Shown here: positions 1 to 64,000 of the stretch, one piece after another
Position numbering within the stretch: position 1 is the stretch's first letter
Layout: every line of letters starts with the position of its first letter
Assembly (NCBI RefSeq): GCF_003790525.1
Contig: NZ_CP033635.1
Source of the DNA: Escherichia coli
Lineage (GTDB): Bacteria > Pseudomonadota > Gammaproteobacteria > Enterobacterales > Enterobacteriaceae
Direction: 5' to 3' (one strand)
Length of the DNA stretch: 64,000 nucleotides
Made by a program: the position numbers and the translations under genes
The notes under the pieces: model-generated
Databases searched by the model: none
Told to the model about the DNA's origin: nothing
The model's input: only the letters and a program-made list of their open reading frames with translations

Positions 1-32
1 ATGGGGTCCATCACGATGCCGAGCTTGATCAT
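1..32 (-). CDS. gshB: glutathione synthetase, N-terminal fragment (gene continues beyond window start)
   Basis: Reverse complement of 1..32 reads ATGATCAAGCTCGGCATCGTGATGGACCCCAT = MIKLGIVMDP, the GshB N-terminus; lies just downstream of rsmE as in E. coli. Confidence 0.6.
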   Translation of the reverse strand, partial: MIKLGIVMDP

Positions 33-44
33 TATTCTTCTCCG

Positions 45-776
45 TTAGCCCAAATCGCCAAATCGTACTTGTAGCGCGGTAATGGCGGTGAGCGCAGTTG
101 TCTCTGTACGCAAAACGCGAGGTCCCAACAGGATATCAGTAAATTGATAGCGGGCAGTCATGGCAATTTCATCTGCCGATAAACCGCCTTCCGGGCCAAT
201 CAGCAGGCGGACGCGTTCGACCGGTAACGGCAACGTATTGATGCTGTTACTGGCGCGCGGGTGAAGATTCAGTTTCAGTCCTTCATCCTGCTCTGCACAC
301 CAGGCTTCCAGATCCATCGCTGGACGGATTTCCGGCACCCGGTTACGACCACACTGCTCACAGGCAGCAATTGCAATCTTCTGCCACTGCTGGAGCTTCT
401 TGTTCAGACGTTCACTATCCAGTTTAACGCCGCAGCGCTCAGAAAAAAGTGGCGTAATGAGGCTTACACCGAGTTCGATCGATTTCTGGATCGTAAATTC
501 CATTTTTTCGCCACGCGACATCACCTGACCGAGGTGAATATGCAGCGGAGATTCACGATCGTCGATCTGTCCTTCCAGCACCTTCACTTCCACGCTTTTT
601 TTGCTGGCGCTGGTAATTTCGGCGTCAAAGACCTGGTTGCTGCCGTCAAATAATTGCAACGCCTGCCCCGGCCCCATACGCAGTACGCGCCCGATATGGT
701 TGGCGGCATCTTCGCAAAGCGCGATGTGAGAATGGCTGGTCAGTGGTTCAGGATGATAAATGCGGGGGATACGCAT
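45..776 (-). CDS. rsmE: 16S rRNA (uracil1498-N3)-methyltransferase
   Basis: ORF 45..803; internal start [12 protein letters not shown] matches remembered RsmE N-terminus; ATG at 776. Confidence 0.9.
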
Positions 777-855
777 AGTTAAAAATCCGCGTCGTCTCCC
801 CACGCGGTTGTACGCGTGGGGTAGGGGTTAACAAAAAGAATCCCGCTAGTGTAGG

Positions 856-1563
856 TTAGCTCTTTCGCGCCTGGCAAGCGCGTTGCACATACGGGTTATG
901 ATTGCCCTGCACCTTCGCGATGCGTTCATCACGCTCGCACTCCCAGTCGGTAACCGGATACATCTTGTTCCATGCGTTGAACAGCTGCGTTTGCTGGCGG
1001 GAGAGTGTCAGGTTGTATTGGTCGCGCATATAGAAGTAGGTGCGCGCAATGGCACCGCGTGCACGCGCTGGTGGTTCGGCCGCTTTTTCTTTGAAATCGA
1101 CCTTCATGGCGCATTGACCGTACTGGCCTTCGCCGCCATTCCACTGGCTGTACATAAAGTTGCCGCGATCGCCATTCACCTCGCCGACTGACGGTTGCAG
1201 GTTATGCATATCGCTTTCCATCTTGCGATAGACCGGATCTTTGGCGCAATTTTTACGTCCACCGTCCTGCCAGCACTGGCGCTGGTGACCGAATTGCCAG
1301 GCGGGAACGACGTGTTCCCACTCTACGCGGCTGGCGCGGTTTTCATTTTTGCGCACCTGATAGCCGCACGATTGCAGATCAACAACGCCTTTTTTGCCCT
1401 GCCAGTTAATTTTACATCCGCAATAAAACGTACCGGGCGCATCAGCGTGGACTTTTACCGCCGCGGCTTTCGCCTGAGAAAAACTATTGATACCTTCGGC
1501 CAACGCCGGGCCGGAAAATGCTGCGCTCAGTACCACCGCAGCAATAGACAAATAACGGTACAT
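856..1563 (-). CDS. endA: periplasmic endonuclease I
   Basis: ORF translation [22 protein letters not shown]... (signal peptide) matches EndA; second Met taken as start. Confidence 0.9.
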
Positions 1564-1657
1564 CACTTACTCCGTGTTAAAACGAGCCAGCAACGTAGCG
1601 AAAGTTGTTTTAGTATGCAATCAGCCAGATCAGGAAAGTTCCTGATAGTTCAGGTGG

Positions 1658-2155
1658 TTACTTTGCAATCAGCTGTTCACCGCAGTGAACACAGCGATAG
1701 ACGGCCTCGCCACGAACTACGCGATTATGGCGGCGTACGGTAAGCTGATGCTCCTGGCACTTGCAGCGGTAGGGGAAGGTGTTGCGACGCACGGATTGCA
1801 GTTCGAACTGATGCGTACGACGGGCGGGAACGCCCAGCACGTTTTCCATCATCCACTTCCACTCTTTGCCATGTGGCGCTACGCGGCCGAAATGTTTCCA
1901 TACCAGCAAATGTGCCAGTTCGTGCGGCACCACTTCTTCAATAAAGGCTTCACTGTTTTCCAACAGCAAAACGGGATTGAGGCGAATTTCATAGCTTTCC
2001 AGCCAGGCTGTTCCGGCGGAGGTGCCGCGCTGGGTGTAAGAGAGTTTTGGCTCCGGGTAGTTACGTCCTAGCTTCAGGTTGGCCTGGGCGAGTTTTTCCC
2101 GCAGGCGACGCATAACGGCTTGTTGGATGGCGATAGGGAGACGGGATGTTTTCAT
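1658..2155 (-). CDS. sprT: SprT family zinc-metalloprotease-like protein
   Basis: 165-aa ORF with HELAH zinc motif and C-terminal CxxC pairs; position between endA and galP. Confidence 0.85.
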
Positions 2156-2174
2156 AGCGGCAGAGGATAGAGCG

Positions 2175-2223
2175 AAGAAAAGATGACTGCAAGAGGTGGC
2201 TTCCTCCGCGACGGGAGGAAGCC
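2175..2223 (-). terminator. putative intrinsic terminator downstream of galP
   Basis: GC-rich inverted repeat ggcttcctcc...ggaggaagcc followed on minus strand by U-rich tract. Confidence 0.4.
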
Positions 2224-2231
2224 TGAGGAGA

Positions 2232-3626
2232 TTAATCGTGAGCGCCGATTTCGCGCAGTTTACGACCTTTCATCAGATTACGTTCAATATGTTCCAGCGA
2301 AACGTGTTTGGTTTCCGGTACCAGCCACAATGTCAGCAAGATAAACAGTACGTTCAGAGCCGCATACACCCAGAAGGTGTTGGCGTTACCCAGCGTGTTG
2401 AGCATGGTCAGGAACGTTGCGCCAACGATCATGTTGGCAATCCAGTTGGTGGCGGTGGAGCAGGTGATGCCAAAATCGCGGCCTTTCAGCGGCTGAATTT
2501 CGGAGCACAGTACCCAAATCAGCGGACCGGCACTCATGGCAAAACCGACAATAAACATCAGCAGCATGGCGATAGCGAAATACTGCGCCGACGGAGAGTG
2601 GATACCGATATGCATCATTGTACCGAGTACGCCCATGCCAGCAGCCATCACCAGGAAGCCCAGCGTTAGCGTTGGTTTACGTCCCCAGCGGTCAACAAGG
2701 CCGATTGCGATAAAGGTGGCGAGTACGTTAGTCAGGCCGACGATCACCGTCCCCCACATTTGCTCGGTAGTGTTGGTATAACCCGCCAGTTCGAAGATTT
2801 TCGGCGCGTAATACATGATGACGTTCATCCCGGTGAATTGCTGCATTACCTGCAACAGTACGCCAAGGAACACCGCGCGGCGGAAGTTGCTGTTCTCTTT
2901 AAACAGCGCCCAGCCACTCTGTTTAACCTGCAAACTTTCACGGATTTCATCCAGTTCACGTTTCGCTTCCGCGCTGGTGTCACGCAGGCGCAGCAGCACG
3001 CGTTCGGCATCAACAAAACGGCGTTTGGCGGCAAACCAACGAGGGCTGTCTGGCAGGAAGAAGACACCAATCAGCAGCAAAATTGCCGGGATGATAATCA
3101 CACCCAGCATCCAGCGCCATGCACCGGTGTAGCTGAAGGCGGTATCAGAAAGATAAGCACCGAGGATCCCGATAGTGATCATCAACTGATACATCGAGAT
3201 CATACTGCCGCGAATTTTTTCCGGCGCAATTTCTGACAGGTACAGTGGTGCGGTATAAGAGGCCACACCCACCGCCAGCCCCAGCAGAACGCGGGAAAGA
3301 ATCAGTACTTCAACGTTTGGCGCAGCCGCAGAGAACAGTGAACCGGCAACAAACAGGATTGCGCCGATCATCAGGCTCTTTTTGCGCCCGAGTTTAAAGG
3401 AGAGCCAGCCGCTGCCCACCGCACCGACTGCCGCACCGAACATCATGGAGCTTACGACCCATTCTTGCGTGTGCGAAGTAATCTGGAATTCATCTGCAAT
3501 AAACGGCAGTGCGCCAGCAATTACACCGATATCCAGGCCAAAGAGTAATCCCGCCAGAGCAGCAAGGAAGCAGACGAAAAACGTCATTGCCTTGTTTGAC
3601 CGCCCCTGTTTTTTAGCGTCAGGCAT
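2232..3626 (-). CDS. galP: galactose:H+ symporter (MFS sugar porter)
   Basis: ORF 2232..3638; [38 protein letters not shown] matches GalP; start at internal Met. Confidence 0.92.
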
Positions 3627-3970
3627 GATGCCCTCCAATATGGTTATTTTTTATTGTGAATTAAGATAGGTGAGTACGACGTAAAAAGATGTGAAGCAAA
3701 TCACATCAGTGTAATCGCTTACACTAACATTTATCTTGGTTATGATTTAAGTGCATGAAAATAATTGAGTTATATCATCATAGATTAAACGCTGTTATCT
3801 GCAATTAAGACTTTACTGAAAAGAAATGTAACAACTGTGAAAACCGAATAATAATATGAAAATATTACAAATCTTTGGCTGGTGTGGTTGGTGTAATCGG
3901 TTTCAGTAGCGATGATAATTTGCGGTAAAACGTGTTCAGGAAGAATGATGTTATTGTGCGGGCAGCTTTT

Positions 3971-4003
3971 TGCCGGATGCCGCGTGAACGCCTATCCACC
4001 GCG
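3971..4003. repeat. REP-like palindromic element (degenerate)
   Basis: tgccggatgccgcgtgaacgcctatcc resembles E. coli REP consensus GCCGGATGCGGCGTGAACGCCTTATCCGGCC. Confidence 0.35.
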
Positions 4004-4011
4004 GTGAGGTA

Positions 4012-4042
4012 AAAGAAAAAGGCCAGCGCGAGGCTGGCCTTT
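4012..4042 (-). terminator. metK intrinsic terminator
   Basis: Minus-strand hairpin ggccagcctcgcgctggcc followed by UUUUUCUUUU immediately after metK stop. Confidence 0.6.
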
Positions 4043-4061
4043 GAAAGCAGGTGAAGAAAGA

Positions 4062-5216
4062 TTACTTCAGACCGGCAGCATCGCGCAGCAGCTGCGCTTT
4101 GTCGGTTTTTTCCCACGGGAAATGTTCGCGACCAAAGTGACCGTATGCTGCGGTTTCTTTGTAGATCGGGTGCAGCAGATCCAGCATCTGAATCAGACCG
4201 TATGGACGCAGGTCAAAGAACTCACGTACCAGCAGAGTCAGTTGTTCAGAAGGCACTTTCTCGGTACCGAAAGTTTCCACCATGATAGAGGTCGGTTCAG
4301 CCACGCCGATTGCGTAGGAAACCTGAATTTCACAACGATCGGCCAGGCCAGCAGCAACGATGTTTTTCGCGACATAACGTGCTGCGTACGCTGCGGAACG
4401 GTCCACTTTTGATGGATCTTTACCAGAGAATGCACCACCACCGTGACGTGCCATGCCGCCGTAGGTATCAACGATAATTTTACGACCAGTCAGACCGCAG
4501 TCACCCATCGGGCCACCGATAACAAAACGACCGGTCGGGTTGATGAAGAATTTGGTGGCAGAAGTCAGCCATTCAGCCGGCAGAATCGGCTTGATGATCT
4601 CTTCCATTACCGCTTCTTGCAGCGATTTCTGGTCGATTTCTTCAGAGTGCTGAGTGGAAAGCACGACAGCATCGATACCAACGATTTTGCCGTCGTCATA
4701 CTGGAAAGTCACCTGGCTTTTCGCGTCCGGGCGCAGCCACGGCAGAGTGCCGTTTTTACGCACTTCAGCCTGACGCTGTACCAGACGGTGTGCATAGGTG
4801 ATAGGCGCTGGCATCAGCACGTCGGTTTCATTGGTTGCGTAGCCAAACATCAGACCCTGGTCACCCGCGCCCTGTTCCAGCGGATCGGCACGGTCAACGC
4901 CCTGGTTGATGTCAGGAGACTGTTTACCGATGGCGCTCAGAACCGCACAGGAGTTAGCGTCAAAGCCCATGTCGGAATGCACATAGCCAATTTCGCGAAC
5001 GGTGTTACGGGTGATCTCTTCGATGTCTACCCAGGCGCTGGTGGTGATTTCGCCGCCAACTAAAACCATGCCGGTTTTTACGTAGGTTTCGCAAGCAACG
5101 CGTGCTTTCGGATCCTGTTCGAGGATCGCGTCTAAAACGGCATCAGAGATTTGGTCAGCAATTTTGTCAGGATGCCCTTCAGAGACGGACTCGGACGTAA
5201 AAAGGTGTTTTGCCAT
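4062..5216 (-). CDS. metK: S-adenosylmethionine synthetase
   Basis: ORF 4062..5228; [32 protein letters not shown] matches MetK; start at internal Met. Confidence 0.95.
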
Positions 5217-5256
5217 ATTTAATATCACCTAAAGAGAATTTGGTTAGCTCAAACTG

Positions 5257-5523
5257 TTGTGTGGATTTTCTGTGGTAGCGGATCCTACCACGACTCTGCA
5301 GGTTAAAAACACTGGCAGTCTGAGTGTTAATCGGTATGGATGGATTAACATCTGGATGGCTATTTTAGGTCAGTTCTTCACCCAATTTCCACTTTTTTTT
5401 GAATCGTGTCTCATTCTGTTAAAAACGTGGCTGGAAATTTTTCCTGACAATGCTGGCATTCTGCGTATTTATCTTTTGCAATTTTCTGCCATTGTGGGGT
5501 ATAAAACGCGGCGCGCGGCTTAA
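5257..5523 (+). CDS. small hypothetical ORF in metK-speA intergenic region (position of K-12 yqgD; identity unverified)
   Basis: 88-aa ORF only; no recognisable motifs. Confidence 0.2.
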
Positions 5524-5735
5524 ATAAAAAGCACACGACGTTTCTTTCGTGTTGCCACTTCCAGCCGGGTTGAAAACAGAGTTTTGGCTTGTGGGTTCGT
5601 CTTAACAGGCGGCCGTGGAGGTGATACGAAATAATGAACCGTTGTCTGCTGCTTAACCTGTCTCACCGTTCTGGTGAAGATTCGTTCCCCGCACTCTGCA
5701 TCTCTGCTTTGCATACCTGCCGATGTTATACCCAT
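5520..5735 (-). CDS. small hypothetical ORF (position and 71-aa length consistent with K-12 yqgC; unverified)
   Basis: 71-aa ORF only. Confidence 0.25.
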
Positions 5736-5870
5736 CTCGGCGCTTCTCAGGATTCAAGAGCTGGTTACAGCTACTGAGGACTGAACAAGGGCGCTCTTGT
5801 AAAAACAAGAGTTTTCTCGTGGTTTCGCCGAACTGTCACACTTACGTTCGGTTATGTGCTTAATAATGTT

Positions 5871-6002
5871 ATGAAAAAGAAACCGGTTGCGCAGTTGGAG
5901 CGTCAGCATTCACTGCTGGAAAATCCATGTGCTTATGGGTTGTTATCGCAGTTCCAGGCTGCGATAGTCGTTAACTGTTTTACACTTAATAAAATAATTT
6001 GA
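5871..6002 (+). CDS. yqgB: small protein YqgB (43 aa) in speA leader
   Basis: Hand translation from ATG 5871: [43 protein letters not shown], stop TGA 6000..6002; ends 8 nt before speA ATG. Confidence 0.7.
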
Positions 6003-6010
6003 GGTTCGCT

Positions 6011-7987
6011 ATGTCTGACGACATGTCTATGGGTTTGCCTTCGTCAGCGGGCGAACACGGTGTACTACGCTCCATGCAGGAGGTTGCAATGAGCTCCCAG
6101 GAAGCCAGCAAGATGCTGCGTACTTACAATATTGCCTGGTGGGGCAATAACTACTATGACGTTAACGAGCTGGGCCACATTAGCGTGTGCCCGGACCCGG
6201 ACGTCCCGGAAGCTCGCGTCGATCTCGCGCAGTTAGTGAAAACTCGCGAAGCACAGGGTCAGCGTCTGCCTGCACTGTTCTGTTTCCCACAGATCCTGCA
6301 GCACCGTTTGCGTTCCATTAACGCCGCGTTCAAACGTGCGCGGGAATCCTACGGCTATAACGGCGATTACTTCCTTGTTTATCCGATCAAAGTTAACCAG
6401 CACCGTCGCGTGATTGAGTCCCTGATTCATTCGGGCGAACCGCTGGGCCTGGAAGCCGGTTCCAAAGCGGAGTTGATGGCGGTGTTGGCACATGCTGGCA
6501 TGACCCGTAGCGTCATCGTCTGCAACGGTTATAAGGACCGCGAATATATCCGCCTGGCATTAATTGGCGAGAAGATGGGCCACAAGGTCTATCTGGTCAT
6601 TGAGAAGATGTCAGAAATTGCCATTGTGCTGGATGAAGCAGAACGTCTGAATGTCGTTCCTCGTCTGGGCGTGCGTGCACGTCTGGCTTCGCAGGGCTCG
6701 GGTAAATGGCAGTCCTCCGGCGGGGAAAAATCGAAGTTCGGCCTGGCGGCGACTCAGGTACTGCAACTGGTTGAAACGCTGCGTGAAGCCGGGCGTCTCG
6801 ACAGCCTGCAACTGCTGCACTTCCACCTCGGTTCGCAGATGGCGAATATTCGCGATATCGCGACAGGCGTTCGTGAATCCGCGCGTTTCTATGTGGAACT
6901 GCACAAGCTGGGCGTCAATATTCAGTGCTTCGACGTCGGCGGCGGTCTGGGCGTGGACTATGAAGGCACCCGTTCGCAGTCCGACTGTTCGGTGAACTAC
7001 GGCCTCAATGAATACGCCAACAACATCATCTGGGCGATTGGTGATGCGTGTGAAGAAAATGGTCTGCCACATCCGACAGTAATCACCGAGTCGGGTCGTG
7101 CGGTGACTGCGCATCACACCGTGCTGGTGTCAAATATCATCGGCGTGGAACGTAACGAATACACGGTGCCGACTGCGCCTGCAGAAGACGCACCGCGCGC
7201 ATTGCAAAGCATGTGGGAAACCTGGCAGGAGATGCACGAACCGGGAACTCGCCGTTCTCTGCGTGAATGGTTACACGACAGCCAGATGGATCTGCACGAT
7301 ATTCATATCGGCTACTCTTCCGGCACCTTTAGCCTGCAAGAACGCGCATGGGCTGAGCAGCTTTATTTGAGCATGTGCCATGAAGTGCAAAAGCAGCTGG
7401 ATCCGCAAAACCGTGCTCATCGTCCGATTATCGACGAGCTGCAGGAACGTATGGCGGACAAAATGTACGTCAACTTCTCGCTGTTCCAGTCGATGCCGGA
7501 TGCGTGGGGGATCGACCAGTTGTTCCCGGTTCTGCCGCTGGAAGGGTTGGATCAAGTGCCGGAACGCCGCGCTGTGCTGCTGGATATTACCTGTGACTCT
7601 GACGGTGCTATTGATCACTATATTGATGGTGATGGTATTGCCACGACAATGCCAATGCCGGAGTACGATCCAGAGAATCCGCCGATGCTCGGTTTCTTCA
7701 TGGTCGGCGCATATCAGGAGATCCTCGGCAACATGCACAACCTGTTCGGTGATACCGAAGCGGTTGACGTGTTCGTCTTCCCTGACGGCAGCGTAGAAGT
7801 AGAACTGTCTGACGAAGGCGATACCGTGGCGGATATGCTGCAATATGTACAGCTCGATCCGAAAACGTTGTTAACCCAGTTCCGTGATCAAGTGAAGAAA
7901 ACCGATCTTGATGCTGAACTGCAACAACAGTTCCTTGAAGAGTTCGAGGCAGGTTTGTACGGTTATACCTATCTTGAAGATGAATAA
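6011..7987 (+). CDS. speA: biosynthetic arginine decarboxylase
   Basis: ORF 5999..7987; [45 protein letters not shown] matches SpeA; ATG at 6011. Confidence 0.95.
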
Positions 7988-8004
7988 TTAAGATTATTCC
8001 GCTG

Positions 8005-8045
8005 GCGGGTCGATTTATTTACGTAAATCGGCCCGCTTTCTTTTT
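8005..8045 (+). terminator. speA intrinsic terminator
   Basis: Inverted repeat gcgggtcgattta/taaatcggcccgc followed by tttcttttt. Confidence 0.6.
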
Positions 8046-8132
8046 ATATATTCTTAAAAATAATTTAGCTGCTTTTCTTATTAAATAATCCCCCTACAAT
8101 CGCTGCATTAATTAAATGCAGAGGGAACGGTT

Positions 8133-8864
8133 ATGAAAAAATGGAAAGTACGTAGCGCGTTGATAGCATTAGCCGTGCTGCTGGCCGGTTGTTCCAGTAA
8201 TGCGCAGTATAATAGCAGTGCATCAGGCAATGTCGGCACCGCCTGGGGTGGGGATGTGCACTCATCGGTTCAGGGCGTATCTGCTGAACGAGTCTGGCGC
8301 GATCCGGCAGAGATGATCGTTATTAGTTATTCGACTACTGTTCCTTCGGGCTACGACCGCGTTTATAGCATTCGTATTAACGAACTTGAATATGCTATTC
8401 GCGATGGTAATTTTAATTCTCTACCTATTACGCGGGTTTATGATTCGTCAAATAATGAACCACGCTATATTGTCCATGCCAGAGTAGGAATGAATTATCA
8501 ATTATATGTCCGCAATTACAGTCGTAATACCAACTACGAGATCGTTGCTACGGTTGATGGCCTGGATGTGCTGAACGGCAAGCAAGGTTCGCTGAATAAC
8601 AACGGCTATATTGTGAATGCCGGAGATTCGTTAGCGATTAAAGGATTCCGCAAAGATAAACATACCGAAGCGGCTTTTCAGTTCGCCAACGTTGTTGATT
8701 CCTACGCAGCCAATTCGGCGCAAGGCGATGTGCGTAATACCGGTGTAATCGGCTTTGCCGCCTTTGAATTACAAGGCCCGGCGCAAAACGCGCTGCCGCC
8801 GTGCTCTGGACAAGCCTTTCCGGCGGACAACAATGGCTATGCGCCGCCACCGTGTCGGAAATAG
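8133..8864 (+). CDS. predicted lipoprotein of unknown function (243 aa); not recalled in K-12 between speA and speB
   Basis: Signal peptide MKKWKVRSALIALAVLLAGC with lipobox LAGC; SD gagggaa upstream; own terminator downstream; N/S/Y-rich mature region; lower GC than neighbours by eye. Confidence 0.75.
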   Translation: MKKWKVRSALIALAVLLAGCSSNAQYNSSASGNVGTAWGGDVHSSVQGVSAERVWRDPAEMIVISYSTTVPSGYDRVYSIRINELEYAIRDGNFNSLPITRVYDSSNNEPRYIVHARVGMNYQLYVRNYSRNTNYEIVATVDGLDVLNGKQGSLNNNGYIVNAGDSLAIKGFRKDKHTEAAFQFANVVDSYAANSAQGDVRNTGVIGFAAFELQGPAQNALPPCSGQAFPADNNGYAPPPCRK

Positions 8865-8930
8865 CAACCTCGCTTGATGCCTCGTCCATTTAAGGCGATA
8901 ATTAGCGCAAACTTGTGTTTCGCAAATCCA

Positions 8931-8972
8931 ACCCTTCCTCGTCGGGCCTAACGACGCGGAAGGGTTTTTTTA
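8931..8972 (+). terminator. intrinsic terminator after lipoprotein ORF
   Basis: Hairpin cccttcc...ggaaggg followed by ttttttt. Confidence 0.6.
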
Positions 8973-8999
8973 TATCGACTTTGTAATAGGAGTCCATCC

Positions 9000-9920
9000 A
9001 TGAGCACCTTAGGTCATCAATACGATAACTCACTGGTTTCCAACGCCTTTGGTTTTTTACGCCTGCCGATGAACTTCCAGCCATATGACAGCGATGCTGA
9101 CTGGGTGATTACTGGCGTGCCGTTCGATATGGCCACTTCTGGTCGTGCGGGTGGTCGCCACGGTCCGGCAGCGATCCGTCAGGTTTCGACGAATCTGGCC
9201 TGGGAACACAATCGCTTCCCGTGGAATTTCGACATGCGTGAGCGCCTGAACGTCGTGGACTGCGGCGATCTGGTATATGCCTTCGGAGATGCCCGTGAGA
9301 TGAGCGAGAAGCTGCAGGCGCACGCCGAGAAGCTGCTGGCTGCCGGTAAGCGTATGCTCTCCTTCGGTGGTGACCACTTTGTTACGCTGCCGCTGCTGCG
9401 TGCTCATGCGAAGCATTTCGGTAAAATGGCGCTGGTACACTTTGACGCCCATACCGATACCTACGCTAACGGTTGTGAATTTGACCACGGCACCATGTTC
9501 TATACCGCGCCGAAAGAAGGTCTGATCGACCCGAATCATTCCGTGCAGATTGGTATTCGTACCGAGTTTGATAAAGACAACGGCTTTACCGTGCTGGACG
9601 CCTGCCAGGTGAACGATCGCAGCGTGGATGACGTTATCGCTCAGGTGAAACAGATTGTAGGTGATATGCCGGTTTACCTGACCTTTGATATCGACTGCCT
9701 GGATCCTGCTTTCGCGCCGGGAACCGGTACGCCAGTAATTGGCGGCCTGACCTCCGATCGCGCTATTAAACTGGTACGCGGCCTGAAAGATCTCAACATT
9801 GTTGGGATGGACGTAGTGGAAGTGGCTCCGGCATACGATCAGTCGGAAATCACCGCTCTGGCTGCGGCGACGCTGGCGCTGGAAATGCTGTATATTCAGG
9901 CGGCGAAAAAGGGCGAGTAA
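9000..9920 (+). CDS. speB: agmatinase (agmatine ureohydrolase)
   Basis: 306-aa [38 protein letters not shown]... matches SpeB; arginase-family metal-binding motifs (DAHTD, DIDCLD). Confidence 0.95.
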
Positions 9921-10070
9921 GTCATCTGCCTGGTTGAATTTTTTACACAGTCCCTTGTCTGGCACAAGGGACTTATCATTTAAAACCTATCCTGTTAATT
10001 AAGTCATCTTTACCCTGACTGCTGTTTTTTTAATGGATTGTTATTATCACGTTTTTAATGGAATAAATAG

Positions 10071-11633
10071 ATGGAACGCACTCTTCCCTGGAAGCCCCTT
10101 CTTTGTTTGTTATTTCTTTTATCAACTGGCTGCGATAGAGCAGAAAAACAGAAAATTGCCGCACAGCTGCAACAAGACAAAGAAGCTATTTCCTCTGTCG
10201 TCAAAAAGAGTTATCGCGCATTATGTGGCCCTGAGTTTGTCACCAGCACAGATTCGCACGATCGCCTTGCGGAAATGCAGCAAGTATTTACACCTGCTTT
10301 AATGGAGCCTGTACTGAAATACTGGCAAGAGTCACCCAAAACGTGTAAACGACGTTTCCCCAGTTATAGCGATCCTTCAGCGACCTTCGTCGAAGGCGAC
10401 AAGGCGCAGATTGGTGCTTTTTTTGGTCACCAATCTTATATTGATATTCCAATGGAGTTAATCCGGCAAGGGGATGGTAAATGGAAGATTACTGCGATTG
10501 ATTTTGCATCGTTACACGAGTTTGAAAAAAACGGTCGGGTTACTGGTGAGGTGCAGAAGCAAATAGATTTGCTTAAAAAACGCTCATTCAAGCAACATAG
10601 GGATTCCCCTGTGCTGACGAGGACCGCGCCAGAGCGGGTCAGTAAGTCCCCTTTGACATCGATGGAGCAAACAGTTACGGAGCAAGACTCTTCCTGGCTG
10701 GATGTCTTACTGACAATAGGCAAATATGCCCTTTATCTGGTAGCGATAATACTTATTCTCGCCTTGGTGGCTGTTTTGTGGATTGGTTATGGCCTGGTGT
10801 TCGCCGGACATCGCCTTTTCAAAGCATCCTGTAGAGATCCCTCAATTCAAAAAATTCCTGTGGCTGAACGTTGGGCAATGGCAGTCGGCGCGCCTTATGC
10901 CATTGCGGGTAACAATCACTGGGCGCGACGAGTCGTTAATGATGATTCCGTGGAAGCAGAGAATGATTGCAAAAATGAAGTGGAGTCCCTTGCTGACATG
11001 TGGGGCGTCTTTGATCGGGATTCGTTACTTGAGCAACTCTTAGCTTTGTTTGTAGCAGGACATCGTCCAGTTTATGAAGAACAGATCAAAAACGATAGCG
11101 AAATGCCGGATGCTGAATATCGCGCGTTCGCTCAGCAATTAGCTCAGAACGCGAAATCAAGTAGCGAAGCGAAAGAGCGTTTGTGGCAGCTACAGATGGT
11201 CAGAAAAAATCGACGTAAAATATGCGATATAGATTTTTGTGCCTGGGATATGGTGCGTTTTGTCATGCTATGTAATAGCGGGGCGCAAGTGGGATACATT
11301 ACCCAGCGTGAAATGGTCGATTTTTCGATGCTGGCAGCCAGACGCGTACAGCAACATTACAGAAGCTGGCGCGAATTGGCCGGGCATTTTTTGCTGGCCC
11401 GTTGGTACTGGAAAGCAACGGATAAACGGCACCTGATTACCCATATTCTTTTTAAGAAAGCCATTACATCTTTATTAGAAGAGCAGGGGAGTCCGTGGCG
11501 TACTTTACCCTGGGATACTCCATTACCTGAAGGAACAGAGACGGCTTTTGCCTGGGCTTGTGGCGTAAGCACTGCCGATGTCGTAGAGGTGCGATCGGAT
11601 ACACCAGATAAAGCAATCTACGAAGCGAATTGA
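10071..11633 (+). CDS. hypothetical lipoprotein/membrane protein (520 aa): lipobox N-terminal domain, one TM helix, Trp-rich C-terminal domain (possibly DUF1266-like)
   Basis: N-terminus MERTLPWKPLLCLLFLLSTGC (lipobox LSTGC); hydrophobic helix YALYLVAIILILALVAVLWIGYGLVFAG mid-protein; AT-rich coding sequence; not recalled at this position in K-12. Confidence 0.7.
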   Translation: MERTLPWKPLLCLLFLLSTGCDRAEKQKIAAQLQQDKEAISSVVKKSYRALCGPEFVTSTDSHDRLAEMQQVFTPALMEPVLKYWQESPKTCKRRFPSYSDPSATFVEGDKAQIGAFFGHQSYIDIPMELIRQGDGKWKITAIDFASLHEFEKNGRVTGEVQKQIDLLKKRSFKQHRDSPVLTRTAPERVSKSPLTSMEQTVTEQDSSWLDVLLTIGKYALYLVAIILILALVAVLWIGYGLVFAGHRLFKASCRDPSIQKIPVAERWAMAVGAPYAIAGNNHWARRVVNDDSVEAENDCKNEVESLADMWGVFDRDSLLEQLLALFVAGHRPVYEEQIKNDSEMPDAEYRAFAQQLAQNAKSSSEAKERLWQLQMVRKNRRKICDIDFCAWDMVRFVMLCNSGAQVGYITQREMVDFSMLAARRVQQHYRSWRELAGHFLLARWYWKATDKRHLITHILFKKAITSLLEEQGSPWRTLPWDTPLPEGTETAFAWACGVSTADVVEVRSDTPDKAIYEAN

Positions 11634-11680
11634 TGCCCCAAATGATTGAGCTTGTTTAATGACTGTGACCGGCTCTGAAT

Positions 11681-11712
11681 GAAAATTTCTCCGACATTCC
11701 TGTCGGAGAAAT
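11681..11712. terminator. bidirectional hairpin between convergent 520-aa ORF and loiP
   Basis: Inverted repeat ttctccgaca/tgtcggagaa with U-rich flank on minus strand. Confidence 0.5.
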
Positions 11713-11718
11713 ATGAAA

Positions 11719-12477
11719 TCACTTTATCCCATCCGCGCTCATACGATCGCGAATATGCTGGGCGCGTTCGGCGGATGCTGGATGGTCGTCAAACATTGAG
11801 CTTTGACGGCCTTCTTCCAGTTTTGCCAGTTTTTCAAAGCTGGTGGCAAGACCTGCCGGGCTGATGCCGCGTTGGCGCAGAAGATCGTAAGAATAATCAT
11901 CGGCTTCTGCTTCCTGGCGCTGGGAGAATTGCGAATTAACTAATTTCTCGCCCAGATCACCGAGTTGTGATTGAGATAAACTGCCGACAATCCCGCCCGC
12001 AGAGGCCGCAGCTACTCGTACGGCATTTGTACCAAGTGCCACCTGCATCCCTTTCTTCACATGGCCTAACGCTACGTGCCCCATCTCGTGACCGATCACC
12101 GCTTCGACTTCGTTATCTGTCATCATATCCATCAGCCCGCTATAGACGCGGATACAGCCGTTAGCCATTGCAAAGGCGTTCACATCCTTCGCCATATACA
12201 CTTTGTAATTCACCGGCTGACCGTTGATATTGTTGCCTAGCGCATTGGCAATAGTTGTCAGACGTTTAGCGTATTCGCTATTGGTTGGCGCAATCGTCGC
12301 CTTGCTGTCCATCTCCTGACATGCCTGATCGCTCAGGGTTTTCACCTGCGCATCACTCAAACTGTAAGCCTGAAAAGCTTCCGCTCCTGATGAGAGCAGT
12401 CCGTTGGAGTCCATATTCTGGCAACCGGTCAGTACCGTTGCCACGCTCATTGCTACCAATAAGGCGCGAATTTTCAT
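11719..12477 (-). CDS. loiP: outer-membrane M48 metalloprotease lipoprotein LoiP (YggG)
   Basis: ORF 11719..12696; internal start MKIRALLVAMSVATVLTGCQN (lipobox) and HEMGH zinc motif; 252 aa. Confidence 0.9.
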   Translation of the reverse strand: MKIRALLVAMSVATVLTGCQNMDSNGLLSSGAEAFQAYSLSDAQVKTLSDQACQEMDSKATIAPTNSEYAKRLTTIANALGNNINGQPVNYKVYMAKDVNAFAMANGCIRVYSGLMDMMTDNEVEAVIGHEMGHVALGHVKKGMQVALGTNAVRVAAASAGGIVGSLSQSQLGDLGEKLVNSQFSQRQEAEADDYSYDLLRQRGISPAGLATSFEKLAKLEEGRQSSMFDDHPASAERAQHIRDRMSADGIK

Positions 12478-12754
12478 GTTTTCTCTTCCGCACAAGGTCA
12501 GGATTATTCTAAAAATGCGCCGTTTGCAGGTGAATCGACGCTCAGTCTCAGTATAAGGAAAAGCGCAGCGGACGGGCGAGCAGATTGCGCAACATGCGAG
12601 CATGATCCAGAGATTTCTGAAGCGGCAAAAGGATGTTCCATGTACATGACGCGCGGCTTGCGGTAAATTGTTGGCAAATTTTCCGGCGTAGCCCAAAACG
12701 CGCTGTCGTCAAGTCGTTAAGGGCGTGCCCTTCATCATCCGATCTGGAGTCAAA

Positions 12755-14746
12755 ATGTCCTCACGTAAAGAGCTTGCCAATGCTATTCGTGCGCTGAGCA
12801 TGGACGCAGTACAGAAAGCCAAATCCGGTCACCCGGGTGCCCCTATGGGTATGGCTGACATTGCCGAAGTCCTGTGGCGTGATTTCCTGAAACACAACCC
12901 GCAGAATCCGTCCTGGGCTGACCGTGACCGCTTCGTGCTGTCCAACGGCCACGGCTCCATGCTGATCTACAGCCTGCTGCACCTCACCGGTTACGATCTG
13001 CCGATGGAAGAACTGAAAAACTTCCGTCAACTGCATTCCAAAACGCCGGGCCACCCGGAAGTGGGCTACACCGCAGGTGTGGAAACCACTACTGGTCCGC
13101 TGGGTCAGGGTATTGCCAACGCAGTCGGTATGGCGATTGCAGAAAAAACGCTGGCGGCGCAGTTTAACCGTCCGGGCCACGACATTGTCGACCACTACAC
13201 CTACGCCTTCATGGGTGACGGCTGCATGATGGAAGGCATCTCCCACGAAGTTTGCTCTCTGGCGGGTACGCTGAAGCTGGGTAAACTGATTGCGTTCTAC
13301 GATGACAACGGTATCTCTATCGATGGTCACGTTGAAGGCTGGTTCACCGACGACACCGCAATGCGTTTCGAAGCTTACGGCTGGCACGTTATTCGCGGCA
13401 TCGACGGTCATGACGCGGCATCCATCAAACGCGCAGTAGAAGAAGCGCGCGCAGTGACTGACAAACCGTCCCTGCTGATGTGCAAAACCATCATCGGTTT
13501 CGGTTCACCGAACAAAGCCGGTACCCACGACTCCCACGGTGCGCCGCTGGGCGACGCTGAAATTGCCCTTACCCGCGAACAGCTGGGCTGGAAATATGCA
13601 CCGTTCGAAATCCCGTCTGAAATCTATGCTCAGTGGGATGCGAAAGAAGCAGGCCAGGCGAAAGAATCCGCATGGAACGAGAAATTCGCTGCTTACGCGA
13701 AAGCTTATCCGCAGGAAGCCGCTGAATTTACCCGCCGTATGAAAGGCGAAATGCCGTCTGACTTCGATGCCAAAGCGAAAGAATTCATCGCTAAACTGCA
13801 GGCTAATCCGGCGAAAATCGCCAGCCGTAAAGCGTCTCAGAATGCGATTGAAGCGTTCGGCCCGCTGTTGCCGGAATTCCTCGGCGGCTCTGCTGACCTG
13901 GCACCGTCTAACCTGACCCTGTGGTCTGGTTCTAAAGCAATCAACGAAGATGCTGCGGGTAACTACATCCACTACGGTGTTCGCGAGTTCGGTATGACCG
14001 CGATTGCTAACGGTATCTCCCTGCACGGTGGCTTCCTGCCGTACACCTCCACCTTCCTGATGTTCGTGGAATACGCACGTAACGCCGTACGTATGGCTGC
14101 GCTGATGAAACAGCGTCAGGTGATGGTTTACACCCACGACTCCATCGGTCTGGGCGAAGATGGCCCGACTCACCAGCCGGTTGAGCAGGTCGCTTCACTG
14201 CGCGTGACCCCGAACATGTCCACATGGCGTCCGTGTGACCAGGTTGAATCCGCGGTCGCGTGGAAATACGGCGTTGAGCGTCAGGACGGCCCGACTGCGC
14301 TTATCCTCTCCCGTCAGAACCTGGCGCAGCAGGAACGTACTGAAGAGCAGCTGGCAAACATCGCGCGCGGTGGTTATGTGCTGAAAGACTGTGCCGGTCA
14401 GCCGGAACTGATCTTCATCGCGACCGGTTCTGAAGTTGAACTGGCGGTTGCTGCCTACGAAAAACTGACTGCTGAAGGCGTGAAAGCGCGCGTGGTTTCC
14501 ATGCCGTCTACCGACGCGTTCGACAAGCAGGATGCGGCTTACCGTGAGTCTGTACTGCCGAAAGCGGTTACTGCACGCGTTGCGGTGGAAGCGGGTATTG
14601 CTGACTACTGGTACAAGTATGTTGGCCTGAACGGTGCTATCGTCGGCATGACCACCTTCGGTGAATCTGCTCCGGCAGAGCTGCTGTTTGAAGAGTTCGG
14701 CTTCACCGTTGACAACGTTGTTGCGAAAGCAAAAGAACTGCTGTAA
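12755..14746 (+). CDS. tktA: transketolase 1
   Basis: ORF 12725..14746; [41 protein letters not shown] matches TktA. Confidence 0.95.
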
Positions 14747-14767
14747 TCGGTAAGATACTTTGTGAGA

Positions 14768-14793
14768 AGGGCCGCGAAAGCGGCCCTTTTTTT
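14768..14793. terminator. tktA intrinsic terminator (bidirectional, abuts SPFH gene stop)
   Basis: gggccgc-gaaa-gcggccc followed by ttttttt. Confidence 0.7.
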
Positions 14794-15700
14794 ACTTAGT
14801 AGAGATAAACGGAACTGTGCTGCCGGGGATCATGGTATCGGGCAGTTTACCGTCCCAACGTTCGGCAGTGGTGAGGGCTACAAGTCCGGGATTATCCCGC
14901 AGAGCTTCACCGCGCAGGCGGATCGCTTCTGCTTCAGCCGCACTTTTTAAACGAATAGTTTCAGCCTCTGCCGCGCCTCTTACGCGAATAGTTTCCGCTT
15001 CTGCTTTAGCTGCCGCCAGTTTACTGTCTGCTTCTGCCTGGGCCTGAGTTACCGCTATTTGCGCCTGGATTTTCTCTGTTTCCAGATTTTGCTTACGCGT
15101 GGCAATGGCGACTTCTGCTTTCATTCGGTCTTCAATCGACTTTTCATAAGCGTCAGAAAAATCAATATTTTCAATCTGGACCCCGTCAATTACCACTGGC
15201 CCAACAACGGCTTTGCGCATGGCATTTTGCAGATCCTGAACCAGTTTTGTACGATCCTGTACAGCGCTGATGGCGGTATATTGGCCGAAAACGTTCTCCA
15301 GTTGAGTTGGCAACTGACGGACAATCAGACGATCTTTTAATGCTTCAATGGTGTTGTAGGTGGTATAAACCGCGCCTGCTTCTGAAGGTTTAATGTGGAA
15401 GCTGACTGATACTGTCATTTGTGCCGGTTGCTGGTCGCGGCTGTAGGCCTGTAATCCCTGATAGACCACAGCCTGATTACGCGTGGAAATTTTCTCCACG
15501 CTTTCCATAAACGGGATCTTAAAACCCAGACCCGGCTCGGCAACTTTTACGATTTTTCCGTAGCGCAGCAAAATGCCGCGTTCACCTTCATTAACGGTGT
15601 AATACGAGAGAAATGGCAGCACAACCACGGCAAGCACGCCAATGGCGATAGCAAGAGATTTTTGTGGGCGAAATGAGGTTAATGAAACAGGTGCTTTCAT
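14792..15700 (-). CDS. SPFH/band-7 (prohibitin/HflC-like) membrane protein with C-terminal coiled-coil repeats; not recalled in K-12 between tktA and cmtB
   Basis: N-terminal TM helix LAIAIGVLAVVVLPF, SPFH-like core, C-terminal AEAETIR(V/L)RG repeats and ERWDGKLP motif; SD aggaag upstream of ATG 15700. Confidence 0.7.
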   Translation of the reverse strand: MKAPVSLTSFRPQKSLAIAIGVLAVVVLPFLSYYTVNEGERGILLRYGKIVKVAEPGLGFKIPFMESVEKISTRNQAVVYQGLQAYSRDQQPAQMTVSVSFHIKPSEAGAVYTTYNTIEALKDRLIVRQLPTQLENVFGQYTAISAVQDRTKLVQDLQNAMRKAVVGPVVIDGVQIENIDFSDAYEKSIEDRMKAEVAIATRKQNLETEKIQAQIAVTQAQAEADSKLAAAKAEAETIRVRGAAEAETIRLKSAAEAEAIRLRGEALRDNPGLVALTTAERWDGKLPDTMIPGSTVPFISTK

Positions 15701-16077
15701 GACAATCTTCCTTGAGTAAAGTGTGGGAATATGTCACATGAGATGAGGAGAAAACAGCCGACAGGTGAGAATTCAGAATCTATAAAGGGGTATAGCGAAA
15801 AAACATTGCTTTAAAAAAGTATGTTTTCGGACATTCAATAAATAAATGGCGATATGCATCACAAATACAACAATAATCAAAATGTTGATTTTGTGATAAA
15901 CGTAACAAATACAAAGTTGACTTTAAAAATATCAACTTCATGTTGTTATTATTTAAGGTTTTATTATTTTTGTTCATGGGGTTTTTCTTCTCGCGTACCC
16001 AATTGCTTTCATTAAACCGCACGAGTATTTTATTTTTACCGCCGGACGGTACCCTAAAAATAAAATAAGGATAATTT

Positions 16078-16521
16078 ATGCGGCTTAGTGATTATTTTCC
16101 AGAATCATCAATCTCAGTTATACATTCAGCAAAAGATTGGCAGGAAGCTATCGATTTCTCGATGGTATCATTGCTGGATAAAAACTATATCAGCGAGAAT
16201 TACATTCAGGCAATTAAAGATTCCACCATTAACAATGGCCCTTATTATATTCTCGCACCAGGCGTGGCAATGCCTCATGCGCGACCGGAATGTGGGGCGC
16301 TTAATACCGGGATGTCTTTGACATTACTTGAACAAGGTGTTTATTTTCCGGGGAATGACGAACCTATTAAATTACTCATCGGACTCTCTGCTGCCGATGC
16401 CGATTCGCACATTGGCGCTATTCAGGCGTTAAGTGAATTACTGTGCGAAGAAGAAATACTCGAACAACTCTTAACAGCATCATCAGAAAAACAATTAGCG
16501 GACATTATCAGCCGCGGATAA
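16078..16521 (+). CDS. cmtB: PTS mannitol-type EIIA component (cryptic)
   Basis: 147-aa ORF with PTS EIIA-2 fold signature (GVAMPHA); followed by cmtA. Confidence 0.85.
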   Translation: MRLSDYFPESSISVIHSAKDWQEAIDFSMVSLLDKNYISENYIQAIKDSTINNGPYYILAPGVAMPHARPECGALNTGMSLTLLEQGVYFPGNDEPIKLLIGLSAADADSHIGAIQALSELLCEEEILEQLLTASSEKQLADIISRG

Positions 16522-16548
16522 TTACTCTCTCCTCTACAGGATAATATT

Positions 16549-17937
16549 ATGGAAAACAAGTCTGCTCGTGCAAAGGTCCAGGCTTTTGGGGGCTTTTTGA
16601 CTGCAATGGTCATCCCCAATATTGGTGCTTTTATTGCCTGGGGTTTTATTACTGCATTATTTATTCCTACTGGTTGGCTGCCTAACGAACATTTCGCCAA
16701 AATTGTCGGCCCGATGATTACCTATTTATTGCCCGTGATGATTGGTTCTACCGGTGGCCATTTAGTCGGCGGTAAACGCGGCGCGGTCATGGGCGGAATA
16801 GGTACTATTGGTGTGATCGTCGGCGCAGAGATCCCGATGTTCCTTGGCTCAATGATTATGGGGCCGCTCGGTGGGCTGGTCATAAAATATGTCGATAAGG
16901 CACTGGAAAAACGCATACCTGCTGGTTTTGAGATGGTTATCAATAACTTCTCATTAGGTATCGCGGGGATGCTCCTTTGTCTGCTGGGTTTTGAAGTGAT
17001 CGGCCCGGCGGTGTTAATTGCCAATACTTTCGTCAAAGAGTGTATTGAGGCGCTGGTACATGCGGGTTATCTGCCTCTGCTGTCAGTCATCAATGAACCG
17101 GCGAAAGTGCTTTTCCTTAATAATGCGATCGATCAGGGCGTCTATTATCCGCTGGGAATGCAACAGGCTTCGGTTAACGGTAAATCCATCTTCTTTATGG
17201 TGGCCTCTAACCCAGGTCCGGGCCTGGGGCTGCTGCTGGCGTTTACCTTGTTTGGTAAAGGGATGAGTAAACGTTCTGCGCCCGGGGCGATGATTATTCA
17301 CTTCCTCGGTGGGATCCACGAACTGTATTTCCCGTATGTGCTGATGAAGCCGCTGACCATTATTGCCATGATTGCAGGCGGTATGTCTGGCACCTGGATA
17401 TTTAACTTACTGGACGGTGGTCTGGTGGCTGGCCCAAGTCCGGGGTCTATCTTTGCGTACCTGGCACTGACGCCGAAAGGCTCGTTCCTGGCGACAATTG
17501 CTGGTGTTACGGTAGGTACCCTGGTGTCCTTTGCTATCACTTCGCTGATACTGAAGATGGAAAAAACGGTGGAAACGGAGAGCGAAGATGAGTTTGCTCA
17601 GTCAGCCAATGCGGTTAAGGCGATGAAACAAGAGGGTGCATTCTCGCTAAGCAGAGTTAAGCGTATCGCCTTTGTTTGCGATGCGGGGATGGGCTCCAGT
17701 GCGATGGGCGCGACGACCTTCCGTAAACGCCTGGAAAAAGCGGGGCTGCCAATTGAAGTAAAACATTACGCGATAGAAAACGTGCCTGCGGATGCGGATA
17801 TCGTCGTTACTCATGCCAGTCTGGAAGGGCGCGTGAAACGTGTGACGGATAAACCGCTGATATTGATTAATAACTATATTGGCGATCCAAAACTCGACAC
17901 TTTATTTAATCAATTAACCGCCGAACATAAACACTGA
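16549..17937 (+). CDS. cmtA: PTS mannitol-type EIICB component (cryptic)
   Basis: 462-aa polytopic membrane protein with C-terminal EIIB domain (CDAGMGSSAMG). Confidence 0.85.
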   Translation: MENKSARAKVQAFGGFLTAMVIPNIGAFIAWGFITALFIPTGWLPNEHFAKIVGPMITYLLPVMIGSTGGHLVGGKRGAVMGGIGTIGVIVGAEIPMFLGSMIMGPLGGLVIKYVDKALEKRIPAGFEMVINNFSLGIAGMLLCLLGFEVIGPAVLIANTFVKECIEALVHAGYLPLLSVINEPAKVLFLNNAIDQGVYYPLGMQQASVNGKSIFFMVASNPGPGLGLLLAFTLFGKGMSKRSAPGAMIIHFLGGIHELYFPYVLMKPLTIIAMIAGGMSGTWIFNLLDGGLVAGPSPGSIFAYLALTPKGSFLATIAGVTVGTLVSFAITSLILKMEKTVETESEDEFAQSANAVKAMKQEGAFSLSRVKRIAFVCDAGMGSSAMGATTFRKRLEKAGLPIEVKHYAIENVPADADIVVTHASLEGRVKRVTDKPLILINNYIGDPKLDTLFNQLTAEHKH

Positions 17938-17951
17938 TTACAGAGGTAAAA

Positions 17952-19229
17952 ATGAAAACCAAAGTTGCTGCTATTTATGGCAAGCGGGATGTCCGTCTGC
18001 GCGAATTTGAACTGCCAGAAATTACCGATAATGAACTGTTAGTGAGTGTAATTTCTGACAGCGTCTGTTTATCGACCTGGAAAGCGGCGTTGCTTGGTAG
18101 TGAACATAAACGCGTACCCGACGATTTAGAAAATCATCCGGTCATTACCGGGCATGAATGTGCCGGGGTTATTGTTGAAGTGGGTAAAAATCTCACCGAC
18201 AAATATAAAAAAGGCCAGCGTTTTGTATTGCAACCGGCGATGGGGTTACCAAGCGGATATTCAGCGGGCTACAGCTACGAATATTTTGGCGGTAACGCCA
18301 CCTATATGATTATTCCCGAGATCGCCATTAACCTGGGCTGCGTATTACCCTATCACGGCTCTTATTTTGCTGCGGCGTCGCTGGCAGAGCCTATGTGCTG
18401 CATTATTGGCGCTTATCATGCCAATTATCACACTACGCAATATGTTTATGAGCATCGCATGGGCGTCAAACCTGGCGGCAATATTGCGCTGCTGGCGTGT
18501 GCAGGTCCGATGGGCATTGGCGCTATCGATTACGCCATTAACGGCGGTATACAACCGTCGCGGGTGGTGGTGGTCGATATCGACGACAAACGGCTGGCGC
18601 AGGTAGAGAAGCTGCTGCCGGTGGAACTGGCGGCCAGTAAAGGCATTGAGCTGGTGTATGTGAATACCAAAGGGATGAGCGATCCGGTACAGATGCTGCG
18701 GGCGCTGACGGATGATGCCGGATTTGATGACGTATTTGTCTATGCAGCGGTGCCTTCAGTCGTCGAGATGGCTGATGAATTACTGGCGGAAGATGGCTGC
18801 ATGAACTTCTTTGCCGGGCCAACGGATAAAAACTTCAAAGTGCCGTTTAATTTCTACAACGTCCATTACAACAGCACGCACGTCGTCGGTACATCTGGCG
18901 GTTCAACGGACGACATGAAAGAGGCGATTACCCTTAGCGCCACGGGACAGTTACAGCCGTCGTTTATGGTGACCCATATTGGTGGCCTTGATGCGGTGCC
19001 AGAAACCGTGCTCAATCTGCCGGATATCCCAGGCGGTAAAAAACTCATTTATAACGGCGTGACCATGCCGCTCACTGCCATTGCCGATTTTGCCGAAAAA
19101 GGCAAAACCGATCCGCTGTTTAAAGAGTTGGCGCGGCTGGTTGAGGAAACGCACGGCATCTGGAATGAGCAGGCCGAGAAATATCTGCTGGCGCAATTTG
19201 GCGTTGATATCGGGGAGGCCGCGCAATGA
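17952..19229 (+). CDS. yggP: zinc-dependent alcohol/polyol dehydrogenase family protein
   Basis: 425-aa ORF MKTKVAAIYGKRDVRLREFELPEI...; MDR-family features (GHECAG). Confidence 0.8.
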   Translation: MKTKVAAIYGKRDVRLREFELPEITDNELLVSVISDSVCLSTWKAALLGSEHKRVPDDLENHPVITGHECAGVIVEVGKNLTDKYKKGQRFVLQPAMGLPSGYSAGYSYEYFGGNATYMIIPEIAINLGCVLPYHGSYFAAASLAEPMCCIIGAYHANYHTTQYVYEHRMGVKPGGNIALLACAGPMGIGAIDYAINGGIQPSRVVVVDIDDKRLAQVEKLLPVELAASKGIELVYVNTKGMSDPVQMLRALTDDAGFDDVFVYAAVPSVVEMADELLAEDGCMNFFAGPTDKNFKVPFNFYNVHYNSTHVVGTSGGSTDDMKEAITLSATGQLQPSFMVTHIGGLDAVPETVLNLPDIPGGKKLIYNGVTMPLTAIADFAEKGKTDPLFKELARLVEETHGIWNEQAEKYLLAQFGVDIGEAAQ

Positions 19230-20191
19230 TGTCCCTGGCGTGGCCATTATTTCGCGTTACGGAACAGGCAGCGTTGGCTGCCTGGCCGCAAATCGGATGT
19301 GGCGACAAAAATAAAATTGATGGCCTGGCGGTCACCGCGATGCGCCAGGCATTAAACGACGTCGCTTTTCGTGGGCGAGTGGTTATCGGCGAGGGAGAGA
19401 TTGACCATGCGCCGATGCTGTGGATTGGCGAAGAGGTGGGCAAAGGCGATGGGCCAGAAGTCGATATCGCGGTTGATCCGATTGAAGGCACCAGGATGGT
19501 GGCGATGGGGCAGAGCAATGCGCTGGCAGTCATGGCCTTCGCCCCACGAGGCAGCCTGCTACACGCTCCCGATATGTATATGAAAAAACTGGTTGTTAAT
19601 CGGCTGGCGGCGGGCGCGATTGATCTGTCTTTGCCACTGGTGGACAACCTGCGCAACGTGGCGAAAGCGTTAGGCAAACCGCTGGACAAGCTGCGCATGG
19701 TTACGCTGGATAAACCGCGCCTGAGTGCCGCGATTGAAGAAGCAACACAGCTGGGCGTGAAGGTTTTCGCTCTGCCGGATGGCGATGTCGCCGCCAGCGT
19801 GCTGACCTGCTGGCAGGATAATCCTTACGATGTGATGTACACCATCGGCGGTGCGCCAGAAGGCGTGATTTCTGCCTGTGCCGTTAAAGCATTAGGCGGG
19901 GATATGCAGGCCGAGCTGATTGACTTTTGTCAGGCTAAAGGGGATTACACGGAAAATCGGCAGATTGCAGAGCAGGAGCGCAAGCGTTGCAAGGCAATGG
20001 GCGTTGACGTTAACCGTGTGTACTCGCTCGATGAACTGGTGAGGGGGAACGATATCCTCTTTAGCGCTACGGGCGTGACGGGTGGCGAGTTGGTGAACGG
20101 TATCCAACAGACGGCGAATGGGGTGCGGACGCAGACATTACTGATCGGCGGCGCGGACCAAACGTGTAATATAATAGACTCCCTGCATTGA
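19226..20191 (+). CDS. yggF: class II fructose-1,6-bisphosphatase (GlpX-like)
   Basis: 321-aa ORF with GlpX-like motifs; start overlaps yggP stop. Confidence 0.85.
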   Translation: MMSLAWPLFRVTEQAALAAWPQIGCGDKNKIDGLAVTAMRQALNDVAFRGRVVIGEGEIDHAPMLWIGEEVGKGDGPEVDIAVDPIEGTRMVAMGQSNALAVMAFAPRGSLLHAPDMYMKKLVVNRLAAGAIDLSLPLVDNLRNVAKALGKPLDKLRMVTLDKPRLSAAIEEATQLGVKVFALPDGDVAASVLTCWQDNPYDVMYTIGGAPEGVISACAVKALGGDMQAELIDFCQAKGDYTENRQIAEQERKRCKAMGVDVNRVYSLDELVRGNDILFSATGVTGGELVNGIQQTANGVRTQTLLIGGADQTCNIIDSLH

Positions 20192-20212
20192 TGGTGATCT
20201 ATCGGAAGACGA

Positions 20213-20722
20213 ATGGCGACGCTGACAGAAGATGATGTGCTTGAGCAACTGGATGCACAGGACAATTTATTTTCATTTATGAAAACTGCGCATTCTATTT
20301 TGCTCCAGGGGATACGCCAGTTTCTGCCGTCGCTGTTTGTCGATAACGATGAAGAGATCGTCGAATATGCAGTGAAGCCGTTACTCGCCCAAAGCGGCCC
20401 GCTTGACGATATTGATGTTGCGCTGCGTTTGATTTATGCGCTGGGGAAAATGGATAAATGGCTGTACGCCGATATCACGCATTTTTCCCAGTTCTGGCAT
20501 TACCTGAACGAACAGGATGAAATGCCCGGATTTGCCGATGACATGACCTGGGATTTTATCAGCAACGTCAATAGTATAACCCGCAATGCGACGCTCTATG
20601 ACGCATTGAAAGCGATGAAGTTCGCCGATTTCGCCGTCTGGTCAGAGGCGCGTTTTAGCGGGATGGTCAAAACGGCGCTGACGCTGGCAGTAACGACCAC
20701 CTTAAAGGAATTAACGCCGTGA
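20213..20722 (+). CDS. yggD: MtlR-like regulator/fumarase E family protein
   Basis: 169-aa ORF MATLTEDDVLEQLDAQDNLFSFMKTAHSILLQG... matches YggD. Confidence 0.8.
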   Translation: MATLTEDDVLEQLDAQDNLFSFMKTAHSILLQGIRQFLPSLFVDNDEEIVEYAVKPLLAQSGPLDDIDVALRLIYALGKMDKWLYADITHFSQFWHYLNEQDEMPGFADDMTWDFISNVNSITRNATLYDALKAMKFADFAVWSEARFSGMVKTALTLAVTTTLKELTP

Positions 20723-21432
20723 AAATTGAATTAACGGTGAATGGGCTGAAGATACAGGCACAGTACCAGAACGAAGAGATTGAAAATGTACATAAACCGT
20801 TGCTGCACATGTTGGCGGCCTTACAGACGGTAAATCCGCAGCGGCGTACGGTGGTTTTTCTTTGCGCTCCGCCGGGGACGGGTAAATCTACCCTAACCAC
20901 CTTCTGGGAATATATCGCGCAACAAGACCCGGAACTGCCCGCTATTCAGACGCTACCGATGGATGGTTTTCATCATTACAATAGCTGGCTGGATGCGCAT
21001 CAATTGCGCCCCTTCAAAGGCGCACCAGAGACATTTGACGTTGCGAAACTGGCGGAAAATCTGCGCCAGGTCGTGGAAGGGGATTGTACGTGGCCGCAGT
21101 ACGATCGACAAAAGCATGATCCTGTTGAAGATGCGTTGCACGTTACCGCACCACTCGTCATCGTCGAAGGAAACTGGTTGTTGCTGGACGACGAGAAGTG
21201 GCGCCAGCTTGCGCAATTTTGTGATTTCTCGATCTTTATCAAAGCTCCCGCATCTGCGTTGCGGGAGCGTCTGGTGGGGCGCAAGCTGGCGGGAGGGTTA
21301 TCGCTGGCAGACGCAGAAGCCTTTTATGACCGTACCGACGGGCCGAATGTTCGCCGGGTGCTGGAAGAGAGTCTGCCTGCAAATTTGACCTTAATGATGA
21401 CCGCTACGGGTGAATATCGTCTGATGGATTAA
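20719..21432 (+). CDS. yggC: P-loop kinase (uridine kinase/PRK-like)
   Basis: 237-aa ORF, GTG start overlapping yggD stop; Walker A APPGTGKST. Confidence 0.8.
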   Translation: MKIELTVNGLKIQAQYQNEEIENVHKPLLHMLAALQTVNPQRRTVVFLCAPPGTGKSTLTTFWEYIAQQDPELPAIQTLPMDGFHHYNSWLDAHQLRPFKGAPETFDVAKLAENLRQVVEGDCTWPQYDRQKHDPVEDALHVTAPLVIVEGNWLLLDDEKWRQLAQFCDFSIFIKAPASALRERLVGRKLAGGLSLADAEAFYDRTDGPNVRRVLEESLPANLTLMMTATGEYRLMD

Positions 21433-22081
21433 CGTTCCTGATTACACCATCTTCCAGTCGCACCACACGAGAGAAATGACGCCGGGTAAATGCGGCGTCA
21501 TGACTGATTGCTACGACGCTCGTGCCTCGCTGGCGGCACTTTTCCAGCCAACTTTCAAACACGCTCATCCAATTTTCGTCAAAATCCCGACTCGGCTCGT
21601 CCAGCAGCAATAGCGGCGGAGAGAGTGCTTCCAGGCAGGCGACGGCGACCATCCGTCGCTGCGCACTATGCAGATCCAGCGGATGCGCGCTGGCAGTGTC
21701 TGCTAACTGACAGCATTGCAGGGCAGCATTGGTACGTTGAGTGATTTCATCCGCCGGGCATTTTTGCAGTTTCAAACCAAATGCGATCTCGTCAGCGACG
21801 GTGCTGTGAAAAAGCTGGTTTTCCGCTTCCTGAAACAGTACGCCAATCTTTGCCGCGCGCTGGCGGTTTTTCAGGTTTTTCATCGCCTGTTGTTGCAGCA
21901 TAACCGTACCGGCTGTGGGCGTAAGAAGACCTGCCATTACTCGTAACAGCGTCGATTTTCCCGCGCCATTGTCGCCGGTCAGCGCCAACCATTCACCTTG
22001 TTTGAGTTGCAGAGAAATGTCGCAAAGACAATCCGTTGCCGCGTCAGGCCAGCGATAAGTTATCTGATTTAACGTTAACAT
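21404..22081 (-). CDS. ABC-type ATPase, ECF-transporter energizing subunit with degenerate signature motif (EcfA'-like)
   Basis: Walker A GDNGAGKST, Walker B LLLLDEPSRDFD, H-loop ISHD, but signature region reads LHSAQRR instead of LSGGQ; ATG 22081 overlaps upstream ATPase stop (ATGTTAA). Confidence 0.75.
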   Translation of the reverse strand: MLTLNQITYRWPDAATDCLCDISLQLKQGEWLALTGDNGAGKSTLLRVMAGLLTPTAGTVMLQQQAMKNLKNRQRAAKIGVLFQEAENQLFHSTVADEIAFGLKLQKCPADEITQRTNAALQCCQLADTASAHPLDLHSAQRRMVAVACLEALSPPLLLLDEPSRDFDENWMSVFESWLEKCRQRGTSVVAISHDAAFTRRHFSRVVRLEDGVIRNVNPSDDIHP

Positions 22082-22752
22082 AGTGGCTGGAGCGCTCCGT
22101 TTTGCAATTGCCACGCTTGCTGGCAGTAGTTCAGGAAAGGTGTACGATGACGTTCAAAAAGAATAATCAGCGAACCACGTTCAAGCGCCCAGTGTTGTAA
22201 GCGCTGCAACAGCATTTCGCAGGCCTGCGGCGTCAGGCGGCTAAAGGCTTCATCAAGAATTAAGAGCTTTGGCTGCATCGCGATGGCGCAGGCGATGACC
22301 ACACGCTGTGTCTCTCCACCGGAGAGTGTTGCCGGGTGACGATGGCGCAACGGCTGGCACTCGGTCAGAGTCAGGGCGGCATCAATCCGCGCCATAATCT
22401 CCTCTTCAGCAAGACACAGATTTTCTGGCCCAAAGGCAACTTTTTCTTCCACGCTAAAGGTACAGCCGGAGAGCTGCAAATAGGGCGATTGCTGAACGAG
22501 CTGGATGGTGGCGGATTGTTCATTAAGCGGGATATGCCCAATGGGCGTACCGAGAAGCGTCCCCGTGCCGGTTATCTCTCCTGGCAGAAAGTCCGGATAC
22601 CAGCCCGCCATCAGCTGTGCCAGCGTACTTTTGCCACTGCCGTTGTCACCAAAGATGGCGACCATCCCCGGTTTGACATAGTGAAAGTCATAACAGAACG
22701 GAGGATGCGTTGAGTGTGTCGGGCAATAGCGAAACTGTTCTAACGTAACCAT
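22075..22752 (-). CDS. ABC-type ATPase, ECF-transporter energizing subunit (EcfA-like)
   Basis: Walker A GDNGSGKST, canonical signature LSGGETQR, Walker B LLILDEA; start could be 22758 or 22752. Confidence 0.75.
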   Translation of the reverse strand: MVTLEQFRYCPTHSTHPPFCYDFHYVKPGMVAIFGDNGSGKSTLAQLMAGWYPDFLPGEITGTGTLLGTPIGHIPLNEQSATIQLVQQSPYLQLSGCTFSVEEKVAFGPENLCLAEEEIMARIDAALTLTECQPLRHRHPATLSGGETQRVVIACAIAMQPKLLILDEAFSRLTPQACEMLLQRLQHWALERGSLIILFERHRTPFLNYCQQAWQLQNGALQPLC

Positions 22753-23447
22753 ATCCACGCTCCGAATTCAGCCAGCATTAGCAAGATCATGGCGTAACGT
22801 GCTACGCGTTGTAGGGTGCTATCGGCTGGTGCCCATAACGTAGTGCGCCTATTGTTGATTCGAAATGCCCGCATATCCAGCGCCGCACCACGGACAGCCA
22901 GATCGTTAAGCGCATTGTGTGTTAGCGGAATAATTAGCGCGGGCATCGCGCGTAAACGCTGATACCAGCCTTCATCAAGCGGCACGCCGCGGGCGCGCTG
23001 CGCTTCATGAATAATCGCTAATTGCCGTTTTAACTGCTCAACGACCAACAACGGCCCGGCGAACAGATAAGCGACGCCCGGCGGCAGGCGAGAAGCAAAC
23101 AAAGCGCGGATAAAACGTTGCACTGGGACGTACTGCATCCACAACTGCGAGGTTGAAACAATCGCCAGAATCCGCAACCAGAGCGTAATAGCATGCGTCC
23201 ACCGTTCTGGCGAGCGTGGCGTGCCGCTTAGCCATTCTATCAGCCAGCCACCGTGTACCAGCCACAGTCCAGCCCCCAGCGAGAACATCAGCCAGACGAC
23301 ATATTTTGCCCGCCGCCGCGTGGCCTTTAGCGCAATAAGGCAGAAAAAGGTCGCCGCGCTATAGACTGGCAATATTGTCTGTGTGGGCAGGATAAGCGTG
23401 GTGTAGGCCGCCAGCGCCCACAGCGTTAATGAGGTAAACGGATGCAT
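22740..23447 (-). CDS. ECF transporter transmembrane T component (CbiQ/EcfT-like)
   Basis: Polytopic 235-aa protein with Ala-Arg-Gly-type coupling motifs (EAQRARGV; LAVRGAALD); ATG directly follows stop of upstream gene. Confidence 0.65.
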   Translation of the reverse strand: MHPFTSLTLWALAAYTTLILPTQTILPVYSAATFFCLIALKATRRRAKYVVWLMFSLGAGLWLVHGGWLIEWLSGTPRSPERWTHAITLWLRILAIVSTSQLWMQYVPVQRFIRALFASRLPPGVAYLFAGPLLVVEQLKRQLAIIHEAQRARGVPLDEGWYQRLRAMPALIIPLTHNALNDLAVRGAALDMRAFRINNRRTTLWAPADSTLQRVARYAMILLMLAEFGAWIWLR

Positions 23448-24026
23448 TTAGCGCACGGCTGCCATTGCCGGAAAATGGCGCGTGGTGCGAATCGGCAGCT
23501 GACGCAGTAAAAGCCAGACAATCACCGCTGTAAGAATTTTATCGACCAGGTTTGCGCCTATCACCGTAATCGCCACCGACTCCACCAGGTTTTGCCCCAT
23601 AGAGTGCATCCAGGCAACGAACAAATCGGCTCCGCTACCGGTGACACCGCCGAACAGCGCAGTACGCAGCGGTACAGCGACGACCGTTACCGCAAGCGTA
23701 ATAATCACGCCGCTGACAACGACTTTTGGCAGGGTGCGGAACCAACCCGCTCGCGCCAGCCAACCGGCGACCAGGCCGATGACCATCGCCACGGGCGCAA
23801 ATGCGGCGGCGATCGGGTCGGTCAGCAATCCCCAGAGTAAATTGGTCAGTAAGCCGGTCAGCATCCCGATCACCGGACCAAGCAGTACCGCGCTAATAAG
23901 TGTGCCGACGGAGTCGAGAAATATAGGTAATTTGACCATGCTGGCCAGTTGCCCGCCGATCATATTGATGGCGATAGATATAACGATCAACACCAGCGCC
24001 TGACTGGAAAAGTGGCGACGCGCCAT
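23448..24026 (-). CDS. small integral membrane protein, putative ECF substrate-capture S component
   Basis: About 190 aa, 5-6 predicted TM helices, sits first in transporter gene order; start chosen at MARRHFSSQ (ORF extends to 24125). Confidence 0.55.
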   Translation of the reverse strand: MARRHFSSQALVLIVISIAINMIGGQLASMVKLPIFLDSVGTLISAVLLGPVIGMLTGLLTNLLWGLLTDPIAAAFAPVAMVIGLVAGWLARAGWFRTLPKVVVSGVIITLAVTVVAVPLRTALFGGVTGSGADLFVAWMHSMGQNLVESVAITVIGANLVDKILTAVIVWLLLRQLPIRTTRHFPAMAAVR

Positions 24027-24048
24027 AAGAAAACCTCTCTGAAAATAG

Positions 24049-24480
24049 TTAGTTAACGGGGGAAATATGCAACTCGTCGTAACCAGAAAGCGCGCAAGGC
24101 TGGCGGCTAAACGCCAGTTCCTCAAGGCAGCCGATCACCAGTTCAAGCGTGGTCCGCACGGTACAGCCGGGCATCATATGACCGCCAAGCATCGTGCCGT
24201 GTGGATCGGAAACGCAGAGATGAAGATGTTCACCACTCTGTTCCAGCGTGCCGTTCAATGCGATGACTTCGAACTTACCGCTTAGTAGGGCAGTGTTTTC
24301 TTGCCCGGCATAGCGTAAGGCGACGTCAGTCAGACTGCCGGTACAACCTGCAATCCACGCGGCGTGAAGTTGTTGTTGCTGCGCGAAGGCGCGTAATTGG
24401 GAGAGAACTTCCTGCCCGGGGAGCAGGCGCAGCGCGTAAAAACGTGCGGAGGAAGAATATGGGTAGGGCAATGTCATCAT
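24049..24480 (-). CDS. DUF296/PPC-domain-like protein (143 aa) of unknown function, first gene of the cluster
   Basis: 143-aa ORF; family assignment from recollection of PPC-domain proteins, not verified. Confidence 0.5.
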   Translation of the reverse strand: MMTLPYPYSSSARFYALRLLPGQEVLSQLRAFAQQQQLHAAWIAGCTGSLTDVALRYAGQENTALLSGKFEVIALNGTLEQSGEHLHLCVSDPHGTMLGGHMMPGCTVRTTLELVIGCLEELAFSRQPCALSGYDELHISPVN

Positions 24481-24608
24481 TGGAGTACTCCGAAACTCGG
24501 ACGTATTGCGGATAATATCGACGCTGCATCAGTCATATTCTGATATAAGTCAGGGTTTGTGACGGCACAACGAAAAGATTTTGCTACGCTTATTCGTGAT
24601 TCTGCAAA

Positions 24609-24624
24609 GTGGAATAAATTCCAC
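24609..24624. promoter_or_regulatory. inverted repeat GTGGAA-N4-TTCCAC in divergent intergenic region, with a further copy of the motif at 24690..24699
   Basis: gtggaataaattccac at 24609..24624; ttttattccac at 24689..24699 is the same motif inverted; lies between the DUF296/ECF cluster and epd. Confidence 0.3.
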
Positions 24625-24851
24625 AGGGGCGGGGCTGAAAACGTGACGTAAGTCAGATAATTGTCTTCTTTGACTGGACAATCATTCCTTTTATTCCACG
24701 TTTCGCTTATCCTAGCTGAAGCGTTTCAGTCGATTAAATGTTCGACAATTAACCAATCAGTCGCAGTTTGCGACAGGTAAGGTTTCCCCGGACGATTTGC
24801 TGGATTACTCTGTCTGGCAAATTTGCTCAGGGAAAACCTTGCAGGAGATCT

Positions 24852-25871
24852 ATGACCGTACGCGTAGCGATAAATGGCTTCGGTCGCATCGGGCGTAATG
24901 TGGTTCGTGCTTTGTATGAATCCGGACGCCGGGCGGAAATTACCGTGGTGGCAATCAACGAACTGGCGGATGCTGCGGGCATGGCGCATTTGTTGAAATA
25001 TGACACCAGCCATGGCCGTTTTGCATGGGAAGTACGACAGGAACGCGATCAACTTTTTGTTGGTGATGACGCCATCCGCGTATTGCATGAACGTTCACTG
25101 CAATCGCTCCCCTGGCGTGAACTTGGCGTTGATGTAGTCCTCGACTGCACCGGCGTATATGGCTCCCGTGAGCATGGCGAAGCGCATATTGCCGCCGGGG
25201 CCAAAAAAGTGCTCTTTTCACATCCTGGCAGTAACGATCTCGACGCGACCGTTGTTTACGGCGTCAATCAGGATCAACTTCGTGCGGAACACCGCATCGT
25301 TTCTAACGCTTCCTGTACCACGAATTGCATAATTCCCGTCATCAAATTGTTAGATGATGCGTACGGTATTGAGTCCGGCACTGTGACCACAATTCACTCC
25401 GCCATGCACGATCAACAGGTTATTGATGCATACCATCCTGACCTGCGTCGCACTCGGGCAGCCAGCCAGTCGATCATTCCGGTCGATACTAAACTGGCCG
25501 CCGGTATCACACGATTTTTTCCGCAATTTAACGATCGCTTTGAAGCGATTGCGGTACGTGTGCCAACCATAAATGTGACGGCAATCGATTTAAGCGTGAC
25601 GGTGAAGAAACCTGTAAAAGCCAATGAAGTCAACCTGTTGCTGCAAAAAGCAGCACAAGGTGCATTTCATGGTATAGTTGACTATACGGAATTGCCGTTG
25701 GTCTCTGTAGATTTTAACCACGATCCGCACAGTGCCATTGTCGATGGCACCCAAACCCGGGTCAGTGGCGCACACCTGATCAAAACGTTGGTCTGGTGCG
25801 ATAACGAATGGGGCTTTGCTAACCGAATGCTCGACACGACGTTAGCTATGGCTACTGTTGCTTTCAGGTAA
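24852..25871 (+). CDS. epd: D-erythrose-4-phosphate dehydrogenase
   Basis: ORF 24768..25871; [37 protein letters not shown] matches Epd (GapB). Confidence 0.95.
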
Positions 25872-25920
25872 GACGCAAGCAGCGTCTGCAAAACTTTTAG
25901 AATCAACGAGAGGATTCACC

Positions 25921-27084
25921 ATGTCTGTAATTAAGATGACCGATCTGGATCTTGCTGGGAAACGTGTATTTATCCGTGCGGATCTGAACGTACCAGTAAA
26001 AGACGGGAAAGTAACCAGCGATGCGCGTATCCGTGCTTCTCTGCCGACCATCGAACTGGCCCTGAAACAAGGCGCAAAAGTGATGGTAACTTCCCACCTG
26101 GGTCGTCCTACCGAAGGCGAGTACAACGAAGAATTCTCTCTGCTGCCGGTTGTTAACTACCTGAAAGACAAACTGTCTAACCCGGTTCGTCTGGTTAAAG
26201 ATTACCTCGACGGCGTTGACGTTGCTGAAGGTGAACTGGTTGTTCTGGAAAACGTTCGCTTCAACAAAGGCGAGAAGAAAGACGACGAAACCCTGTCCAA
26301 AAAATACGCTGCACTGTGTGACGTGTTCGTAATGGACGCATTCGGTACTGCTCACCGCGCGCAGGCTTCTACTCACGGTATCGGTAAATTCGCTGACGTT
26401 GCGTGCGCAGGCCCGCTGCTGGCAGCTGAACTGGACGCGCTGGGTAAAGCACTGAAAGAACCTGCTCGCCCGATGGTGGCTATCGTTGGTGGTTCTAAAG
26501 TATCTACCAAACTGACCGTTCTGGACTCCCTGTCTAAAATCGCTGACCAGCTGATTGTTGGTGGTGGTATCGCTAACACCTTTATTGCGGCACAAGGCCA
26601 CGATGTGGGTAAATCCCTGTACGAAGCTGATCTGGTTGACGAAGCAAAACGTCTGCTGACCACCTGCAACATCCCGGTTCCGTCTGATGTTCGTGTAGCA
26701 ACTGAGTTCTCTGAAACTGCACCGGCTACCCTGAAATCTGTTAACGATGTGAAAGCTGACGAGCAGATCCTGGATATCGGTGATGCTTCCGCTCAGGAAC
26801 TGGCTGAAATCCTGAAGAATGCGAAAACCATTTTGTGGAACGGTCCGGTTGGCGTGTTCGAATTCCCGAACTTCCGCAAAGGTACTGAAATCGTGGCTAA
26901 CGCTATCGCAGACAGCGAAGCGTTCTCCATCGCTGGCGGCGGCGACACTCTGGCAGCAATCGACCTGTTCGGCATTGCTGACAAAATCTCCTACATCTCC
27001 ACTGGCGGCGGCGCATTCCTCGAATTCGTGGAAGGTAAAGTACTGCCTGCAGTAGCGATGCTCGAAGAGCGCGCTAAGAAGTAA
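25921..27084 (+). CDS. pgk: phosphoglycerate kinase
   Basis: ORF 25858..27084; [25 protein letters not shown] matches Pgk. Confidence 0.95.
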
Positions 27085-27297
27085 AAAATCACAGGGCAGG
27101 GAAACCTGCCCTTGTTGCAGCGCGCTTTTAAAGCACGCACTTTTTCATACTCTAAATAATTCGAGTTGCAGGAAGGCGACAAGAGAGTGAATCCCATGAG
27201 CTTACATAAGTAAGTGACTGGGGTGAGCGAACGCAGACGCAGCACATGCAACTTGAAGTATGACGAGTATAAGGCCCGACGATACAGGACAAGAGAC

Positions 27298-28377
27298 ATG
27301 TCTAAGATTTTTGATTTCGTAAAACCTGGCGTAATCACTGGTGATGACGTACAGAAAGTTTTCCAGGTAGCAAAAGAAAACAACTTCGCACTGCCAGCAG
27401 TAAACTGCGTCGGTACTGACTCCATCAACGCCGTGCTGGAAACCGCTGCTAAAGTTAAAGCGCCGGTTATCGTTCAGTTCTCCAACGGTGGTGCTTCCTT
27501 TATCGCTGGTAAAGGCGTGAAATCTGACGTTCCGCAGGGTGCTGCTATCCTGGGCGCGATCTCTGGTGCGCATCACGTTCACCAGATGGCTGAACATTAT
27601 GGTGTTCCGGTTATCCTGCACACCGACCACTGCGCGAAGAAACTGCTGCCGTGGATCGACGGTCTGCTGGACGCGGGTGAAAAACACTTCGCAGCTACCG
27701 GCAAGCCGCTGTTCTCTTCTCACATGATCGACCTGTCTGAAGAATCTCTGCAAGAGAACATCGAAATCTGCTCTAAATACCTGGAGCGCATGTCCAAAAT
27801 CGGCATGACTCTGGAAATCGAACTGGGTTGCACCGGTGGTGAAGAAGACGGCGTGGACAACAGCCACATGGACGCTTCTGCACTGTACACCCAGCCGGAA
27901 GACGTTGATTATGCGTATACCGAGCTGAGCAAAATCAGCCCGCGTTTCACCATCGCAGCGTCCTTCGGTAACGTACACGGTGTTTACAAGCCGGGTAACG
28001 TGGTTCTGACTCCGACCATCCTGCGCGACTCTCAGGAATATGTTTCTAAGAAACACAACCTGCCGCACAACAGCCTGAACTTCGTATTCCACGGTGGTTC
28101 CGGTTCTACTGCTCAGGAAATCAAAGACTCCGTAAGCTACGGCGTAGTGAAAATGAACATCGATACCGATACCCAATGGGCAACCTGGGAAGGCGTTCTG
28201 AACTACTACAAAGCGAACGAAGCTTACCTGCAGGGTCAGCTGGGTAACCCGAAAGGCGAAGATCAGCCGAACAAGAAATACTACGATCCGCGCGTATGGC
28301 TGCGTGCCGGTCAGACTTCGATGATCGCTCGTCTGGAAAAAGCATTCCAGGAACTGAACGCGATCGACGTTCTGTAA
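27298..28377 (+). CDS. fbaA: fructose-bisphosphate aldolase class II
   Basis: ORF 27214..28377; MSKIFDFVKPGVITGDDVQKVFQVAKENNFALPAVN matches FbaA. Confidence 0.95.
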   Translation: MSKIFDFVKPGVITGDDVQKVFQVAKENNFALPAVNCVGTDSINAVLETAAKVKAPVIVQFSNGGASFIAGKGVKSDVPQGAAILGAISGAHHVHQMAEHYGVPVILHTDHCAKKLLPWIDGLLDAGEKHFAATGKPLFSSHMIDLSEESLQENIEICSKYLERMSKIGMTLEIELGCTGGEEDGVDNSHMDASALYTQPEDVDYAYTELSKISPRFTIAASFGNVHGVYKPGNVVLTPTILRDSQEYVSKKHNLPHNSLNFVFHGGSGSTAQEIKDSVSYGVVKMNIDTDTQWATWEGVLNYYKANEAYLQGQLGNPKGEDQPNKKYYDPRVWLRAGQTSMIARLEKAFQELNAIDVL

Positions 28378-28401
28378 GTCATTCCTTTCTGCTTATCTCA
28401 A

Positions 28402-28426
28402 GGCCCGCTCTGCGGGTCTTTTTTTC
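28402..28426 (+). terminator. fbaA intrinsic terminator
   Basis: gcccgctctgcgggtc followed by ttttttt. Confidence 0.6.
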
Positions 28427-28567
28427 GCCAAAAGCAAGGTGATACAGATGAGAAATCTGTGATCTATTTGGCAAAATTATGCTTTATTGTTTACCCTTGT
28501 CAGACTGCCCGTCATAAGGCGGCGGAGTGTATTTCTCCATTTTGAGTCAGTTGAAAAGGAATATTGA

Positions 28568-29428
<861 letters not shown>

Positions 29429-29436
29429 TCAACGCT

Positions 29437-29476
29437 GAGGCCAGATAATACTCTCTGGCCTCTCTCTTATTAGTTT
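29437..29476 (+). terminator. mscS intrinsic terminator
   Basis: gaggccaga...tctggcctc hairpin followed by T-rich tract. Confidence 0.5.
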
Positions 29477-29566
29477 TTCTGATTGCCAATTAATATTATC
29501 AATTTCCGCTAATAACAATCCCGCGATATAGTCTCTGCATCAGATACTTAATTCGGAATATCCAAC

Positions 29567-30202
29567 GTGTTTTCTTATTACTTTCAAGGTCTTGCGCTTG
29601 GCGCAGCTATGATCCTACCGCTCGGTCCACAAAATGCTTTTGTGATGAATCAGGGCATTCGTCGTCAGTACCACATTATGATTGCCTTACTTTGCGCTAT
29701 CAGCGATTTGGTCCTGATTTGCGCCGGGATTTTTGGTGGCAGCGCGTTATTGATGCAGTCGCCGTGGTTGCTGGCGCTGGTCACCTGGGGCGGCGTAGCC
29801 TTCTTGCTGTGGTATGGTTTTGGCGCTTTTAAAACAGCGATGAGCAGCAATATTGAGTTAGCCAGTGCCGAAGTCCTGAAGCAAGGCAGATGGAAAATTA
29901 TCGCCACCATGCTGGCAGTGACCTGGCTGAATCCGCATGTTTACCTGGATACTTTTGTTGTACTGGGCAGCCTTGGCGGGCAACTTGATGTGGAACCAAA
30001 ACGTTGGTTTGCGCTCGGGACAATTAGCGCCTCTTTCCTGTGGTTCTTTGGTCTGGCTCTTCTCGCAGCCTGGCTGGCACCGCGCCTGCGCACGGCAAAA
30101 TCACAACGCATTATCAATCTGGTAGTGGGATGTGTTATGTGGTTTATTGCCTTGCAGCTGGCGAGAGACGGTATTGCTCATGCACAAGCCTTGTTCAGTT
30201 AG
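29567..30202 (+). CDS. argO: arginine exporter (LysE family)
   Basis: 211-aa ORF, GTG start, [30 protein letters not shown] matches ArgO. Confidence 0.9.
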
Positions 30203-30294
30203 GCGCTATCTGATGGAAAAATAAAACAGAGGCGCTAAGCTTGCCTCCAGAGGTCCTGAATTTTAGGCAAGTCAATTAACACGGAGAGACTAAC

Positions 30295-31035
30295 GTGAAG
30301 TTCAAAGTTATCGCCCTGGCGGCATTAATGGGTATTAGCGGGATGGCAGCGCAGGCTAACGAATTGCCGGATGGACCGCATATTGTCACCTCCGGTACGG
30401 CAAGCGTGGATGCGGTGCCAGACATTGCCACTCTTGCGATTGAAGTCAACGTGGCCGCGAAGGATGCCGCTACTGCCAAGAAACAGGCGGATGAGCGCGT
30501 CGCACAATACATTTCCTTCCTTGAACTCAATCAGATCGCGAAAAAAGATATCAGCTCAGCGAACTTACGCACCCAGCCAGATTATGATTATCAGGATGGT
30601 AAAAGTATCCTGAAAGGCTACCGTGCTGTGAGAACGGTGGAAGTCACGCTCCGTCAGTTAGACAAACTGAATTCCTTGCTGGATGGCGCGCTGAAGGCGG
30701 GTCTTAACGAAATTCGTTCTGTGTCGCTGGGCGTGGCGCAGCCGGATGCCTATAAAGACAAAGCGCGTAAGGCAGCGATTGATAACGCGATTCATCAGGC
30801 GCAGGAACTGGCGAACGGCTTTCATCGTAAACTGGGGCCGGTATATAGCGTGCGCTACCATGTTTCCAACTATCAGCCCAGCCCAATGGTGCGGATGATG
30901 AAAGCCGATGCCGCGCCGGTGTCCGCCCAGGAAACTTACGAGCAGGCCGCTATTCAGTTTGATGATCAGGTCGATGTGGTCTTCCAGTTAGAACCTGTGG
31001 ATCAACAACCCGCTAAAACACCTGCAGCACAATAA
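30295..31035 (+). CDS. yggE: periplasmic oxidative-stress defense protein (DUF541/SIMPL)
   Basis: 246-aa ORF with signal peptide MKFKVIALAALMGISGMAAQA; matches YggE. Confidence 0.85.
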   Translation: MKFKVIALAALMGISGMAAQANELPDGPHIVTSGTASVDAVPDIATLAIEVNVAAKDAATAKKQADERVAQYISFLELNQIAKKDISSANLRTQPDYDYQDGKSILKGYRAVRTVEVTLRQLDKLNSLLDGALKAGLNEIRSVSLGVAQPDAYKDKARKAAIDNAIHQAQELANGFHRKLGPVYSVRYHVSNYQPSPMVRMMKADAAPVSAQETYEQAAIQFDDQVDVVFQLEPVDQQPAKTPAAQ

Positions 31036-31202
31036 TATTTGTAGCCCGACGTATTCGTCGGGCTAATGCCTTTACCCGATATTGCCTCCTTTTTCTGTAA
31101 TTTTCTGTAAAACCATGACGTAATCACCTATCTTTGCTCGCGGTTTCATCAAGGATAGGCTGACTGAAACGGTTAAGCGGACAAGGATGCGGGGGAGGGG
31201 GT

Positions 31203-32099
31203 ATGGACATTTTTATTTCGAAAAAGATGCGCAATTTCATTTTATTAGCGCAAACCAATAATATTGCCCGGGCGGCAGAAAAAATCCATATGACGGCTTC
31301 GCCATTTGGTAAAAGCATTGCCGCGCTGGAAGAACAAATTGGCTATACGCTATTTACCCGCAAAGATAATAATATCAGCCTCAATAAAGCCGGACAGGAA
31401 CTGTATCAAAAACTGTTCCCGGTTTATCAACGACTTTCTGCGATTGATAATGAAATCCATAACTCAGGGCGTCGTTCACGAGAAATTGTGATTGGCATAG
31501 ATAATACTTATCCGACAATTATTTTCGATCAGTTGATTAGTCTCGGAGATAAGTATGAAGGCGTGACCGCCCAGCCAGTTGAGTTCAGCGAAAACGGCGT
31601 TATCGATAATCTTTTTGACCGTCAGTTAGATTTTATAATCTCCCCACAGCATGTGTCTGCACGAGTTCAGGAACTGGAAAACCTGACTATCAGTGAACTA
31701 CCGCCGCTGCGATTGGGCTTTCTCGTTTCTCGTCGTTATGAAGAGCGACAAGAGCAAGAGCTGCTTCAGGAGCTACCCTGGCTACAAATGCGCTTTCAGA
31801 ACCGGGCTAACTTCGAAGCAATGATTGATGCGAATATGCGTCCTTGTGGGATCAATCCCACCATTATTTATCGTCCCTACAGTTTTATGGCCAAAATCAG
31901 CGCCGTGGAGCGCGGACATTTTCTGACGGTGATCCCGCATTTTGCCTGGCGACTGGTGAATCCGGCAACGCTGAAATATTTTGATGCGCCGCACAGGCCG
32001 ATGTATATGCAGGAATATCTTTATTCAATCAGAAATCATCGTTATACCGCCACGATGCTTCAGCATATTGCTGAAGATCGTGACGGGACGAGTCATTAA
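31203..32099 (+). CDS. ygfI: LysR-family transcriptional regulator
   Basis: 298-aa ORF with N-terminal HTH; stop shares 4 nt with convergent scpC. Confidence 0.8.
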   Translation: MDIFISKKMRNFILLAQTNNIARAAEKIHMTASPFGKSIAALEEQIGYTLFTRKDNNISLNKAGQELYQKLFPVYQRLSAIDNEIHNSGRRSREIVIGIDNTYPTIIFDQLISLGDKYEGVTAQPVEFSENGVIDNLFDRQLDFIISPQHVSARVQELENLTISELPPLRLGFLVSRRYEERQEQELLQELPWLQMRFQNRANFEAMIDANMRPCGINPTIIYRPYSFMAKISAVERGHFLTVIPHFAWRLVNPATLKYFDAPHRPMYMQEYLYSIRNHRYTATMLQHIAEDRDGTSH

Positions 32100-33574
32100 C
32101 CCAGCATCGAGCCGGTTGCAATTAAATTACGGTGTAAATCAAAGACGTGGCTAAGATCGTGGTGAATATGTCCGCCGGGCGCATTTTCCAGATAGCGATG
32201 CAGATAATCCCGATACATAGGATGTGCACAATTATCAATGATGGTGCGGGCGCGTTGAAGCGGGGAAAGACCACGCAGATCGGCGATCCCTTGTTCGGTG
32301 ATGATCACTTTGACGCTGTGTTCGCTGTGATCAACATGGCTGCACATTGGCACGACGGTTGAGATCTTGCCTTCTTTAGCAATCGACGGGGCCATAAAGA
32401 TCGACAGATACGCGTTGCGTTCAAAATCACCGCTGCCACCGATGCCGTTCATCAGATCGACCCCGGCTACGTGCGTTGAGTTGGCATGCCCGTAAATATC
32501 AAACTCCAGGCCGACGTTCAGAGCGATGACGCCCAGACGACGGATGATTTCCGGGTTATTGGAAATTTCCTGCGGACGCAACACAATGCGGCTGGCAAAG
32601 TAATCCATATTGTCGTAAATCTTGCGCAGGGAATCGGCCGAGATAGTCAGGCTGGAGGCGCTGGCCCCGCTGATTTTGCCCGTTTCCAGTAAATGCACCA
32701 CCGATTCCTGTAGCACTTCCGAATACATCATGAACGGAGGAATTTCCGGGTTTTCCCCTAGTCGCGCCATGACTGCATTATTGATATTGCCCACGCCACT
32801 TTGCAGCGGCAGAAATTCCGGCGGAATACGCCCATGCGCCATTTCCTGCAACAAGAACGTGACCACGTTATCGGCAATCTGCTGGCACATGGGATTTTGC
32901 TTATCCAGCATATTACCGGCGTCAGGCAAGTTGGTTTCCACGACGGCGACAATCTTTTTCGGATCGATTTGCACATAGCGGGTACCGACGCGATCCATTG
33001 CATGGAAGATCGACACGCTATTGCGCCGCGGTGGCGCGCCAGGAATCACAATATCTGCCAGTTCTGCAACGCGCGGATCGTGATAGTGATTAAGTTCAAT
33101 GATCACTTTCTTCGCTCGCAGCAGCCAGGTCGGCGCATTACCGTTCCCGCTGGTTAACCAGACTCGACCATCCGGTGCCAGTGCCGATGCTTCAATGACG
33201 GCAACATCAATGTCGCCGAAGAAACCGTAATTGACCATTTGCGCCACTTCGCTCAAATGCAGGTCAACGAAACTCACCGCGCCCTGATTGATCTTTTTAC
33301 GTAAACCGGACGATGTTTGATATGGCGCACGCCAGGAAACAGCATCGGCGTCAGAAAGTACATCGTCAGCGGCGGCGCTGATTGACGCCCCCGTCAGCAG
33401 GCGAATTTGATACGGCTTTTTGGCCTCATGCTGTTCGTTAGCTCTGCGGGCAATCGCGGTGGGTAAGGCTTTCGGCGAACCCGCTGGGGTAAAGCCGCTA
33501 AATGCCACCATGTCGTTATGCTGGATAATTTCTGCCGCTTCATCGGCGGTCATCCTTGTCCACTGAGTTTCCAT
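32096..33574 (-). CDS. scpC: propionyl-CoA:succinate CoA transferase
   Basis: 492-aa ORF METQWTRMTADEAAEIIQHNDMVAFSGFT... matches ScpC (YgfH). Confidence 0.9.
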   Translation of the reverse strand: METQWTRMTADEAAEIIQHNDMVAFSGFTPAGSPKALPTAIARRANEQHEAKKPYQIRLLTGASISAAADDVLSDADAVSWRAPYQTSSGLRKKINQGAVSFVDLHLSEVAQMVNYGFFGDIDVAVIEASALAPDGRVWLTSGNGNAPTWLLRAKKVIIELNHYHDPRVAELADIVIPGAPPRRNSVSIFHAMDRVGTRYVQIDPKKIVAVVETNLPDAGNMLDKQNPMCQQIADNVVTFLLQEMAHGRIPPEFLPLQSGVGNINNAVMARLGENPEIPPFMMYSEVLQESVVHLLETGKISGASASSLTISADSLRKIYDNMDYFASRIVLRPQEISNNPEIIRRLGVIALNVGLEFDIYGHANSTHVAGVDLMNGIGGSGDFERNAYLSIFMAPSIAKEGKISTVVPMCSHVDHSEHSVKVIITEQGIADLRGLSPLQRARTIIDNCAHPMYRDYLHRYLENAPGGHIHHDLSHVFDLHRNLIATGSMLG

Positions 33575-33597
33575 TTTAACTCCTTCGTTCGCAGGGA

Positions 33598-34383
33598 TTA
33601 ATGACCAACGAAATTAGGTTTACGTTTTTCGAGGAAAGCGTTCATCCCTTCCTGGTAATCTTCACTGTCATAAACCGCGCGGCGCATCCCCTGAATACGT
33701 TCAAATTCATCGGAGTTCATGGTGTGCGCTTCGCCCAGTACACGCAGCTCTTCTTTGATAACGGCAATGGCTAACGGTGCTTTCTCAGAGATGTGGTGCG
33801 CCATTTGTAAGGTGAAATCTTCCAGTTCTTCCACTTCCACAACATGGTTGAGGATGCCGACAGCCAGCGCGCGCTGGGCGGTGATTGGCGAAGCGGTAAA
33901 AATCAGCTCTTTGACAATGTGGAAGCCCGCGTCGCGGGTCAGATTGTGAATGCCGACCAGGTTATACGGGACACCGAGGTTTACAGGTGTCATTGAGAAG
34001 GTTGAGGTACTGGCGGCGATAATCAGATCGGAACTCATGATCATTTCAAATGCGCCACCCCAAACACTACCTTCCACCATCGAAATGATCGGTTTCGGGA
34101 ATTTTTGGATCATGCGGGTGATTTGACGCAACGGATCATCATAGGAGAGCGGATCGCGACCGCCAGACGGCAGTTCGTGAATATCGTGACCTGCGGAGAA
34201 GACTTTGGATCCACTCGGCGCGCGCAAAATGATACAGCGAATTTCCGGCCGGTTGAGATCGCTTAATGCCTGCATAAGATCATCAATAAAGACTTTACTT
34301 AAGGCATTAAGTTTGCGGCCATAGTTAAACTCAATGACCGCCACTTTGTTGATAGTGACAACGTTCACATACTGATAAGACAT
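33598..34383 (-). CDS. scpB: methylmalonyl-CoA decarboxylase (crotonase fold)
   Basis: ORF 33598..34425; MSYQYVNVVTINKVAVIEFNYGRKLNAL matches ScpB (YgfG). Confidence 0.9.
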   Translation of the reverse strand: MSYQYVNVVTINKVAVIEFNYGRKLNALSKVFIDDLMQALSDLNRPEIRCIILRAPSGSKVFSAGHDIHELPSGGRDPLSYDDPLRQITRMIQKFPKPIISMVEGSVWGGAFEMIMSSDLIIAASTSTFSMTPVNLGVPYNLVGIHNLTRDAGFHIVKELIFTASPITAQRALAVGILNHVVEVEELEDFTLQMAHHISEKAPLAIAVIKEELRVLGEAHTMNSDEFERIQGMRRAVYDSEDYQEGMNAFLEKRKPNFVGH

Positions 34384-34393
34384 AAAAATTCCT

Positions 34394-35389
34394 TTAATCA
34401 AAATATTGCGTCTGGATAAATTCACTGAGCTGTCGCAGGCCGGTGCGCGGTGAGAGCGTATTGTTTTTGACCGCTAAAAGCGTCTGGCGGTAATAGCGAT
34501 CGAAATCTTCATTCGCGAACAGGTGATTCAGTACTTCTTCTTCGGTTTGTTTACGCAGCCATTCCACCGATTGTTGTTGCCGCACTTGTTGTAATCGACC
34601 ACTGGCAGTTAGCGCGGTTTTGAAGTCGATGATGGCGTGCCAGATCTCATCGATTCCACGTTTTTCCAGTGCGCTACAAGTCAGAACCCGTGGCTGCCAT
34701 TCGTCGTATTTACGTCGCAGAATATGCAGGGCACTCTCGTACATATGCTGGGCAATGGCGACATTGGTATGGTTATCGCCATCGTCTTTGTTGATAACGA
34801 TCAGATCTGCCACTTCCATCAGCCCCTTTTTAATGCCCTGCAGATCATCGCCGCCACCGGCAATTTGCAACGAGATAAAACAGTCCACCATGCGGGCGAC
34901 TTCCGTTTCCGACTGTCCGACGCCAACCGTTTCGACAATCACTACGTCATAACCCGCCGCTTCGCATAACAGCATTAATTCCCGCGCTCGCTGACTGGCA
35001 CCGCCCAGATGGCCGGAGGAGGGTACCGGGCGAATAAACGCCGCCTCGGCACGCGCAAGGTCATTCATGCGGGTTTTATCCCCGAGAATGCTACCGCCAG
35101 TGACCGGGCTGCTGGGATCGACCGCAATAACCGCAACCTTTAATCCCTCACGAATCAACAACATGCCAAAGGCTTCAAGAAAGGTACTTTTCCCCGCGCC
35201 GGGTGTGCCGGTAACACCCAGTCGCAGGGCGTTACCACAGAACGGCATAATGGCATCAAGCAGTTGCGTACTTAGCGCCTGATGACGCGGGTGACGGCTT
35301 TCCACCAGCGTCATGGCCTGGGCGAGCGTGGCACGCTCACCCTGACGTAAGCGGCGAATACTTTCTGCCAGCGTGGCTTCATTAATCAT
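34394..35389 (-). CDS. argK: MeaB-like GTPase/methylmalonyl-CoA mutase accessory protein
   Basis: 331-aa ORF with P-loop GTPGAGKST; matches ArgK (YgfD). Confidence 0.9.
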
Positions 35390-37526
35390 GATGCTGGCTT
35401 ATCAGATTCAGTACGTCGCGCACGCTGTCGAGCATAGGCGTACCTGGACCATAAATCGCCGCCACGCCGCGCTCCTGCAGGAAGGCGTAATCCTGCGGCG
35501 GAATGACGCCACCCGCGACCACGCAGATATCTTCGCGTCCCCATTTTTTCAGCGCTTCGACCAGTTCCGGGATCAGCGTTTTATGACCGGCAGCCAGTGA
35601 AGATGCGCCCACTACGTGAACGTCGTTTTCTACTGCCAGGCGGGCGATCTCTTCAGGTGTAGAGAACATCGGGCTTAAATCTACGTCGAAACCGAGATCG
35701 GAATAGGCGCTGGCGATCACTTTCGCGCCGCGATCGTGCCCATCCTGGCCCATTTTGGCGATCAGAATGCGCGGACGACGACCATTGTCGGCAAGGAACT
35801 GCTCCGTTTGCGCAACAATGGCATCGAACTCGGTGGCCGATTTCTCAGACTGATGATAGCTTTGCGCAATCACGCCGGTAACACACTGGCTTGGCACCAG
35901 ATAACGGTCGAAAGCGGCTTCCAGCGCATCGGAAATTTCACCCAGGGTGGCGCGAACGCGAGCGGCATTAACAGCGGCAGCCAGCAGGTTTTCGTTATGC
36001 TGTGCGGCGTGAGTCAGGGCGTTCAACGTGGCGGTTACGGCAGCATCATCACGGGTGGCGCGAATGCGTTCCAGTGAAGCAATCTGCTCGTTACGCACCA
36101 TCACGTTGTCGATCTCAAGTACATCGGTTTCGTCTTCGTGATCCAGTTTGTACTTGTTGACACCAACGATGACACGCTTGCCCTGGTCGATCAGCGACTG
36201 TTCGCGCGCGGAGGCCTCTTCGATCATTCGTTTTGGCAGACCTGCTTCGATCGCTTTCGCCATGCCACCGGCTTCGTCGATCTGTTGGATAATGGCTCTG
36301 GCTTGTTTGACGATTTGATCGGTCAGCGATTCAACGTAATAGGATCCGGCCAGTGGATCGACGGTGCGGCAGAGTTCTGATTCTTCCTGAATGATGATCT
36401 GGGTATTGCGGGCAATGCGTGCTGAGAAATCGGTAGGCAAACCAAGCGCTTCATCAAAGGCGTTGGTATGCAGTGACTGAGTACCGCCCAGCGTTGCAGC
36501 CAGTGCTTCAATGGTGGTGCGGATAACGTTGTTATATGGATCCTGTTCAGTCAGGCTCCAGCCTGAGGTCTGGCAGTGGGTACGCAGCGCCAGTGATTTC
36601 GGATCCTGTGCGCCAAATCCACTGACCGCTTCGCTCCATAAATAACGTGCCGCACGCAACATGGCGACGTTCATAAACAGATCCATGCCAATGCCGAAGA
36701 AGAACGACAGGCGAGGAGCGAAGTCATCAATTTTCAGCCCGGCGGAGATTGCTGCTTTGATGTACTCAATCCCATCAGCGAGCGTAAATGCTACCTGTTG
36801 CACGCAGTTGGCACCCGCTTCACCCATATGGTAACCGCTGATACTGATGGTATTAAATCGCGGCATGTTGCCGGAACACCAGGCGATGATGTCTGCGATA
36901 ATACGCATTGACGGTTTTGGCGGGTAAATATAGGTGTTGCGGCAAAGATACTCTTTGAGGATATCGTTTTGAATGGTGCCGGTCAGTTTATCGGGTGTAA
37001 CACCTTGCTCTTCTGCGGCGACAATATAAAACGCCAGTACTGGTAGTACTGCGCCATTCATGGTCATCGAAACCGACATTTTATCCAGCGGGATCTGGTC
37101 GAACAGGACTTTCATATCTTCCACGGTGTCGATAGCAACGCCCGCTTTGCCGACGTCGCCCGCCACGCGCGGGTTATCGGAGTCGTAGCCTCGGTGGGTG
37201 GCAAGGTCAAACGCAACGGAAAGACCTTTTTGCCCGGCGGCCAGGTTACGGCGATAAAAAGCGTTGGACTCTTTTGCTGTTGAAAAACCAGCATACTGAC
37301 GGATGGTCCACGGTTGGGCGGTATACATAGTGGCACGCGGGCCACGAACGTAGGGGGGCAAACCAGGAAGGGTACCTGTCACCTCCAGATTATCGAGATC
37401 GGCTTCGGTATACAGCGGCTTGATGGCGATCCCTTCCGCGGTTTGCTGAACCAGCGAGTCGACAGTTTTCTCCCGACGGCTCAATTCCTTGTTGGCAAGC
37501 TGTTGCCACTCCTGCACGTTAGACAT
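35382..37526 (-). CDS. scpA: methylmalonyl-CoA mutase (B12-dependent)
   Basis: ORF 35382..37547; [39 protein letters not shown] matches Sbm/ScpA. Confidence 0.92.
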
Positions 37527-37729
37527 TATTTGCTCCGTAAAACGCAATCAAAATGAGGGTATTTGCGCTTACGGTGAGCTTTTTACGTGGGTTTGTCGCC
37601 AGCAAAAAAAATGCATTCAGACGTCGTTTTTTGCCGCCTGAGATTTGTCTATTTTGTGATGTGATTCAAGGAATACAAAAAGAAGTGAGGATAACGCCTG
37701 ATATGTGCTATCAGGCATTATTTGATGGA

Positions 37730-38623
37730 TTAATCCTGACGAAGGACTTTGTGACCATAATCGAGCAACGCATCAGTGACTTTACGCATCATGCGGCTTT
37801 CAGGAGCAAAGCGGTGCCAGTAGAGCATCCGGCGTTGAAATAGCCCCGGCGTTAAGTCAATCAGTTCACCGCTGGCCAGTTCTTTCTCGATTTGCAGGTG
37901 CGGGATCATACAGCAGGTGGTGCCCTGGCGAGCAAGTTGTACGAACGCTTCTGAAGAATTAACGATATGGCACGGTACGCTGCCTGGGGGCAGATCGAAG
38001 TTTTGCTGCAAAAAGGCCTGGTGCATATCGTCAAGATGGTCAAAGGCGACCACAGGTGCTTTCAATAATGCCGAACGCGTTACGCCGTTAGGGAAATATT
38101 TTTCGGCAAACGGTTTTGAGCTGACGAACAGATAGTCAAGCGCACCGAGCTTATCGACAAGGCAACTCGGCAGCGCCTGATGTTGAATACTCACCGCGCC
38201 GACCACTTCGCCGCGGCGCAGACGTTCCTGAGTGCGGGTTTCATCTTCTACCTGCAAGTTGAGGCGGATAGGCGAATCAGCCAACACAGGAGCCAGCGCC
38301 GGAAGCAACCACGTCGCCAGACTGTCGGCGTTGACCGCCAGTGAAAGCAGCAGCGGAGTCGAACCGGTTTGTTCATCGCCCAGCCACTCTTCTTCCAGCA
38401 ACTCCACCTGGCGTAGCAGTGCCAGCAGTTTTTGCCCTTGTTCTGTCGGGCGCGGCGGTACGGTACGCACCAACAGCGGCTGCCCGAACATATTTTCCAG
38501 TTGCTTAATGCGCTGTGAGACGGCTGATTGTGTAATGCACAGCTTTTGTGCCGCGCGCTCAAATCCTCGTTCACGTATCACCGCATCCAGTGCCTGTAAT
38601 GTTCTGTAGTCCGGGCGTTTCAT
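37730..38623 (-). CDS. argP: LysR-family regulator ArgP (IciA)
   Basis: ORF 37730..38689; [43 protein letters not shown] matches ArgP. Confidence 0.92.
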
Positions 38624-39005
38624 TGCTGTTGTCTGCTCCTGGTAAATGCTTTTTCCTGCACTATGACACAATTTTGTGTCAGGTTGCATATACCGAAGCC
38701 GTCGGCGGGTAACATTTGTATCAATGGTTAAACGCGCAGCTTAAAAGATCAGGGATTTGCGCTATTGCATTTCGCTTAGCGACTTCGCGCCCTGGTTATG
38801 TTGAATGGCGTGGCGTTATTGCCTCTGTTCGCACCGTGGAGCGGCATACCCAGACCGTTGTATGCTTTATTTGCCGGGCGAAAGGGGATGCCCGCCATTG
38901 CGCGATATTTTATGGATGAGTTAACCACGCGGCTTGCCAACGGGGTCTGAATCGCTTTTTTTGTATATAATGCGTGTGAAATTTCATACCACAGGCGAAA
39001 CGATC

Positions 39006-39665
39006 ATGACCCAGGATGAATTGAAAAAAGCAGTAGGATGGGCGGCACTTCAGTATGTTCAGCCCGGCACCATTGTTGGTGTAGGTACAGGTTCCACCGC
39101 CGCACACTTTATTGACGCGCTCGGTACAATGAAAGGCCAGATTGAAGGGGCCGTTTCCAGTTCAGATGCTTCCACTGAAAAACTGAAAAGCCTCGGCATT
39201 CACGTTTTTGATCTCAACGAAGTCGACAGCCTTGGCATCTACGTTGATGGCGCAGATGAAATCAACGGCCACATGCAAATGATCAAAGGCGGCGGTGCGG
39301 CGCTGACCCGTGAAAAAATCATTGCTTCGGTTGCGGAAAAATTTATCTGTATTGCAGACGCTTCTAAGCAGGTTGATATTCTGGGCAAATTCCCGCTGCC
39401 AGTAGAAGTTATCCCGATGGCACGTAGTGCAGTGGCGCGCCAGCTGGTGAAACTGGGCGGTCGTCCGGAATACCGTCAGGGCGTGGTGACCGATAACGGC
39501 AACGTGATCCTCGACGTCCACGGCATGGAAATCCTTGACCCGATAGCGATGGAAAACGCCATAAATGCGATTCCTGGCGTGGTGACTGTTGGCTTGTTTG
39601 CTAACCGTGGCGCGGACGTTGCGCTGATTGGCACACCTGACGGTGTCAAAACCATTGTGAAATGA
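39006..39665 (+). CDS. rpiA: ribose-5-phosphate isomerase A
   Basis: ORF 38934..39665; [39 protein letters not shown] matches RpiA. Confidence 0.95.
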
Positions 39666-39920
39666 TCTGACGGGGGAACCTCCCCCGTTAAAAAAATTCT
39701 CTTCATTAAATTTGGTGACATGTGTCACGTTTTTACCTGGCTATTGTCGATTGCTCTAAATAAACCCTCTAAACCAGCATATTCATCCAAGAAATACCTT
39801 TGCGTGATATTTCCTCAACATCGCGACGCAAACGTTCATATTGCCGCAATATTATTTTTTGATATGTTGAAAGGCGGATGCAAATCCGCACACAACATTT
39901 CAAAAGACAGGATTGGGTAA

Positions 39921-41153
39921 ATGGCAAAGGTATCGCTGGAGAAAGACAAGATTAAGTTTCTGCTGGTAGAAGGCGTGCACCAAAAGGCGCTTGAAAGCCT
40001 TCGTGCAGCGGGTTACACCAACATCGAATTTCACAAAGGCGCGCTGGATGATGAACAATTAAAAGAATCCATCCGCGATGCCCACTTCATCGGCCTGCGA
40101 TCCCGTACCCATCTGACTGAAGACGTGATCAACGCCGCAGAAAAACTGGTCGCTATTGGCTGTTTCTGTATCGGAACAAACCAGGTTGATCTGGATGCGG
40201 CGGCAAAACGCGGTATCCCGGTATTTAACGCACCGTTCTCAAATACGCGCTCTGTTGCGGAGCTGGTGATTGGCGAACTGCTGCTGCTATTGCGCGGCGT
40301 GCCGGAAGCCAATGCTAAAGCGCACCGTGGCGTGTGGAACAAACTGGCGGCGGGTTCTTTTGAAGCGCGCGGCAAAAAGCTGGGTATCATCGGCTATGGT
40401 CATATTGGTACTCAATTGGGCATTCTGGCTGAATCGCTGGGAATGTATGTTTACTTTTATGATATTGAAAACAAACTGCCGCTGGGCAACGCCACTCAGG
40501 TACAGCATCTTTCTGACCTGCTGAATATGAGCGATGTGGTGAGTCTGCATGTACCAGAGAATCCGTCCACCAAAAATATGATGAGTGCGAAAGAGATTTC
40601 ACTGATGAAGCCCGGCTCGCTGCTGATTAATGCTTCGCGCGGTACTGTGGTGGATATTCCGGCGCTGTGTGACGCGCTGGCGAGCAAACATCTGGCGGGG
40701 GCGGCAATCGACGTATTCCCGACGGAACCGGCAACCAATAGCGATCCATTTACCTCTCCGCTGTGTGAATTCGACAACGTCCTTCTGACGCCACACATTG
40801 GCGGTTCGACTCAGGAAGCGCAGGAGAATATCGGCCTGGAAGTTGCGGGTAAATTGATCAAGTATTCTGACAATGGCTCAACGCTCTCTGCGGTGAACTT
40901 CCCGGAAGTCTCGCTGCCACTGCACGGTGGGCGTCGTCTGATGCACATCCACGAAAACCGTCCGGGCGTGCTAACTGCGCTCAACAAAATTTTTGCCGAG
41001 CAGGGCGTCAACATCGCCGCGCAATATCTGCAAACTTCCGCCCAGATGGGTTATGTAGTTATTGATATTGAAGCCGACGAAGACGTTGCCGAAAAAGCTC
41101 TGCAGGCAATGAAAGCTATTCCGGGTACCATTCGCGCCCGTCTGCTGTACTAA
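39921..41153 (+). CDS. serA: D-3-phosphoglycerate dehydrogenase
   Basis: 410-aa ORF MAKVSLEKDKIKFLLVEGVHQKALESLRAAGYTNIEFH matches SerA. Confidence 0.95.
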   Translation: MAKVSLEKDKIKFLLVEGVHQKALESLRAAGYTNIEFHKGALDDEQLKESIRDAHFIGLRSRTHLTEDVINAAEKLVAIGCFCIGTNQVDLDAAAKRGIPVFNAPFSNTRSVAELVIGELLLLLRGVPEANAKAHRGVWNKLAAGSFEARGKKLGIIGYGHIGTQLGILAESLGMYVYFYDIENKLPLGNATQVQHLSDLLNMSDVVSLHVPENPSTKNMMSAKEISLMKPGSLLINASRGTVVDIPALCDALASKHLAGAAIDVFPTEPATNSDPFTSPLCEFDNVLLTPHIGGSTQEAQENIGLEVAGKLIKYSDNGSTLSAVNFPEVSLPLHGGRRLMHIHENRPGVLTALNKIFAEQGVNIAAQYLQTSAQMGYVVIDIEADEDVAEKALQAMKAIPGTIRARLLY

Positions 41154-41172
41154 TTCCCCTTCTCTGAAAATT

Positions 41173-41204
41173 AACGGGCAGGTCACTGACTTGCCCGTTT
41201 TTTT
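41173..41204. terminator. serA intrinsic terminator (possibly bidirectional)
   Basis: aacgggcaggtcactgacttgcccgtt followed by ttttttt. Confidence 0.7.
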
Positions 41205-41334
41205 ATCCCTTCTCCACACCGTTGCCGCATTGCGCATTCTACTTTGCGAGTCTGCTCCAGAAAATAAATCAAAGTCAGATCAATGCGTTGTGTTTATTTA
41301 ATGGGGATTTACGATGGCAGGGCAGCATGGGGCT

Positions 41335-41480
41335 GTAACGGTAAAGCCCTCACCGAAGCGAGGGCTTGAAGGAGAAGGGTTATGATGCGACTTGTCATCA
41401 TACTGATTGTACTGTTACTCATAAGTTTCCCAGCTTATTAACAGTCAGTCTCAGGGGAGGAGTCATCCTCCCTTACCCTT
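41335..41480 (-). ncRNA. sibC: SibC (RygC) antisense sRNA, antitoxin to ibsC; ends approximate
   Basis: Antisense to ibsC; candidate minus-strand promoter TTGACA-N17-TAATTT around 41488..41516; 3' end not resolved. Confidence 0.4.
41382..41441 (+). CDS. ibsC: type I toxin, Ibs family small hydrophobic peptide (19 aa)
   Basis: Hand translation: MMRLVIILIVLLLISFPAY, stop TAA; SD ggagaagggtt upstream; in serA-fau intergenic region where K-12 carries ibsC/sibC. Confidence 0.7.
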   Translation: MMRLVIILIVLLLISFPAY

Positions 41481-41541
41481 ACTCACTAAATTAGGTTAAA
41501 GAATCAACGATGTCAATCAGGGCGATGCAGGTGTGTCGCCC

Positions 41542-42144
41542 TTACCACTCCCAGACTTTCGACGGTGTAACCACCGCAGGAAGTGGGATATCCCACTCTT
41601 CAACGGGAAGTTTTTCCACCAACTGACAATCATGCGCATAACCCACCGGTTGCATTTTATAGTGCTGCCAGTTTTGTAAGGTCCGATCATAAAAACCACC
41701 GCCCATTCCCAGGCGCTGGCCGTACTCATCAAAGGCGACCAGCGGTGTGATCAACACGTCTAATCGGGAAAGGGGTAGCACGTCACGCACATCCAGTTTT
41801 GGCTCATGGATCTTCAACCTGTTCATCACCAGTTCGCTTTGCGGATGGTAATTCAGGAACAGCAAGTTACCGGCACTAAAGGGATGCAAAACTGGAAGAT
41901 ATACGCGCTTACCGGCGCGCCAGAGTTGTTCTATGAGTGGCTGGGTGTCGAGTTCGCCATCAAAAGAGAGGAATACAGCGACCGTATGTGCCATCACCAC
42001 CGGGGGATAAGTCATCATCCGGGTAGCGGCTTGTTGACCCATTTCCTGCTGTTGTTCCGGCGTTAACGCACGACGACGTTGCCGAATCATTTTGCGGATT
42101 TCTTGTCGGGATAATGTCAGTGGAAGTTCTGGTAGTTGCGTCAT
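41542..42144 (-). CDS. fau: 5-formyltetrahydrofolate cyclo-ligase
   Basis: ORF 41542..42288 contains MIRQRRRALTPEQQQEMGQQAATRMMTYPPVVMAHTVAVFLSFDGELDTQ (YgfA); start ambiguous: Met at 42144 (200 aa) or 42090 (182 aa); upstream part of ORF overlaps 6S RNA. Confidence 0.8.
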   Translation of the reverse strand: MTQLPELPLTLSRQEIRKMIRQRRRALTPEQQQEMGQQAATRMMTYPPVVMAHTVAVFLSFDGELDTQPLIEQLWRAGKRVYLPVLHPFSAGNLLFLNYHPQSELVMNRLKIHEPKLDVRDVLPLSRLDVLITPLVAFDEYGQRLGMGGGFYDRTLQNWQHYKMQPVGYAHDCQLVEKLPVEEWDIPLPAVVTPSKVWEW

Positions 42145-42162
42145 GGCTGGTGCCAGATAAGA

Positions 42163-42348
42163 AGGGAATCTCCGAGATGCCGCCGCAGGCTGTAACCCTT
42201 GAACCCTTGGTTCAAGGTGAATGTGTCGTCGCAGTTTTAAGGCTTCTCGGACGGACCGAGCATGCTCACCAACCGCGGAGCGCCACATTCTTGTGGTATG
42301 AAATATCGGCTCAGGGGACTGGCCCGCTTGCGAACATCTCAGAGAAAT
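42163..42348 (-). ncRNA. ssrS: 6S RNA
   Basis: Minus strand reads AUUUCUCUGAGAUGUUCGCAAGCGGGCCAGUCCCCUGAGCCGAUAUUUCAUACCACAAGAAUGUGGCGCUCCGCGG...GGAGAUUCCCU, matching remembered 6S RNA; directly upstream of fau. Confidence 0.9.
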
Positions 42349-42389
42349 TTTGTCTTCACGGTTACTCTACCACAGTAAACCGAAAAGTG

Positions 42390-42785
<396 letters not shown>

Positions 42786-42886
42786 CTATAGCTACCCTGA
42801 TGAGAAGAGACAAGCCCTTTTCTGGTCCACCAGGGCCCAAAGTGGTAGCATATCATGAATATTCCTCCCTTTGACGACGAATGCTT

Positions 42887-43465
42887 ATGTCTATACAGAA
42901 CGAAATGCCTGGTTACAACGAAATGAACCAGTATCTGAACCAACAAGGGACGGGTCTGACCCCTGCTGAGATGCATGGTTTAATCAGTGGGATGATATGT
43001 GGCGGTAACGATGACAGCTCATGGCTGCCGCTACTTCACGACCTGACGAACGAAGGCATGGCTTTCGGTCATGAGCTGGCACAGGCACTGCGTAAAATGC
43101 ACTCTGCCACCAGCGATGCCCTGCAGGATGACGGCTTCCTTTTTCAGCTTTATCTGCCTGATGGCGATGATGTCAGCGTTTTCGATCGGGCTGATGCGCT
43201 GGCAGGTTGGGTCAATCACTTCCTGCTTGGTCTTGGCGTTACGCAACCGAAGCTGGACAAAGTGACCGGAGAAACCGGTGAAGCCATCGACGATCTGCGT
43301 AACATCGCGCAGCTGGGCTACGACGAAGACGAAGATCAGGAAGAGCTTGAAATGTCGCTTGAAGAGATCATCGAATACGTTCGTGTTGCCGCGTTGTTAT
43401 GCCACGACACCTTTACTCATCCGCAACCGACCGCGCCAGAAGTACAAAAACCGACTCTACACTAA
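42887..43465 (+). CDS. ygfB: UPF0149 family protein YgfB
   Basis: ORF 42881..43465; [40 protein letters not shown] matches YgfB. Confidence 0.85.
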
Positions 43466-43490
43466 AAACAAAAAACGTAAGGAGAGTGTT

Positions 43491-44816
43491 ATGAGTGAGA
43501 TATCCCGGCAAGAGTTTCAGCGTCGCCGTCAGGCCCTGGTGGAGCAAATGCAACCCGGCAGCGCCGCGCTGATTTTTGCTGCACCAGAAGTAACACGTAG
43601 CGCCGACAGCGAATACCCCTATCGTCAGAACAGTGACTTCTGGTACTTCACCGGCTTTAACGAACCGGAAGCGGTGCTGGTGCTGATTAAAAGCGACGAC
43701 ACTCATAACCACAGCGTTTTGTTTAACCGCGTTCGCGACCTGACGGCAGAGATCTGGTTTGGTCGTCGCTTAGGCCAGGATGCCGCGCCAGAGAAACTGG
43801 GCGTTGACCGCGCACTGGCATTCAGTGAAATCAATCAGCAACTTTATCAACTACTTAACGGCCTGGATGTGGTTTACCATGCTCAGGGCGAATATGCATA
43901 TGCTGATGAAATCGTGAACAGCGCGCTGGAAAAGTTGCGTAAAGGCTCGCGACAGAATCTCACTGCCCCGGCTACGATGATCGACTGGCGTCCCATTGTT
44001 CATGAAATGCGCCTGTTCAAATCCCCAGAAGAGATTGCCGTACTTCGCCGCGCGGGGGAAATTACCGCCCTGGCGCATACCCGGGCGATGGAAAAATGCC
44101 GTCCGGGAATGTTCGAGTACCATCTGGAAGGCGAAATTCACCACGAATTTAACCGCCACGGTGCGCGCTATCCGTCCTATAACACCATTGTCGGCAGCGG
44201 TGAAAACGGCTGCATTCTGCACTACACCGAAAACGAGTGTGAAATGCGCGACGGTGACCTGGTGTTGATTGACGCGGGTTGTGAATACAAAGGTTACGCG
44301 GGCGATATTACCCGCACCTTCCCGGTCAACGGCAAATTCACCCAAGCCCAGCGTGAAATCTACGACATTGTGCTGGAGTCTCTTGAAACCAGCCTGCGGC
44401 TGTATCGTCCGGGAACTTCCATTCAGGAAGTCACTGGTGAAGTGGTGCGCATCATGGTTAGCGGCCTGGTAAAACTCGGCATCCTGAAAGGTGATGTTGA
44501 TGAACTGATCGCTCAGAACGCCCATCGTCCTTTCTTTATGCATGGCCTTAGCCACTGGTTAGGACTGGATGTCCATGACGTTGGCGTTTATGGCCAGGAT
44601 CGCTCGCGCATTCTGGAACCGGGCATGGTACTGACCGTAGAGCCGGGGCTGTATATTGCGCCGGATGCAGAAGTGCCAGAACAATATCGCGGTATCGGCA
44701 TTCGTATTGAAGACGACATTGTGATTACCGAAACCGGCAACGAAAACCTCACCGCCAGCGTGGTGAAAAAGCCGGAAGAAATCGAAGCGTTGATGGCTGC
44801 TGCGAGAAAGCAATGA
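43491..44816 (+). CDS. pepP: Xaa-Pro aminopeptidase (aminopeptidase P II)
   Basis: ORF 43278..44816; MSEISRQEFQRRRQALVEQMQPGSAALIFAAPEV matches PepP; SD aaggagag upstream of ATG 43491. Confidence 0.95.
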   Translation: MSEISRQEFQRRRQALVEQMQPGSAALIFAAPEVTRSADSEYPYRQNSDFWYFTGFNEPEAVLVLIKSDDTHNHSVLFNRVRDLTAEIWFGRRLGQDAAPEKLGVDRALAFSEINQQLYQLLNGLDVVYHAQGEYAYADEIVNSALEKLRKGSRQNLTAPATMIDWRPIVHEMRLFKSPEEIAVLRRAGEITALAHTRAMEKCRPGMFEYHLEGEIHHEFNRHGARYPSYNTIVGSGENGCILHYTENECEMRDGDLVLIDAGCEYKGYAGDITRTFPVNGKFTQAQREIYDIVLESLETSLRLYRPGTSIQEVTGEVVRIMVSGLVKLGILKGDVDELIAQNAHRPFFMHGLSHWLGLDVHDVGVYGQDRSRILEPGMVLTVEPGLYIAPDAEVPEQYRGIGIRIEDDIVITETGNENLTASVVKKPEEIEALMAAARKQ

Positions 44817-45991
44817 GCGTAATCATCGTCGGTGGCGGCATGGCGGGCGCGACGCTGGCGCTGGCTATTTCCCGGTTAAGTCACGGGGCGCTGCCGGTAC
44901 ATTTGATTGAAGCGACTGCGCCAGAGTCACATGCTCATCCGGGCTTTGATGGACGGGCTATTGCGCTGGCGGCGGGCACTTGTCAGCAACTGGCGCGCAT
45001 CGGCGTCTGGCAATCTCTGGCTGATTGCGCAACCGCCATCACCAGCGTGCATGTCAGCGATCGTGGTCATGCCGGATTCGTCACCCTCGCCGCAGAAGAT
45101 TACCAACTGGCGGCGCTGGGACAGGTTGTCGAATTACACAATGTCGGGCAACGGCTGTTTGCATTGCTGCGCAAAGCACCTGGTGTAACGCTGCATTGCC
45201 CTGATCGCGTGGCTAACGTTGCCCGTGCTCAGAGTCACGTTGAAGTGACGCTGGAGAGTGGCGAGACGCTGACGGGCTGCGTGCTGGTAGCCGCTGATGG
45301 CACCCATTCAGCGTTAGCCACTGTGTGCGGCGTTGACTGGCAGCAGGAGCCTTACGAACAACTGGCCGTGATTGCCAACGTTGCGACTTCCGTTGCGCAC
45401 GAAGGCCGCGCTTTTGAACGCTTCACGAAACATGGCCCGCTGGCGATGTTGCCGATGTCTGACGGACGCTGTTCGCTGGTCTGGTGTCATCCACTGGAAC
45501 GGCGCGAAGAGGTGCTGTCGTGGAGCGACGAGAAGTTTTGCCGTGAACTCCAGTCTGCCTTTGGCTGGCGACTGGGGCAAATTACCCACGCCGGTAAACG
45601 CAGTGCTTATCCGCTGGCATTAACCCGCGCCGCCAGACCGATTACCCATCGCACTGTGCTGGTGGGCAATGCGGCGCAAACTCTGCACCCCATCGCCGGG
45701 CAAGGGTTCAACCTCGGTATGCGTGATGTGATGAGCCTTGCAGAAACCCTGACTCAGGCGCAGGAGCGCGGAGAAGACATGGGTGATTACGGCGTATTGT
45801 GCCGTTATCAGCAGCGTCGACAGAGCGATCGCGAAGTAACCATCGGCGTCACGGACAGCCTTGTACATCTTTTTGCCAACCGTTGGACCCCGCTGGTTGT
45901 CGGGCGCAACATCGGGCTGATGACGATGGAATTATTTACCCCGGCACGCGATGTGCTGGCGCAGCGCACCCTCGGTTGGGTGGCGCGTTGA
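44813..45991 (+). CDS. ubiH: 2-octaprenyl-6-methoxyphenol hydroxylase (FAD monooxygenase)
   Basis: 392-aa ORF MSVIIVGGGMAGATLALAIS...; start overlaps pepP stop. Confidence 0.92.
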   Translation: MSVIIVGGGMAGATLALAISRLSHGALPVHLIEATAPESHAHPGFDGRAIALAAGTCQQLARIGVWQSLADCATAITSVHVSDRGHAGFVTLAAEDYQLAALGQVVELHNVGQRLFALLRKAPGVTLHCPDRVANVARAQSHVEVTLESGETLTGCVLVAADGTHSALATVCGVDWQQEPYEQLAVIANVATSVAHEGRAFERFTKHGPLAMLPMSDGRCSLVWCHPLERREEVLSWSDEKFCRELQSAFGWRLGQITHAGKRSAYPLALTRAARPITHRTVLVGNAAQTLHPIAGQGFNLGMRDVMSLAETLTQAQERGEDMGDYGVLCRYQQRRQSDREVTIGVTDSLVHLFANRWTPLVVGRNIGLMTMELFTPARDVLAQRTLGWVAR

Positions 45992-46013
45992 AGGCGGTTT
46001 TAAGGAATAAACA

Positions 46014-47216
46014 ATGCAAAGTGTTGATGTAGCCATTGTTGGTGGCGGCATGGTGGGGCTGGCGGTTGCCTGCGGCTTACAGGGGAGCGGCTTACGCGTT
46101 GCTGTACTGGAGCAGCGCGTACCGGAACCTCTGGCGGCGGATGCACCACCACAACTGCGCGTTTCGGCTATCAATGCCGCCAGCGAAAAATTACTCACCC
46201 GTCTTGGCGTCTGGCAGGACATTCTCTCTCGTAGGGCCAGCTGTTATCACGGTATGGAAGTGTGGGACAAAGACAGTTTTGGTCACATCTCGTTTGACGA
46301 TCAAAGCATGGGCTATAGCCATCTTGGGCATATCGTTGAAAACTCAGTGATTCACTACGCGCTGTGGAACAAAGCGCAGCAGTCGTCAGATATCACTCTG
46401 TTGGCCCCCGCAGAATTACAGCAGGTCGCCTGGGGAGAAAATGAAACCTTCCTGACGTTGAAAGATGGCAGTATGTTAACGGCGCGTCTGGTGATTGGCG
46501 CGGACGGCGCTAATTCCTGGTTGCGCAACAAAGCAGATATTCCGCTGACTTTCTGGGATTATCAGCATCACGCGCTGGTAGCGACCATTCGCACGGAAGA
46601 ACCGCATGATGCGGTGGCGCGGCAGGTTTTCCATGGCGAAGGCATTCTGGCCTTTTTACCGCTTAGCGATCCGCATCTTTGCTCGATTGTCTGGTCACTG
46701 TCGTCAGAGGAAGCGCAGCGGATGCAGCAGGCAAGTGAAGACGAATTTAATCGCGCGTTAAATATCGCTTTTGATAATCGCCTGGGCTTATGCAAGGTTG
46801 AGAGCGCGCGTCAGGTGTTCCCACTGACGGGGCGTTATGCGCGCCAGTTTGCCGCGCACCGTCTGGCGCTGGTGGGCGACGCCGCGCATACCATTCACCC
46901 GCTGGCGGGGCAGGGGGTAAATCTTGGCTTTATGGATGCTGCAGAGCTGATTGCTGAACTGAAACGGTTGCATCGTCAGGGTAAAGACATCGGGCAGTAC
47001 ATTTATCTGCGTCGCTATGAGAGTAGCCGCAAGCACAGTTCGGCGCTGATGCTGGCTGGTATGCAGGGATTCCGTGATCTGTTTTCCGGTACCAATCCGG
47101 CGAAAAAACTGCTGCGTGATATTGGTTTGAAACTGGCCGACACGCTTCCTGGCGTTAAACCACAACTCATCCGCCAGGCAATGGGATTAAACGATTTGCC
47201 TGAATGGCTGCGTTAA
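46014..47216 (+). CDS. ubiI: 2-octaprenylphenol hydroxylase (FAD monooxygenase)
   Basis: 400-aa ORF MQSVDVAIVGGGMVGLAVACGLQGSGLRVAVLEQ matches UbiI (VisC). Confidence 0.92.
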   Translation: MQSVDVAIVGGGMVGLAVACGLQGSGLRVAVLEQRVPEPLAADAPPQLRVSAINAASEKLLTRLGVWQDILSRRASCYHGMEVWDKDSFGHISFDDQSMGYSHLGHIVENSVIHYALWNKAQQSSDITLLAPAELQQVAWGENETFLTLKDGSMLTARLVIGADGANSWLRNKADIPLTFWDYQHHALVATIRTEEPHDAVARQVFHGEGILAFLPLSDPHLCSIVWSLSSEEAQRMQQASEDEFNRALNIAFDNRLGLCKVESARQVFPLTGRYARQFAAHRLALVGDAAHTIHPLAGQGVNLGFMDAAELIAELKRLHRQGKDIGQYIYLRRYESSRKHSSALMLAGMQGFRDLFSGTNPAKKLLRDIGLKLADTLPGVKPQLIRQAMGLNDLPEWLR

Positions 47217-47662
47217 AAATTTCTCTTCTGTTGTTTATTTGATACCCATCACACTTTCATCTCCCGGTTTTTTCGCCGGGAGATTTTCCTCATTTGAAAT
47301 AAACTAATTTCACCTCCGTTTTCGCATTATATTTTCTAATGCTATGATTTTTTGATTTAGTGTTTTTTGACATTTTTTTAGTTCTTAATATTGCCTTATT
47401 CAAATTAACTTTCTAATGGCATCATCTTTATATAGAAACTAGAGTGTTTTTTGGTTTTTTATTCTGTCGCGATTTTGGCGTTTTTTAACCATAAGCTAAT
47501 GTGATGATCAATTTTACCTTATGGTTAACAGTCTGTTTCGGTGGTAAGTTCAGGCAAAAGAGAACGATTGCGTTGGGGACCGGGAGTGGCTCCGATGCTG
47601 GGTTTCGTGGTGATAATTTCACCATGAAAAGTTGTCAGCCCCGCTTATTCAATGAGGACAAG

Positions 47663-48757
47663 ATGGCACAACAGACTCCTTTGTACGAACAACACACGCT
47701 TTGCGGCGCTCGCATGGTGGATTTCCACGGCTGGATGATGCCGCTGCATTACGGTTCGCAAATCGACGAACATCATGCGGTACGTACCGATGCCGGAATG
47801 TTTGATGTGTCACATATGACCATCGTCGATCTCCGCGGCAGCCGCACCCGGGAGTTTCTGCGTTATCTGCTGGCGAACGATGTGGCGAAGCTCACCAAAA
47901 GCGGCAAAGCCCTTTACTCGGGGATGTTGAATGCCTCTGGCGGTGTGATAGATGACCTCATCGTCTACTACTTTACTGAAGATTTCTTCCGCCTCGTTGT
48001 TAACTCCGCCACCCGCGAAAAAGACCTCTCCTGGATTACCCAACACGCTGAACCTTTCGGCATCGAAATTACCGTTCGTGATGACCTTTCCATGATCGCC
48101 GTACAAGGGCCGAATGCGCAGGCAAAAGCTGCCACACTGTTTAATGATGCTCAGCGTCAGGCGGTGGAAGGGATGAAACCGTTCTTTGGCGTGCAGGCGG
48201 GCGATCTGTTTATTGCCACCACTGGTTATACCGGTGAAGCGGGCTATGAAATTGCGCTGCCCAATGAAAAAGCGGCCGATTTCTGGCGTGCGCTGGTGGA
48301 AGCGGGTGTTAAGCCATGTGGCTTGGGCGCGCGTGACACGCTGCGTCTGGAAGCGGGCATGAATCTTTATGGTCAGGAGATGGACGAAACTATTTCTCCT
48401 TTAGCCGCCAACATGGGCTGGACTATCGCCTGGGAACCGGCAGATCGTGACTTTATCGGTCGTGAAGCCCTGGAAGTGCAGCGTGAGCATGGTACAGAAA
48501 AACTGGTTGGTCTGGTGATGACCGAAAAAGGCGTGCTGCGTAATGAACTGCCGGTACGCTTTACCGATGCGCAGGGCAACCAGCATGAAGGCATTATCAC
48601 CAGCGGTACTTTCTCCCCGACGCTGGGTTACAGCATTGCGCTGGCGCGCGTGCCGGAAGGTATTGGCGAAACGGCGATTGTGCAAATTCGCAACCGTGAA
48701 ATGCCGGTTAAAGTGACAAAACCTGTTTTTGTGCGTAACGGCAAAGCCGTCGCGTGA
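47663..48757 (+). CDS. gcvT: glycine cleavage system T protein (aminomethyltransferase)
   Basis: ORF 47501..48757; [41 protein letters not shown] matches GcvT. Confidence 0.95.
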
Positions 48758-48780
48758 TTTACTTTTTTGGAGATTGATTG

Positions 48781-49170
48781 ATGAGCAACGTACCAGCAGA
48801 ACTGAAATACAGCAAAGAACACGAATGGCTGCGTAAAGAAGCCGACGGCACTTACACCGTTGGTATTACCGAACATGCTCAGGAGCTGTTAGGCGATATG
48901 GTGTTTGTTGACCTGCCGGAAGTGGGCGCAACGGTTAGCGCGGGCGATGACTGCGCGGTTGCCGAATCAGTAAAAGCGGCGTCAGACATTTATGCGCCAG
49001 TAAGCGGTGAAATCGTGGCGGTAAACGACGCACTGAGCGATTCCCCGGAACTGGTGAACAGCGAACCGTATGCAGGTGGCTGGATCTTTAAAATCAAAGC
49101 CAGCGATGAAAGCGAACTGGAATCACTGCTGGATGCGACCGCATACGAAGCATTGTTAGAAGACGAGTAA
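48781..49170 (+). CDS. gcvH: glycine cleavage system H protein (lipoyl carrier)
   Basis: [34 protein letters not shown] matches GcvH. Confidence 0.95.
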
Positions 49171-49287
49171 CGGCTTTATTCCTCTTCTGCGGGAGAGGAT
49201 CAGGGTGAGGAAATTTACACCTCACCCTCACTCTCTTCGCAAGGAGAGAGGTTCACAATTCACTGCACGTTTCAGGAACCATCGCTC

Positions 49288-52161
49288 ATGACACAGACGT
49301 TAAGCCAGCTTGAAAATAGCGGCGCTTTTATTGAACGCCATATCGGACCGGACGCCGCGCAACAGCAAGAAATGCTGAATGCCGTTGGCGCACAATCGTT
49401 AAACGCGCTGACCGGCCAGATTGTACCGAAAGATATTCAGCTTGCGACCCCGCCGCAGGTTGGCGCACCGGCGACCGAATACGCCGCGCTGGCGGAACTC
49501 AAGGCTATTGCCAGTCGCAATAAACGCTTCACGTCTTACATCGGCATGGGTTACACCGCCGTGCAGTTACCGCCGGTTATCCTGCGTAACATGCTGGAAA
49601 ATCCGGGCTGGTATACCGCGTATACTCCGTATCAACCTGAAGTCTCGCAGGGCCGCCTTGAGGCACTGCTCAATTTCCAGCAGGTAACGCTGGATTTAAC
49701 CGGGCTGGATATGGCCTCTGCTTCTCTTCTTGACGAAGCCACCGCTGCCGCCGAAGCAATGGCGATGGCGAAACGCGTCAGCAAACTGAAAAATGCCAAC
49801 CGCTTCTTCGTGGCTTCCGATGTGCATCCGCAAACGCTGGATGTGGTCCGTACTCGTGCCGAAACCTTTGGTTTTGAAGTGATTGTCGATGATGCGCAAA
49901 AAGTGCTCGACCACCAGGACGTCTTCGGCGTGCTGTTACAGCAGGTTGGCACTACCGGTGAAATTCATGACTACACTGCGCTTATCAGCGAACTGAAATC
50001 ACGCAAAATTGTGGTCAGCGTCGCCGCCGATATTATGGCGCTGGTGCTGTTAACTGCGCCGGGTAAACAGGGCGCAGATATTGTCTTTGGTTCGGCGCAA
50101 CGCTTCGGCGTGCCGATGGGCTACGGTGGCCCACACGCGGCATTCTTTGCGGCGAAAGATGAATACAAACGCTCAATGCCGGGCCGTATTATCGGTGTAT
50201 CGAAAGATGCAGCTGGCAATACCGCGCTGCGCATGGCAATGCAGACTCGCGAGCAACATATTCGCCGTGAGAAAGCGAACTCCAACATTTGTACTTCCCA
50301 GGTACTGCTGGCAAACATCGCCAGCCTGTATGCCGTTTATCACGGTCCGGTTGGCCTGAAACGTATCGCTAACCGCATTCACCGTCTGACCGATATCCTG
50401 GCGGCAGGCCTGCAACAAAAAGGTCTGAAGCTGCGCCATGCGCACTATTTCGACACTCTGTGTGTGGAAGTGGCCGACAAGGCGGGCGTACTGGCGCGTG
50501 CCGAAGCGGCTGAAATCAACCTGCGTAGCGATATCCTGAACGCGGTGGGGATCACCCTTGATGAAACCACCACGCATGAAAACGTAATGCAGCTTTTCAG
50601 CGTACTACTGGGGGATAACCACGGGCTGGACATCGACACGCTGGACAAAGACGTGGCTCACGACAGCCGCTCTATCCAGCCTGCGATGCTGCGCGACGAT
50701 GAAATCCTCACCCATCCGGTGTTTAATCGCTACCACAGCGAAACCGAAATGATGCGCTATATGCACTCGCTGGAGCGTAAAGATCTGGCGCTGAATCAGG
50801 CGATGATCCCGCTGGGTTCCTGCACCATGAAACTGAACGCCGCCGCCGAGATGATCCCAATCACCTGGCCGGAATTTGCTGAACTGCACCCGTTTTGCCC
50901 GCCAGAACAGGCCGAAGGTTATCAGCAGATGATCGCGCAGCTGGCTGACTGGCTGGTGAAACTGACCGGTTACGACGCCGTTTGTATGCAGCCGAACTCC
51001 GGCGCACAGGGCGAATACGCGGGCCTGCTGGCGATTCGTCATTATCATGAAAGCCGCAACGAAGGGCATCGCGATATCTGCCTGATCCCGGCTTCTGCGC
51101 ACGGAACTAACCCCGCTTCTGCACATATGGCAGGAATGCAGGTGGTGGTTGTGGCGTGTGATAAAAATGGCAACATCGATCTGGCTGATCTGCGCGCGAA
51201 AGCGGAACAAGCGGGCGATAACCTCTCCTGTATCATGGTGACCTATCCTTCCACCCACGGCGTGTATGAAGAAACGATCCGTGAAGTGTGTGAAGTCGTG
51301 CATCAGTTCGGCGGTCAGGTTTACCTTGATGGCGCGAACATGAACGCCCAGGTCGGCATCACCTCACCGGGCTTTATTGGCGCGGACGTCTCGCACCTTA
51401 ACCTGCATAAAACTTTCTGCATTCCGCACGGTGGCGGCGGCCCTGGTATGGGACCGATCGGCGTGAAAGCGCATCTGGCACCGTTTGTGCCAGGTCATAG
51501 CGTGGTACAAATTGAAGGCATGTTAACCCGTCAGGGCGCGGTTTCTGCGGCACCGTTCGGTAGCGCATCCATTCTGCCAATCAGCTGGATGTACATCCGT
51601 ATGATGGGCGCAGAAGGGCTGAAAAAAGCAAGCCAGGTGGCAATTCTTAACGCCAACTATATTGCCAGCCGCCTGCAGGATGCTTTCCCGGTGCTGTATA
51701 CCGGTCGCGACGGTCGCGTGGCGCACGAATGTATTCTTGATATTCGTCCGCTGAAAGAAGAAACCGGCATCAGCGAACTGGATATTGCCAAGCGTCTGAT
51801 CGACTACGGTTTCCACGCGCCGACCATGTCATTCCCGGTGGCGGGTACGCTGATGGTTGAACCGACTGAATCTGAAAGCAAAGTGGAACTGGATCGCTTT
51901 ATCGACGCGATGCTGGCTATCCGCGCAGAAATTGACCAGGTGAAAGCCGGTGTCTGGCCGCTGGAAGATAACCCGCTGGTGAACGCGCCGCACATTCAGA
52001 GCGAACTGGTCGCCGAGTGGGCGCATCCGTACAGCCGTGAAGTTGCAGTATTCCCGGCAGGCGTGGCAGACAAATACTGGCCGACAGTGAAACGTCTGGA
52101 TGATGTTTACGGCGACCGTAACCTGTTCTGCTCCTGCGTACCGATTAGCGAATACCAGTAA
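49288..52161 (+). CDS. gcvP: glycine dehydrogenase (decarboxylating), P protein
   Basis: 957-aa [41 protein letters not shown] matches GcvP. Confidence 0.95.
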
Positions 52162-52184
52162 TTTACTGATTCGACTATCTTCTA

Positions 52185-52206
52185 AAGGCGCTTCGGCGCC
52201 TTTTTC
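52185..52206 (+). terminator. gcvP intrinsic terminator
   Basis: ggcgc-ttcg-gcgcc (UUCG tetraloop) followed by ttttt. Confidence 0.65.
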
Positions 52207-52326
52207 GCTTGTTAATAAAGTGCGCTTTGTGTGTTTCGGCTGAGGCGTAATATAAAATATTGCGAGCTCAATATATTAAAAGAGTGCCAGGCCTGATGAG
52301 CGGAGCACATCAGGCACATCGGCTAA

Positions 52327-53787
<1,461 letters not shown>

Positions 53788-53804
53788 TTACAGGAAATAG
53801 TACC

Positions 53805-54116
53805 ATGCAGCCAAACGACATCACTTTTTTTCAACGTTTCCAGGATGACATTCTGGCTGGGCGTAAAACCATCACCATCCGCGACGAGTCTGAATCGCAC
53901 TTCAAAACGGGTGATGTGCTTCGTGTCGGACGGTTTGAAGATGACGGTTATTTTTGCACGATTGAAGTTACCGCAACCTCAACCGTAACGCTGGATACGC
54001 TGACGGAAAAACATGCAGAGCAGGAAAATATGACCCTGACTGAACTGAAAAAGGTCATTGCCGACATCTATCCCGACCAGACACAGTTTTATGTGATTGA
54101 ATTTAAATGCCTTTAA
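53805..54116 (+). CDS. yqfB: ASCH-domain protein YqfB
   Basis: 103-aa [37 protein letters not shown] matches YqfB. Confidence 0.85.
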
Positions 54117-54204
54117 ATTGAACTCACGCCTGTTAGTTGAAATTTCGCATTTAATTTCATGATTTTTCAGAGATTAATCTCAAATCTGAATTTATTTTAG
54201 CTAA

Positions 54205-54939
<735 letters not shown>

Positions 54940-54952
54940 TTGGTGTTCCTTT

Positions 54953-55009
54953 GTAGGCATGATAAGACGCGTCAGCGTCGCATCAGGCGATAAATGCCTG
55001 ATGCGATAC
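54953..55009. repeat. REP element (one full copy plus partial second copy)
   Basis: gtaggcatgataagacgcgtcagcgtcgcatcaggc followed by gataaatgcctgatgcgatac; matches E. coli REP consensus. Confidence 0.7.
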
Positions 55010-55015
55010 AGAGAT

Positions 55016-55996
55016 TTACTCTTCGAGCGAATACGGCAGTGGCTCGATACGCAATGTATTCGCATCGTCACGCACGCGGAAGATGCTGTCCGGTTCCATA
55101 TCGTTATTCATGACGACCTGTACCACGACCTGACCATCTTCCAGTTTTACCGCAGCCAGCACCGTACCGGTACGACGCCAGTTCTCGCCCATTTTCAGCT
55201 CTAAATCTTCACCAGCTTCCGGCAGTCGGCTGGCACTACCTGCCAGCAACCAGAGCGCGCGTTTGTTGGCACCGCGGAATTTGGCCCGCGCCACCATCTC
55301 TTGTCCGGTATAGCATCCTTTCTTAAAGCTGATGCCGCCCAGCGCCTGGAGGTTGGTCGCCTGTGGGATAAACTGCCCGCTGTTGGCGGCATCAATCACC
55401 GGGAAACCCGCTTCAATGTTTAATGCCAGCCACTGTTGGCTATTGTTCAGTTCCGCTTCACCGCGCAGTTTATCGGTCAGCATATTGGCAGTGGCTTCAT
55501 CGGTTACGATCAGGAAACGTTCTGCCGGGTGTTCAAACCATAGCAAAGTGGTCGCGCCTTCTTTAACTACCTGTTTTTCTTTCGAAGGCAGTTCACTAAA
55601 GATATTTGCCAGCGCGGCGCGCGCCTGAAAACCGGCAACACCAAGCAGCACACGCTCGTCGTCTGGCGCGATGGTCACTTTAGAGAATACCGCATATTTT
55701 TTCAGTTCAGTCAGCTGCGATTCACGCACGCTGCGCCGTTCAATCCATGCAAAGCCATCGCCGTCGCGGAACAGACGTAAATTGCTCCACATTTTACCTT
55801 TGGCGTCGCAATGGGCGGCGAGCAGGTGCTGATCTTCTGTCATCTGGCTGACATCTGCTGTCACCTGACCCTGCATATATTTTTCGCTGTCCGCGCCAGT
55901 AATGGCGGCAAGCGCCCAGTCATCAAGCGTCATCAGCGTCAGTGGCAAACGGGCAGAAGCCGTAGGCTGACGGGGAGGAAAAGGTGTAAAAGCCAT
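55016..55996 (-). CDS. ygfZ: folate-binding Fe-S cluster repair protein YgfZ
   Basis: 326-aa [49 protein letters not shown] matches YgfZ. Confidence 0.9.
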
Positions 55997-56226
55997 AATA
56001 GAGTCCTGAGTTGCTTAACGGCGTATTAATGACTAATGGTAAAAGAGCTATGAGGCAATGCAAGTGCTTTCACTACGCGATCTGTGCCTTCTGCGAGGCG
56101 ACTTCCAAAAAAATGAAGCCCTTGAATTGTTGTGAATTAATTTCGCGATCGCGATTGTGTTTACTGATATTCCCGTAAAAGAAGTCGAAAAACACGTTAC
56201 AATAGCGGGGTACTGGATTTTCGTGA

Positions 56227-56893
<667 letters not shown>

Positions 56894-56932
56894 AGATGAC
56901 GGCAAAGCATATGTGCTAAGCCGTCAGTGACA

Positions 56933-57454
56933 TCAGGCGTAATGCTCTGCCATTTCGTTGAGGATTTGCTCGCACCAGCTCTGAATACGCTCGTCGCTAA
57001 GGTCATACTGGTTAGTTTCATCCAGCGCCAGACCCACGAACAGTTGCCCGTCAGCAATCACCGGTTTCGGACTGGTAAATTCATATCCTTCCGTTGGCCA
57101 GTAGCCGACGAACTTCACGCCTTTGGTCGAGAGTTTGTCATGCAGCATACCGAGCGCATCGAGGAACCACTCGCCGTATCCCAGTTGATCGCCAAGCCCA
57201 TACAGCGCAACAATTTTACCTTCGAGGTTCAGGTCGTCGAGCTGATCCCAGACGGCTTCCCAGTCTTCCTGGATTTCACCAAAATCCCAGGTCGGGATAC
57301 CCAGAATGAGCACATCGTACTGCTCCATTAATTTCGGGGAGTCGTCCTTGAGGTTATGTAAGGTCACCAGTTCTGGGCCGATAATATCGCGGATTTTTTC
57401 TGCCGCCATTTCGGTGTAACAGGTGCTGGAACCGTAAAAAAGACCCATATTCAT
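56933..57454 (-). CDS. fldB: flavodoxin 2
   Basis: 173-aa [38 protein letters not shown] matches FldB. Confidence 0.92.
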
Positions 57455-57565
57455 AACGTAAGCTTCTCGATTCTGCTGTGGCTTTTGCGGCTAGTGTATC
57501 AGAATCGCTTTAGTCACGGCACAATAAGGCATAATGGATCAAATGAGTGACCATAAGGGGCGCAA

Positions 57566-58462
57566 GTGAAACAGGATCTGTCACGCATCGAGCAGTTTCT
57601 TGATGCTCTGTGGCTGGAAAAAAATCTGGCTGAAAATACGTTGAACGCTTACCGTCGCGATCTGTCAATGATGGTGGAGTGGTTGCATCACCGCGGGTTG
57701 ACGCTGGCGACGGCGCAAAGTGACGATTTGCAGGCATTACTGGCAGAACGGCTGGAGGGCGGGTATAAAGCCACCAGCTCAGCGCGTTTGCTGAGTGCAG
57801 TGCGCCGATTGTTCCAGTATCTTTATCGCGAAAAGTTTCGTGAAGACGATCCCAGTGCGCATCTCGCTTCACCGAAATTGCCCCAGCGTTTGCCAAAAGA
57901 TTTAAGCGAAGCGCAGGTCGAACGTTTATTACAGGCACCATTAATTGATCAGCCACTGGAGCTACGCGATAAAGCCATGCTTGAAGTGTTGTATGCTACC
58001 GGGCTGCGTGTCTCTGAACTGGTCGGGCTGACAATGAGTGATATCAGCCTGCGTCAGGGCGTAGTGCGGGTCATTGGTAAAGGCAACAAAGAGCGCCTGG
58101 TGCCGTTAGGTGAAGAGGCGGTTTACTGGCTGGAAACGTATCTCGAGCATGGGCGACCGTGGCTGCTGAATGGTGTGTCAATTGACGTGTTGTTCCCCAG
58201 TCAGCGTGCGCAGCAGATGACGCGACAGACCTTCTGGCACCGCATTAAACATTATGCCGTGCTGGCGGGGATCGACAGCGAAAAGCTGTCACCGCATGTG
58301 TTGCGTCACGCTTTTGCCACTCACTTATTAAATCATGGTGCGGATTTACGCGTGGTGCAGATGCTACTGGGCCACAGCGATCTCTCCACCACGCAAATTT
58401 ATACGCATGTCGCTACCGAGCGTCTGCGGCAACTTCATCAACAGCATCACCCGCGGGCGTGA
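57566..58462 (+). CDS. xerD: site-specific tyrosine recombinase XerD (chromosome dimer resolution)
   Basis: 298-aa ORF, GTG start; C-terminal catalytic motifs HxxR...LLGHSDLSTTQIYTH. Confidence 0.92.
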   Translation: MKQDLSRIEQFLDALWLEKNLAENTLNAYRRDLSMMVEWLHHRGLTLATAQSDDLQALLAERLEGGYKATSSARLLSAVRRLFQYLYREKFREDDPSAHLASPKLPQRLPKDLSEAQVERLLQAPLIDQPLELRDKAMLEVLYATGLRVSELVGLTMSDISLRQGVVRVIGKGNKERLVPLGEEAVYWLETYLEHGRPWLLNGVSIDVLFPSQRAQQMTRQTFWHRIKHYAVLAGIDSEKLSPHVLRHAFATHLLNHGADLRVVQMLLGHSDLSTTQIYTHVATERLRQLHQQHHPRA

Positions 58463-58486
58463 TGTCTGAAAAGAACGGGAAGATTT

Positions 58487-59197
58487 ATGAAGAAAGGTTT
58501 TATGTTGTTTACTTTGTTAGCGGCGTTTTCAGGCTTTGCTCAGGCTGATGACGCGGCAATTCAACAAACGTTAGCCAAAATGGGCATCAAAAGCAGCGAT
58601 ATTCAGCCCGCGCCCGTAGCTGGCATGAAGACAGTTCTGACTAACAGCGGCGTGTTGTACATCACCGATGATGGTAAACATATCATTCAGGGGCCAATGT
58701 ATGACGTTAGCGGCACGGCTCCGGTCAATGTCACCAATAAGATGCTGTTAAAGCAGTTGAATGCGCTTGAAAAAGAGATGATCGTTTATAAAGCGCCGCA
58801 GGAAAAACACGTCATCACCGTGTTTACTGATATTACCTGTGGTTACTGCCACAAACTGCATGAGCAAATGGCAGACTACAACGCGCTGGGGATCACCGTG
58901 CGTTATCTTGCTTTCCCGCGCCAGGGGCTGGAGAGCCAGGCTGAGCAACAAATGAAAGCCATCTGGTGTGCGAAAGATAAAAAGAAAGCGTTTGATGATG
59001 TGATGGCGGGTAAAGCTGCCACTCCGGCAAGTTGCGATATCGATATTGCCGATCATTACGCACTTGGCGTCCAGCTTGGCGTTAGCGGCACTCCGGCAAT
59101 TGTGCTGAGCAATGGCACACTTGTTCCGGGTTACCAGCCACCGAAAGACATGAAAGAATTCCTCGACGAACACCAAAAAATGACCAGCGGTAAATAA
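58487..59197 (+). CDS. dsbC: periplasmic disulfide isomerase DsbC
   Basis: 236-aa ORF with signal peptide and CGYC active site. Confidence 0.95.
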   Translation: MKKGFMLFTLLAAFSGFAQADDAAIQQTLAKMGIKSSDIQPAPVAGMKTVLTNSGVLYITDDGKHIIQGPMYDVSGTAPVNVTNKMLLKQLNALEKEMIVYKAPQEKHVITVFTDITCGYCHKLHEQMADYNALGITVRYLAFPRQGLESQAEQQMKAIWCAKDKKKAFDDVMAGKAATPASCDIDIADHYALGVQLGVSGTPAIVLSNGTLVPGYQPPKDMKEFLDEHQKMTSGK

Positions 59198-59202
59198 TTC
59201 GC

Positions 59203-60936
59203 GTGAAACAACAGATACAACTTCGTCGCCGTGAAGTCGATGAAACGGCAGACTTGCCCGCTGAATTGCCTCCCTTGCTGCGCCGTTTATACGCCAGCCG
59301 GGGCGTGCGCAGTGCGCAAGAACTGGAACGCAGTGTTAAAGGGTTGCTGCCCTGGCAGCAACTGAGCGGCGTCGAAAAGGCCGTTGAGATCCTTTACAAC
59401 GCTTTTCGCGAAGGAACGCGGATTATTGTGGTCGGTGATTTCGACGCCGACGGGGCCACCAGCACGGCTCTAAGCGTGCTGGCGATGCGCTCGCTTGGTT
59501 GCAGCAATATCGACTACCTGGTTCCAAACCGTTTCGAAGACGGTTACGGCTTAAGCCCGGAAGTAGTCGATCAGGCTCATGCCCGTGGCGCGCAGTTAAT
59601 TGTCACGGTGGATAACGGTATTTCCTCCCATGCGGGGGTTGAACACGCTCGTTCGTTGGGCATTCCGGTTATTGTTACCGATCACCATTTGCCAGGCGAC
59701 ACATTACCCGCAGCGGAAGCGATCATTAACCCTAACTTGCGCGACTGTAATTTCCCGTCGAAATCACTGGCAGGCGTGGGTGTGGCGTTTTATCTGATGC
59801 TGGCTCTGCGCACCTTTTTGCGCGATCAGGGCTGGTTTGATGAGCGCGGCATCGCAATTCCTAATCTGGCAGAACTGCTGGATCTGGTCGCGCTGGGGAC
59901 AGTGGCGGACGTCGTACCGCTGGACGCTAATAATCGCATTCTGACCTGGCAGGGGATGAGTCGCATCCGTGCCGGTAAGTGCCGTCCGGGGATTAAAGCG
60001 CTGCTGGAAGTGGCAAATCGCGATGCGCAAAAACTCGCCGCCAGCGATTTAGGTTTTGCGCTGGGGCCACGTCTCAATGCTGCCGGGCGACTGGACGATA
60101 TGTCCGTTGGCGTGGCGCTGTTGCTGTGCGACAACATCGGCGAAGCGCGCGTGCTGGCAAATGAACTCGATGCGCTAAACCAGACGCGAAAAGAGATCGA
60201 ACAGGGAATGCAAGTTGAGGCCCTGACCTTGTGCGAGAAACTGGAGCGCAGCCGCGACACACTACCCGGCGGGCTGGCAATGTATCACCCCGAATGGCAT
60301 CAGGGCGTTGTCGGTATTCTGGCTTCGCGCATCAAAGAGCGTTTTCACCGTCCGGTTATCGCCTTTGCGCCAGCAGGTGATGGTACGCTGAAAGGTTCCG
60401 GTCGCTCCATTCAGGGGCTACATATGCGTGATGCGCTGGAGCGGTTAGACACACTCTACCCCGGCATGATGCTGAAGTTTGGCGGTCATGCGATGGCGGC
60501 AGGCCTGTCGCTGGAAGAGGATAAATTCGAACTCTTTCAGCAACGGTTTGGCGAACTGGTTACTGAGTGGCTGGACCCTTCGCTATTGCAGGGCGAAGTG
60601 GTGTCAGATGGTCCGCTAAGCCCAGCCGAAATGACCATGGAAGTGGCGCAGCTGTTGCGCGATGCTGGCCCGTGGGGGCAGATGTTCCCGGAGCCGCTGT
60701 TTGATGGTCATTTCCGTCTGCTGCAACAGCGGCTGGTGGGCGAGCGTCATTTGAAAGTCATGGTCGAGCCGGTCGGCGGCGGTCCACTGCTGGACGGGAT
60801 TGCTTTTAATGTCGATACCGCCCTCTGGCCGGATAACGGTGTGCGCGAAGTGCAACTGGCTTACAAGCTCGATATCAACGAGTTTCGCGGCAACCGCAGC
60901 CTGCAAATTATCATCGACAATATCTGGCCAATTTAG
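59203..60936 (+). CDS. recJ: single-stranded-DNA-specific 5'-3' exonuclease RecJ
   Basis: 577-aa ORF, GTG start; DHH motifs (VVGDFDADG, DHH). Confidence 0.92.
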   Translation: MKQQIQLRRREVDETADLPAELPPLLRRLYASRGVRSAQELERSVKGLLPWQQLSGVEKAVEILYNAFREGTRIIVVGDFDADGATSTALSVLAMRSLGCSNIDYLVPNRFEDGYGLSPEVVDQAHARGAQLIVTVDNGISSHAGVEHARSLGIPVIVTDHHLPGDTLPAAEAIINPNLRDCNFPSKSLAGVGVAFYLMLALRTFLRDQGWFDERGIAIPNLAELLDLVALGTVADVVPLDANNRILTWQGMSRIRAGKCRPGIKALLEVANRDAQKLAASDLGFALGPRLNAAGRLDDMSVGVALLLCDNIGEARVLANELDALNQTRKEIEQGMQVEALTLCEKLERSRDTLPGGLAMYHPEWHQGVVGILASRIKERFHRPVIAFAPAGDGTLKGSGRSIQGLHMRDALERLDTLYPGMMLKFGGHAMAAGLSLEEDKFELFQQRFGELVTEWLDPSLLQGEVVSDGPLSPAEMTMEVAQLLRDAGPWGQMFPEPLFDGHFRLLQQRLVGERHLKVMVEPVGGGPLLDGIAFNVDTALWPDNGVREVQLAYKLDINEFRGNRSLQIIIDNIWPI

Positions 60937-61026
60937 CGTCATCTTCTCTATAAAAAAGAGCGTGGATTGGGTACAATCCCGCTCTTATCACCGCATTTTG
61001 ACTAGCTCAATAAAAGAAATCAGACC

Positions 61027-62125
61027 ATGTTTGAAATTAATCCGGTAAATAATCGCATTCAGGACCTCACGGAACGCTCCGACGTTCTTAGGGGGTATCT
61101 TTGACTATGACGCCAAGAAAGAGCGTCTGGAAGAAGTAAACGCCGAGCTGGAACAGCCGGATGTCTGGAACGAACCCGAACGCGCACAGGCGCTGGGTAA
61201 AGAGCGTTCCTCCCTCGAAGCCGTTGTCGACACCCTCGACCAAATGAAACAGGGGCTGGAAGATGTTTCTGGTCTGCTGGAACTGGCTGTAGAAGCTGAC
61301 GACGAAGAAACCTTTAACGAAGCCGTTGCTGAACTCGACGCCCTGGAAGAAAAACTGGCGCAGCTTGAGTTCCGCCGTATGTTCTCTGGCGAATATGACA
61401 GCGCCGACTGCTACCTCGATATTCAGGCGGGGTCTGGCGGTACGGAAGCACAGGACTGGGCGAGCATGCTTGAGCGTATGTATCTGCGCTGGGCTGAATC
61501 GCGTGGTTTCAAAACTGAAATCATTGAAGAGTCGGAAGGTGAAGTGGCGGGTATTAAATCCGTGACGATCAAAATCTCCGGCGATTACGCTTATGGCTGG
61601 CTGCGTACAGAAACCGGCGTTCACCGCCTGGTGCGTAAGAGCCCGTTTGACTCCGGCGGTCGTCGCCACACGTCGTTCAGCTCCGCGTTTGTTTACCCGG
61701 AAGTTGATGATGATATCGATATCGAAATCAATCCGGCGGATCTGCGCATCGACGTTTATCGCGCATCCGGCGCGGGCGGTCAGCACGTTAACCGTACCGA
61801 ATCTGCGGTGCGTATTACTCACATCCCAACCGGGATCGTGACTCAGTGCCAGAACGACCGTTCCCAGCACAAGAACAAAGACCAGGCCATGAAGCAGATG
61901 AAAGCGAAGCTTTATGAACTGGAGATGCAGAAGAAAAATGCCGAGAAACAGGCGATGGAAGATAACAAATCCGACATCGGCTGGGGCAGCCAGATTCGTT
62001 CTTATGTCCTTGATGACTCCCGCATTAAAGATCTGCGCACCGGGGTAGAAACCCGCAACACGCAGGCCGTGCTGGACGGCAGCCTGGATCAATTTATCGA
62101 AGCAAGTTTGAAAGCAGGGTTATGA
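61027..62125 (+). CDS. prfB: peptide chain release factor 2; requires programmed +1 frameshift (join 61027..61101, 61103..62125)
   Basis: ATG 61027 encodes [25 protein letters not shown] then in-frame TGA at 61102; +1 frame continues [25 protein letters not shown]... to stop 62125; GGQ motif present (SGAGGQHVN). Confidence 0.92.
61090..61105 (+). other. prfB +1 frameshift site with upstream SD-like stimulator (AGGGGG UAU CUU UGA C)
   Basis: agggggtatctttgac read directly from sequence. Confidence 0.9.
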
Positions 62126-62134
62126 GGAACCAAC

Positions 62135-63652
62135 ATGTCTGAACAAAACGCACAGGGCGCTGACGCGGTAGTCGATCTTAACAATGAACTGAAAACGCGT
62201 CGTGAGAAGCTGGCGAACCTGCGCGAGCAGGGGATTGCCTTCCCGAACGATTTCCGTCGCGATCATACCTCTGACCAATTGCACGCAGAATTCGACGGCA
62301 AAGAGAACGAAGAACTGGAAGCGCTGAACATCGAAGTCGCCGTTGCTGGCCGCATGATGACCCGTCGTATTATGGGTAAAGCGTCTTTCGTTACCCTGCA
62401 GGACGTTGGCGGTCGCATTCAGCTGTACGTTGCCCGTGACGATCTGCCGGAAGGCGTTTATAACGATCAATTCAAAAAATGGGACCTTGGTGACATCCTC
62501 GGCGCGAAAGGTAAACTGTTCAAAACCAAAACCGGCGAACTGTCTATCCACTGTACCGAGCTGCGTCTGCTGACCAAAGCACTGCGTCCGCTGCCGGATA
62601 AATTCCACGGCTTGCAGGATCAGGAAGCGCGCTATCGTCAGCGTTATCTGGATCTCATCTCTAACGATGAATCCCGCAACACCTTTAAAGTGCGCTCGCA
62701 GATCCTCTCTGGTATTCGCCAGTTCATGGTGAACCGCGGCTTTATGGAAGTTGAAACGCCGATGATGCAGGTGATCCCTGGCGGTGCCGCTGCGCGTCCG
62801 TTTATCACTCACCATAACGCGCTGGATCTCGACATGTACCTGCGTATCGCGCCGGAACTGTACCTCAAGCGTCTGGTGGTCGGTGGCTTCGAGCGTGTAT
62901 TCGAAATCAACCGTAACTTCCGTAACGAAGGTATTTCCGTACGTCATAACCCAGAGTTCACCATGATGGAACTCTATATGGCTTACGCAGATTACAAAGA
63001 TCTGATCGAGCTGACCGAATCGCTGTTCCGTACTCTGGCACAGGATATTCTCGGTAAGACGGAAGTGACCTACGGCGACGTAACGCTGGACTTCGGTAAA
63101 CCGTTCGAAAAACTGACCATGCGTGAAGCGATCAAGAAATATCGCCCGGAAACCGACATGGCGGATCTGGACAACTTCGACTCTGCGAAAGCGATTGCTG
63201 AATCTATCGGCATCCACGTTGAGAAGAGCTGGGGTCTGGGCCGTATCGTTACCGAGATCTTCGAAGAAGTGGCAGAAGCACATCTGATTCAGCCGACCTT
63301 CATTACTGAATATCCGGCAGAAGTTTCTCCGCTGGCGCGTCGTAACGACGTTAACCCGGAAATCACAGACCGCTTTGAGTTCTTTATCGGTGGTCGTGAA
63401 ATCGGTAACGGCTTTAGCGAACTGAATGACGCGGAAGATCAGGCGCAGCGCTTCCTGGATCAGGTTGCCGCGAAAGATGCAGGTGACGACGAAGCGATGT
63501 TCTACGATGAAGATTACGTCACCGCACTGGAACATGGCTTACCGCCGACAGCAGGTCTGGGAATTGGTATCGACCGTATGGTAATGCTGTTCACCAACAG
63601 CCATACCATCCGCGACGTTATTCTGTTCCCGGCGATGCGTCCGGTAAAATAA
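62135..63652 (+). CDS. lysS: lysyl-tRNA synthetase (constitutive)
   Basis: 505-aa [36 protein letters not shown] matches LysS. Confidence 0.95.
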
Positions 63653-63672
63653 GCATTACGTTATGCTCACAA

Positions 63673-63696
63673 CCCCGGCAAATGTCGGGGTTTTTT
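63673..63696. terminator. lysS intrinsic terminator (shared with convergent idi)
   Basis: ccccggcaaatgtcgggg followed by tttttt. Confidence 0.65.
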
Positions 63697-64000
63697 AATT
63701 GTGCTGCGCGAAAGCAGACAACAATTTTCTTGCTTCACTATTGGCTGCCTGCATCACCATCCACGGACTGAACGCCCACGGCGTGGCATCAATACCGTGT
63801 AATACATCTGCTAAATCACACCATTGATAATCCATCACTTCATCATCGTTGATCTGTAACGCACTGGTGGTGCGTGCGGCAAATACCGGACACACTTCAT
63901 TTTCCACAATGCCATTCGGATCGGTGGCGCGATAGTAGAAGTCAGGATAGATAGATTCAGGAGGCGTAATTTCCACGCCAAGCTCATAACGGCAACGGCG
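63695..64000 (-). CDS. idi: isopentenyl-diphosphate delta-isomerase, C-terminal part (gene continues beyond window end)
   Basis: Translation ...[76 protein letters not shown] resembles Idi C-terminus; adjacent to lysS as in E. coli. Confidence 0.8.

Follow-up and report, generated by a model that had tools for sequence, protein, structure and literature searches.

Upstream of metK lie three tandem 8-mers that resemble the met box, AGACGTCT, only loosely, and the question they raise is whether they make up an operator for MetJ or owe their appearance to something else. MetJ binds as one ribbon-helix-helix dimer per box, neighbouring dimers touching each other and binding cooperatively, and its co-repressor is S-adenosylmethionine (SAM), the product of the synthetase encoded by metK. 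The region was analysed within a 64,000-nt stretch of Escherichia coli DNA (the window), in which the original prediction had noted a possible array of MetJ boxes between positions 5330 and 5375. Sequence and register were found to be as noted: the metK strand reads AGCCATCC AGATGTTA ATCCATCC (that is, AGCCATCCAGATGTTAATCCATCC) at 5361..5338 (-), the three 8-mers following one another head-to-tail in an exact 8-bp register and being separated by a 121-nt gap from the ATG of metK at 5216..5214 (-). The features discussed below are collected in Table 1.

Table 1. Positions in the window of the met boxes, the genes and the control elements around the metK start region
Feature	Position	Strand	Remarks
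A8 tract	5393..5400	-	1.8-2.0 bits/column in 36 Enterobacterales
-35-like TGGAAA	5386..5391	-	Inferred; 18-nt spacer; in conserved block CTGGnAAT; weak match to TTGACA
-10 hexamer TAAAAT	5362..5367	-	Inferred metK promoter, from promoter scan; directly abuts box 1
Met box 1, AGCCATCC	5354..5361	-	5/8 matches to AGACGTCT; 5.5 bits; box 1 of the published K-12 metK array
Met box 2, AGATGTTA	5346..5353	-	5/8 matches; 6.0 bits; nearly invariant in 36 Enterobacterales
Met box 3, ATCCATCC	5338..5345	-	4/8 matches; 3.4 bits; in the published array
Conserved block ATACCGATTAAC	5326..5337	-	Directly after box 3; AtACyGrTTAAC in most Enterobacterales
metK 5′ untranslated leader, ~140 nt	5217..5355	-	Inferred from the position of the -10 hexamer
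metK CDS	4062..5216	-	Methionine adenosyltransferase; the regulated gene
yqgD	5272..5523	+	'DUF2684 domain-containing protein YqgD' in K-12; antisense across the metK -10, met boxes and leader

An operator at this place is already known, and repression of metK by MetJ has for years been described in papers and listed in regulon tables. In the compilation of Augustus & Spicer (2011, BMC Genomics 12:558, Table S1, PMC3228920), the K-12 entry for metK (b2942) is given as 'agccatccagatgttaatccatcc', with three boxes, a score of 14.97 bits and a gap of 121; the 24-mer, the number of boxes and the gap are those of the window, and the published array is thus the very site predicted rather than one located elsewhere. 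The K-12 copy lies at 3086561..3086584 and is identical; in its vicinity K-12 and the window differ at only two bases, both in the spacer between the -35 and -10 elements (K-12 positions 3086538 and 3086549). In PMC3228920, metK was among the 'known metboxes' that seeded the matrix, 119 of 122 Enterobacteria were recorded as having met boxes at metK, a MetJ operator is held to need no fewer than two adjacent boxes, and gel shifts of known E. coli operators are reported. The gene was also assigned to the core MetJ regulon by Leyn et al. (2014). In a pooled promoter-reporter screen (PMC10505187), knockdown of metJ increased the activity of the metK promoter reporter, an effect described there as recapitulating the known SAM feedback. 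The same screen found metK to be raised by the knockdown of ten different regulators; MetJ is therefore not its sole control.

To score the array, a symmetrised log-odds matrix was built, with metK excluded, on the 26 met boxes that Table S1 of PMC3228920 lists for eight other K-12 operators. With this matrix the array reached 14.91 bits (against the published 14.97), ranking first among the three-box arrays of the 64 kb window; the runner-up reached 9.59 bits. The scan, which could have returned no MetJ score at all, thus placed the site at the top of the window. In first-order Markov simulations a score of this size arose at a rate of 1.5e-6 per position, or ∼6e-4 per 400-nt upstream region, and an equal three-box score was found somewhere in 9% of random 64 kb sequences. 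The original description of the match as weak was apt as far as the score itself is concerned. In leave-one-out scoring metK was the lowest-scoring of the K-12 operators (14.9 bits, versus 18.8-30.2 bits for the others), which suggests that its repression is comparatively weak. Extending the array by a fourth met box, ATACCGAT, was rejected, this 8-mer scoring -1.9 bits and lowering the four-box total to 13.05. The score of the array is modest and inconclusive when taken alone; it is the context and the conservation that give the site its significance.

Conservation was examined at 120 loci with a conserved metK N-terminus (one genome per species), the 400 nt upstream of each being scanned with the matrix. 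The orthologous array was the best three-box match in all 38 Enterobacterales and scored at least 12 bits in 37 of them, with the typical form RGMCRTCC AGAWGKnn nnnCRTCY. Clostridia, which to our knowledge lack MetJ (an assumption made from their taxonomy), were chosen as controls on that basis; none of the 19 carried an array of at least 12 bits, and their median score was -0.5 bits. Box 1 reads AGACGTCC or AGCCGTCC in other genera, and box 3 reads ATCCGTCT, ATACATCT or ATCCATCT in relatives. Several genera possess better versions of the array, with, for example, AGACGTCC as box 1 and ATACATCT as box 3, and with scores of up to 24.6 bits; the substitutions between genera follow the met-box consensus (as in AGCCATCC, AGCCGTCC and AGACGTCC). 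Since other genera carry better boxes and the differences run along the consensus, what E. coli carries seems to be a degenerate version of a stronger array.

Three-box arrays of at least 12 bits also precede metK, at a distance of 35-150 nt, in 20 of 23 Vibrionales, where the typical form is AGACGTCT AGATGTAG AWACACCT, and in 22 of 31 Alteromonadales, whose array resembles that of Vibrionales (loci within L002-L121). The 2011 survey gives met boxes at metK in 3 of 16 and 7 of 29 genomes in the columns read as Vibrionales and Alteromonadales (PMC3228920); these lower counts are probably due to the per-box threshold used in that survey.

When 36 Enterobacterales sequences were anchored on the array and stacked without gaps, the site itself had an information content of 1.71 bits/column; the 36 nt preceding it had 1.04, the sequence beyond those 0.38, and the downstream flank 0.71. 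Within E. coli, 17 of 5424 genomes had an internal mismatch in the 48 nt that include the -10 hexamer with the boxes and the next block, compared with 234 of 5421 genomes in a 48-nt control region farther upstream, a comparison that is rough in that the local alignments were trimmed at their ends. Of 5426 complete E. coli genomes, 5425 contain the metK-speA intergenic region (782 nt, 5217..5998), several of them with 100% identity to the window. The metJ gene is located beyond the window; it, too, is carried by 5425 of these 5426 genomes. On records typed as plasmids there are two matches each to the metK upstream region and to metJ, which could stem from mis-typed replicons or from plasmids carrying large pieces of chromosome.

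The boxes are closely joined to a predicted promoter. A consensus scan of 5100..6100 found a single sigma-70-like match on the metK strand, that listed in Table 1, and in all 36 anchored Enterobacterales a TAAAAT or TAGAAT hexamer (TAnAAT) ends at the base that directly precedes box 1. Farther upstream, the conserved AAAAA core of the A tract would lie at about -45..-41 and may, from its position, be an UP-like element. Judging from the -10 hexamer at 5367..5362, metK transcription should start near 5357-5353, and the boxes would therefore occupy about -6 to +18, within the footprint of RNA polymerase. The available supplement text of Kim et al. (2012) and of Mendoza-Vargas et al. (2009) contains no start-site entry for metK.

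Explanations of these observations that do without MetJ have to be weighed. That the array is a set of three weak met-box-like 8-mers without function would agree with there being no more than five consensus matches out of eight in any box, and with the frequency at which random sequences of the size of the window equal its score. The array nevertheless tops the window and precedes a known gene of the MetJ regulon, it is kept in register in all 38 Enterobacterales and missing from the 19 Clostridia controls, and it had already been published as an operator; the conservation pattern in particular excludes chance, whose likelihood is negligible. A further possibility is that the DNA is conserved as coding sequence rather than as a regulatory site, since it is read through on the opposite strand by yqgD, in which the met boxes encode residues 23-30 (GWINIWMA). 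The gene is annotated across the region in K-12, and tblastn returned YqgD-like translations in many Enterobacterales. Against this, the longest stop-free frame across the site is at most 26 aa in at least eight species in which the 24-mer is still conserved, and in most species beyond the closest Enterobacteriaceae tblastn similarity is limited to about residues 10-45, that is, to the translated -10, boxes and next block. The same comparison spoke against intact orthologous YqgD frames throughout Enterobacterales and against synonymous-site variation inside the 24-mer. Conservation is moreover block-like, without codon periodicity, and Vibrionales and Alteromonadales retain met-box arrays of quite different sequence. 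The short frames and the confined similarity led to coding constraint being rejected as the cause of the conservation, and we regard it as very improbable; conversely, the conservation of the YqgD family may, to judge from these alignments, largely reflect that of the metK control region.

The last alternative is that what is conserved is the core promoter and initial transcribed region, or the site of another regulator, MetJ being inactive here. A candidate for such a site exists: E. coli has a perfect 8-bp inverted repeat, TGTTAATC (5350..5343)-N10-GATTAACA (5332..5325), whose TGTTAATC arm lies in boxes 2-3 and whose GATTAACA arm overlaps the last seven bases of the ATACCGATTAAC block. The ATC-N10-GAT within it resembles the core of the SahR/SamR motif (PMC4239095), and the response of metK to ten regulator knockdowns (PMC10505187) also speaks for additional regulators. 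The repeat is not maintained, however: the GTTAATCC of its left arm is replaced by GGTTTTCC in Pantoea and Erwinia, and the right arm shows no compensating change, so that neither a hairpin nor a second operator was retained as an explanation. SahR-type (SAH-responsive) regulons are, besides, reported to be absent from Enterobacteriales (PMC4239095), and an operator for SahR/SamR, an ArsR-family palindrome, was discarded on this ground and on the loss of the repeat in those two genera. The variation in boxes 1 and 3 tracks the met-box consensus, and knockdown of metJ derepresses the metK promoter (PMC10505187), neither of which fits with an inactive MetJ. Such an alternative is improbable; a further factor may act alongside MetJ. 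The published K-12 entry, the rank of the array in the matrix scan, its conservation in Enterobacterales and the response of the reporter to metJ knockdown all support what had been put forward as a mere possibility, and the feature is very probably the operator, composed of three tandem 8-bp met boxes, at which MetJ acts on the metK promoter of E. coli.

The divergent metE/metR operator of E. coli K-12, AGCCGTCC AGATGTTT ACACATCC, also has three boxes, is identical to the metK array at 19 of 24 positions and shares its start, AGCC.TCC AGATGTT; it scores 20.7-21.1 bits, however, and serves two divergent genes, while the metK array is the weakest of the regulon and serves one. The E. coli metF operator has more and better boxes than that of metK (four or five over the -10, 24.6-25 bits). 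Like those of metF, the metK boxes would overlap the core promoter, but those of metF overlap the -10 hexamer, while those of metK begin just 3′ of it and leave it uncovered. MetJ at metF has been suggested to repress by occluding RNA polymerase (bioRxiv 10.1101/254623).

For metK, the most likely mechanism would be that three SAM-bound MetJ dimers sit side by side over the region of the start site. Given its position, the bound array would either exclude RNA polymerase, as suggested for metF, or block the formation of the open complex. High SAM would then lead to less transcription of the synthetase gene, a feedback by the end product.

The predicted metK leader (5205..5357, -) folds better than shuffled sequences (-36 kcal/mol, z = -3.1). 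Within it, GTGGTAG-N6-CTACCAC (5291..5272) is predicted to form a stable hairpin, with further pairings predicted over the ribosome-binding site and the AUG, and the leader contains the conserved blocks CAGACTGCC, CCTGCA and GAGCTAAC. RNAalifold gave no consensus pairs in 13 Enterobacteriaceae metK leaders. No Rfam match (E-value ≤1) was obtained in 5100..6100, and none at the gathering score in eight other Enterobacterales metK loci; a SAM riboswitch leader was rejected, no covariance model of a SAM or SAH riboswitch matching. It is conceivable, if rather doubtful, that the A-tract, the -10, the boxes, the block ATACYGRTTAAC (about +19..+30) and the leader blocks belong to a larger control module, in which a second factor or RNA element would act beside MetJ and of which yqgD would be largely a translated shadow, not a conserved protein.

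A separate type of metK leader, 130-220 nt long, was observed in Serratia, Edwardsiella, Hafnia, Yersinia, Rahnella, Pantoea, Erwinia and Mixta (loci L108, L032, L057, L088, L023, L099, L100, L016, L114, L079, L029 and others). Leaders of this Serratia/Yersinia/Erwinia type contain the nearly invariant blocks ACTGCT, GGCTTTGCCTGAGGGGCGTTGCAGGA, GCTATGCAGT and AACCCGT, together with a predicted 8-bp pairing of CUUUGCCU with AGGUAAAG that would sequester the ribosome-binding site. This pairing was the sole helix returned by RNAalifold for 19 Yersinia-, Serratia- and Erwinia-type leaders; all but one of these sequences, 18 in number, keep it intact, and it shows no covariation. No Rfam family matches these leaders, which may contain a translational control element not described so far.

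The finding has little significance beyond correct annotation. What the locus illustrates is that a real operator was recognised without tools, from the sequence alone, and that the yqgD annotation lies antisense over conserved regulatory DNA. For the cell, repression of metK by MetJ closes a loop in which SAM limits the making of its own synthetase.

Follow-up and report, generated by a model that had tools for sequence, protein, structure and literature searches.

The speA gene of Escherichia coli, which opens the pathway from arginine to putrescine and spermidine, is preceded by a small open reading frame (ORF), yqgB, whose stop codon lies only a few nucleotides from the speA start codon. 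This arrangement raises the question of whether the small ORF acts as a sensing leader peptide, as a small protein in its own right, or chiefly through the act of its translation. The first-pass annotation of the locus, made on a window of 64,000 nucleotides from contig NZ_CP033635.1 of assembly GCF_003790525.1 (the window being the whole stretch of DNA analysed, to which all positions refer), had described the arrangement as typical of "leader-peptide-type regulation". A cis role in speA expression is retained here from that description, whereas codon-sensing attenuation or metabolite-sensing arrest by yqgB is not.

The yqgB reading frame in the speA leader

The small ORF is not a new one but corresponds to yqgB, a gene with an existing annotation in E. 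coli. RefSeq annotates the same CDS under the name that the first-pass annotation had given it, and its sequence and its place between yqgG and speA are identical to those of yqgB in E. coli K-12 (b2939). Being a textbook annotation, the original observation as written adds nothing. The ORF matches the family model PF11036 over its full length with 113.3 bits (cut-off 24; E = 4e-33) and NF033844 with 90.1 bits (cut-off 35; E = 6e-26), so that both models place it in the YqgB family. It lies directly 5' of speA and 3' of metK/yqgG in RefSeq, as it does in the comparison set of 79 Enterobacteriaceae loci with upstream DNA (74 distinct leaders for the frame test and a 58-sequence alignment, A1). 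A 701-nt region was found in 5425 of 5426 complete E. coli genomes, and a protein search with the 43-aa YqgB, a query too short for the word index, returned only near-identical clusters from Escherichia and Shigella. The reading frames and start sites of the leader are as follows:

5513 to 6010, plus strand: the speA 5' leader in the form taken by Adams et al. 2021, whose fusion starts at GCGCGGCTTAAATAAAAAGC = 5513 (primer JW10222, supplement of PMC7815308)
5634 to 5777, plus strand: yqgG, an upstream ORF of 47 codons with a strong Shine-Dalgarno (SD) sequence (GGAGG), a match to PF23505 and a conserved C-terminus
5871 to 6002, plus strand: yqgB, 43 sense codons from the ATG at 5871 to the TGA at 6000-6002
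6000 to 6013, plus strand: the junction TGAGGTTCGCTATG, comprising the yqgB stop (6000-6002), the speA SD GAGG (6001-6004), a 6-nt spacer and the speA ATG (6011-6013)
6079 to 6091, plus strand: an internal SD, AGGAGG, and the Met27 ATG (6089), an alternative start in the sequence for a short SpeA isoform

The ORF of 43 codons does stop 8 nt 5' of the speA ATG, as originally described, with GGTTCGCT (6003-6010) as the spacer, and its stop codon overlaps the speA SD (TGAGG). The span first given to it, 5871 to 6011, is correct at its start and too long at its end, since the speA ATG has its A at 6011. The TTG-extended speA frame that had been said to overlap yqgB indeed does so, beginning at a TTG at 5999 and overlapping by 4 nt. 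An alternative in-frame GTG at 5856 would extend yqgB to 48 codons, and the sequence 5' of the yqgB ATG contains no SD motif. At the internal speA start, AGGAG is invariant in A1, with 57 of the 58 sequences also having the final G; Ribo-RET and INRI-seq both support Met27 as an alternative start (bioRxiv 10.1101/2022.04.11.487859). For the yqgB start codon, the same study displays an INRI-seq peak in vitro and no Ribo-RET peak in vivo.

The ~500-nt yqgG-yqgB-speAB leader was described by Adams et al. 2021 as part of one transcript with Rho-dependent termination in the speA 5' UTR, and yqgB-speA was listed as a candidate uORF regulator pair and possible analogue of mdtU, with yqgB counted among the experimentally validated small ORFs (PMC7815308). 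The supplement of that paper lists a 3' end at K-12 position 3085854, with a Rho score of 3.1 and the flag 'uORF'. A TATAAA hexamer resembling a -10 element lies upstream of the leader start, at 5500-5505. A promoter-like TTAACT-16-AATAAT inside yqgB (5971-5998) was rejected as a conserved speA promoter because conservation in the leader is lowest where its -10 lies, and a published sigma-54 site, ~5 kb away, was set aside as irrelevant.

The only stretch of the leader that is rich in C and poor in G is found at ~5640-5760, where it is covered by yqgG, and represents a candidate Rho loading (rut) site. Constraint on the C-terminus of yqgG (..QDSRAG) acts at the peptide level, and the YqgG protein has been detected by SPA tag (Weaver et al., bioRxiv 10.1101/511675). 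Given this constrained C-terminus and its position on the sole C-rich, G-poor stretch, yqgG would appear to be a better fit than yqgB for the role of a sensing leader peptide.

Constraint on the frame, the stop codon and the peptide

An open frame of the length of yqgB is unremarkable in a single sequence, with P(open) ~0.07 in mononucleotide shuffles of the E. coli sequence alone. Across the Enterobacteriaceae, all 74 distinct leaders keep the yqgB frame open, compared to stops in 74 and 70 of the 74 in the other two frames, and these comparative data identify the open frame as non-random. Column shuffles of the alignment predict 7.0 in-frame stops where none is observed, and none of 2000 shuffles was free of stops, statistics that, like the shuffle tests of the helices below, overstate independence since the loci are related by descent. 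The avoidance of stops extends to variable codons, and insertions of up to 128 nt keep the frame open.

The position of the stop is maintained in a similar way. The homologous ORF ends with a TGA at -8 relative to the speA ATG in 56 of the 79 loci and with a TGA at +8 (6016-6018, within ATGTCTGAC) in the other 23, a placement that is constant despite indels of 1 to 128 nt and ORF lengths of 38 to 91 codons. The segment from the yqgB ATG to TGAGG falls into 12 length classes, all of them 0 or 2 mod 3 and never 1; a length class of 1 mod 3 would join yqgB to speA in one frame. Closely related species can differ in which of the -8 and +8 stops they use, as do two species of Silvania (L044 and L047), and the stop also switches within Citrobacter. 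The sequence TGAGGTTCGCTATGTCTGAC is the same in nearly all 79 loci and invariant in A1, the exceptions being L046, L053 and L055, each with one or two bases altered, and L060, with 2 additional nt immediately 5' of the TGA.

Further loci, L082-L089, are more distant and may represent low-quality or error-prone assemblies, as they were drawn from a search with a SpeA fragment in which the matches were mostly truncated SpeA calls. Translation of the conserved block CTGCGATAGT shifts to a different frame in L086 (N-C-D-S in place of A-A-I-V), and the ORF still reaches the +8 TGA. The peptides of Dickeya (L082, L093), L088 and L091 are unrelated to YqgB, and their ORFs likewise end at the +8 TGA. 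The conserved stop near the downstream start that would be expected of a coupled uORF is thus found at -8 or +8 in 79/79 loci, and at +8 in L082, L086, L088, L091 and L093. The exceptions are the L083/L087 lineage, with a TAG after 23 codons, 55 nt 5' of speA, and one K. pneumoniae record (P0061) in which yqgB is fused in frame to speA. L085 and L089 possess neither the N-terminal SpeA extension nor a yqgB-like leader, while L084 was dropped as too noisy for interpretation. A metagenome scan returned 4 matches, 2 of which were relevant.

Conservation of the peptide across enterobacteria, which the first-pass annotation had proposed as a check on its reading, is not observed. The in-frame pN/pS ratio of yqgB, 0.84, is close to those of the out-of-frame controls (0.90 and 0.71); the corresponding values for speA are 0.09 in frame and 3.0 out of frame. 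Entropy at codon positions 1, 2 and 3 is 0.49/0.51/0.54 in yqgB, with no third-position excess of variation, compared to 0.08/0.04/0.82 in speA, and the purifying selection that is implied by the status of YqgB as a protein family is not found. Some codons vary only synonymously (Ala7, Val33, Val34 and Leu39). Variation in the peptide is greatest at the C-terminus, which exists in two frame versions among close relatives (...NKII or ...EVRYV). With the frame kept, the stop always at the speA start and the peptide drifting, yqgB probably acts by being translated and not as a protein.

These observations bear on whether yqgB is itself a sensing leader peptide, on which ribosomes would stall at regulatory codons or in response to arginine, agmatine or polyamines and so control termination before speA, a reading that appears very unlikely. 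Its location in the Rho-terminated 5' UTR of a polyamine-pathway gene and its listing by Adams et al. beside the spermidine-responsive mdtU are consistent with such a role, as is the invariance of its rare codons ATA, TTA, GGG and TCG, although the last is accounted for by the RNA pairing described below. However, a run of Arg codons is absent: E. coli YqgB contains 1 Arg codon, and no regulatory-codon run is conserved across the 79 sequences. The 8 nt between the yqgB stop and speA leave no room for a terminator or antiterminator; both the amino-acid codon cluster and the terminator/antiterminator of trpL/hisL-type leaders are missing, and the C-rich, rut-like stretch lies only upstream, in yqgG. 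Arrest peptides such as TnaC, SpeFL and MdtU are marked by a conserved C-terminal peptide, whereas YqgB displays no conservation at the peptide level and is least conserved at its C-terminus. In a screen for arrest peptides, YqgB overexpression elicited a heat-shock (aggregation-type) response and not the arrest-like cold-shock response (PMC11890864). Lacking a regulatory codon run, a terminator before speA and a constrained peptide, and having two C-termini, yqgB does not behave as a classical leader peptide.

Comparison with known systems follows the same lines. The mdtU-mdtJI system (PMC7815308) resembles yqgB-speA in that a uORF lies in the Rho-terminated 5' UTR of an operon related to polyamines, but MdtU regulation is said to need a conserved C-terminal peptide; YqgB is without one, and yqgG is closer to MdtU in this respect. 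In Salmonella, speFL/orf34-speF (PMC6386406) similarly presents a leader ORF before a polyamine-biosynthesis decarboxylase, here an inducible ornithine decarboxylase whose leader responds to ornithine or arginine, together with Rho-dependent premature termination and alternative mRNA structures. SpeFL works by a specific arrest sequence, however, and yqgB is under no such peptide constraint.

Predicted RNA structure across yqgB and the speA start

The conserved blocks of yqgB appear to behave as RNA helices, some of them with compensatory changes. The predicted helices of the leader are, from 5' to 3':

5785 to 5820, plus strand: H1, with a CTCTTG/CAAGAG core followed by TTTTCT, a terminator-like match with compensatory UA/CG changes in 15 sequences
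5828 to 5851, plus strand: H2, with a CCGA/TCGG core and compensatory changes, AU/GC in 10 sequences and CG/UA in 2
5881 to 5966, plus strand: helices inside yqgB, namely H3 (5881-5894 with 5929-5941), an inner hairpin (5903-5919) and H4 (5944-5949 with 5961-5966)
5967 to 6068, plus strand: a long-range extension of H5 predicted by RNAalifold, in which yqgB codons 33-39 pair with speA codons 17-20
6004 to 6056, plus strand: H5, a hairpin over the speA AUG predicted by RNAalifold, in which 6004-6021 (GTTCGCTATGTCTGACGA) pairs with 6041-6056 (TCGTCAGCGGGCGAAC)

Over all helices, 98.5% of the alignment cells are paired, compared to 34-50% with the partners slid, and 46 cells are compensatory against 15 +/- 3 in shuffles, with 0/500 shuffles reaching 46. 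H3 and H4 coincide with the 'conserved peptide blocks' KKPVAQ, YGLLS and AIVV, and the helices inside yqgB include a compensatory AU/GC change at columns 137/174 in 13 sequences. Every third position of GGG-TTG-TTA-TCG is invariant, compared to only 4% of comparable speA codons, and the pS of yqgB is half that of speA. The yqgB RNA folds with -38.5 kcal/mol (z = -3.08). A pairing found by eye, of GGUUGUUAUCG with CGAUAGUAGUC, competes with H3 outer, H4 and LR1 of the RNAalifold model. The bases involved do not vary in either case, so that covariation does not separate the two, and the leader may adopt alternative folds, as in a switch. H1 is located between yqgG and yqgB, its terminator-like match at 5793-5812, and among the Term-seq 3' ends consulted in the supplement of PMC7815308 none lies there. 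H2 sits just 5' of the unstructured, A/U-rich start region of yqgB.

The 3' arm of H5 (6041-6056) corresponds to speA codons 11-16, and the predicted hairpin of 16 bp is invariant. Of its cells, 98.9% are paired with zero compensatory changes, owing to arms that are nearly invariant, and the single-sequence fold of -21.7 kcal/mol (z only -0.99) is ordinary for its composition; sequestration of the speA AUG within H5 is predicted from conservation alone. The pS of speA codons 1-26 is lowered (0.19 vs 0.50). The long-range extension pairs 5967-5971 and 5982-5986 with 6059-6068, and the published Term-seq 3' end (+57 = 6068) is the final base of this predicted structure.

Strong nucleotide-level conservation and covariation could also be expected of a structured RNA leader, perhaps an element that binds a protein, sRNA or ligand, in which the ORF undergoes no meaningful translation and the frame is open simply because the sequence is conserved. 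The lack of an SD before the yqgB ATG and of a Ribo-RET peak in vivo would agree with this. An Rfam scan of 5000-6400 at E <= 1 found no family, so that the leader, if an RNA element, would be an undescribed one. Nevertheless, such a reading is highly improbable, as stops are avoided in variable codons too (0 vs 7 expected), the frame survives insertions of up to 128 nt, a TGA flanks the speA ATG across all length classes, the yqgB start is used in vitro and Adams et al. count yqgB among the small ORFs with experimental validation (PMC7815308).

Proposed translational coupling and the function of yqgB

In databases YqgB stands as a family of proteins, under the names 'acid stress response protein' and 'virulence promoting factor', whereas the substitution pattern found here is that of an RNA leader with constraint on the frame only. 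It is unlikely that YqgB is a trans-acting small protein that promotes acid-stress survival or virulence and whose adjacency to speA reflects mere operon packing and co-expression. In its favour may be counted the annotation 'acid stress response protein YqgB', with Pfam and NCBIfam families, and the codons with synonymous-only variation. Its pN/pS is no different from that of out-of-frame controls, however, and the conserved blocks do not vary at third positions and are predicted to lie in RNA helices; L086 reads the block in a different frame, the peptides of Dickeya, L088 and L091 are unrelated, and close relatives possess two different C-termini. The aggregation-type response to overexpression also argues against a functional protein.

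The phenotypes of yqgB mutants and the drug binding reported for YqgB also speak for a trans-acting protein. Deletion of yqgB was reportedly found by Hobbs et al. in 2010 to cause sensitivity to acute acid stress. In Salmonella, yqgB deletion lowers speA and speB mRNA, arginine decarboxylase and spermidine, and deletion mutants are sensitive to acid and to colistin, both rescued by putrescine or spermidine (PMC13159126). The same 2026 paper reported that ranitidine binds YqgB, treating it as a trans-acting factor, and describes no complementation of the yqgB deletion. With speA and speB lowered, polyamines restoring resistance and no complementation described, a cis effect would explain these phenotypes.

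A cis-regulatory role of the yqgB ORF in speA expression appears well supported, since the frame and stop position are conserved and the peptide is not. The reading preferred here, and held to be moderately probable, gives yqgB the role of a translated uORF by which ribosomes are coupled to the first AUG of speA, with its function residing in its translation and not in its peptide. This reading draws on the geometry of the junction, the conservation of frame and stop, the lack of peptide constraint and the RNA covariation observed here, along with published evidence that the leader is co-transcribed and terminated by Rho, that it has a 3' end at 6068, that the yqgB start is used in vitro and that yqgB deletion in Salmonella lowers speA and speB expression. 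Ribosomes would initiate at the unstructured, A/U-rich yqgB start and unwind the helices within yqgB, followed by the long hairpin in which the yqgB 3' end and the speA SD/AUG (6004-6021) are predicted to pair with speA codons 11-20. They would then terminate at the UGA that overlaps the speA SD, 8 nt 5' of the AUG, or in other species at the UGA 8 nt into speA. This melting of the hairpin would expose the first speA AUG and hand over ribosomes by termination-reinitiation, that is, translational coupling. Translation of yqgB may also shield the distal leader from Rho, and the short SpeA isoform, with its own strong SD at Met27, should rely less on yqgB.

The gene pairs trpE-trpD and trpB-trpA are known examples of translational coupling, of the kind that works by termination-reinitiation and by opening a hairpin at the start site. 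Like such pairs, yqgB has its stop no more than 8 nt to either side of the downstream AUG, and it shares with coupled pairs and uORFs an SD that overlaps the stop, a predicted paired downstream start and a dispensable peptide. It differs in that it encodes a short non-conserved peptide in a ~500-nt leader and not a co-functional enzyme subunit, and in that the coupling is here a proposal.

More tentatively, and with somewhat less than even confidence, the two small ORFs may form a relay in an undescribed structured speAB leader of ~400 nt, in which yqgG would serve as the sensor (Rho) and yqgB as the coupler (long SpeA), and the YqgB family would not represent a functional protein. If this relay were true, changes in speAB expression in cis would lie behind the acid-stress, virulence and colistin phenotypes of yqgB and behind its proposed standing as a drug target. 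Phenotypes and drug-target claims tied to a 'YqgB protein' may be polar effects on polyamine synthesis, and the comparative result, an open frame to the speA start with a drifting peptide, offers a concrete and testable coupling mechanism in a Rho-controlled leader.

Genes and published background of the speA leader

The 701-nt region around yqgB is found at an identity of at least 99% in 5413 of 5426 complete E. coli genomes, and belongs to a locus arranged as follows.

Genes of the locus (window coordinates)
4062-5228, reverse strand: metK, ORF as listed; RefSeq start annotated 12 nt further in
between metK and yqgG in locus order: yqgD
5634-5777, forward strand: yqgG
5871-6002, forward strand: yqgB, ATG 5871, 43 codons, TGA 6000-6002
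6011-7987, forward strand: speA ORF, ATG 6011

The 43-codon ORF that the first-pass annotation placed 8 nt before the speA ATG is real; the spacer is GGTTCGCT, and the yqgB stop codon overlaps the speA Shine-Dalgarno (SD) sequence (TGAGG). The TTG-extended speA frame said to overlap yqgB does so by 4 nt, as a mechanical ORF from TTG 5999. By sequence the peptide falls in Pfam PF11036 (E = 4e-33) and in NCBIfam NF033844, the family named 'acid stress response protein YqgB'. A 71-codon minus-strand ORF antisense to yqgG, yqgC (5520-5735), is unannotated in the RefSeq record inspected, and has neither ribosome density nor tagged protein according to Weaver et al.

Both the yqgB ORF and the idea that it acts as an upstream ORF (uORF) of speA are already known, since published work covers both (including Adams et al. 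2021; PMC7815308). Adams et al. cloned the speA 5' UTR from a start site that corresponds to 5513; the resulting 498-nt leader includes both yqgG and yqgB, and the dominant 3' end mapped lies 57 nt inside speA (window 6068; Rho score 3.1, flag 'uORF'). On the basis of northern blots and a lacZ fusion of the 5' UTR, Rho-dependent termination was reported for speA; yqgB-speA was one of the candidate uORF-regulated pairs, and the term 'yqgG-yqgB-speAB transcript' was used (PMC7815308). The yqgB start codon was detected in vitro by INRI-seq and not in vivo by Ribo-RET; an internal speA start at Met27 was detected by both.

Frame, stop and peptide of yqgB across relatives

Fetching speA loci from 80 Enterobacteriaceae species gave 79 with upstream DNA, counting the annotated E. 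coli record. The ORF starts with the conserved motif ATG-AAn-AAG-AAA-CCG-GTC in 79/79 and has only two end points, a TGA 8 nt before the speA ATG (-8, of TGAGG; 56/79 loci; 38, 43, 45 or 60 codons) or one 8 nt into speA (+8, within ATGTCTGAC; 23/79; 47 to 91 codons), which alternate among close relatives, as between two Silvania species and within Citrobacter. Indels in these loci, which range from 1 to 128 nt, leave the frame open throughout. Taken modulo 3, the 12 length classes give 0 or 2; a remainder of 1 would join the ORF to speA and does not occur among them. All 74 distinct sequences keep this frame open, with stops in the other two frames in 74/74 and 70/74. Shuffles of alignment columns predict 7.0 stop codons where none is observed, and 0/2000 were stop-free; these statistics take no account of shared ancestry, by which the repeated independent indel events are unaffected. 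Among more distant loci, the lineage of L083 and L087 is an exception, with TAG after 23 codons. Kosakonia and relatives (L017, L038, L046, L050, L053, L071), and also L029, L055, L056 and L072, carry GC-rich inserts, 51 to 128 nt long, that separate the AIVVNCF block from TGAGG; these inserts extend the uORF to 60-91 codons and never introduce a stop. In protein P0061 of K. pneumoniae IS43, YqgB sequence is fused in frame to SpeA by a 1-nt indel within a run of A; this singleton, the only 'length mod 3 = 1' case met, reflects an error in sequencing or else a natural fusion that is rare.

Conservation of the peptide across enterobacteria had been proposed as a check, and it was the frame and stop that proved to be kept, not the peptide: pooled Nei-Gojobori pN/pS is 0.84 in frame against 0.90 and 0.71 in the other two frames (speA, 0.09 vs 3.0 for comparison). 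Entropies at codon positions 1/2/3 are 0.49/0.51/0.54 for yqgB versus 0.08/0.04/0.82 for speA in the same genomes, and synonymous sites diverge half as much in yqgB (0.23) as in speA (0.47). In the apparent motifs KKPVAQ, YGLLS and AIVVNCFTL the third positions do not vary either; GGG-TTG-TTA-TCG is identical in 56 distinct sequences, while a third base without variation occurs in only 4% of comparable codons of speA. The more distant locus L086 retains the block CTGCGATAGT in another reading frame, its ORF still reaching the +8 TGA. Dickeya (L082, L093) and two further lineages, L088 and L091, have ORFs that share the reading frame of the GTG within conserved GTGTTTTACA; these encode peptides unrelated to YqgB, yet end at the +8 TGA. 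Judged by these substitutions, the peptide is not the conserved feature of yqgB. In Salmonella, a yqgB deletion reduces the levels of speA/speB mRNA, arginine decarboxylase and spermidine, a phenotype relieved by arginine, putrescine or spermidine; the study describes no complementation, yet regards the YqgB protein as a target for drugs (PMC13159126, 2026). A small protein acting in trans is contradicted by the substitution pattern and appears unlikely.

Predicted RNA structure of the leader

RNAalifold and pair counting on 58 aligned leaders (A1) gave five predicted hairpins or helices.

Predicted structures (window coordinates, forward strand)
5785-5820: H1, terminator-like hairpin, yqgG-yqgB interval; compensatory UA/CG change in 15 sequences
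5828-5851: H2, hairpin, yqgG-yqgB interval; AU/GC change in 10 sequences
5881-5941: H3, helix inside yqgB; AU/GC change in 13 sequences, linking the Q8/R8 codon to codon 21
5944-5966: H4, helix inside yqgB
6004-6021 (speA SD/AUG region) with 6041-6056 (speA codons 11-16): H5, invariant predicted hairpin

Paired cells amount to 98.5% overall versus 34-50% with partners slid, and compensatory cells number 46 versus 15 ± 3 in shuffles. Predicted folding energies are -38.5 kcal/mol for the yqgB RNA (z = -3.1) and -21.7 kcal/mol for H5 (z = -1.0), the latter ordinary for its composition. In a predicted extension of H5, yqgB codons 33-39 pair with speA codons 17-20, and the last base of this structure is 6068, the 3' end published in PMC7815308. 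An Rfam scan of 5000-6400 at E ≤ 1 matched no family. H1 resembles an intrinsic terminator (CTCTTG-loop-CAAGAG, then TTTTCT), its U-tract being predicted to pair with an upstream AAGGG, and the compensatory changes in H1 and H2 span genera. Conservation across Enterobacteriaceae extends over the whole roughly 500-nt leader (5513-6110), where long stretches are the same in 98% or more of the sequences. The idea that yqgB is an untranslated RNA element leaves both the avoidance of stops and the length rule unexplained, and is very improbable.

Synonymous divergence (pS) is 0.19 in speA codons 1-26 versus 0.50 in codons 27-300, and the 5' coding part of speA (6011-6110) probably doubles as regulatory RNA. 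Synonymous sites are conserved through this region (codons 1-33), which holds the 26-codon N-terminal extension of SpeA.

Proposed translational coupling and a possible role of yqgG

The uORF yqgB is probably translated, with the act of translation mattering by coupling ribosomes to the first speA AUG. Ribosomes on yqgB would unwind the structure burying that AUG and terminate within 8 nt of it, on either side, which would permit reinitiation; their passage may also shield the distal leader from Rho. The short SpeA isoform should depend less on yqgB because its Met27 start (6089) is served by a separate SD that is strong and nearly invariant (AGGAGG, 6079-6084). Such coupling would account for the conserved frame and stop, the free peptide and the drop in speAB expression once yqgB is deleted. 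The role of a sensing or arrest peptide is a decidedly poor fit, as yqgB has no conserved peptide, no regulatory codons and no space for a terminator; overexpressed YqgB elicited heat-shock proteins, not an arrest-like response, in an arrest-peptide screen (PMC11890864).

For the speAB operon, it is yqgG that resembles a leader peptide of the sensing or arrest type, and it is a better candidate than yqgB for one controlling Rho. Its C-terminus is conserved with synonymous variation (pN/pS 0.36 in frame vs 0.82 and 4.4 out of frame), its SD is strong and conserved, and the QDSRAG-stop ending also occurs upstream of speA in Dickeya (L082), L083 and L091. Only at 5640-5760, within yqgG, is the leader rich in C and poor in G (GC skew -0.24 to -0.32); this stretch is a candidate site of Rho utilisation in the documented Rho-dependent termination.

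The first-pass observation is confirmed, its feature and general interpretation being already known. Its 'leader-peptide-type' label fits only in part, and coupling uORF is a more apt term for yqgB. As far as the literature shows, comparative evidence for an unconstrained YqgB peptide is apparently unpublished, and it bears on recent claims of YqgB as a protein target.

Follow-up and report, generated by a model that had tools for sequence, protein, structure and literature searches.

The comparison of E. coli O157:H7 with K-12 by Perna et al. in 2001 reportedly described strain-specific 'O-islands'. Hotspots of variable content that are free of mobile genetic elements (MGE), and whose flanking core genes frequently undergo homologous recombination, have been established as a pattern (PMC5635113). 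One site of this kind of difference has been recorded in the E. coli W paper, which lists a cbiQ-O2 system for cobalt transport in the epd-yggC region, a system absent from the three other safe laboratory strains compared (PMC3032704). The window analysed here, a stretch of 64,000 nucleotides of an E. coli chromosome (contig NZ_CP033635.1), contains that region and three further sites at which K-12 lacks genes. The four blocks are, with good probability, long-standing presence/absence alleles at four intergenic slots between speA and epd, and not insertions that took place in this strain.

Four K-12-absent segments between speA and epd

The window corresponds to the metK-speA-speB-loiP-tkt-cmt-ygg-epd-pgk region of E. 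coli, and its best matches are 100% identical across positions 6000-26000. In the RefSeq annotation of an identical strain, speA is followed, in this order, by a hypothetical protein, speB, a DUF1266 protein, loiP, tkt, a prohibitin-family protein, cmtB and cmtA, and then by yggP, glpX/yggF, fumE, a kinase resembling yggC, two ABC ATPases, ECF T, ECF S, a PPC-domain protein, epd and pgk. MG1655 carries speA-speB-loiP-tktA-cmtBA-yggP-yggF-fumE-yggC-epd with no genes interposed. An earlier reading, made from the sequence only, had this K-12 order right, and both the MG1655 annotation and blastn place the four blocks outside that genome. Whole-interval alignment, a check that it proposed, is interrupted against MG1655 at precisely four places: segment 1, with the lipoprotein gene (7988-8922, + strand; the window has 935 bp and K-12 has 60 unaligned bp), segment 2, with the DUF1266 gene (9922-11720, + strand; 1799 against 206 bp), segment 3, with the SPFH/prohibitin gene (14748-15999, - strand; 1252 against 234 bp), and segment 4, with a five-gene ECF cluster (21364-24630, - strand; 3267 against 132 bp). 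Within the 62 kb that align to MG1655, no other K-12-absent segment exceeds 102 bp, and the clustering of these four within this window is real. The intervals given for the blocks in the sequence-only reading (8133-8864, 10071-11633, 14792-15700 and 21404-24480) match real open reading frames, and the flanking core proteins are K-12-like as it had said, with 98-100% identity and YggC as the exception (87%). Its description of these neighbours as core genes holds for E. coli but not across the Enterobacteriaceae: the cmtBA-yggPFDC block is core only within E. coli, and in many Enterobacteriaceae tkt directly adjoins epd or the ECF cluster.

The same reading had seen no integrase, transposase, tRNA or flanking repeat, which RefSeq annotation, a tRNA scan and a search for junction repeats bore out. 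No integrase, transposase or recombinase is annotated between speA and epd in the identical strain, and Pfam and NCBIfam scans gave no mobility domains in the accessory proteins. The interval 4000-28000 contains no tRNA or tmRNA, and 5000-28000 no Rfam family. No direct repeats or target-site duplications bracket any segment; near the junctions, only imperfect repeats of 12-22 nt were found, at chance level. Codon usage gave a mixed result. In three of the four blocks GC3 and CAI lie somewhat below those of the neighbours, with GC3 of 0.47 for the lipoprotein, 0.44 for DUF1266 and 0.46 for SPFH, but the ECF genes have 0.55-0.67, and among the comparison genes, mostly core neighbours at 0.51-0.64, cmtB is lower at 0.37. 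The lower GC3 of the lipoprotein, DUF1266 and SPFH genes could reflect an earlier horizontal acquisition.

Gene content of the four slots

Segment 1 (7988..8922) contains the 243-aa lipoprotein gene (8133-8864, + strand), the upstream region that belongs to this gene and the hairpin of the speA terminator. Its final ~58 bp (8865-8922) are homologous, though diverged, to the speA-speB spacer of K-12, and the homology of this short tract is weak (z=2.8). The product, with an LLAGC motif and a Cys20 that is invariant in the alignment of homologues, is a predicted lipoprotein of all-beta structure. All 5 non-K-12 Escherichia representatives, as well as 5 species of other genera, carry its gene between speA and speB; in Salmonella enterica and Klebsiella the gene directly follows speA, and it comes after speA in Citrobacter too. 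Other species have HipA/B-like genes or a transposase in this slot.

Segment 2 (9922..11720) replaces the whole speB-loiP spacer, which in K-12 is a REP/BIME array. It encodes a 520-aa DUF1266 protein (10071-11633, + strand) between a hairpin after speB (9949-9977) and a bidirectional terminator-like hairpin (11676-11721). Residues 306-481 match PF06889 over profile positions 1-175 of 175 (Pfam; 107.2 bits, cutoff 27). An LSTGC motif places a cysteine at position 21, and Cys21-Asp22 is invariant among full-length homologues. The predicted model (pLDDT 87.7) consists of an NTF2-like domain, a long helix at 208-243, which covers the hydrophobic residues at about 226-252, and a DUF1266 domain that is all-alpha. 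The protein is probably an inner-membrane-retained lipoprotein whose NTF2-like domain is periplasmic and whose DUF1266 domain is cytoplasmic, with one transmembrane helix between them. Its relatives number 1196 among 1.84 billion cluster representatives, and no solved structure resembling the DUF1266 part was found. K-12 has the DUF1266 members YbeR and YbeU; to our knowledge, no function has been assigned to the family.

The 302-aa SPFH/prohibitin-family gene (14792-15700, - strand), within 14748..15999, is convergent with tkt and shares with it a hairpin at about 14766-14790. Upstream, ~15770-15999 is a highly diverged homologue of the region upstream of K-12 cmtB (61% identity, z=4.9 against shuffles). 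Residues 35-210 match Band_7 (PF01145) in Pfam at 111.6 bits (cutoff 23.6). HflC, HflK and QmcA are distant relatives of the protein, which falls far below the NCBIfam equivalog cutoffs for HflC (60.5 against 134.4) and HflK (37.4 against 159.4). Judged by these similarities it is a putative accessory membrane-scaffold paralogue of HflK/C and QmcA; YqiK is another SPFH/Band 7 protein of E. coli K-12. The gene is present in 4 Escherichia representatives, directly follows tkt in Kluyvera intermedia, and adjoins epd in a contig on which one protein bears the name of Klebsiella spallanzanii.

The ECF cluster lies on the - strand and, by RefSeq annotation and Pfam, comprises two ABC ATPases (21404-22081 and 22075-22752; ABC_tran), the T component (22740-23447; CbiQ at 22.4 bits, under the cutoff of 25), the S component (23448-24026; ECF_trnsprt at 34.9 bits, cutoff 30.7) and a PPC/DUF296-domain protein (24049-24480; PCC at 96 bits). 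Segment 21364..24630 also takes in the left part of the PPC-epd spacer. For both ATPases the best NCBIfam similarity is to ECF ATPase models. S, T and two ATPases are encoded together, and the cluster is predicted from this content to be a dedicated S-T-A-A' uptake system, accompanied by a PPC-domain protein. No substrate could be assigned to it from the CD3073-family model (135.6 against a cutoff of 180), from PDB sequence relatives (none) or from a riboswitch or Rfam family (none). ECF genes stand beside epd, yggC or tkt in 21 of 80 species-representative loci (one genome per species), among them E. whittamii, E. albertii, Salmonella diarizonae, about 10 Citrobacter species, Klebsiella oxytoca, K. 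grimontii and Atlantibacter; in 19 non-Escherichia species the cluster is beside epd.

Age and proposed exchange of the alleles

The distribution check suggested earlier was informative. Among 5,426 complete E. coli genomes, the lipoprotein segment is present in 3557 (66%), the ECF segment in 3330 (61%), the SPFH segment in 1830 (34%, with two allele classes) and the DUF1266 segment in 211 (3.9%), and in other Escherichia species these slots are occupied by the same genes. The ECF site has two alleles (3330 present and 2089 K-12-type ECF-less, together 5419/5426), as does the SPFH site (1830 present and 3595 K-12-type empty, together 5425/5426). Present and absent alleles have the same boundaries in every E. 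coli genome, and the four sites occur in differing combinations. One genome (L096) carries the recombinant combination of lipoprotein and SPFH genes without the ECF cluster, and O157:H7 genomes have the lipoprotein gene and the ECF cluster. In 59 evenly spaced rows of a ranking, from which haplotype frequencies were taken, all four sites are empty in about 31% of genomes, including K-12, BL21 and ATCC 8739. Neighbouring genes show IS1- and deletion-mediated decay in other strains.

Sequence divergence provides a second line of evidence. The blocks and the flanking core genes show broadly similar synonymous divergence. All four blocks are under purifying selection, with dN/dS of 0.04-0.09 for the lipoprotein, 0.02 for SPFH and 0.24 for DUF1266; for the ECF genes it is mostly 0.04-0.2, with a single within-E. 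coli value of 0.39. Against E. albertii, dS of the lipoprotein (0.85) and SPFH (0.77) genes exceeds that of the flanks (0.18-0.58), which fits older allelic lineages and also transfer from elsewhere. In the same comparison fumE and ecfA2 are unusually low (0.06-0.08, most other genes 0.2-0.6), which may be a trace of recombination at the flanks. Against Salmonella and Citrobacter, the ECF genes have dS of 1.2-2.0, and flanking core genes about 0.4-3.0. None of the 80 species-representative loci has the DUF1266 gene, even with hits up to E<1 counted; outside E. coli it was found at the speB-loiP slot only in one E. albertii assembly, as a copy with an in-frame stop. Its dS to that copy (0.18) compares with 0.18 for tkt and 0.23 for speB, and the copy could have been imported from E. 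coli along with its flanks.

K-12 empty spacers align over their length with the empty spacers of Salmonella, Citrobacter, Raoultella and others. On sequence grounds, the empty alleles that K-12 carries at the ECF, SPFH and lipoprotein sites are judged to be old, sharply bounded and highly diverged. Directly outside the diverged tracts, identity is 100%. An example is the allele-specific 3' tail of yggC (21190..21432, + strand), which in the ECF-bearing allele shares 29 bp with the 3' end of the ECF ATPase gene. Between window and K-12, yggC is near-identical to about 21185 and then differs at 6-15 (mostly 11-15) of every 30 positions; the first 450 bp are 98.9% and the last 230 bp 61% identical. 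The window tail is 97% identical to that of E. albertii and 72% to that of Salmonella. The K-12 tail is 90% identical to that of a cryptic-clade Escherichia genome (L003), likewise without the ECF cluster.

The most serious alternative is that all four blocks were present in the ancestor of E. coli and that the K-12 lineage lost each by simple in-situ deletion, in four events and with no exchange of alleles. All four blocks do occur in sister Escherichia species, the all-empty combination is concentrated in genomes of the K-12, BL21 and ATCC 8739 type as lineage-specific loss predicts, decay through IS1 and deletion has affected neighbouring genes elsewhere, and a genuine ECF scar is seen in Escherichia sp. 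E1V33 (L005), where the 3' end of ecfA2 is fused to the 5' end of the PPC gene. The K-12 ECF-less allele, however, has no remnant of the cluster, and its yggC tail is 39% diverged with a sharp boundary; its spacer is homologous to those of Citrobacter and Raoultella, and the allele is shared, at species-level divergence, with the cryptic-clade genome. Moreover, the K-12 tkt-cmtB and speA-speB spacers retain the complete Salmonella/Citrobacter architecture, down to a tkt terminator of the ancestral type, and their divergence from the matching tracts of alleles with the genes is ~40%. This alternative is therefore considered unlikely. The earlier suggestion that these could be ancestral genes lost from K-12, and not recent insertions, is supported as the better of its two readings, with the correction that the ECF, SPFH and lipoprotein empty alleles are not fresh deletion scars.

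It is more improbable still that the slots are hotspots of integration, where different genera gained similar genes independently, by repeated targeted insertion and not by common descent. The speB-loiP slot is clearly multi-allelic, with at least 3 alternative contents between conserved core genes: the REP array of K-12, DUF1266 in the window, unrelated genes in other genera, and a 7.4-kb dagR/PTS/dgaE/dagF operon in RM8082 and the cryptic-clade Escherichia genome; the HipA/B-like genes or transposase at speA-speB point the same way. Nevertheless, the lipoprotein, SPFH and ECF blocks recur as the same orthologues, in the same orientation and with the same junctions, their divergence scales with that of the flanks, and neither integration machinery nor target-site duplication is present.

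Recent independent horizontal insertion into this strain or close relatives, the headline claim of 'four separate insertions', can practically be set aside: although the blocks are missing from K-12, three have lower GC3 and CAI than their neighbours and DUF1266 is rare, three are found in 34-66% of E. coli genomes, the same positions are shared with other Escherichia (all four) and other genera (three) instead of the sporadic, non-syntenic distribution expected of an island, dS equals or, for lipoprotein and SPFH against E. albertii, exceeds that of the flanks, either of which argues against recency, boundaries are the same in all genomes, and there are no mobility genes, tRNAs or repeats.

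The reading preferred here is that long-standing presence and absence alleles are exchanged at the four slots, most likely through homologous recombination in the flanks. Both allele types would be old and would move within and between Escherichia species by recombination in the conserved speA, speB, tkt and epd; K-12 would simply be a carrier of the absent allele at all four sites. Such exchange would require no mobility genes, tRNA or direct repeats, and it would explain why each junction coincides with a sharp switch from ~1% to ~40% divergence and why the four sites occur in different combinations.

Comparison with known systems

At the level of individual genes, the window SPFH protein resembles K-12 HflK, HflC and QmcA in its Band_7 domain, its N-terminal hydrophobic segment and its similarity to solved chains. 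It differs in that its gene stands alone, neither FtsH nor a partner gene being encoded nearby, and belongs to the accessory genes of E. coli. The C-terminal 175 residues of the DUF1266 protein match PF06889 from end to end, whereas the combined lipobox, NTF2-like, transmembrane and DUF1266 architecture is found at full length in only a few clusters. The ECF genes are the same cluster, at the same position, as that reported from E. coli W (PMC3032704), where cobalt is an annotation label only; the window S component matches only the generic ECF_trnsprt model of Pfam and, below cutoff, the CD3073 family.

At the level of the locus, the blocks are like O-islands in being small, absent from MG1655 and set in a collinear backbone. 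They differ from the classical large O-islands, which are associated with prophages or integrases, in that they are single genes or one operon, lack such machinery and are older than the species. A close parallel is provided by MGE-free hotspots (Oliveira, Touchon, Cury and Rocha 2017, PMC5635113; Touchon et al. 2009, PMC2617782), which likewise have variable content between fixed core genes; the window slots, too, are without a recognisable mobile element, and sharp divergence switches and recombinant combinations are possible signs of homologous recombination at their flanks. In contrast to hotspots with fast turnover, three of the four slots are essentially two-allele, and only speB-loiP has several contents. 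The variation at the four blocks is ordinary pan-genome variation of a kind already described.

Accessory blocks and their distribution in E. coli

From 6000 to 26000 the window is 100% identical to several complete E. coli genomes, which identifies it as E. coli chromosome. In the RefSeq annotation of one identical genome, the genes run speA, a 243-aa hypothetical protein, speB, a 520-aa DUF1266 protein, loiP (minus strand) and tkt, followed by a 302-aa prohibitin-family protein (minus strand), cmtB, cmtA, yggP, glpX/yggF, fumE and a yggC-type kinase, and then by five minus-strand genes (two ABC ATPases, ECF T, ECF S and a PPC-domain protein), epd and pgk. The MG1655 backbone is identical in order, with all four slots empty. 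Specifically, blastn alignment with MG1655 breaks at 7988–8922 between speA and speB (predicted lipoprotein gene, 8133–8864), at 9922–11720 between speB and loiP (DUF1266 gene, 10071–11633), at 14748–15999 between tkt and cmtB (SPFH gene, 14792–15700) and at 21364–24630 between yggC and epd (ECF cluster, 21404–24480). The 62 kb of the window alignable to MG1655 hold no further K-12-absent segment longer than 102 bp. At 52205–52308 the window has 102 bp against about 1 kb in K-12 (L098 20121–21125, covering ygfF), and about 130 bp between fbaA and mscS (window 28401–28437) occur only in K-12.

A sequence-only reading of this region had placed the genes correctly, given the K-12 gene order accurately and seen no mobility functions, and annotation and blastn agree with it on these points. 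The RefSeq annotation of the region in the identical genome contains neither integrase nor transposase, a search for tRNA genes near the blocks was negative, and none of the direct or inverted repeats sought at the blocks brackets one of them. Additionally, an Rfam scan of the region returned no family or riboswitch, and short-word blastn of the unaligned K-12 spacers for block remnants gave nothing above chance.

Among 5,426 complete E. coli genomes, the lipoprotein gene is carried by 3557, the ECF cluster by 3330, the SPFH gene by 1830 (in two allele classes, 95–99% and 90–95%) and the DUF1266 gene by 211 (in several identity classes, 95.5% to 100%). Searches with K-12-specific sequence reveal that two of the sites are cleanly two-allele: the 3330 ECF-bearing and 2089 K-12-type genomes together account for 5419 of the 5426, and the 1830 SPFH-bearing and 3595 K-12-type genomes for 5425. 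Rough shares of block combinations were obtained from about 60 evenly spaced rows of a ranking by coverage of a 20-kb query, decoded via annotated examples. All four blocks occur in about 3% of the sampled rows, lipoprotein, SPFH and ECF together in about 27% (CFT073, E2348/69), lipoprotein and ECF in about 30% (O157:H7, O104:H4), and no block in about 31% (K-12, BL21, ATCC 8739). Rare recombinants also exist, such as an E. coli locus (L096) with lipoprotein and SPFH genes and without the ECF cluster.

Some strains show decay in adjacent "core" genes. CFT073 carries a yggF/glpX pseudogene with an internal deletion (L087 11804–12119), and in FDAARGOS_1077 (L097 8272–9823) an IS1 is present and cmtB, cmtA and the 5' part of yggP are lost. 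One lead towards mobility, a partial DUF1266 DNA match beside an integrase and IS66 fragments in strain IH5 (H80), was rejected as a likely misassembly. The 12 kb concerned (L088 1–12647) consist of dozens of truncated unrelated fragments (wcaA, tssH, btuB, gspD/E/F, an integrase, a DUF1266 piece) and most likely reflect faulty assembly of a RefSeq genome labelled "complete".

Age of the present and absent alleles

The headline of the sequence-only reading, four separate insertions, proved wrong, as the blocks are syntenic in other species and appear to be functional, long-resident genes. The outgroup sample came from a LoiP scan of one genome per GTDB species, which yielded 80 loci including 10 kb to either side, mapped by tblastn. 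ECF genes occur at 21 of the 80 loci at 59–92% protein identity, adjoining epd, or yggC/tkt where the locus ends; the carriers are E. whittamii, E. albertii, Salmonella diarizonae, about ten Citrobacter species, Klebsiella oxytoca, K. grimontii, Atlantibacter, Superficieibacter, Silvania and others. The lipoprotein gene fills the speA–speB slot in all five non-K-12 Escherichia representatives and also lies between these genes in Intestinirhabdus, two Citrobacter, one Enterobacter and Klebsiella spallanzanii. In Salmonella enterica and Klebsiella, too, it is found directly 3' of speA. By eye only, ORFs in the speA–speB slot are HipA/HipB-like in an Enterobacteriaceae MAG (L022 17598–19647) and transposase-like in Pseudenterobacter timonensis (L041 11911–13463).

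The SPFH gene was confined to Escherichia in the first scan of loci, and homologues with 84–88% identity were later found outside the genus, directly 3' of tkt in Kluyvera intermedia and adjoining epd on a contig with a gene whose product bears the name of Klebsiella spallanzanii. The K. spallanzanii locus of the sample (L049 1921–1998) retains a 28-residue remnant of the SPFH C-terminus between epd and yggC (68% identity, E=4e-5). This remnant suggests an ancestral tkt–SPFH–epd order, as in Kluyvera, with the cmt–ygg block placed otherwise than in Escherichia. The "core" block cmtBA–yggPFDC is itself variable across genera, and in many species tkt directly adjoins epd or the ECF cluster.

Even at E<1, none of the 80 loci gave a match to the DUF1266 gene. 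In an E. albertii assembly with flanks 98–99% identical to the E. albertii type strain, the interval from speB to loiP contains a 90%-identical copy, which carries an in-frame stop. In the E. albertii assembly GCA_946060805.1 (L083 1–4000), DctP, SDR, GntR and MR_MLE genes lie upstream of the lipoprotein gene, speA is absent within 4 kb upstream of it, and speB-like fragments with 74–83% identity to the window speB occur at 3301–3826; the speA side of this locus looks rearranged or island-bearing.

Divergence and constraint were compared with those of the flanking genes. Against E. albertii, DUF1266 has a dS of 0.18, equal to tkt (0.18), with speB at 0.23. The lipoprotein and SPFH genes have a dS of about 0.3 against E. 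whittamii, the same as their flanks, and of 0.77–0.85 against E. albertii, above the flanks (0.18–0.58). Against Salmonella and Citrobacter, the ECF genes show 1.2–2.0, with flanking core genes at about 0.4–3.0. The dN/dS ratio is 0.04–0.09 for the lipoprotein, 0.02 for SPFH, 0.24 for DUF1266 and mostly 0.04–0.2 for the ECF genes, with one within-E. coli value of 0.39. Base composition is only mildly unusual: GC3 is 0.44–0.47 in the lipoprotein, DUF1266 and SPFH genes and 0.55–0.67 in the ECF genes, against 0.51–0.64 in core neighbours and 0.37 in cmtB.

The fallback of the sequence-only reading, ancestral genes lost from K-12, was right over insertion and needs one refinement, as the empty K-12 spacers do not appear to be deletion scars and the absent alleles are probably old too. 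The K-12 speA–speB and tkt–cmtB spacers can be aligned from end to end with their empty counterparts in Salmonella, Citrobacter, Raoultella and Klebsiella, and share the same tkt terminator with them. The window tracts beside the genes are homologous to these K-12 spacers and only about 60% identical to them (z=4.9 at tkt–cmtB and a weak z=2.8 at speA–speB against shuffles, as z-values of global-alignment scores, since identity with free end gaps came out higher for shuffled sequence). Immediately outside the diverged tracts, 100% identity between window and K-12 resumes.

A similar pattern is found at the ECF site, where the K-12 yggC–epd spacer contains a hairpin (ttattccag...ctggaataa) common to ECF-less Citrobacter and Raoultella. 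The first 450 bp of yggC are 98.9% identical between window and K-12 and the last 230 bp only 61%, with an abrupt switch at about 21185–21199 from 0–1 to 6–15 (mostly 11–15) differences per 30 bp. Identity of the window tail is 97% with E. albertii and 72% with Salmonella. A K-12-type tail occurs at 90% identity in L003, a cryptic-clade Escherichia without the ECF cluster, and the rest of yggC is equally diverged, so the ECF-less allele would be about as old as the split between E. coli and L003. A separate event is seen in Escherichia sp. E1V33 (L005), in which in-situ deletion of the ECF cluster left a 642-bp yggC–epd gap with the ecfA2 3' end joined to the initial ~75 bp of the PPC gene; this scar is independent of the K-12-type allele. 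In the window (20719–22081), the 3' ends of yggC and of the ECF ATPase gene convergent with it share 29 bp. A similar overlap appears in tblastn maps of most ECF-bearing loci with yggC (Escherichia, Salmonella, most Citrobacter), with a small gap instead at L022, L033 and L038, and the sequence of the YggC C-terminus goes partly with whether the ECF cluster is present.

Gene products

The ECF cluster is a complete dedicated module with S, T, two ATPases and a PPC/DUF296 protein. The S component scores below the CD3073-family cutoff, and a search for a PDB relative and a riboswitch found none. The label "cobalt transporter" from the E. coli W paper (PMC3032704) was dropped, as nothing here supports a substrate. 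The SPFH protein carries a Band_7 domain; HflC, HflK and QmcA are its distant relatives, and it is not an equivalog of any of them. The 243-aa putative lipoprotein matched no model in a Pfam/NCBIfam scan; members of its family occur in Enterobacteriaceae and, with roughly 40% identity, in Variovorax, Acidovorax and Paracoccus, and its predicted model is all-beta, with no convincing solved relative. A defence-island reading was dropped because PADLOC models gave no match among the lipoprotein, DUF1266, SPFH and PPC proteins.

On a speculative reading that seems unlikely, the DUF1266 protein would be a new type of transmembrane lipoprotein sensor, in which a periplasmic NTF2-like pocket is coupled to a cytoplasmic DUF1266 domain. 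The one paper found to mention DUF1266 (PMC7582179) includes EC042_RS03510. Locus tags in this region would be expected to be very different, and this gene is treated as another, putatively separate DUF1266 gene. A 529-aa paralogue of the putative DUF1266 lipoprotein, with 51% identity, lies between marC and an MFS transporter gene on an enterobacterial contig from SRR18030905 (L084 5119–6708), which is another single-gene slot between conserved genes.

Proposed cassette exchange and comparison with known systems

The sites show fixed boundaries, two probably old allele classes each, sharp divergence switches at the junctions and recombinant combinations. SpeA, SpeB, Tkt and Epd are 94–100% identical across genera at the protein level, and the fumE–yggC–ecfA2 stretch is unusually similar between E. 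coli and E. albertii (dS 0.06–0.08). We infer that blocks and absences alike would move as cassettes through homologous recombination within their strongly conserved flanks, an exchange that would need no mobility functions.

Among the slots, speB–loiP behaves most like a true hotspot, containing a REP/BIME array in K-12, DUF1266 in the window and unrelated genes in other genera. In E. coli RM8082 (L086 4180–11496) and a cryptic-clade genome (L004 10757–18392), this slot holds neither DUF1266 nor REP sequence and is occupied by a 7.4-kb dagR/mannose-type PTS/dgaE/dagF operon (D-glucosaminate), present in about 12% of sampled E. coli rows. The tkt–SPFH spacer varies as well: it is 45 bp with one hairpin (gggccgcgaaagcggccc) in the window (14747–14791), 223 bp with a hairpin, REP/BIME and a second hairpin copy in three other Escherichia species (among L003, L004, L006 and L007), and 575 bp with three tandem hairpin–REP units in Escherichia sp. 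MOD1-EC7003. It appears to behave as a REP-plus-terminator module that expands and contracts.

A less likely reading is that selection maintains the presence and absence alleles at these linked sites as trans-species polymorphisms, and that they are more than neutral remnants. The ECF site is the strongest case for trans-species polymorphism, since the ECF-less allele with its ~39%-diverged yggC tail, found in 38% of E. coli, is common to a cryptic-clade genome at ordinary between-species divergence. Such selection could arise if the ECF transporter, the SPFH protein and the lipoprotein help in certain hosts or niches but carry a cost elsewhere.

For the speA–epd neighbourhood, K-12 serves as a reduced reference, and "extra versus K-12" should not be read as "inserted". 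The four products, a putative ECF importer, an additional SPFH scaffold, a lipoprotein rich in beta structure and the rare membrane protein with DUF1266, are under purifying selection and are absent from the strain behind most E. coli physiology. The region offers a compact, well-bounded case of mobility-free accessory genes lasting as old presence/absence alleles between housekeeping genes, and could serve to test methods that date or track such alleles. Two points are mildly new: the diverged yggC tail, with its sharp boundary, that accompanies ECF absence, and the uncommon domain layout of the DUF1266 protein, itself rare. The variation of the four blocks is of a pan-genome kind already known, one of them has been explicitly reported before, and the proposed exchange follows the pattern described for hotspots without mobile elements (PMC5635113; see also PMC2617782).

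What the first reader, a model, noticed from the sequence alone, without database searches (positions are those of the whole stretch)
10071..11633. 520-aa lipobox plus TM two-domain protein inserted between speB and loiP
A long AT-rich ORF in a slot that, from memory, is a short convergent intergenic region in K-12. It has a lipoprotein signal (LSTGC), a periplasmic domain of about 190 aa, a single strongly hydrophobic helix and a Trp-rich cytoplasmic domain of about 280 aa (WDMVRFVMLCNSG...LLARWYWKA). That topology resembles a transmembrane signalling or anti-sigma-like protein. The C-terminal domain may be DUF1266-like, but this is only recollection.
Basis: partly seen in the sequence, partly recalled or inferred. 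Interest (0 to 1): 0.6.

Follow-up and report, generated by a model that had tools for sequence, protein, structure and literature searches.

The report
Membrane-spanning lipoprotein with DUF1266 domain
The ORF is a real, intact accessory gene for an inner-membrane protein with a small outward-facing domain and an inward-facing domain of a family (DUF1266) whose function nobody knows; public databases already annotate it, and it is an old Escherichia gene that K-12 and about 96% of E. coli have lost.

Summary
Window 10071..11633 (+) is an uninterrupted 520-codon ORF. It is 100% identical in two other complete genomes and is annotated 'DUF1266 domain-containing protein' (WP_023141973.1; identical to UniProt A0A229ANM8). 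It has a PROSITE-type lipobox (Cys21, Asp at +2), a periplasmic alpha+beta domain with a conserved Cys pair, one TM helix (about 208-247) and a cytoplasmic all-alpha domain matching Pfam DUF1266 end to end (E=3.5e-30).

It sits in 211 of 5426 complete E. coli genomes, always between speB and loiP. K-12 has a 205-bp REP-like spacer there. E. albertii has the gene in the same slot at flank-like divergence, so it is ancestral and mostly lost, not inserted.

The anti-sigma/signalling reading is not supported. No regulator or other partner gene is conserved across six genomic contexts, and no known signalling domain is present.

My best guess, at low confidence, is a membrane-face protein-binding adaptor with a lineage-specific periplasmic binding domain. 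This is a new architectural variant of an uncharacterised family. Interest is modest.

The parts
10071..11633 (+). Complete CDS, 520 codons plus stop: DUF1266 domain-containing bitopic lipoprotein (identical to WP_023141973.1 / A0A229ANM8)
10071..10133 (+). Residues 1-21: lipoprotein signal peptide. n-region has R3 and K8, h-region is L10-S18, lipobox is L-S-T-G-C21. Asp22 at +2 is the classical inner-membrane retention (Lol-avoidance) residue.
   Evidence: PROSITE PS51257 regex match in this protein and all relatives; T19, C21 and D22 invariant
10134..10604 (+). Residues 22-178: periplasmic alpha+beta domain (helices 23-95, strands 99-143, helices 145-178), NTF2-like cone in the model. Cys52 and Cys92 are conserved, probably as a disulfide.
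   Evidence: AF2 block-mean pLDDT mostly 85-96, lower at residues 21-30 and 51-60; Foldseek best PDB hits are NTF2-like folds, but all have E>0.3; Cys conservation; no homologues outside this family
10605..10691 (+). Residues 179-207: low-confidence, Pro/Ser/Thr/Glu-rich linker. Its length varies between genera.
   Evidence: pLDDT <50 at residues 189-205; alignment gaps
10692..10811 (+). Residues 208-247: single transmembrane helix, acidic before and basic after
10860..11525 (+). Residues 264-485: structural DUF1266 domain, 12 helices (264-478) in the model. It begins with the family's 'RWAxA' motif about 20 residues after the TM helix. Family-wide invariant or near-invariant residues: W311, G330-H331-R332, W392-D393, R396, G404, G408, E414, W433, R444, W447, P475, W481.
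   Evidence: Pfam match 306-481; alignment of 111 relatives; AF2 C-domain pLDDT 93.3, pTM 0.90
9949..9973 (+). Terminator-like hairpin after speB. It lies inside the segment that differs from K-12.
11685..11712 (-). 12-bp-stem hairpin between the ORF stop and the loiP stop. The T-run is on the minus strand, so it is loiP's terminator and possibly bidirectional. It is part of the segment absent from K-12.

Best explanation
WHAT IT IS (shown or strongly inferred). It is an intact accessory gene under purifying selection. It encodes a bitopic inner-membrane lipoprotein. The precursor is exported and acylated at Cys21, and Asp at +2 keeps it in the inner membrane. A roughly 155-residue NTF2-like domain, probably locked by a Cys52-Cys92 disulfide, faces the periplasm. 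A flexible linker leads to one TM helix. A DUF1266 all-alpha domain is held about 20 residues from the cytoplasmic face of the membrane.

The gene stands alone, with no conserved partner gene. It is ancestral to Escherichia and has been lost or is decaying in most lineages.

HOW IT MOST LIKELY WORKS (inferred, low confidence). DUF1266 is a non-enzymatic, helical-repeat-like binding module that works at a membrane surface. Here the core unit, a TM anchor plus cytoplasmic DUF1266, is the same as in its nearest relatives. This core would bind a cytoplasmic or membrane-protein partner. One candidate is the membrane-anchored J-protein/Hsp70 machinery, with which the K-12 paralogues YbeR and YbeU are translationally coupled.

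The periplasmic NTF2-like domain is a later, lineage-specific addition. It would bind a periplasmic ligand or protein and so localise or modulate the adaptor. No transcriptional output is implied.
For: Identity and topology:
- Intact ORF.
- Pfam DUF1266 E=3.5e-30 over the whole model.
- Lipobox with Asp at +2, conserved in Escherichia, Klebsiella spallanzanii, Hafnia and Leminorella.
- Positive-inside charge distribution.
- Conserved Cys pair only in the predicted periplasmic domain.
- Confident AF2 models.

Selection: dN/dS is 0.18-0.31 between E. coli alleles and 0.19 in the DUF1266 part.

Solitary gene: six different neighbourhoods.

Core unit:
- Leminorella P0007 has the lipobox, TM and DUF1266 but no periplasmic domain.
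- Of 111 nearest DUF1266 relatives, 45 have a single N-out TM anchor and 16 have several TM segments (this count includes seven members of the finding's own family). About 17 are exported behind a signal peptide or lipobox. 24 have no hydrophobic segment. The median tether is about 38 residues.
- The domain therefore works next to a membrane and on either face, which argues against an NTP-dependent enzyme.

Binding-module reading:
- The only recurrent fusion partners among 44 long relatives are TPR repeats or a second DUF1266.

Chaperone lead: in K-12, ybeR and ybeU each overlap by 4 nt the J-protein genes djlB and djlC. Both J-proteins end in a hydrophobic C-terminal anchor. They lie beside Sel1/TPR genes and hscC. 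YbeR and YbeU are 21-23% identical to this domain.
Against: - No experiment or paper addresses DUF1266.
- The chaperone link rests on distant paralogues only. No J-protein gene lies next to this gene or next to any relative examined.
- The family-wide invariant polar residues (H331, R332, D393, R396, E414, R444) would also fit a catalytic or small-ligand site.
- The NTF2-like assignment of the N-domain rests on Foldseek hits with E>0.3.
- Lipidation, topology and the disulfide are sequence predictions only.
- Nonsense alleles exist in E. coli EC9 (codon 90) and E. albertii (codon 462), and E. albertii has many truncated forms. The gene is therefore dispensable in those lineages.
Confidence: 0.35

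Rival explanations
1. DUF1266 is a ligand-binding or catalytic domain. It would act on something present at both faces of the inner membrane, such as lipid head groups or a polyprenyl-linked envelope precursor. The protein would then be a membrane-surface enzyme or sensor rather than a protein adaptor.
For: - The invariant polar and aromatic set (W311, H331, R332, W392, D393, R396, E414, W433, R444, W447) is kept across relatives that are only 21-35% identical.
- These residues sit at helix starts, which is compatible with one conserved pocket.
- The domain is tethered close to the membrane on either side.
- It is Trp-rich.
Against: - No fusion to enzymatic domains among 44 long relatives.
- I could not map the conserved residues in 3D because model coordinates are not exposed.
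Confidence: 0.17
2. One reading: a transmembrane signalling or anti-sigma-like protein. The periplasmic domain would sense a signal and the cytoplasmic domain would sequester or release a regulator.
For: - Bitopic sensor-like topology.
- The NTF2-like cone is a common small-ligand-binding fold.
- Highest conservation is in the juxtamembrane and cytoplasmic parts.
Against: - No sigma factor or regulator is a conserved neighbour in six contexts.
- No anti-sigma or signalling domain in Pfam or NCBIfam.
- Many DUF1266 domains are exported, which does not fit a dedicated cytoplasmic regulator-binding domain.
- Leminorella and most relatives lack any sensor domain.
Confidence: 0.12
3. An orphan immunity or protective protein. 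The periplasmic NTF2-like lipoprotein domain would neutralise a periplasm-acting toxin, as Tai3 neutralises the T6SS amidase Tae3. The rest of the protein would anchor it.
For: - Foldseek lists Tai3 (4hzb_E, 4hz9_B) among the best N-domain matches, with probability 0.87-0.89 and TM-score 0.45 relative to the target.
- Patchy distribution: 3.9% of E. coli.
- Low GC.
- The N-domain evolves faster than the C-domain: dN 0.031 against 0.007.
Against: - The Foldseek E-values are 0.47-0.68, which shows fold-level resemblance only.
- No toxin, T6SS or CDI gene is adjacent in any context.
- The most conserved part is the cytoplasmic domain, which an immunity role would not need.
- The position is chromosomal, collinear and vertically inherited in Escherichia.
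Confidence: 0.1
4. A decaying relic: the gene is still open in this strain but no longer has a function.
For: - Lost from about 96% of E. coli.
- Nonsense at codon 90 in EC9 (EC9 is annotated as split, as is G5) and at codon 462 in E. albertii.
- The E. albertii cluster holds 15 different lengths from 78 to 516 aa.
- No consensus sigma-70 promoter was found upstream.
Against: - Annotated as one intact CDS in every carrier listed except EC9 and G5. The scan shows 20 of the 211, and 210 cover at least 80% of the gene.
- dN/dS is 0.18-0.31 overall and 0.19 in DUF1266.
- Full-length orthologues are kept in Klebsiella spallanzanii and Hafnia at 40-51% identity, with all motifs present.
Confidence: 0.1
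5. A single-gene anti-phage defence or superinfection-exclusion protein at the inner membrane.
For: It is a patchy accessory gene for a membrane protein. Some distant relatives lie near integrases or transposases.
Against: - No PADLOC model hit.
- No PHROG hit of note.
- No tblastn hit in 50,697 phage records.
- It is not in a defence island. The flanks are speB, loiP and tkt.
Confidence: 0.05

Closest known systems
Pfam PF06889 (DUF1266), including E. coli K-12 YbeR and YbeU
   Same: The C-terminal domain matches the whole Pfam model (E=3.5e-30) and carries the family's invariant motifs. It is 21-23% identical to YbeR and YbeU.
   Different: YbeR and YbeU are 235-aa proteins without a signal peptide or TM helix. 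Their genes overlap J-protein genes (djlB, djlC) next to hscC. This protein is 520 aa, membrane-spanning and solitary, and it carries an extra periplasmic domain. No member of the family has a known function.
N-terminally TM-anchored DUF1266 proteins of 300-350 aa (e.g. Photorhabdus A0A7X5QFX3, Proteus A0AAJ0Y6Y8, Paraburkholderia A0A1N6FFP0)
   Same: They share the core unit, one TM helix followed after a short tether by a cytoplasmic DUF1266. Sequence identity is 25-38%.
   Different: They have only a few extracytoplasmic residues. This family has added a lipoprotein signal, a 155-aa folded periplasmic domain and a linker in front of the TM helix.
NTF2-like periplasmic or intermembrane-space domains (Tai3 T6SS immunity protein 4hzb/4hz9; PARC6 IMS domain 5u9o; YybH 2gxf)
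   Same: The predicted fold of residues 23-178 is helices packed on a curved antiparallel sheet. These are the top Foldseek PDB hits. Both Tai3 and this N-domain are exported, a statement that rests on general knowledge for Tai3.
   Different: E-values are 0.3-2.5 and identity 12-16%, so homology is not shown. No effector gene is adjacent. No sequence homologue of the N-domain exists outside this gene family.
Bitopic anti-sigma factors (RseA/RskA type)
   Same: A single-pass inner-membrane protein with one periplasmic and one cytoplasmic domain.
   Different: Anti-sigma factors have an N-terminal cytoplasmic anti-sigma domain and an adjacent ECF sigma gene. Here the cytoplasmic domain is C-terminal, it is DUF1266, and no sigma gene is nearby.

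Membership tests
DUF1266 (Pfam PF06889) | Significant full-length match to the family HMM | tested here: met
   E=3.5e-30, score 105.9, model positions 1-175 of 175, residues 306-481; RefSeq and UniProt use the same name
DUF1266 (Pfam PF06889) | Family-wide conserved motifs: WG..R, GHR, AWDxxR, GYxxExE, SW, GRxFW, SPW..PW | tested here: met
   W311, G330-H331-R332, W392-D393, R396, G404, G408, E414, W433, R444, W447, P475 and W481 are invariant or at least 90% conserved in 111 sequences
Bacterial lipoprotein (PROSITE PS51257 lipobox) | Basic n-region, uncharged h-region, [LIVMFWSTAG]2-[LIVMFYSTAGCQ]-[AGS]-C with Cys at position 15-35 | tested here: met
   Regex match ends at Cys21; R3 and K8 lie in the n-region; Cys is invariant in all relatives
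Bacterial lipoprotein (PROSITE PS51257 lipobox) | Actual Lgt/LspA processing and acylation; inner-membrane retention through Asp at +2 | not testable with these tools
   Asp22 is invariant, consistent with Lol avoidance from established E. coli rules. No SignalP/LipoP tool and no experiment were available.
Anti-sigma factor (bitopic, ECF-linked) | Recognisable anti-sigma domain (e.g. zf-HC2, RskA, RseA_N) on the cytoplasmic side | tested here: not met
   Pfam finds only DUF1266; NCBIfam finds nothing relevant
Anti-sigma factor (bitopic, ECF-linked) | Adjacent, co-oriented sigma-factor gene | tested here: not met
   Neighbours are speB and loiP here, and marC, adh/selA or cupin/flavodoxin elsewhere
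NTF2-like superfamily (N-terminal domain) | Alpha+beta cone fold with significant structural or profile similarity to members | tested here: inconclusive
   The AF2 topology fits. The best Foldseek hits are NTF2-like, but with E 0.34-2.5 and TM-score 0.44-0.47 relative to the target. No Pfam hit, even at E no higher than 10.
T6SS/polymorphic-toxin immunity protein (Tai3-like) | Gene adjacent to its cognate effector or toxin | tested here: not met
   No effector-like gene in any context
J-protein/Hsp70-coupled DUF1266 (YbeR-DjlB, YbeU-DjlC type) | DUF1266 gene overlapping or adjacent to a J-domain protein gene, with Sel1/TPR and Hsp70 genes nearby | tested here: not met
   The arrangement is present in K-12. 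It is absent at this locus and at all relatives' loci examined.
Known anti-phage defence systems (PADLOC-DB 2.0) | Match to a defence-protein model | tested here: not met
   0 families at E no higher than 0.1; no phage-record hits

The most novel reading that the evidence does not exclude
DUF1266 would be a new fold family: membrane-face adaptors that recruit the non-canonical Hsp70 system (HscC with the membrane-anchored J-proteins DjlB and DjlC). This 520-aa protein would be a trans-envelope version, in which a periplasmic NTF2-like sensor couples an envelope cue to cytoplasmic chaperone recruitment. That would give both DUF1266 and the orphan HscC system a first function.
Probability: 0.07. 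Interest if true: 0.6.

Novelty: new variant of a known kind. Interest (0 to 1): 0.3.

Why it matters

This gene shows two things. The domain is used as a membrane-tethered cytoplasmic module, and it can be coupled to a periplasmic domain. That narrows where to look for its function.

In itself it is one already-annotated hypothetical accessory gene that most E. coli have discarded. Its practical value is as a natural presence/absence pair (carrier strains against K-12) for phenotype tests.

Tried and rejected
1. Sequence search of the PDB with the protein and with a 111-sequence profile gave only chance hits with E of at least 0.15.
3. AFDB50 returned only other 'DUF1266 domain-containing protein' entries.
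4. PADLOC, PHROGs and NCBIfam gave nothing useful. The weak NCBIfam hit PRK11380 is another unnamed hypothetical family.
5. A profile search for homologues of the N-domain in 5.8 billion proteins found only fragments of this same gene.
6. Literature searches (DUF1266; PF06889; YbeR/YbeU; HscC/DjlB/DjlC/YbeQ/YbeT; speB+loiP island) found nothing on function. The single DUF1266 mention is an H-NS-repressed gene with locus tag EC042_RS03510 in strain 042. From its tag number I infer it is a different gene, probably in the ybeR/ybeU region.
I therefore have no systematic neighbourhood statistics.
8. Three of the later context look-ups returned contigs too short to be informative, and a fourth had almost no downstream flank.
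9. I considered a HEPN-like Rx4H motif (R453-H458). I rejected it because that stretch is not conserved in the wider family and there are no HEPN fold hits.
10. The partial copy in strain IH5 lies in a mosaic of truncated gene fragments. I discounted it as a probable assembly artefact.
11. Rfam found no RNA family in 9800-11900.
Full report

Window 10071..11633 (+) is an uninterrupted ATG-started ORF of 520 codons. The same 1563 bases occur at 100% identity in E. coli GF131 and TUM1586, and at 95.7-98.7% in about 200 other complete genomes. It is always a single chromosomal copy. It is annotated as one CDS, 'DUF1266 domain-containing protein' (WP_023141973.1; identical to UniProt A0A229ANM8).

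- Composition: the ORF is 47.0% GC (GC3 44.3%), against 55-56% (GC3 62%) for speB and tkt.
- K-12 slot: speB and loiP are convergent, with a 205-bp REP-like palindromic spacer and no gene.

2. ANATOMY

Signal and lipobox. Residues 1-21 satisfy the PROSITE lipobox rule (R3/K8, LCLLFLLSTGC, Cys21) and Asp follows at +2. Every relative in Escherichia, Klebsiella spallanzanii, Hafnia and Leminorella also matches, and T19, C21 and D22 are invariant. By the established E. coli sorting rule, Asp at +2 keeps a lipoprotein in the inner membrane. This step is inferred, not tested.

Periplasmic domain. AlphaFold2 (111-sequence alignment, mean pLDDT 87.4) gives helices 23-95, strands 99-143 and helices 145-178, mostly at pLDDT 85-96 in 10-residue blocks. 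Residues 189-205 form a disordered linker with pLDDT below 50. One long helix spans 208-243, and the rest is all-alpha. The periplasmic domain has two conserved cysteines, C52 and C92, which fits an oxidising compartment.

Membrane helix. The only hydrophobic stretch after the signal is 209-247 (Kyte-Doolittle up to 3.07). The 26 residues before it hold 1 K/R and 4 D/E. The 30 residues after it hold 5 K/R. The C-terminal domain is therefore cytoplasmic.

C-terminal domain. It matches Pfam DUF1266 end to end (residues 306-481, E=3.5e-30). Alignment with relatives shows that the structural domain starts earlier, at the 'RWAxA' motif around residue 266, only about 20 residues after the membrane. 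A separate model of residues 250-520 is very confident (pLDDT 93.3, pTM 0.90).

3. WHAT THE TWO DOMAINS RESEMBLE

C-domain:
- AFDB50 returns only other unnamed DUF1266 proteins.
- An exhaustive HMMER scan of 1.84 billion representatives finds 1196 relatives at E no higher than 0.001. Only 20 have E no higher than 1e-30.
- The full-length architecture is limited to a handful of enterobacterial clusters.

N-domain:
- Its best Foldseek hits are NTF2-like cones: the PARC6 intermembrane-space domain, the T6SS immunity protein Tai3, iota-carbonic anhydrase and YybH.
- All have E>0.3 and 12-16% identity, so this is a fold-level suggestion only.
- It has no Pfam hit.
- A profile search of 5.8 billion proteins finds only fragments of this same gene.

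4. ARCHITECTURE IN THE WIDER FAMILY

I classified 111 of the nearest DUF1266 relatives (sequences). This set includes the finding's own protein and seven close family members.

| N-terminal feature | Count |
|---|---|
| Single TM helix with K/R after it (N-out, domain cytoplasmic) | 45 |
| Two or three TM segments | 16 |
| Signal peptide or lipobox directly in front of the domain (domain exported) | about 17 |
| No hydrophobic segment (some are fragments) | 24 |
| One segment, orientation ambiguous | 9 |

The median tether between the hydrophobic segment and the domain is about 38 residues.

- The Leminorella protein P0007 has the lipobox, a short linker, the TM helix and DUF1266, but no folded periplasmic domain.
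- The conserved unit is therefore 'TM anchor plus membrane-proximal DUF1266'. The periplasmic domain is a lineage-specific addition.
- Among 44 long relatives, the only recurrent extra domains are TPR repeats or a second DUF1266.
- Family-wide invariant residues are W311, G330-H331-R332, W392-D393, R396, E414, W433, R444 and W447.

5. GENOMIC CONTEXT AND HISTORY

The gene has no conserved partner.

| Organism or locus | Neighbours |
|---|---|
| This strain (E. coli) | speB and loiP |
| Klebsiella spallanzanii | marC and an MFS transporter gene |
| Two Hafnia-like/Leminorella loci | an alcohol dehydrogenase gene and selA |
| One further locus | cupin and flavodoxin-like genes |

- There is no hit in 50,697 phage records and only 8 weak hits in plasmid records.
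- E. albertii carries the gene in the same speB-loiP slot, collinear and gap-free. Nucleotide identity is 93.1%, against speB 95.3, tkt 95.9, loiP 88.9, the 243-aa lipoprotein gene 84.8 and the prohibitin gene 87.1.
- The gene is therefore ancestral to Escherichia. K-12 and about 96% of E. coli (5215 of 5426) have lost it. It was not inserted.
- Decay is visible. E. coli EC9 has a nonsense codon at position 90, and G5, at the same identity, is likewise annotated as split. The E. albertii copy examined has one at codon 462. The E. albertii cluster contains 15 different product lengths.
- The open alleles are nevertheless under purifying selection. dN/dS is 0.18-0.31 overall, 0.19 in DUF1266 and 0.34 in the N-domain.

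6. MECHANISM

Shown or strongly inferred: the product is a solitary, bitopic inner-membrane lipoprotein with a periplasmic alpha+beta domain and a cytoplasmic DUF1266 domain held close to the membrane.

Inferred at low confidence (about 0.35): DUF1266 is a non-enzymatic binding module that works at a membrane face.

For this reading:
- The domain occurs on both sides of the membrane, so it is unlikely to need NTPs.
- It is fused only to TPR repeats or to itself.
- Its faint structural matches are helical repeats.
- In K-12, the paralogues ybeR and ybeU each overlap by 4 nt a J-protein gene (djlB, djlC). Both J-protein products end in a hydrophobic C-terminal anchor. They lie next to Sel1/TPR genes and the Hsp70 gene hscC.

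Against this reading:
- The paralogues are only 21-23% identical to this domain.
- No J-protein gene lies next to this gene or next to any TM-anchored relative I could inspect.
- The invariant polar residues would equally suit a ligand or catalytic pocket, which is the main rival (0.17).
- I could not map the residues in 3D because the tools do not expose coordinates.

Other rivals:
- The anti-sigma/signalling reading (0.12) lacks any regulator partner or signalling domain.
- An orphan immunity role (0.10) rests only on the Tai3 fold resemblance and the patchy distribution, with no toxin nearby.
- A functionless relic (0.10) is opposed by dN/dS and by intact orthologues in other genera.
- Phage defence (0.05) has no support.

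7. COMPARISON AND NOVELTY

- Membership of DUF1266 and the lipobox pattern were both tested and met.
- Anti-sigma, Tai3-type immunity, J-protein-coupled DUF1266 and PADLOC defence were each tested on a defining feature and not met.
- NTF2-like membership of the N-domain is inconclusive.
- The gene is already annotated in RefSeq and UniProt, but only as a DUF. No paper in the searched library deals with DUF1266.
- The architecture 'lipoprotein signal + orphan periplasmic domain + TM + DUF1266' is a narrow enterobacterial variant of the common 'TM + DUF1266' type. I therefore rate it a new variant of a known but uncharacterised kind.

8. VERDICT

Its functional analogy and the word 'inserted' were not.

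A specialist would not be surprised by one more hypothetical accessory membrane protein that is being lost. The modest interest (0.3) comes from three points:
- DUF1266 is a sizeable family with no structural relative and no known function.
- This protein fixes the compartment and membrane proximity of the domain.
- Carrier strains and K-12 form a natural knockout pair for experiments.

Noticed in passing
window 8133..8864 (+): A 243-aa lipoprotein gene (lipobox LLAGC) lies between speA and speB and is annotated 'hypothetical protein'. It is absent from K-12 but present in 3556 of 5426 complete E. coli genomes and in E. albertii. It has no family hit beyond signal-peptide-level matches.
   Followed up: partly
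window 14792..15700 (-): A prohibitin/Band_7 family gene lies between tkt and cmtB. It is present in 1830 of 5426 E. coli genomes and in E. albertii. E. albertii carries all three accessory genes around speB-tkt in the same order, and the K-12 stretch examined lacks at least the other two, so this arrangement is probably the ancestral one.
   Followed up: partly
L002 1822..2026 (K-12 speB-loiP spacer), compared with window 9921..11718: The K-12 spacer is REP/BIME-like palindromic DNA (repeated GCCGGATAAG...GCATCCGGCA units). It replaces the whole segment from just after the speB stop codon to just before the loiP stop codon.
   Followed up: partly
L007 (E. coli IH5, NZ_CP168949.1 5129797-5140443): A 647-bp piece of this ORF lies in a run of about 20 mostly truncated, unrelated gene fragments (T6SS, btuB, Gsp, IS66, integrase, wca genes). 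This looks like an assembly artefact, not a second locus.
   Followed up: no
L013 2864..3049 and L016 1120..1335: The TM-anchored DUF1266 relatives P0017 and P0019 are each followed, with a 4-nt overlap, by a gene that starts with another N-out TM anchor followed by an Arg-rich stretch. These may be tandem paralogues or a coupled partner. The contigs end too soon to tell.
   Followed up: partly
L009 3938..8890 (K-12 ybeR-djlB, ybeU-djlC): Both J-proteins have HPE rather than the canonical HPD in the J-domain motif. Both end in a hydrophobic C-terminal anchor. Each gene overlaps its upstream DUF1266 gene by 4 nt.
   Followed up: no
L008 2501..4063 (E. coli EC9) and L015 5001..6563 (E. albertii): These loci carry independent nonsense alleles of the gene, at codon 90 and codon 462. 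The E. albertii 90%-identity cluster contains products of 15 different lengths, which suggests repeated pseudogenisation.
   Followed up: partly

Follow-up and report, generated by a model that had tools for sequence, protein, structure and literature searches.

The 64,000 nucleotides (64 kb) of Escherichia coli DNA analysed here, referred to throughout as the window, contain a 377-bp spacer at positions 15701-16077, lying between a leftward SPFH/prohibitin gene and the rightward cmtB. The boundaries of both genes are as annotated by RefSeq in a genome that is 100% identical, and a 1601-bp stretch around the spacer is 100% identical to E. coli strain TUM1586. The genes of the locus, and the hairpin found among them, are as follows.

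12755-14746, plus strand: tkt, placed by gene order
14769-14793, no strand assigned: hairpin GGGCCGC-GAAA-GCGGCCC with a T-run, where tkt and SPFH converge (sequence)
14792-15700, minus strand: SPFH/Band 7 (prohibitin family) gene, 302 aa (Pfam PF01145, E = 5.6e-32; RefSeq)
16078-16521, plus strand: cmtB, an open reading frame followed by cmtA, yggP, yggF, yggD and yggC
16078-21432, plus strand: operon of cmtB-cmtA-yggP-yggF (glpX-type FBPase)-yggD (fumE)-yggC (Pfam, RefSeq)

The operon has been designated cmtBA-yggPFDC (PMC3105977 Table S3), is called cryptic in a RefSeq note, and is listed for K-12 as FNR-activated by one transcriptome data set out of three (PMC3688515 Table S8). Its yggD gene is now annotated in RefSeq as the fumarase FumE, not as an MtlR-like repressor. 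When positions 16078-17937 of the window were compared with four other records (L004, L005, L006 and L011), the identity of CmtB (EIIA) was 86-95% at the amino acid level and 87-94% at the DNA level, and that of CmtA 97-99% at the amino acid level. As the amino acid sequence of CmtB has changed about as much as its DNA, selection on cmtB looks relaxed or diversifying, with cmtA being strongly constrained. The cmtB gene of the window (approximately 16078-16521) is intact, unlike that of TUM1586, which matches the window at 100% over 14600-16200 and in which an IS1 has left cmtB as a two-piece pseudogene (L001 5479-6698).

Other segments of the window also lack a K-12 counterpart. One of 3.3 kb (21364-24630), between yggC and the epd side, is absent from K-12, and encodes an ECF-type transporter set, comprising two ABC ATPases, a CbiQ-like T component, an S component and a PCC-domain protein. 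No K-12 alignment was found for 7988-8922, with a 243-aa open reading frame (8133-8864) without a Pfam match, nor for 9922-11720, with a 520-aa DUF1266 protein (10071-11633) next to loiP.

The spacer has a GC content of 0.318 (31.8%), compared with 0.518 for the window, 0.493 for the SPFH gene and 0.423 for cmtB. Equally GC-poor 377-bp stretches constitute only 0.25% of all those in the 64 kb, the lowest GC of any being 0.302, and the only other regions with GC of 0.34 or below are found upstream of galP and between gcvT and ubiI. Hence an earlier description of the locus made without database searches (the sequence-only reading) was exact in its coordinates, and correct in noting an AT-rich gap of 377 bp upstream of cmtB. 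The AT-rich tract extends beyond the spacer on both sides, running from approximately 15598 to 16266.

An alignment of eleven alleles splits the spacer in two: an SPFH side, from 15701 to approximately 15807, and a cmt side, from approximately 15808 to 16077. Conserved blocks on the SPFH side are kept as far as Pseudocitrobacter, and those on the cmt side as far as K-12 and E. albertii. The spacer therefore belongs to the double-promoter class of intergenic regions, defined as a divergent gene pair in which each gene has conserved upstream elements. This agrees with the sequence-only reading in regarding the gap as a divergent regulatory region, the promoters themselves being predictions. The features of the SPFH side are these.

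15701-15807, minus strand: SPFH 5' region, without a K-12 counterpart (multi-allele alignments, invariant runs)
15708-15713, minus strand: SPFH SD sequence AAGGAA (alignment)
15726-15736, minus strand: invariant GGAATATGTCA, read on the minus strand as a putative extended -10, TGaCATATT (alignment)
15770-15787, minus strand: conserved block AATTCAGAATCTATAAAG (alignment, Pseudocitrobacter comparison)

These elements suggest that 15701 to approximately 15807 would serve as a short promoter and 5'-UTR for the leftward SPFH gene, with the putative extended -10 TGaCATATT approximately 28 bp before the SPFH ATG, followed by the AAGGAA ribosome-binding site. The core of AATTCAGAATCTATAAAG, CTTTAT.GA.TTCTGAA, is also found upstream of the Pseudocitrobacter SPFH gene. 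At the other end of SPFH, the hairpin at 14769-14793 is likely to be the tkt terminator, judging by its sequence; an identical GGGCCGC-GAAA-GCGGCCC hairpin lies 3' of tkt in Pseudocitrobacter, whereas the K-12 terminator differs. The window has this hairpin singly in its tkt-SPFH gap (14747-14794), and in other Escherichia the gap holds between one and three tandem units of approximately 174 bp (L084 1648-1866, L085 1648-2040 and L005 4907-5481), each containing REP/BIME-like palindromes and bounded by another copy of the tkt hairpin. An Rfam match to AaHKsRNA20 (Aggregatibacter sRNA 20) at 14731-14798 on the plus strand scored 31.1 bits against a gathering score of 43, and was set aside as most likely being just the tkt hairpin.

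The cmt side contains a longer series of conserved elements, listed here from its distal edge towards cmtB.

15819-15847, plus strand: conserved block GTATGTTTTCGGACATTCAATAAATAAAT, bordering the cmt control region on its distal side, recognisable throughout the alleles, K-12 and E. albertii among them (alignment)
15848-15863, no strand assigned: predicted CRP box 1, GGCGATATGCATCACA, 12.7 bits, its centre 222.5 bp upstream of the cmtB ATG (PWM)
15892-15907, no strand assigned: predicted CRP box 2, TGTGATAAACGTAACA, 13.7 bits, its centre 178.5 bp upstream of the cmtB ATG (PWM)
15917-15952, plus strand: candidate cmt core promoter (consensus scan, crude sigma-70 scoring, invariant columns)
15917-15922, plus strand: TTGACT, 16 bp before CATGTT at 15939-15944 (consensus scan, sigma-70 scoring)
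15944-15952, plus strand: alternative candidate extended -10, TGtTATTAT (consensus scan)
16000-16077, plus strand: conserved leader of 78 bp, 100% identical to K-12 and O157
16067-16071, plus strand: cmtB SD sequence AAGGA, directly after an inverted repeat (sequence)

The CRP boxes, sought as 16-bp matches to TGTGA-N6-TCACA, were scored using a PWM derived from 92 ETEC H10407 ChIP-seq sites (PMC4287617 Table S3), from which the cmtB site had been left out. Both score near the median of the real ChIP-seq sites (13.4 bits), and rank third and fourth among all 16-mers in the 64 kb, in which only five positions reach at least 12 bits. As a positive control, the known galP, gcvT, serA and argP/scpA sites are likewise found by this PWM. 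The boxes at 3690-3705, 47238-47253, 39714-39729 and 37655-37670 match the published K-12 boxes of galP, gcvT/visC, serA and argP/scpA, respectively, and two of these four fall in the window's only other stretches with GC of 0.34 or below.

Lying 44 bp apart, the two boxes repeat each other directly over 20 nt, and the left half of box 1 is weaker in the window's allele (GGCGA). The box centres, at -222.5 and -178.5, do not shift between the E. coli alleles examined, K-12 included, even though the sequence around them is only approximately 50% identical; in E. albertii the 44-bp spacing is kept, 6 bp nearer to the ATG. Box 2 holds its position in 10 of 11 alleles, being degenerate in the FDAARGOS_1251-type allele. 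In that allele (L087 2775-3150), which corresponds to the 471 genomes in the 60-80% identity band described below, box 2 reads TGTAGTTTACTTAACA and scores below 5 bits, and cmt may therefore be regulated differently in those strains. An invariant CAATA at 15836-15840 lies inside the GTATGTTTTCGGACATTCAATAAATAAAT block, for which comparison by eye of 15819-15847 with the Cra, NagC/Mlc and IHF consensus sequences gave no convincing match.

Box 1 aligns with the K-12 box CGTGTTGTAGATCACA, making it the positional homologue of a site listed at -222.5 for cmtBA-yggPFDC by genomic SELEX (PMC3105977 Table S3). The activity of a K-12 cmtB promoter fragment is lost in a crp mutant (PMC3105977), and the cmtB CRP site of ETEC H10407 is a ChIP-seq peak with a fold-above-threshold of 16, among the stronger ones (PMC4287617 Table S3). 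Activation of the cmt operon by CRP is hence experimentally grounded for the K-12-type allele only, with positional homology suggesting that CRP would act likewise on the allele in the window.

Downstream of box 2, TTGAC (15917-15921) is invariant, beginning nine bp after the box. By a crude sigma-70 score, the best plus-strand candidate in most alleles is TTGACT, with a spacer of 16-18 bp to CATGTT or a similar sequence. The alternative extended -10, TGtTATTAT, is within the conserved TGTTAT.TA box (15944-15955). Measured from these candidate promoters, box 2 would be near -52 if TTGACT were the -35, and near -62 if the TGTTAT.TA box were the -10. A site near -52 is not known as a classical activating position for CRP; reading TGTTAT.TA as the -10 leaves the invariant TTGAC without explanation. 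A generic promoter scan found three sites, compared with 2.6 expected in shuffled sequence, and therefore cannot place promoters. Hence the divergent promoters anticipated by the sequence-only reading are matched by conserved blocks in both directions, but not by generic prediction. In the supplement of the Cappable-seq study cmtB is not mentioned, and a terminator scan of the spacer found no terminator-like site.

In the leader, a perfect inverted repeat of 13 nt (16026-16038 and 16055-16067) encloses an invariant stem, TACCG/CGGTA (16037-16041 and 16047-16051), with a loop that varies between alleles. The 101-nt leader folds better than shuffled sequences (z = -2.8), and a consensus fold across the alleles contained 0 compensatory pairs. 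Without compensatory change, an RNA structure is not established for the leader, and the hairpin could equally be an RNA element or a protein-binding palindrome. A pairing of 16009-16022 with the start-codon region, suggested by a single-sequence fold, was rejected, as it is lost in four other alleles.

Together, these elements point to approximately 15808-16077 as the control region of the rightward cmtBA-yggPFDC operon. Within it, cAMP-CRP would bind the two boxes 44 bp apart, at 15848-15863 and 15892-15907, and activate a presumably weak core promoter, probably located near TTGACT at 15917-15922. The resulting transcript would carry a leader of approximately 115-130 nt, the final 78 nt of which are strongly conserved, with the putative hairpin directly before the ribosome-binding site.

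Comparison with K-12 divides the spacer more finely. The 78 bp next to cmtB (16000-16077) are identical; upstream of 16000 identity drops abruptly, to approximately 50% over the next 190 bp or so, and the approximately 107 bp on the SPFH side have no counterpart. The right part is nevertheless homologous to K-12 (z = 4.7, a score reached by 1 of 1000 shuffles), even though standard blastn of 14748-15999 against K-12 returned no alignment. Hence K-12 does not carry an identical spacer abutting tktA, which would have told against the sequence-only reading: only the 78 bp are shared unchanged.

About 1816-1828 of the 5426 complete E. coli genomes surveyed carry the SPFH gene. SPFH-negative genomes in this set, which include K-12, B and O157, have a 313-bp spacer between tkt and cmtB. 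The K-12-type distal region was found in 3595 of the 5426, and is nearly monomorphic, with 3585 of these being at least 95% identical, whereas the SPFH-positive spacer, found in 1828 genomes, ranges from 60 to 100% identity; between them, these classes cover 5423 genomes. When the SPFH protein was scanned against one genome per bacterial species, the order tkt-SPFH-cmtB was found in E. whittamii, Escherichia sp. MOD1-EC7003 and E. albertii, with 96-99% protein identity, and it also occurs in E. coli SCPM. In Pseudocitrobacter, SPFH adjoins tkt, with 85% protein identity. As tkt-SPFH-cmtB is found in other Escherichia, and tkt-SPFH in Pseudocitrobacter, the SPFH arrangement is ancestral, and that of K-12 derived. 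It would follow that SPFH and its 5' region were lost from about two thirds of E. coli (K-12, B and O157 among them), in which a very divergent allele also took the place of the distal cmt control region, the probable crossover being at 15999/16000. It is the divergence of the K-12-type allele that points to replacement.

The distal part of the cmt control region also varies greatly between strains that retain SPFH. This segment, and its identity to the window in other alleles, are set out below.

15808-15999, no strand assigned: hypervariable ('switched') distal cmt control region, defined by allele identities
Closest E. coli alleles: 91-98% identity to the window (15808-15998)
FDAARGOS_1251 type (E. 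coli): 71-74% (15808-15998)
SCPM type (E. coli): 73% (15808-15998)
K-12 type (E. coli): 50% (15808-15998)
E. whittamii and Escherichia sp. MOD1: about 80% (15808-15998)
E. albertii: about 50% (15808-15998)

Across the 1828 SPFH-positive genomes, identity was at least 99% in 14, 95-99% in 279, 90-95% in 1052, 80-90% in 12 and 60-80% in 471. The exact spacer allele of the window is therefore rare, with just those 14 genomes at or above 99%. The window itself is a mosaic, in which a distal spacer of the SPFH-positive kind is joined to a K-12-like leader and cmtB. The clearest pair is that of AREA_486 and FDAARGOS_1251, in which tkt, SPFH, cmtB and cmtA are 99-100% identical, whereas approximately 325 bp of the spacer are only 72-78% identical; by the strict gene-pair definition, this is a switched intergenic region. 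Such patterns suggest that short-tract recombination in SPFH-positive strains has also swapped the spacer on its own.

We conclude that the spacer is probably a two-part divergent regulatory region, which retains the ancestral Escherichia arrangement. Its AT-richness is the usual look of such a promoter region, and may additionally attract H-NS. Several alternatives were weighed against this. That the spacer conceals a small gene, encoding a small protein, leader peptide or sRNA, is very improbable. Several open reading frames of 27-80 aa could be taken in its favour, as could the folding of the leader relative to shuffles, and a 42-aa frame that stops right at the cmtB ribosome-binding site. 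Seven open reading frames of at least 20 aa overlap the spacer, of which five are inside it, and these include a low-complexity frame of 80 aa (15780-16022, minus strand) and that of 42 aa (15940-16068, plus strand). However, when the five inner frames were followed in ten other alleles, each lost its start, or gained stops or frameshifts, in several. A search of Rfam at E ≤ 1 over 14000-17000 gave nothing below E = 0.1 inside the spacer, and neither a terminator-like site nor covariation supports an RNA gene; a match to CrcZ in the spacer, at 16.6 bits against a gathering score of 95, was dismissed as chance. With every frame that was followed breaking in other alleles, and nothing credible in Rfam, the spacer is gene-free, as it had been described. 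Just as improbable is the suggestion, made by the sequence-only reading, that the spacer is an insertion scar, with SPFH having arrived as a small islet and the AT-rich DNA being foreign sequence at its edge. The gene is indeed missing from K-12, B and O157, blastn does not align 14748-15999 with K-12, and the composition of the spacer differs from that of the flanking genes. Yet tkt-SPFH-cmtB is found in three other Escherichia species or lineages, and tkt-SPFH with the same hairpin in Pseudocitrobacter, making SPFH ancestral; the indel boundary is near 15808, inside the spacer rather than at its edges. There is no mobility gene between tkt and cmtB, nor is there a tRNA or a flanking direct repeat, the only direct repeats being the two CRP boxes and a 9-mer. 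Furthermore, the GC of SPFH (0.493) is close to that of the window (0.518), it is the SPFH-negative allele that is nearly monomorphic and the SPFH-positive alleles that are old and diverse, and two thirds of the spacer, on its right, have a homologous counterpart upstream of cmtB in K-12. The proposal of a scar is therefore contradicted.

Silencing by H-NS, likewise proposed by the sequence-only reading, is a different matter, as it is compatible with a divergent regulatory region: the AT-rich tract would nucleate filaments, holding the 'cryptic' cmt operon, and possibly SPFH too, in the off state. We regard this as a tentative possibility. It is favoured by 68% A+T over 377 bp, within the tract from approximately 15598 to 16266, and by the description of the operon as cryptic. 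The invariant TTCAATAAATA (15834-15844) is also similar to tCGATAAATT, a high-affinity H-NS motif. A search of literature text for cmtA or cmtB together with H-NS returned no occupancy or hns-mutant expression data for the locus. On the other side, CRP occupies the K-12-type region strongly in vivo, at a fold-above-threshold of 16, and the promoter fragment is measurably active, so the region is not simply closed in K-12-type strains; moreover, the boxes conserved in position are CRP boxes, rather than generic AT-rich DNA. A further question is whether the diversity of the distal alleles is held by diversifying or balancing selection on cmt regulation, as opposed to neutral divergence followed by introgression, and selection seems unlikely. 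In favour of selection, a single species carries at least four sharply bounded allele classes with 50-75% identity; one class, of 471 genomes, has a degenerate box 2; and CmtB changes fast at the protein level. However, divergence of the distal region between species is approximately that of neutral sites, at about 80% identity to E. whittamii and MOD1, in which flanking genes are 90-95% identical, and about 50% to E. albertii, in which flanking genes are 87-90% identical. With such neutral-like divergence, short-tract import from other Escherichia lineages suffices, and selection need not be invoked. A specific form of selection, in which 15808-15999 is a long-lived multi-allelic module that sets different levels of, or inputs to, cmt expression, is quite doubtful; under it, only the CRP boxes, TTGAC and TGTTAT.TA may be held in register, with the rest being exchangeable. 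Were this module to exist, the PTS operon called 'cryptic' in K-12 would be functional in extra-intestinal lineages.

With the spacer understood as a two-part regulatory region, the K-12 reference represents the derived state of the locus, SPFH is no islet, and the spacer is no scar. Therefore the annotation of the cmtB promoter in K-12, and its regulon data, transfer only partly to the SPFH-positive third of E. coli, to which one strain of ST69 and one of ST1193 belong. Relative to the first reading of this DNA, what is new is that the SPFH arrangement is ancestral, and that the distal cmt control region has been exchanged alone, both being known kinds of phenomena. The locus is also a clean and easily assayed case of intergenic-only exchange between otherwise identical flanks.

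The nearest comparison is with the cmtB region of K-12 and ETEC H10407, which shares with the window the same operon, the same 78-bp leader, the same box distances (-222.5 and -178.5), and TTGAC and TGTTAT.TA boxes in matching places. In K-12, however, the region abuts the tkt terminator, whereas here it continues into the approximately 107-bp SPFH 5' region and the divergent gene, and the box-carrying stretch of approximately 190 bp is only about 50% identical, CRP binding and dependence having been measured for the K-12-type allele only. A second comparison is with bgl, an H-NS-silenced cryptic sugar operon. The cmt operon likewise has an AT-rich upstream region and a CRP site, and is described as cryptic, but its K-12 promoter fragment is measurably active and CRP-dependent. 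The paralogous mannitol PTS operon, mtlADR, resembles cmt in that both control a mannitol-family PTS via several CRP boxes; in ETEC ChIP-seq, mtlA has two boxes and a fold-above-threshold of 27, compared with 16 for cmtB (PMC4287617). Unlike mtlADR, cmt is without a known dedicated repressor site, and the likeness drawn here is one of regulatory layout.

Finally, the exchange of the distal control region belongs with the switched intergenic regions, or horizontal regulatory transfer, of the Piggy paper, where such regions are defined with citation of earlier work on E. coli and are common (PMC5890482). As in those cases, conserved flanking genes enclose highly divergent intergenic alleles with sharp boundaries, to the extent that the K-12 allele has no blastn match to that of the window. 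Here, though, the alleles are related, with the CRP boxes and core boxes in register. Hence they are divergent homologues, rather than non-homologous replacements.
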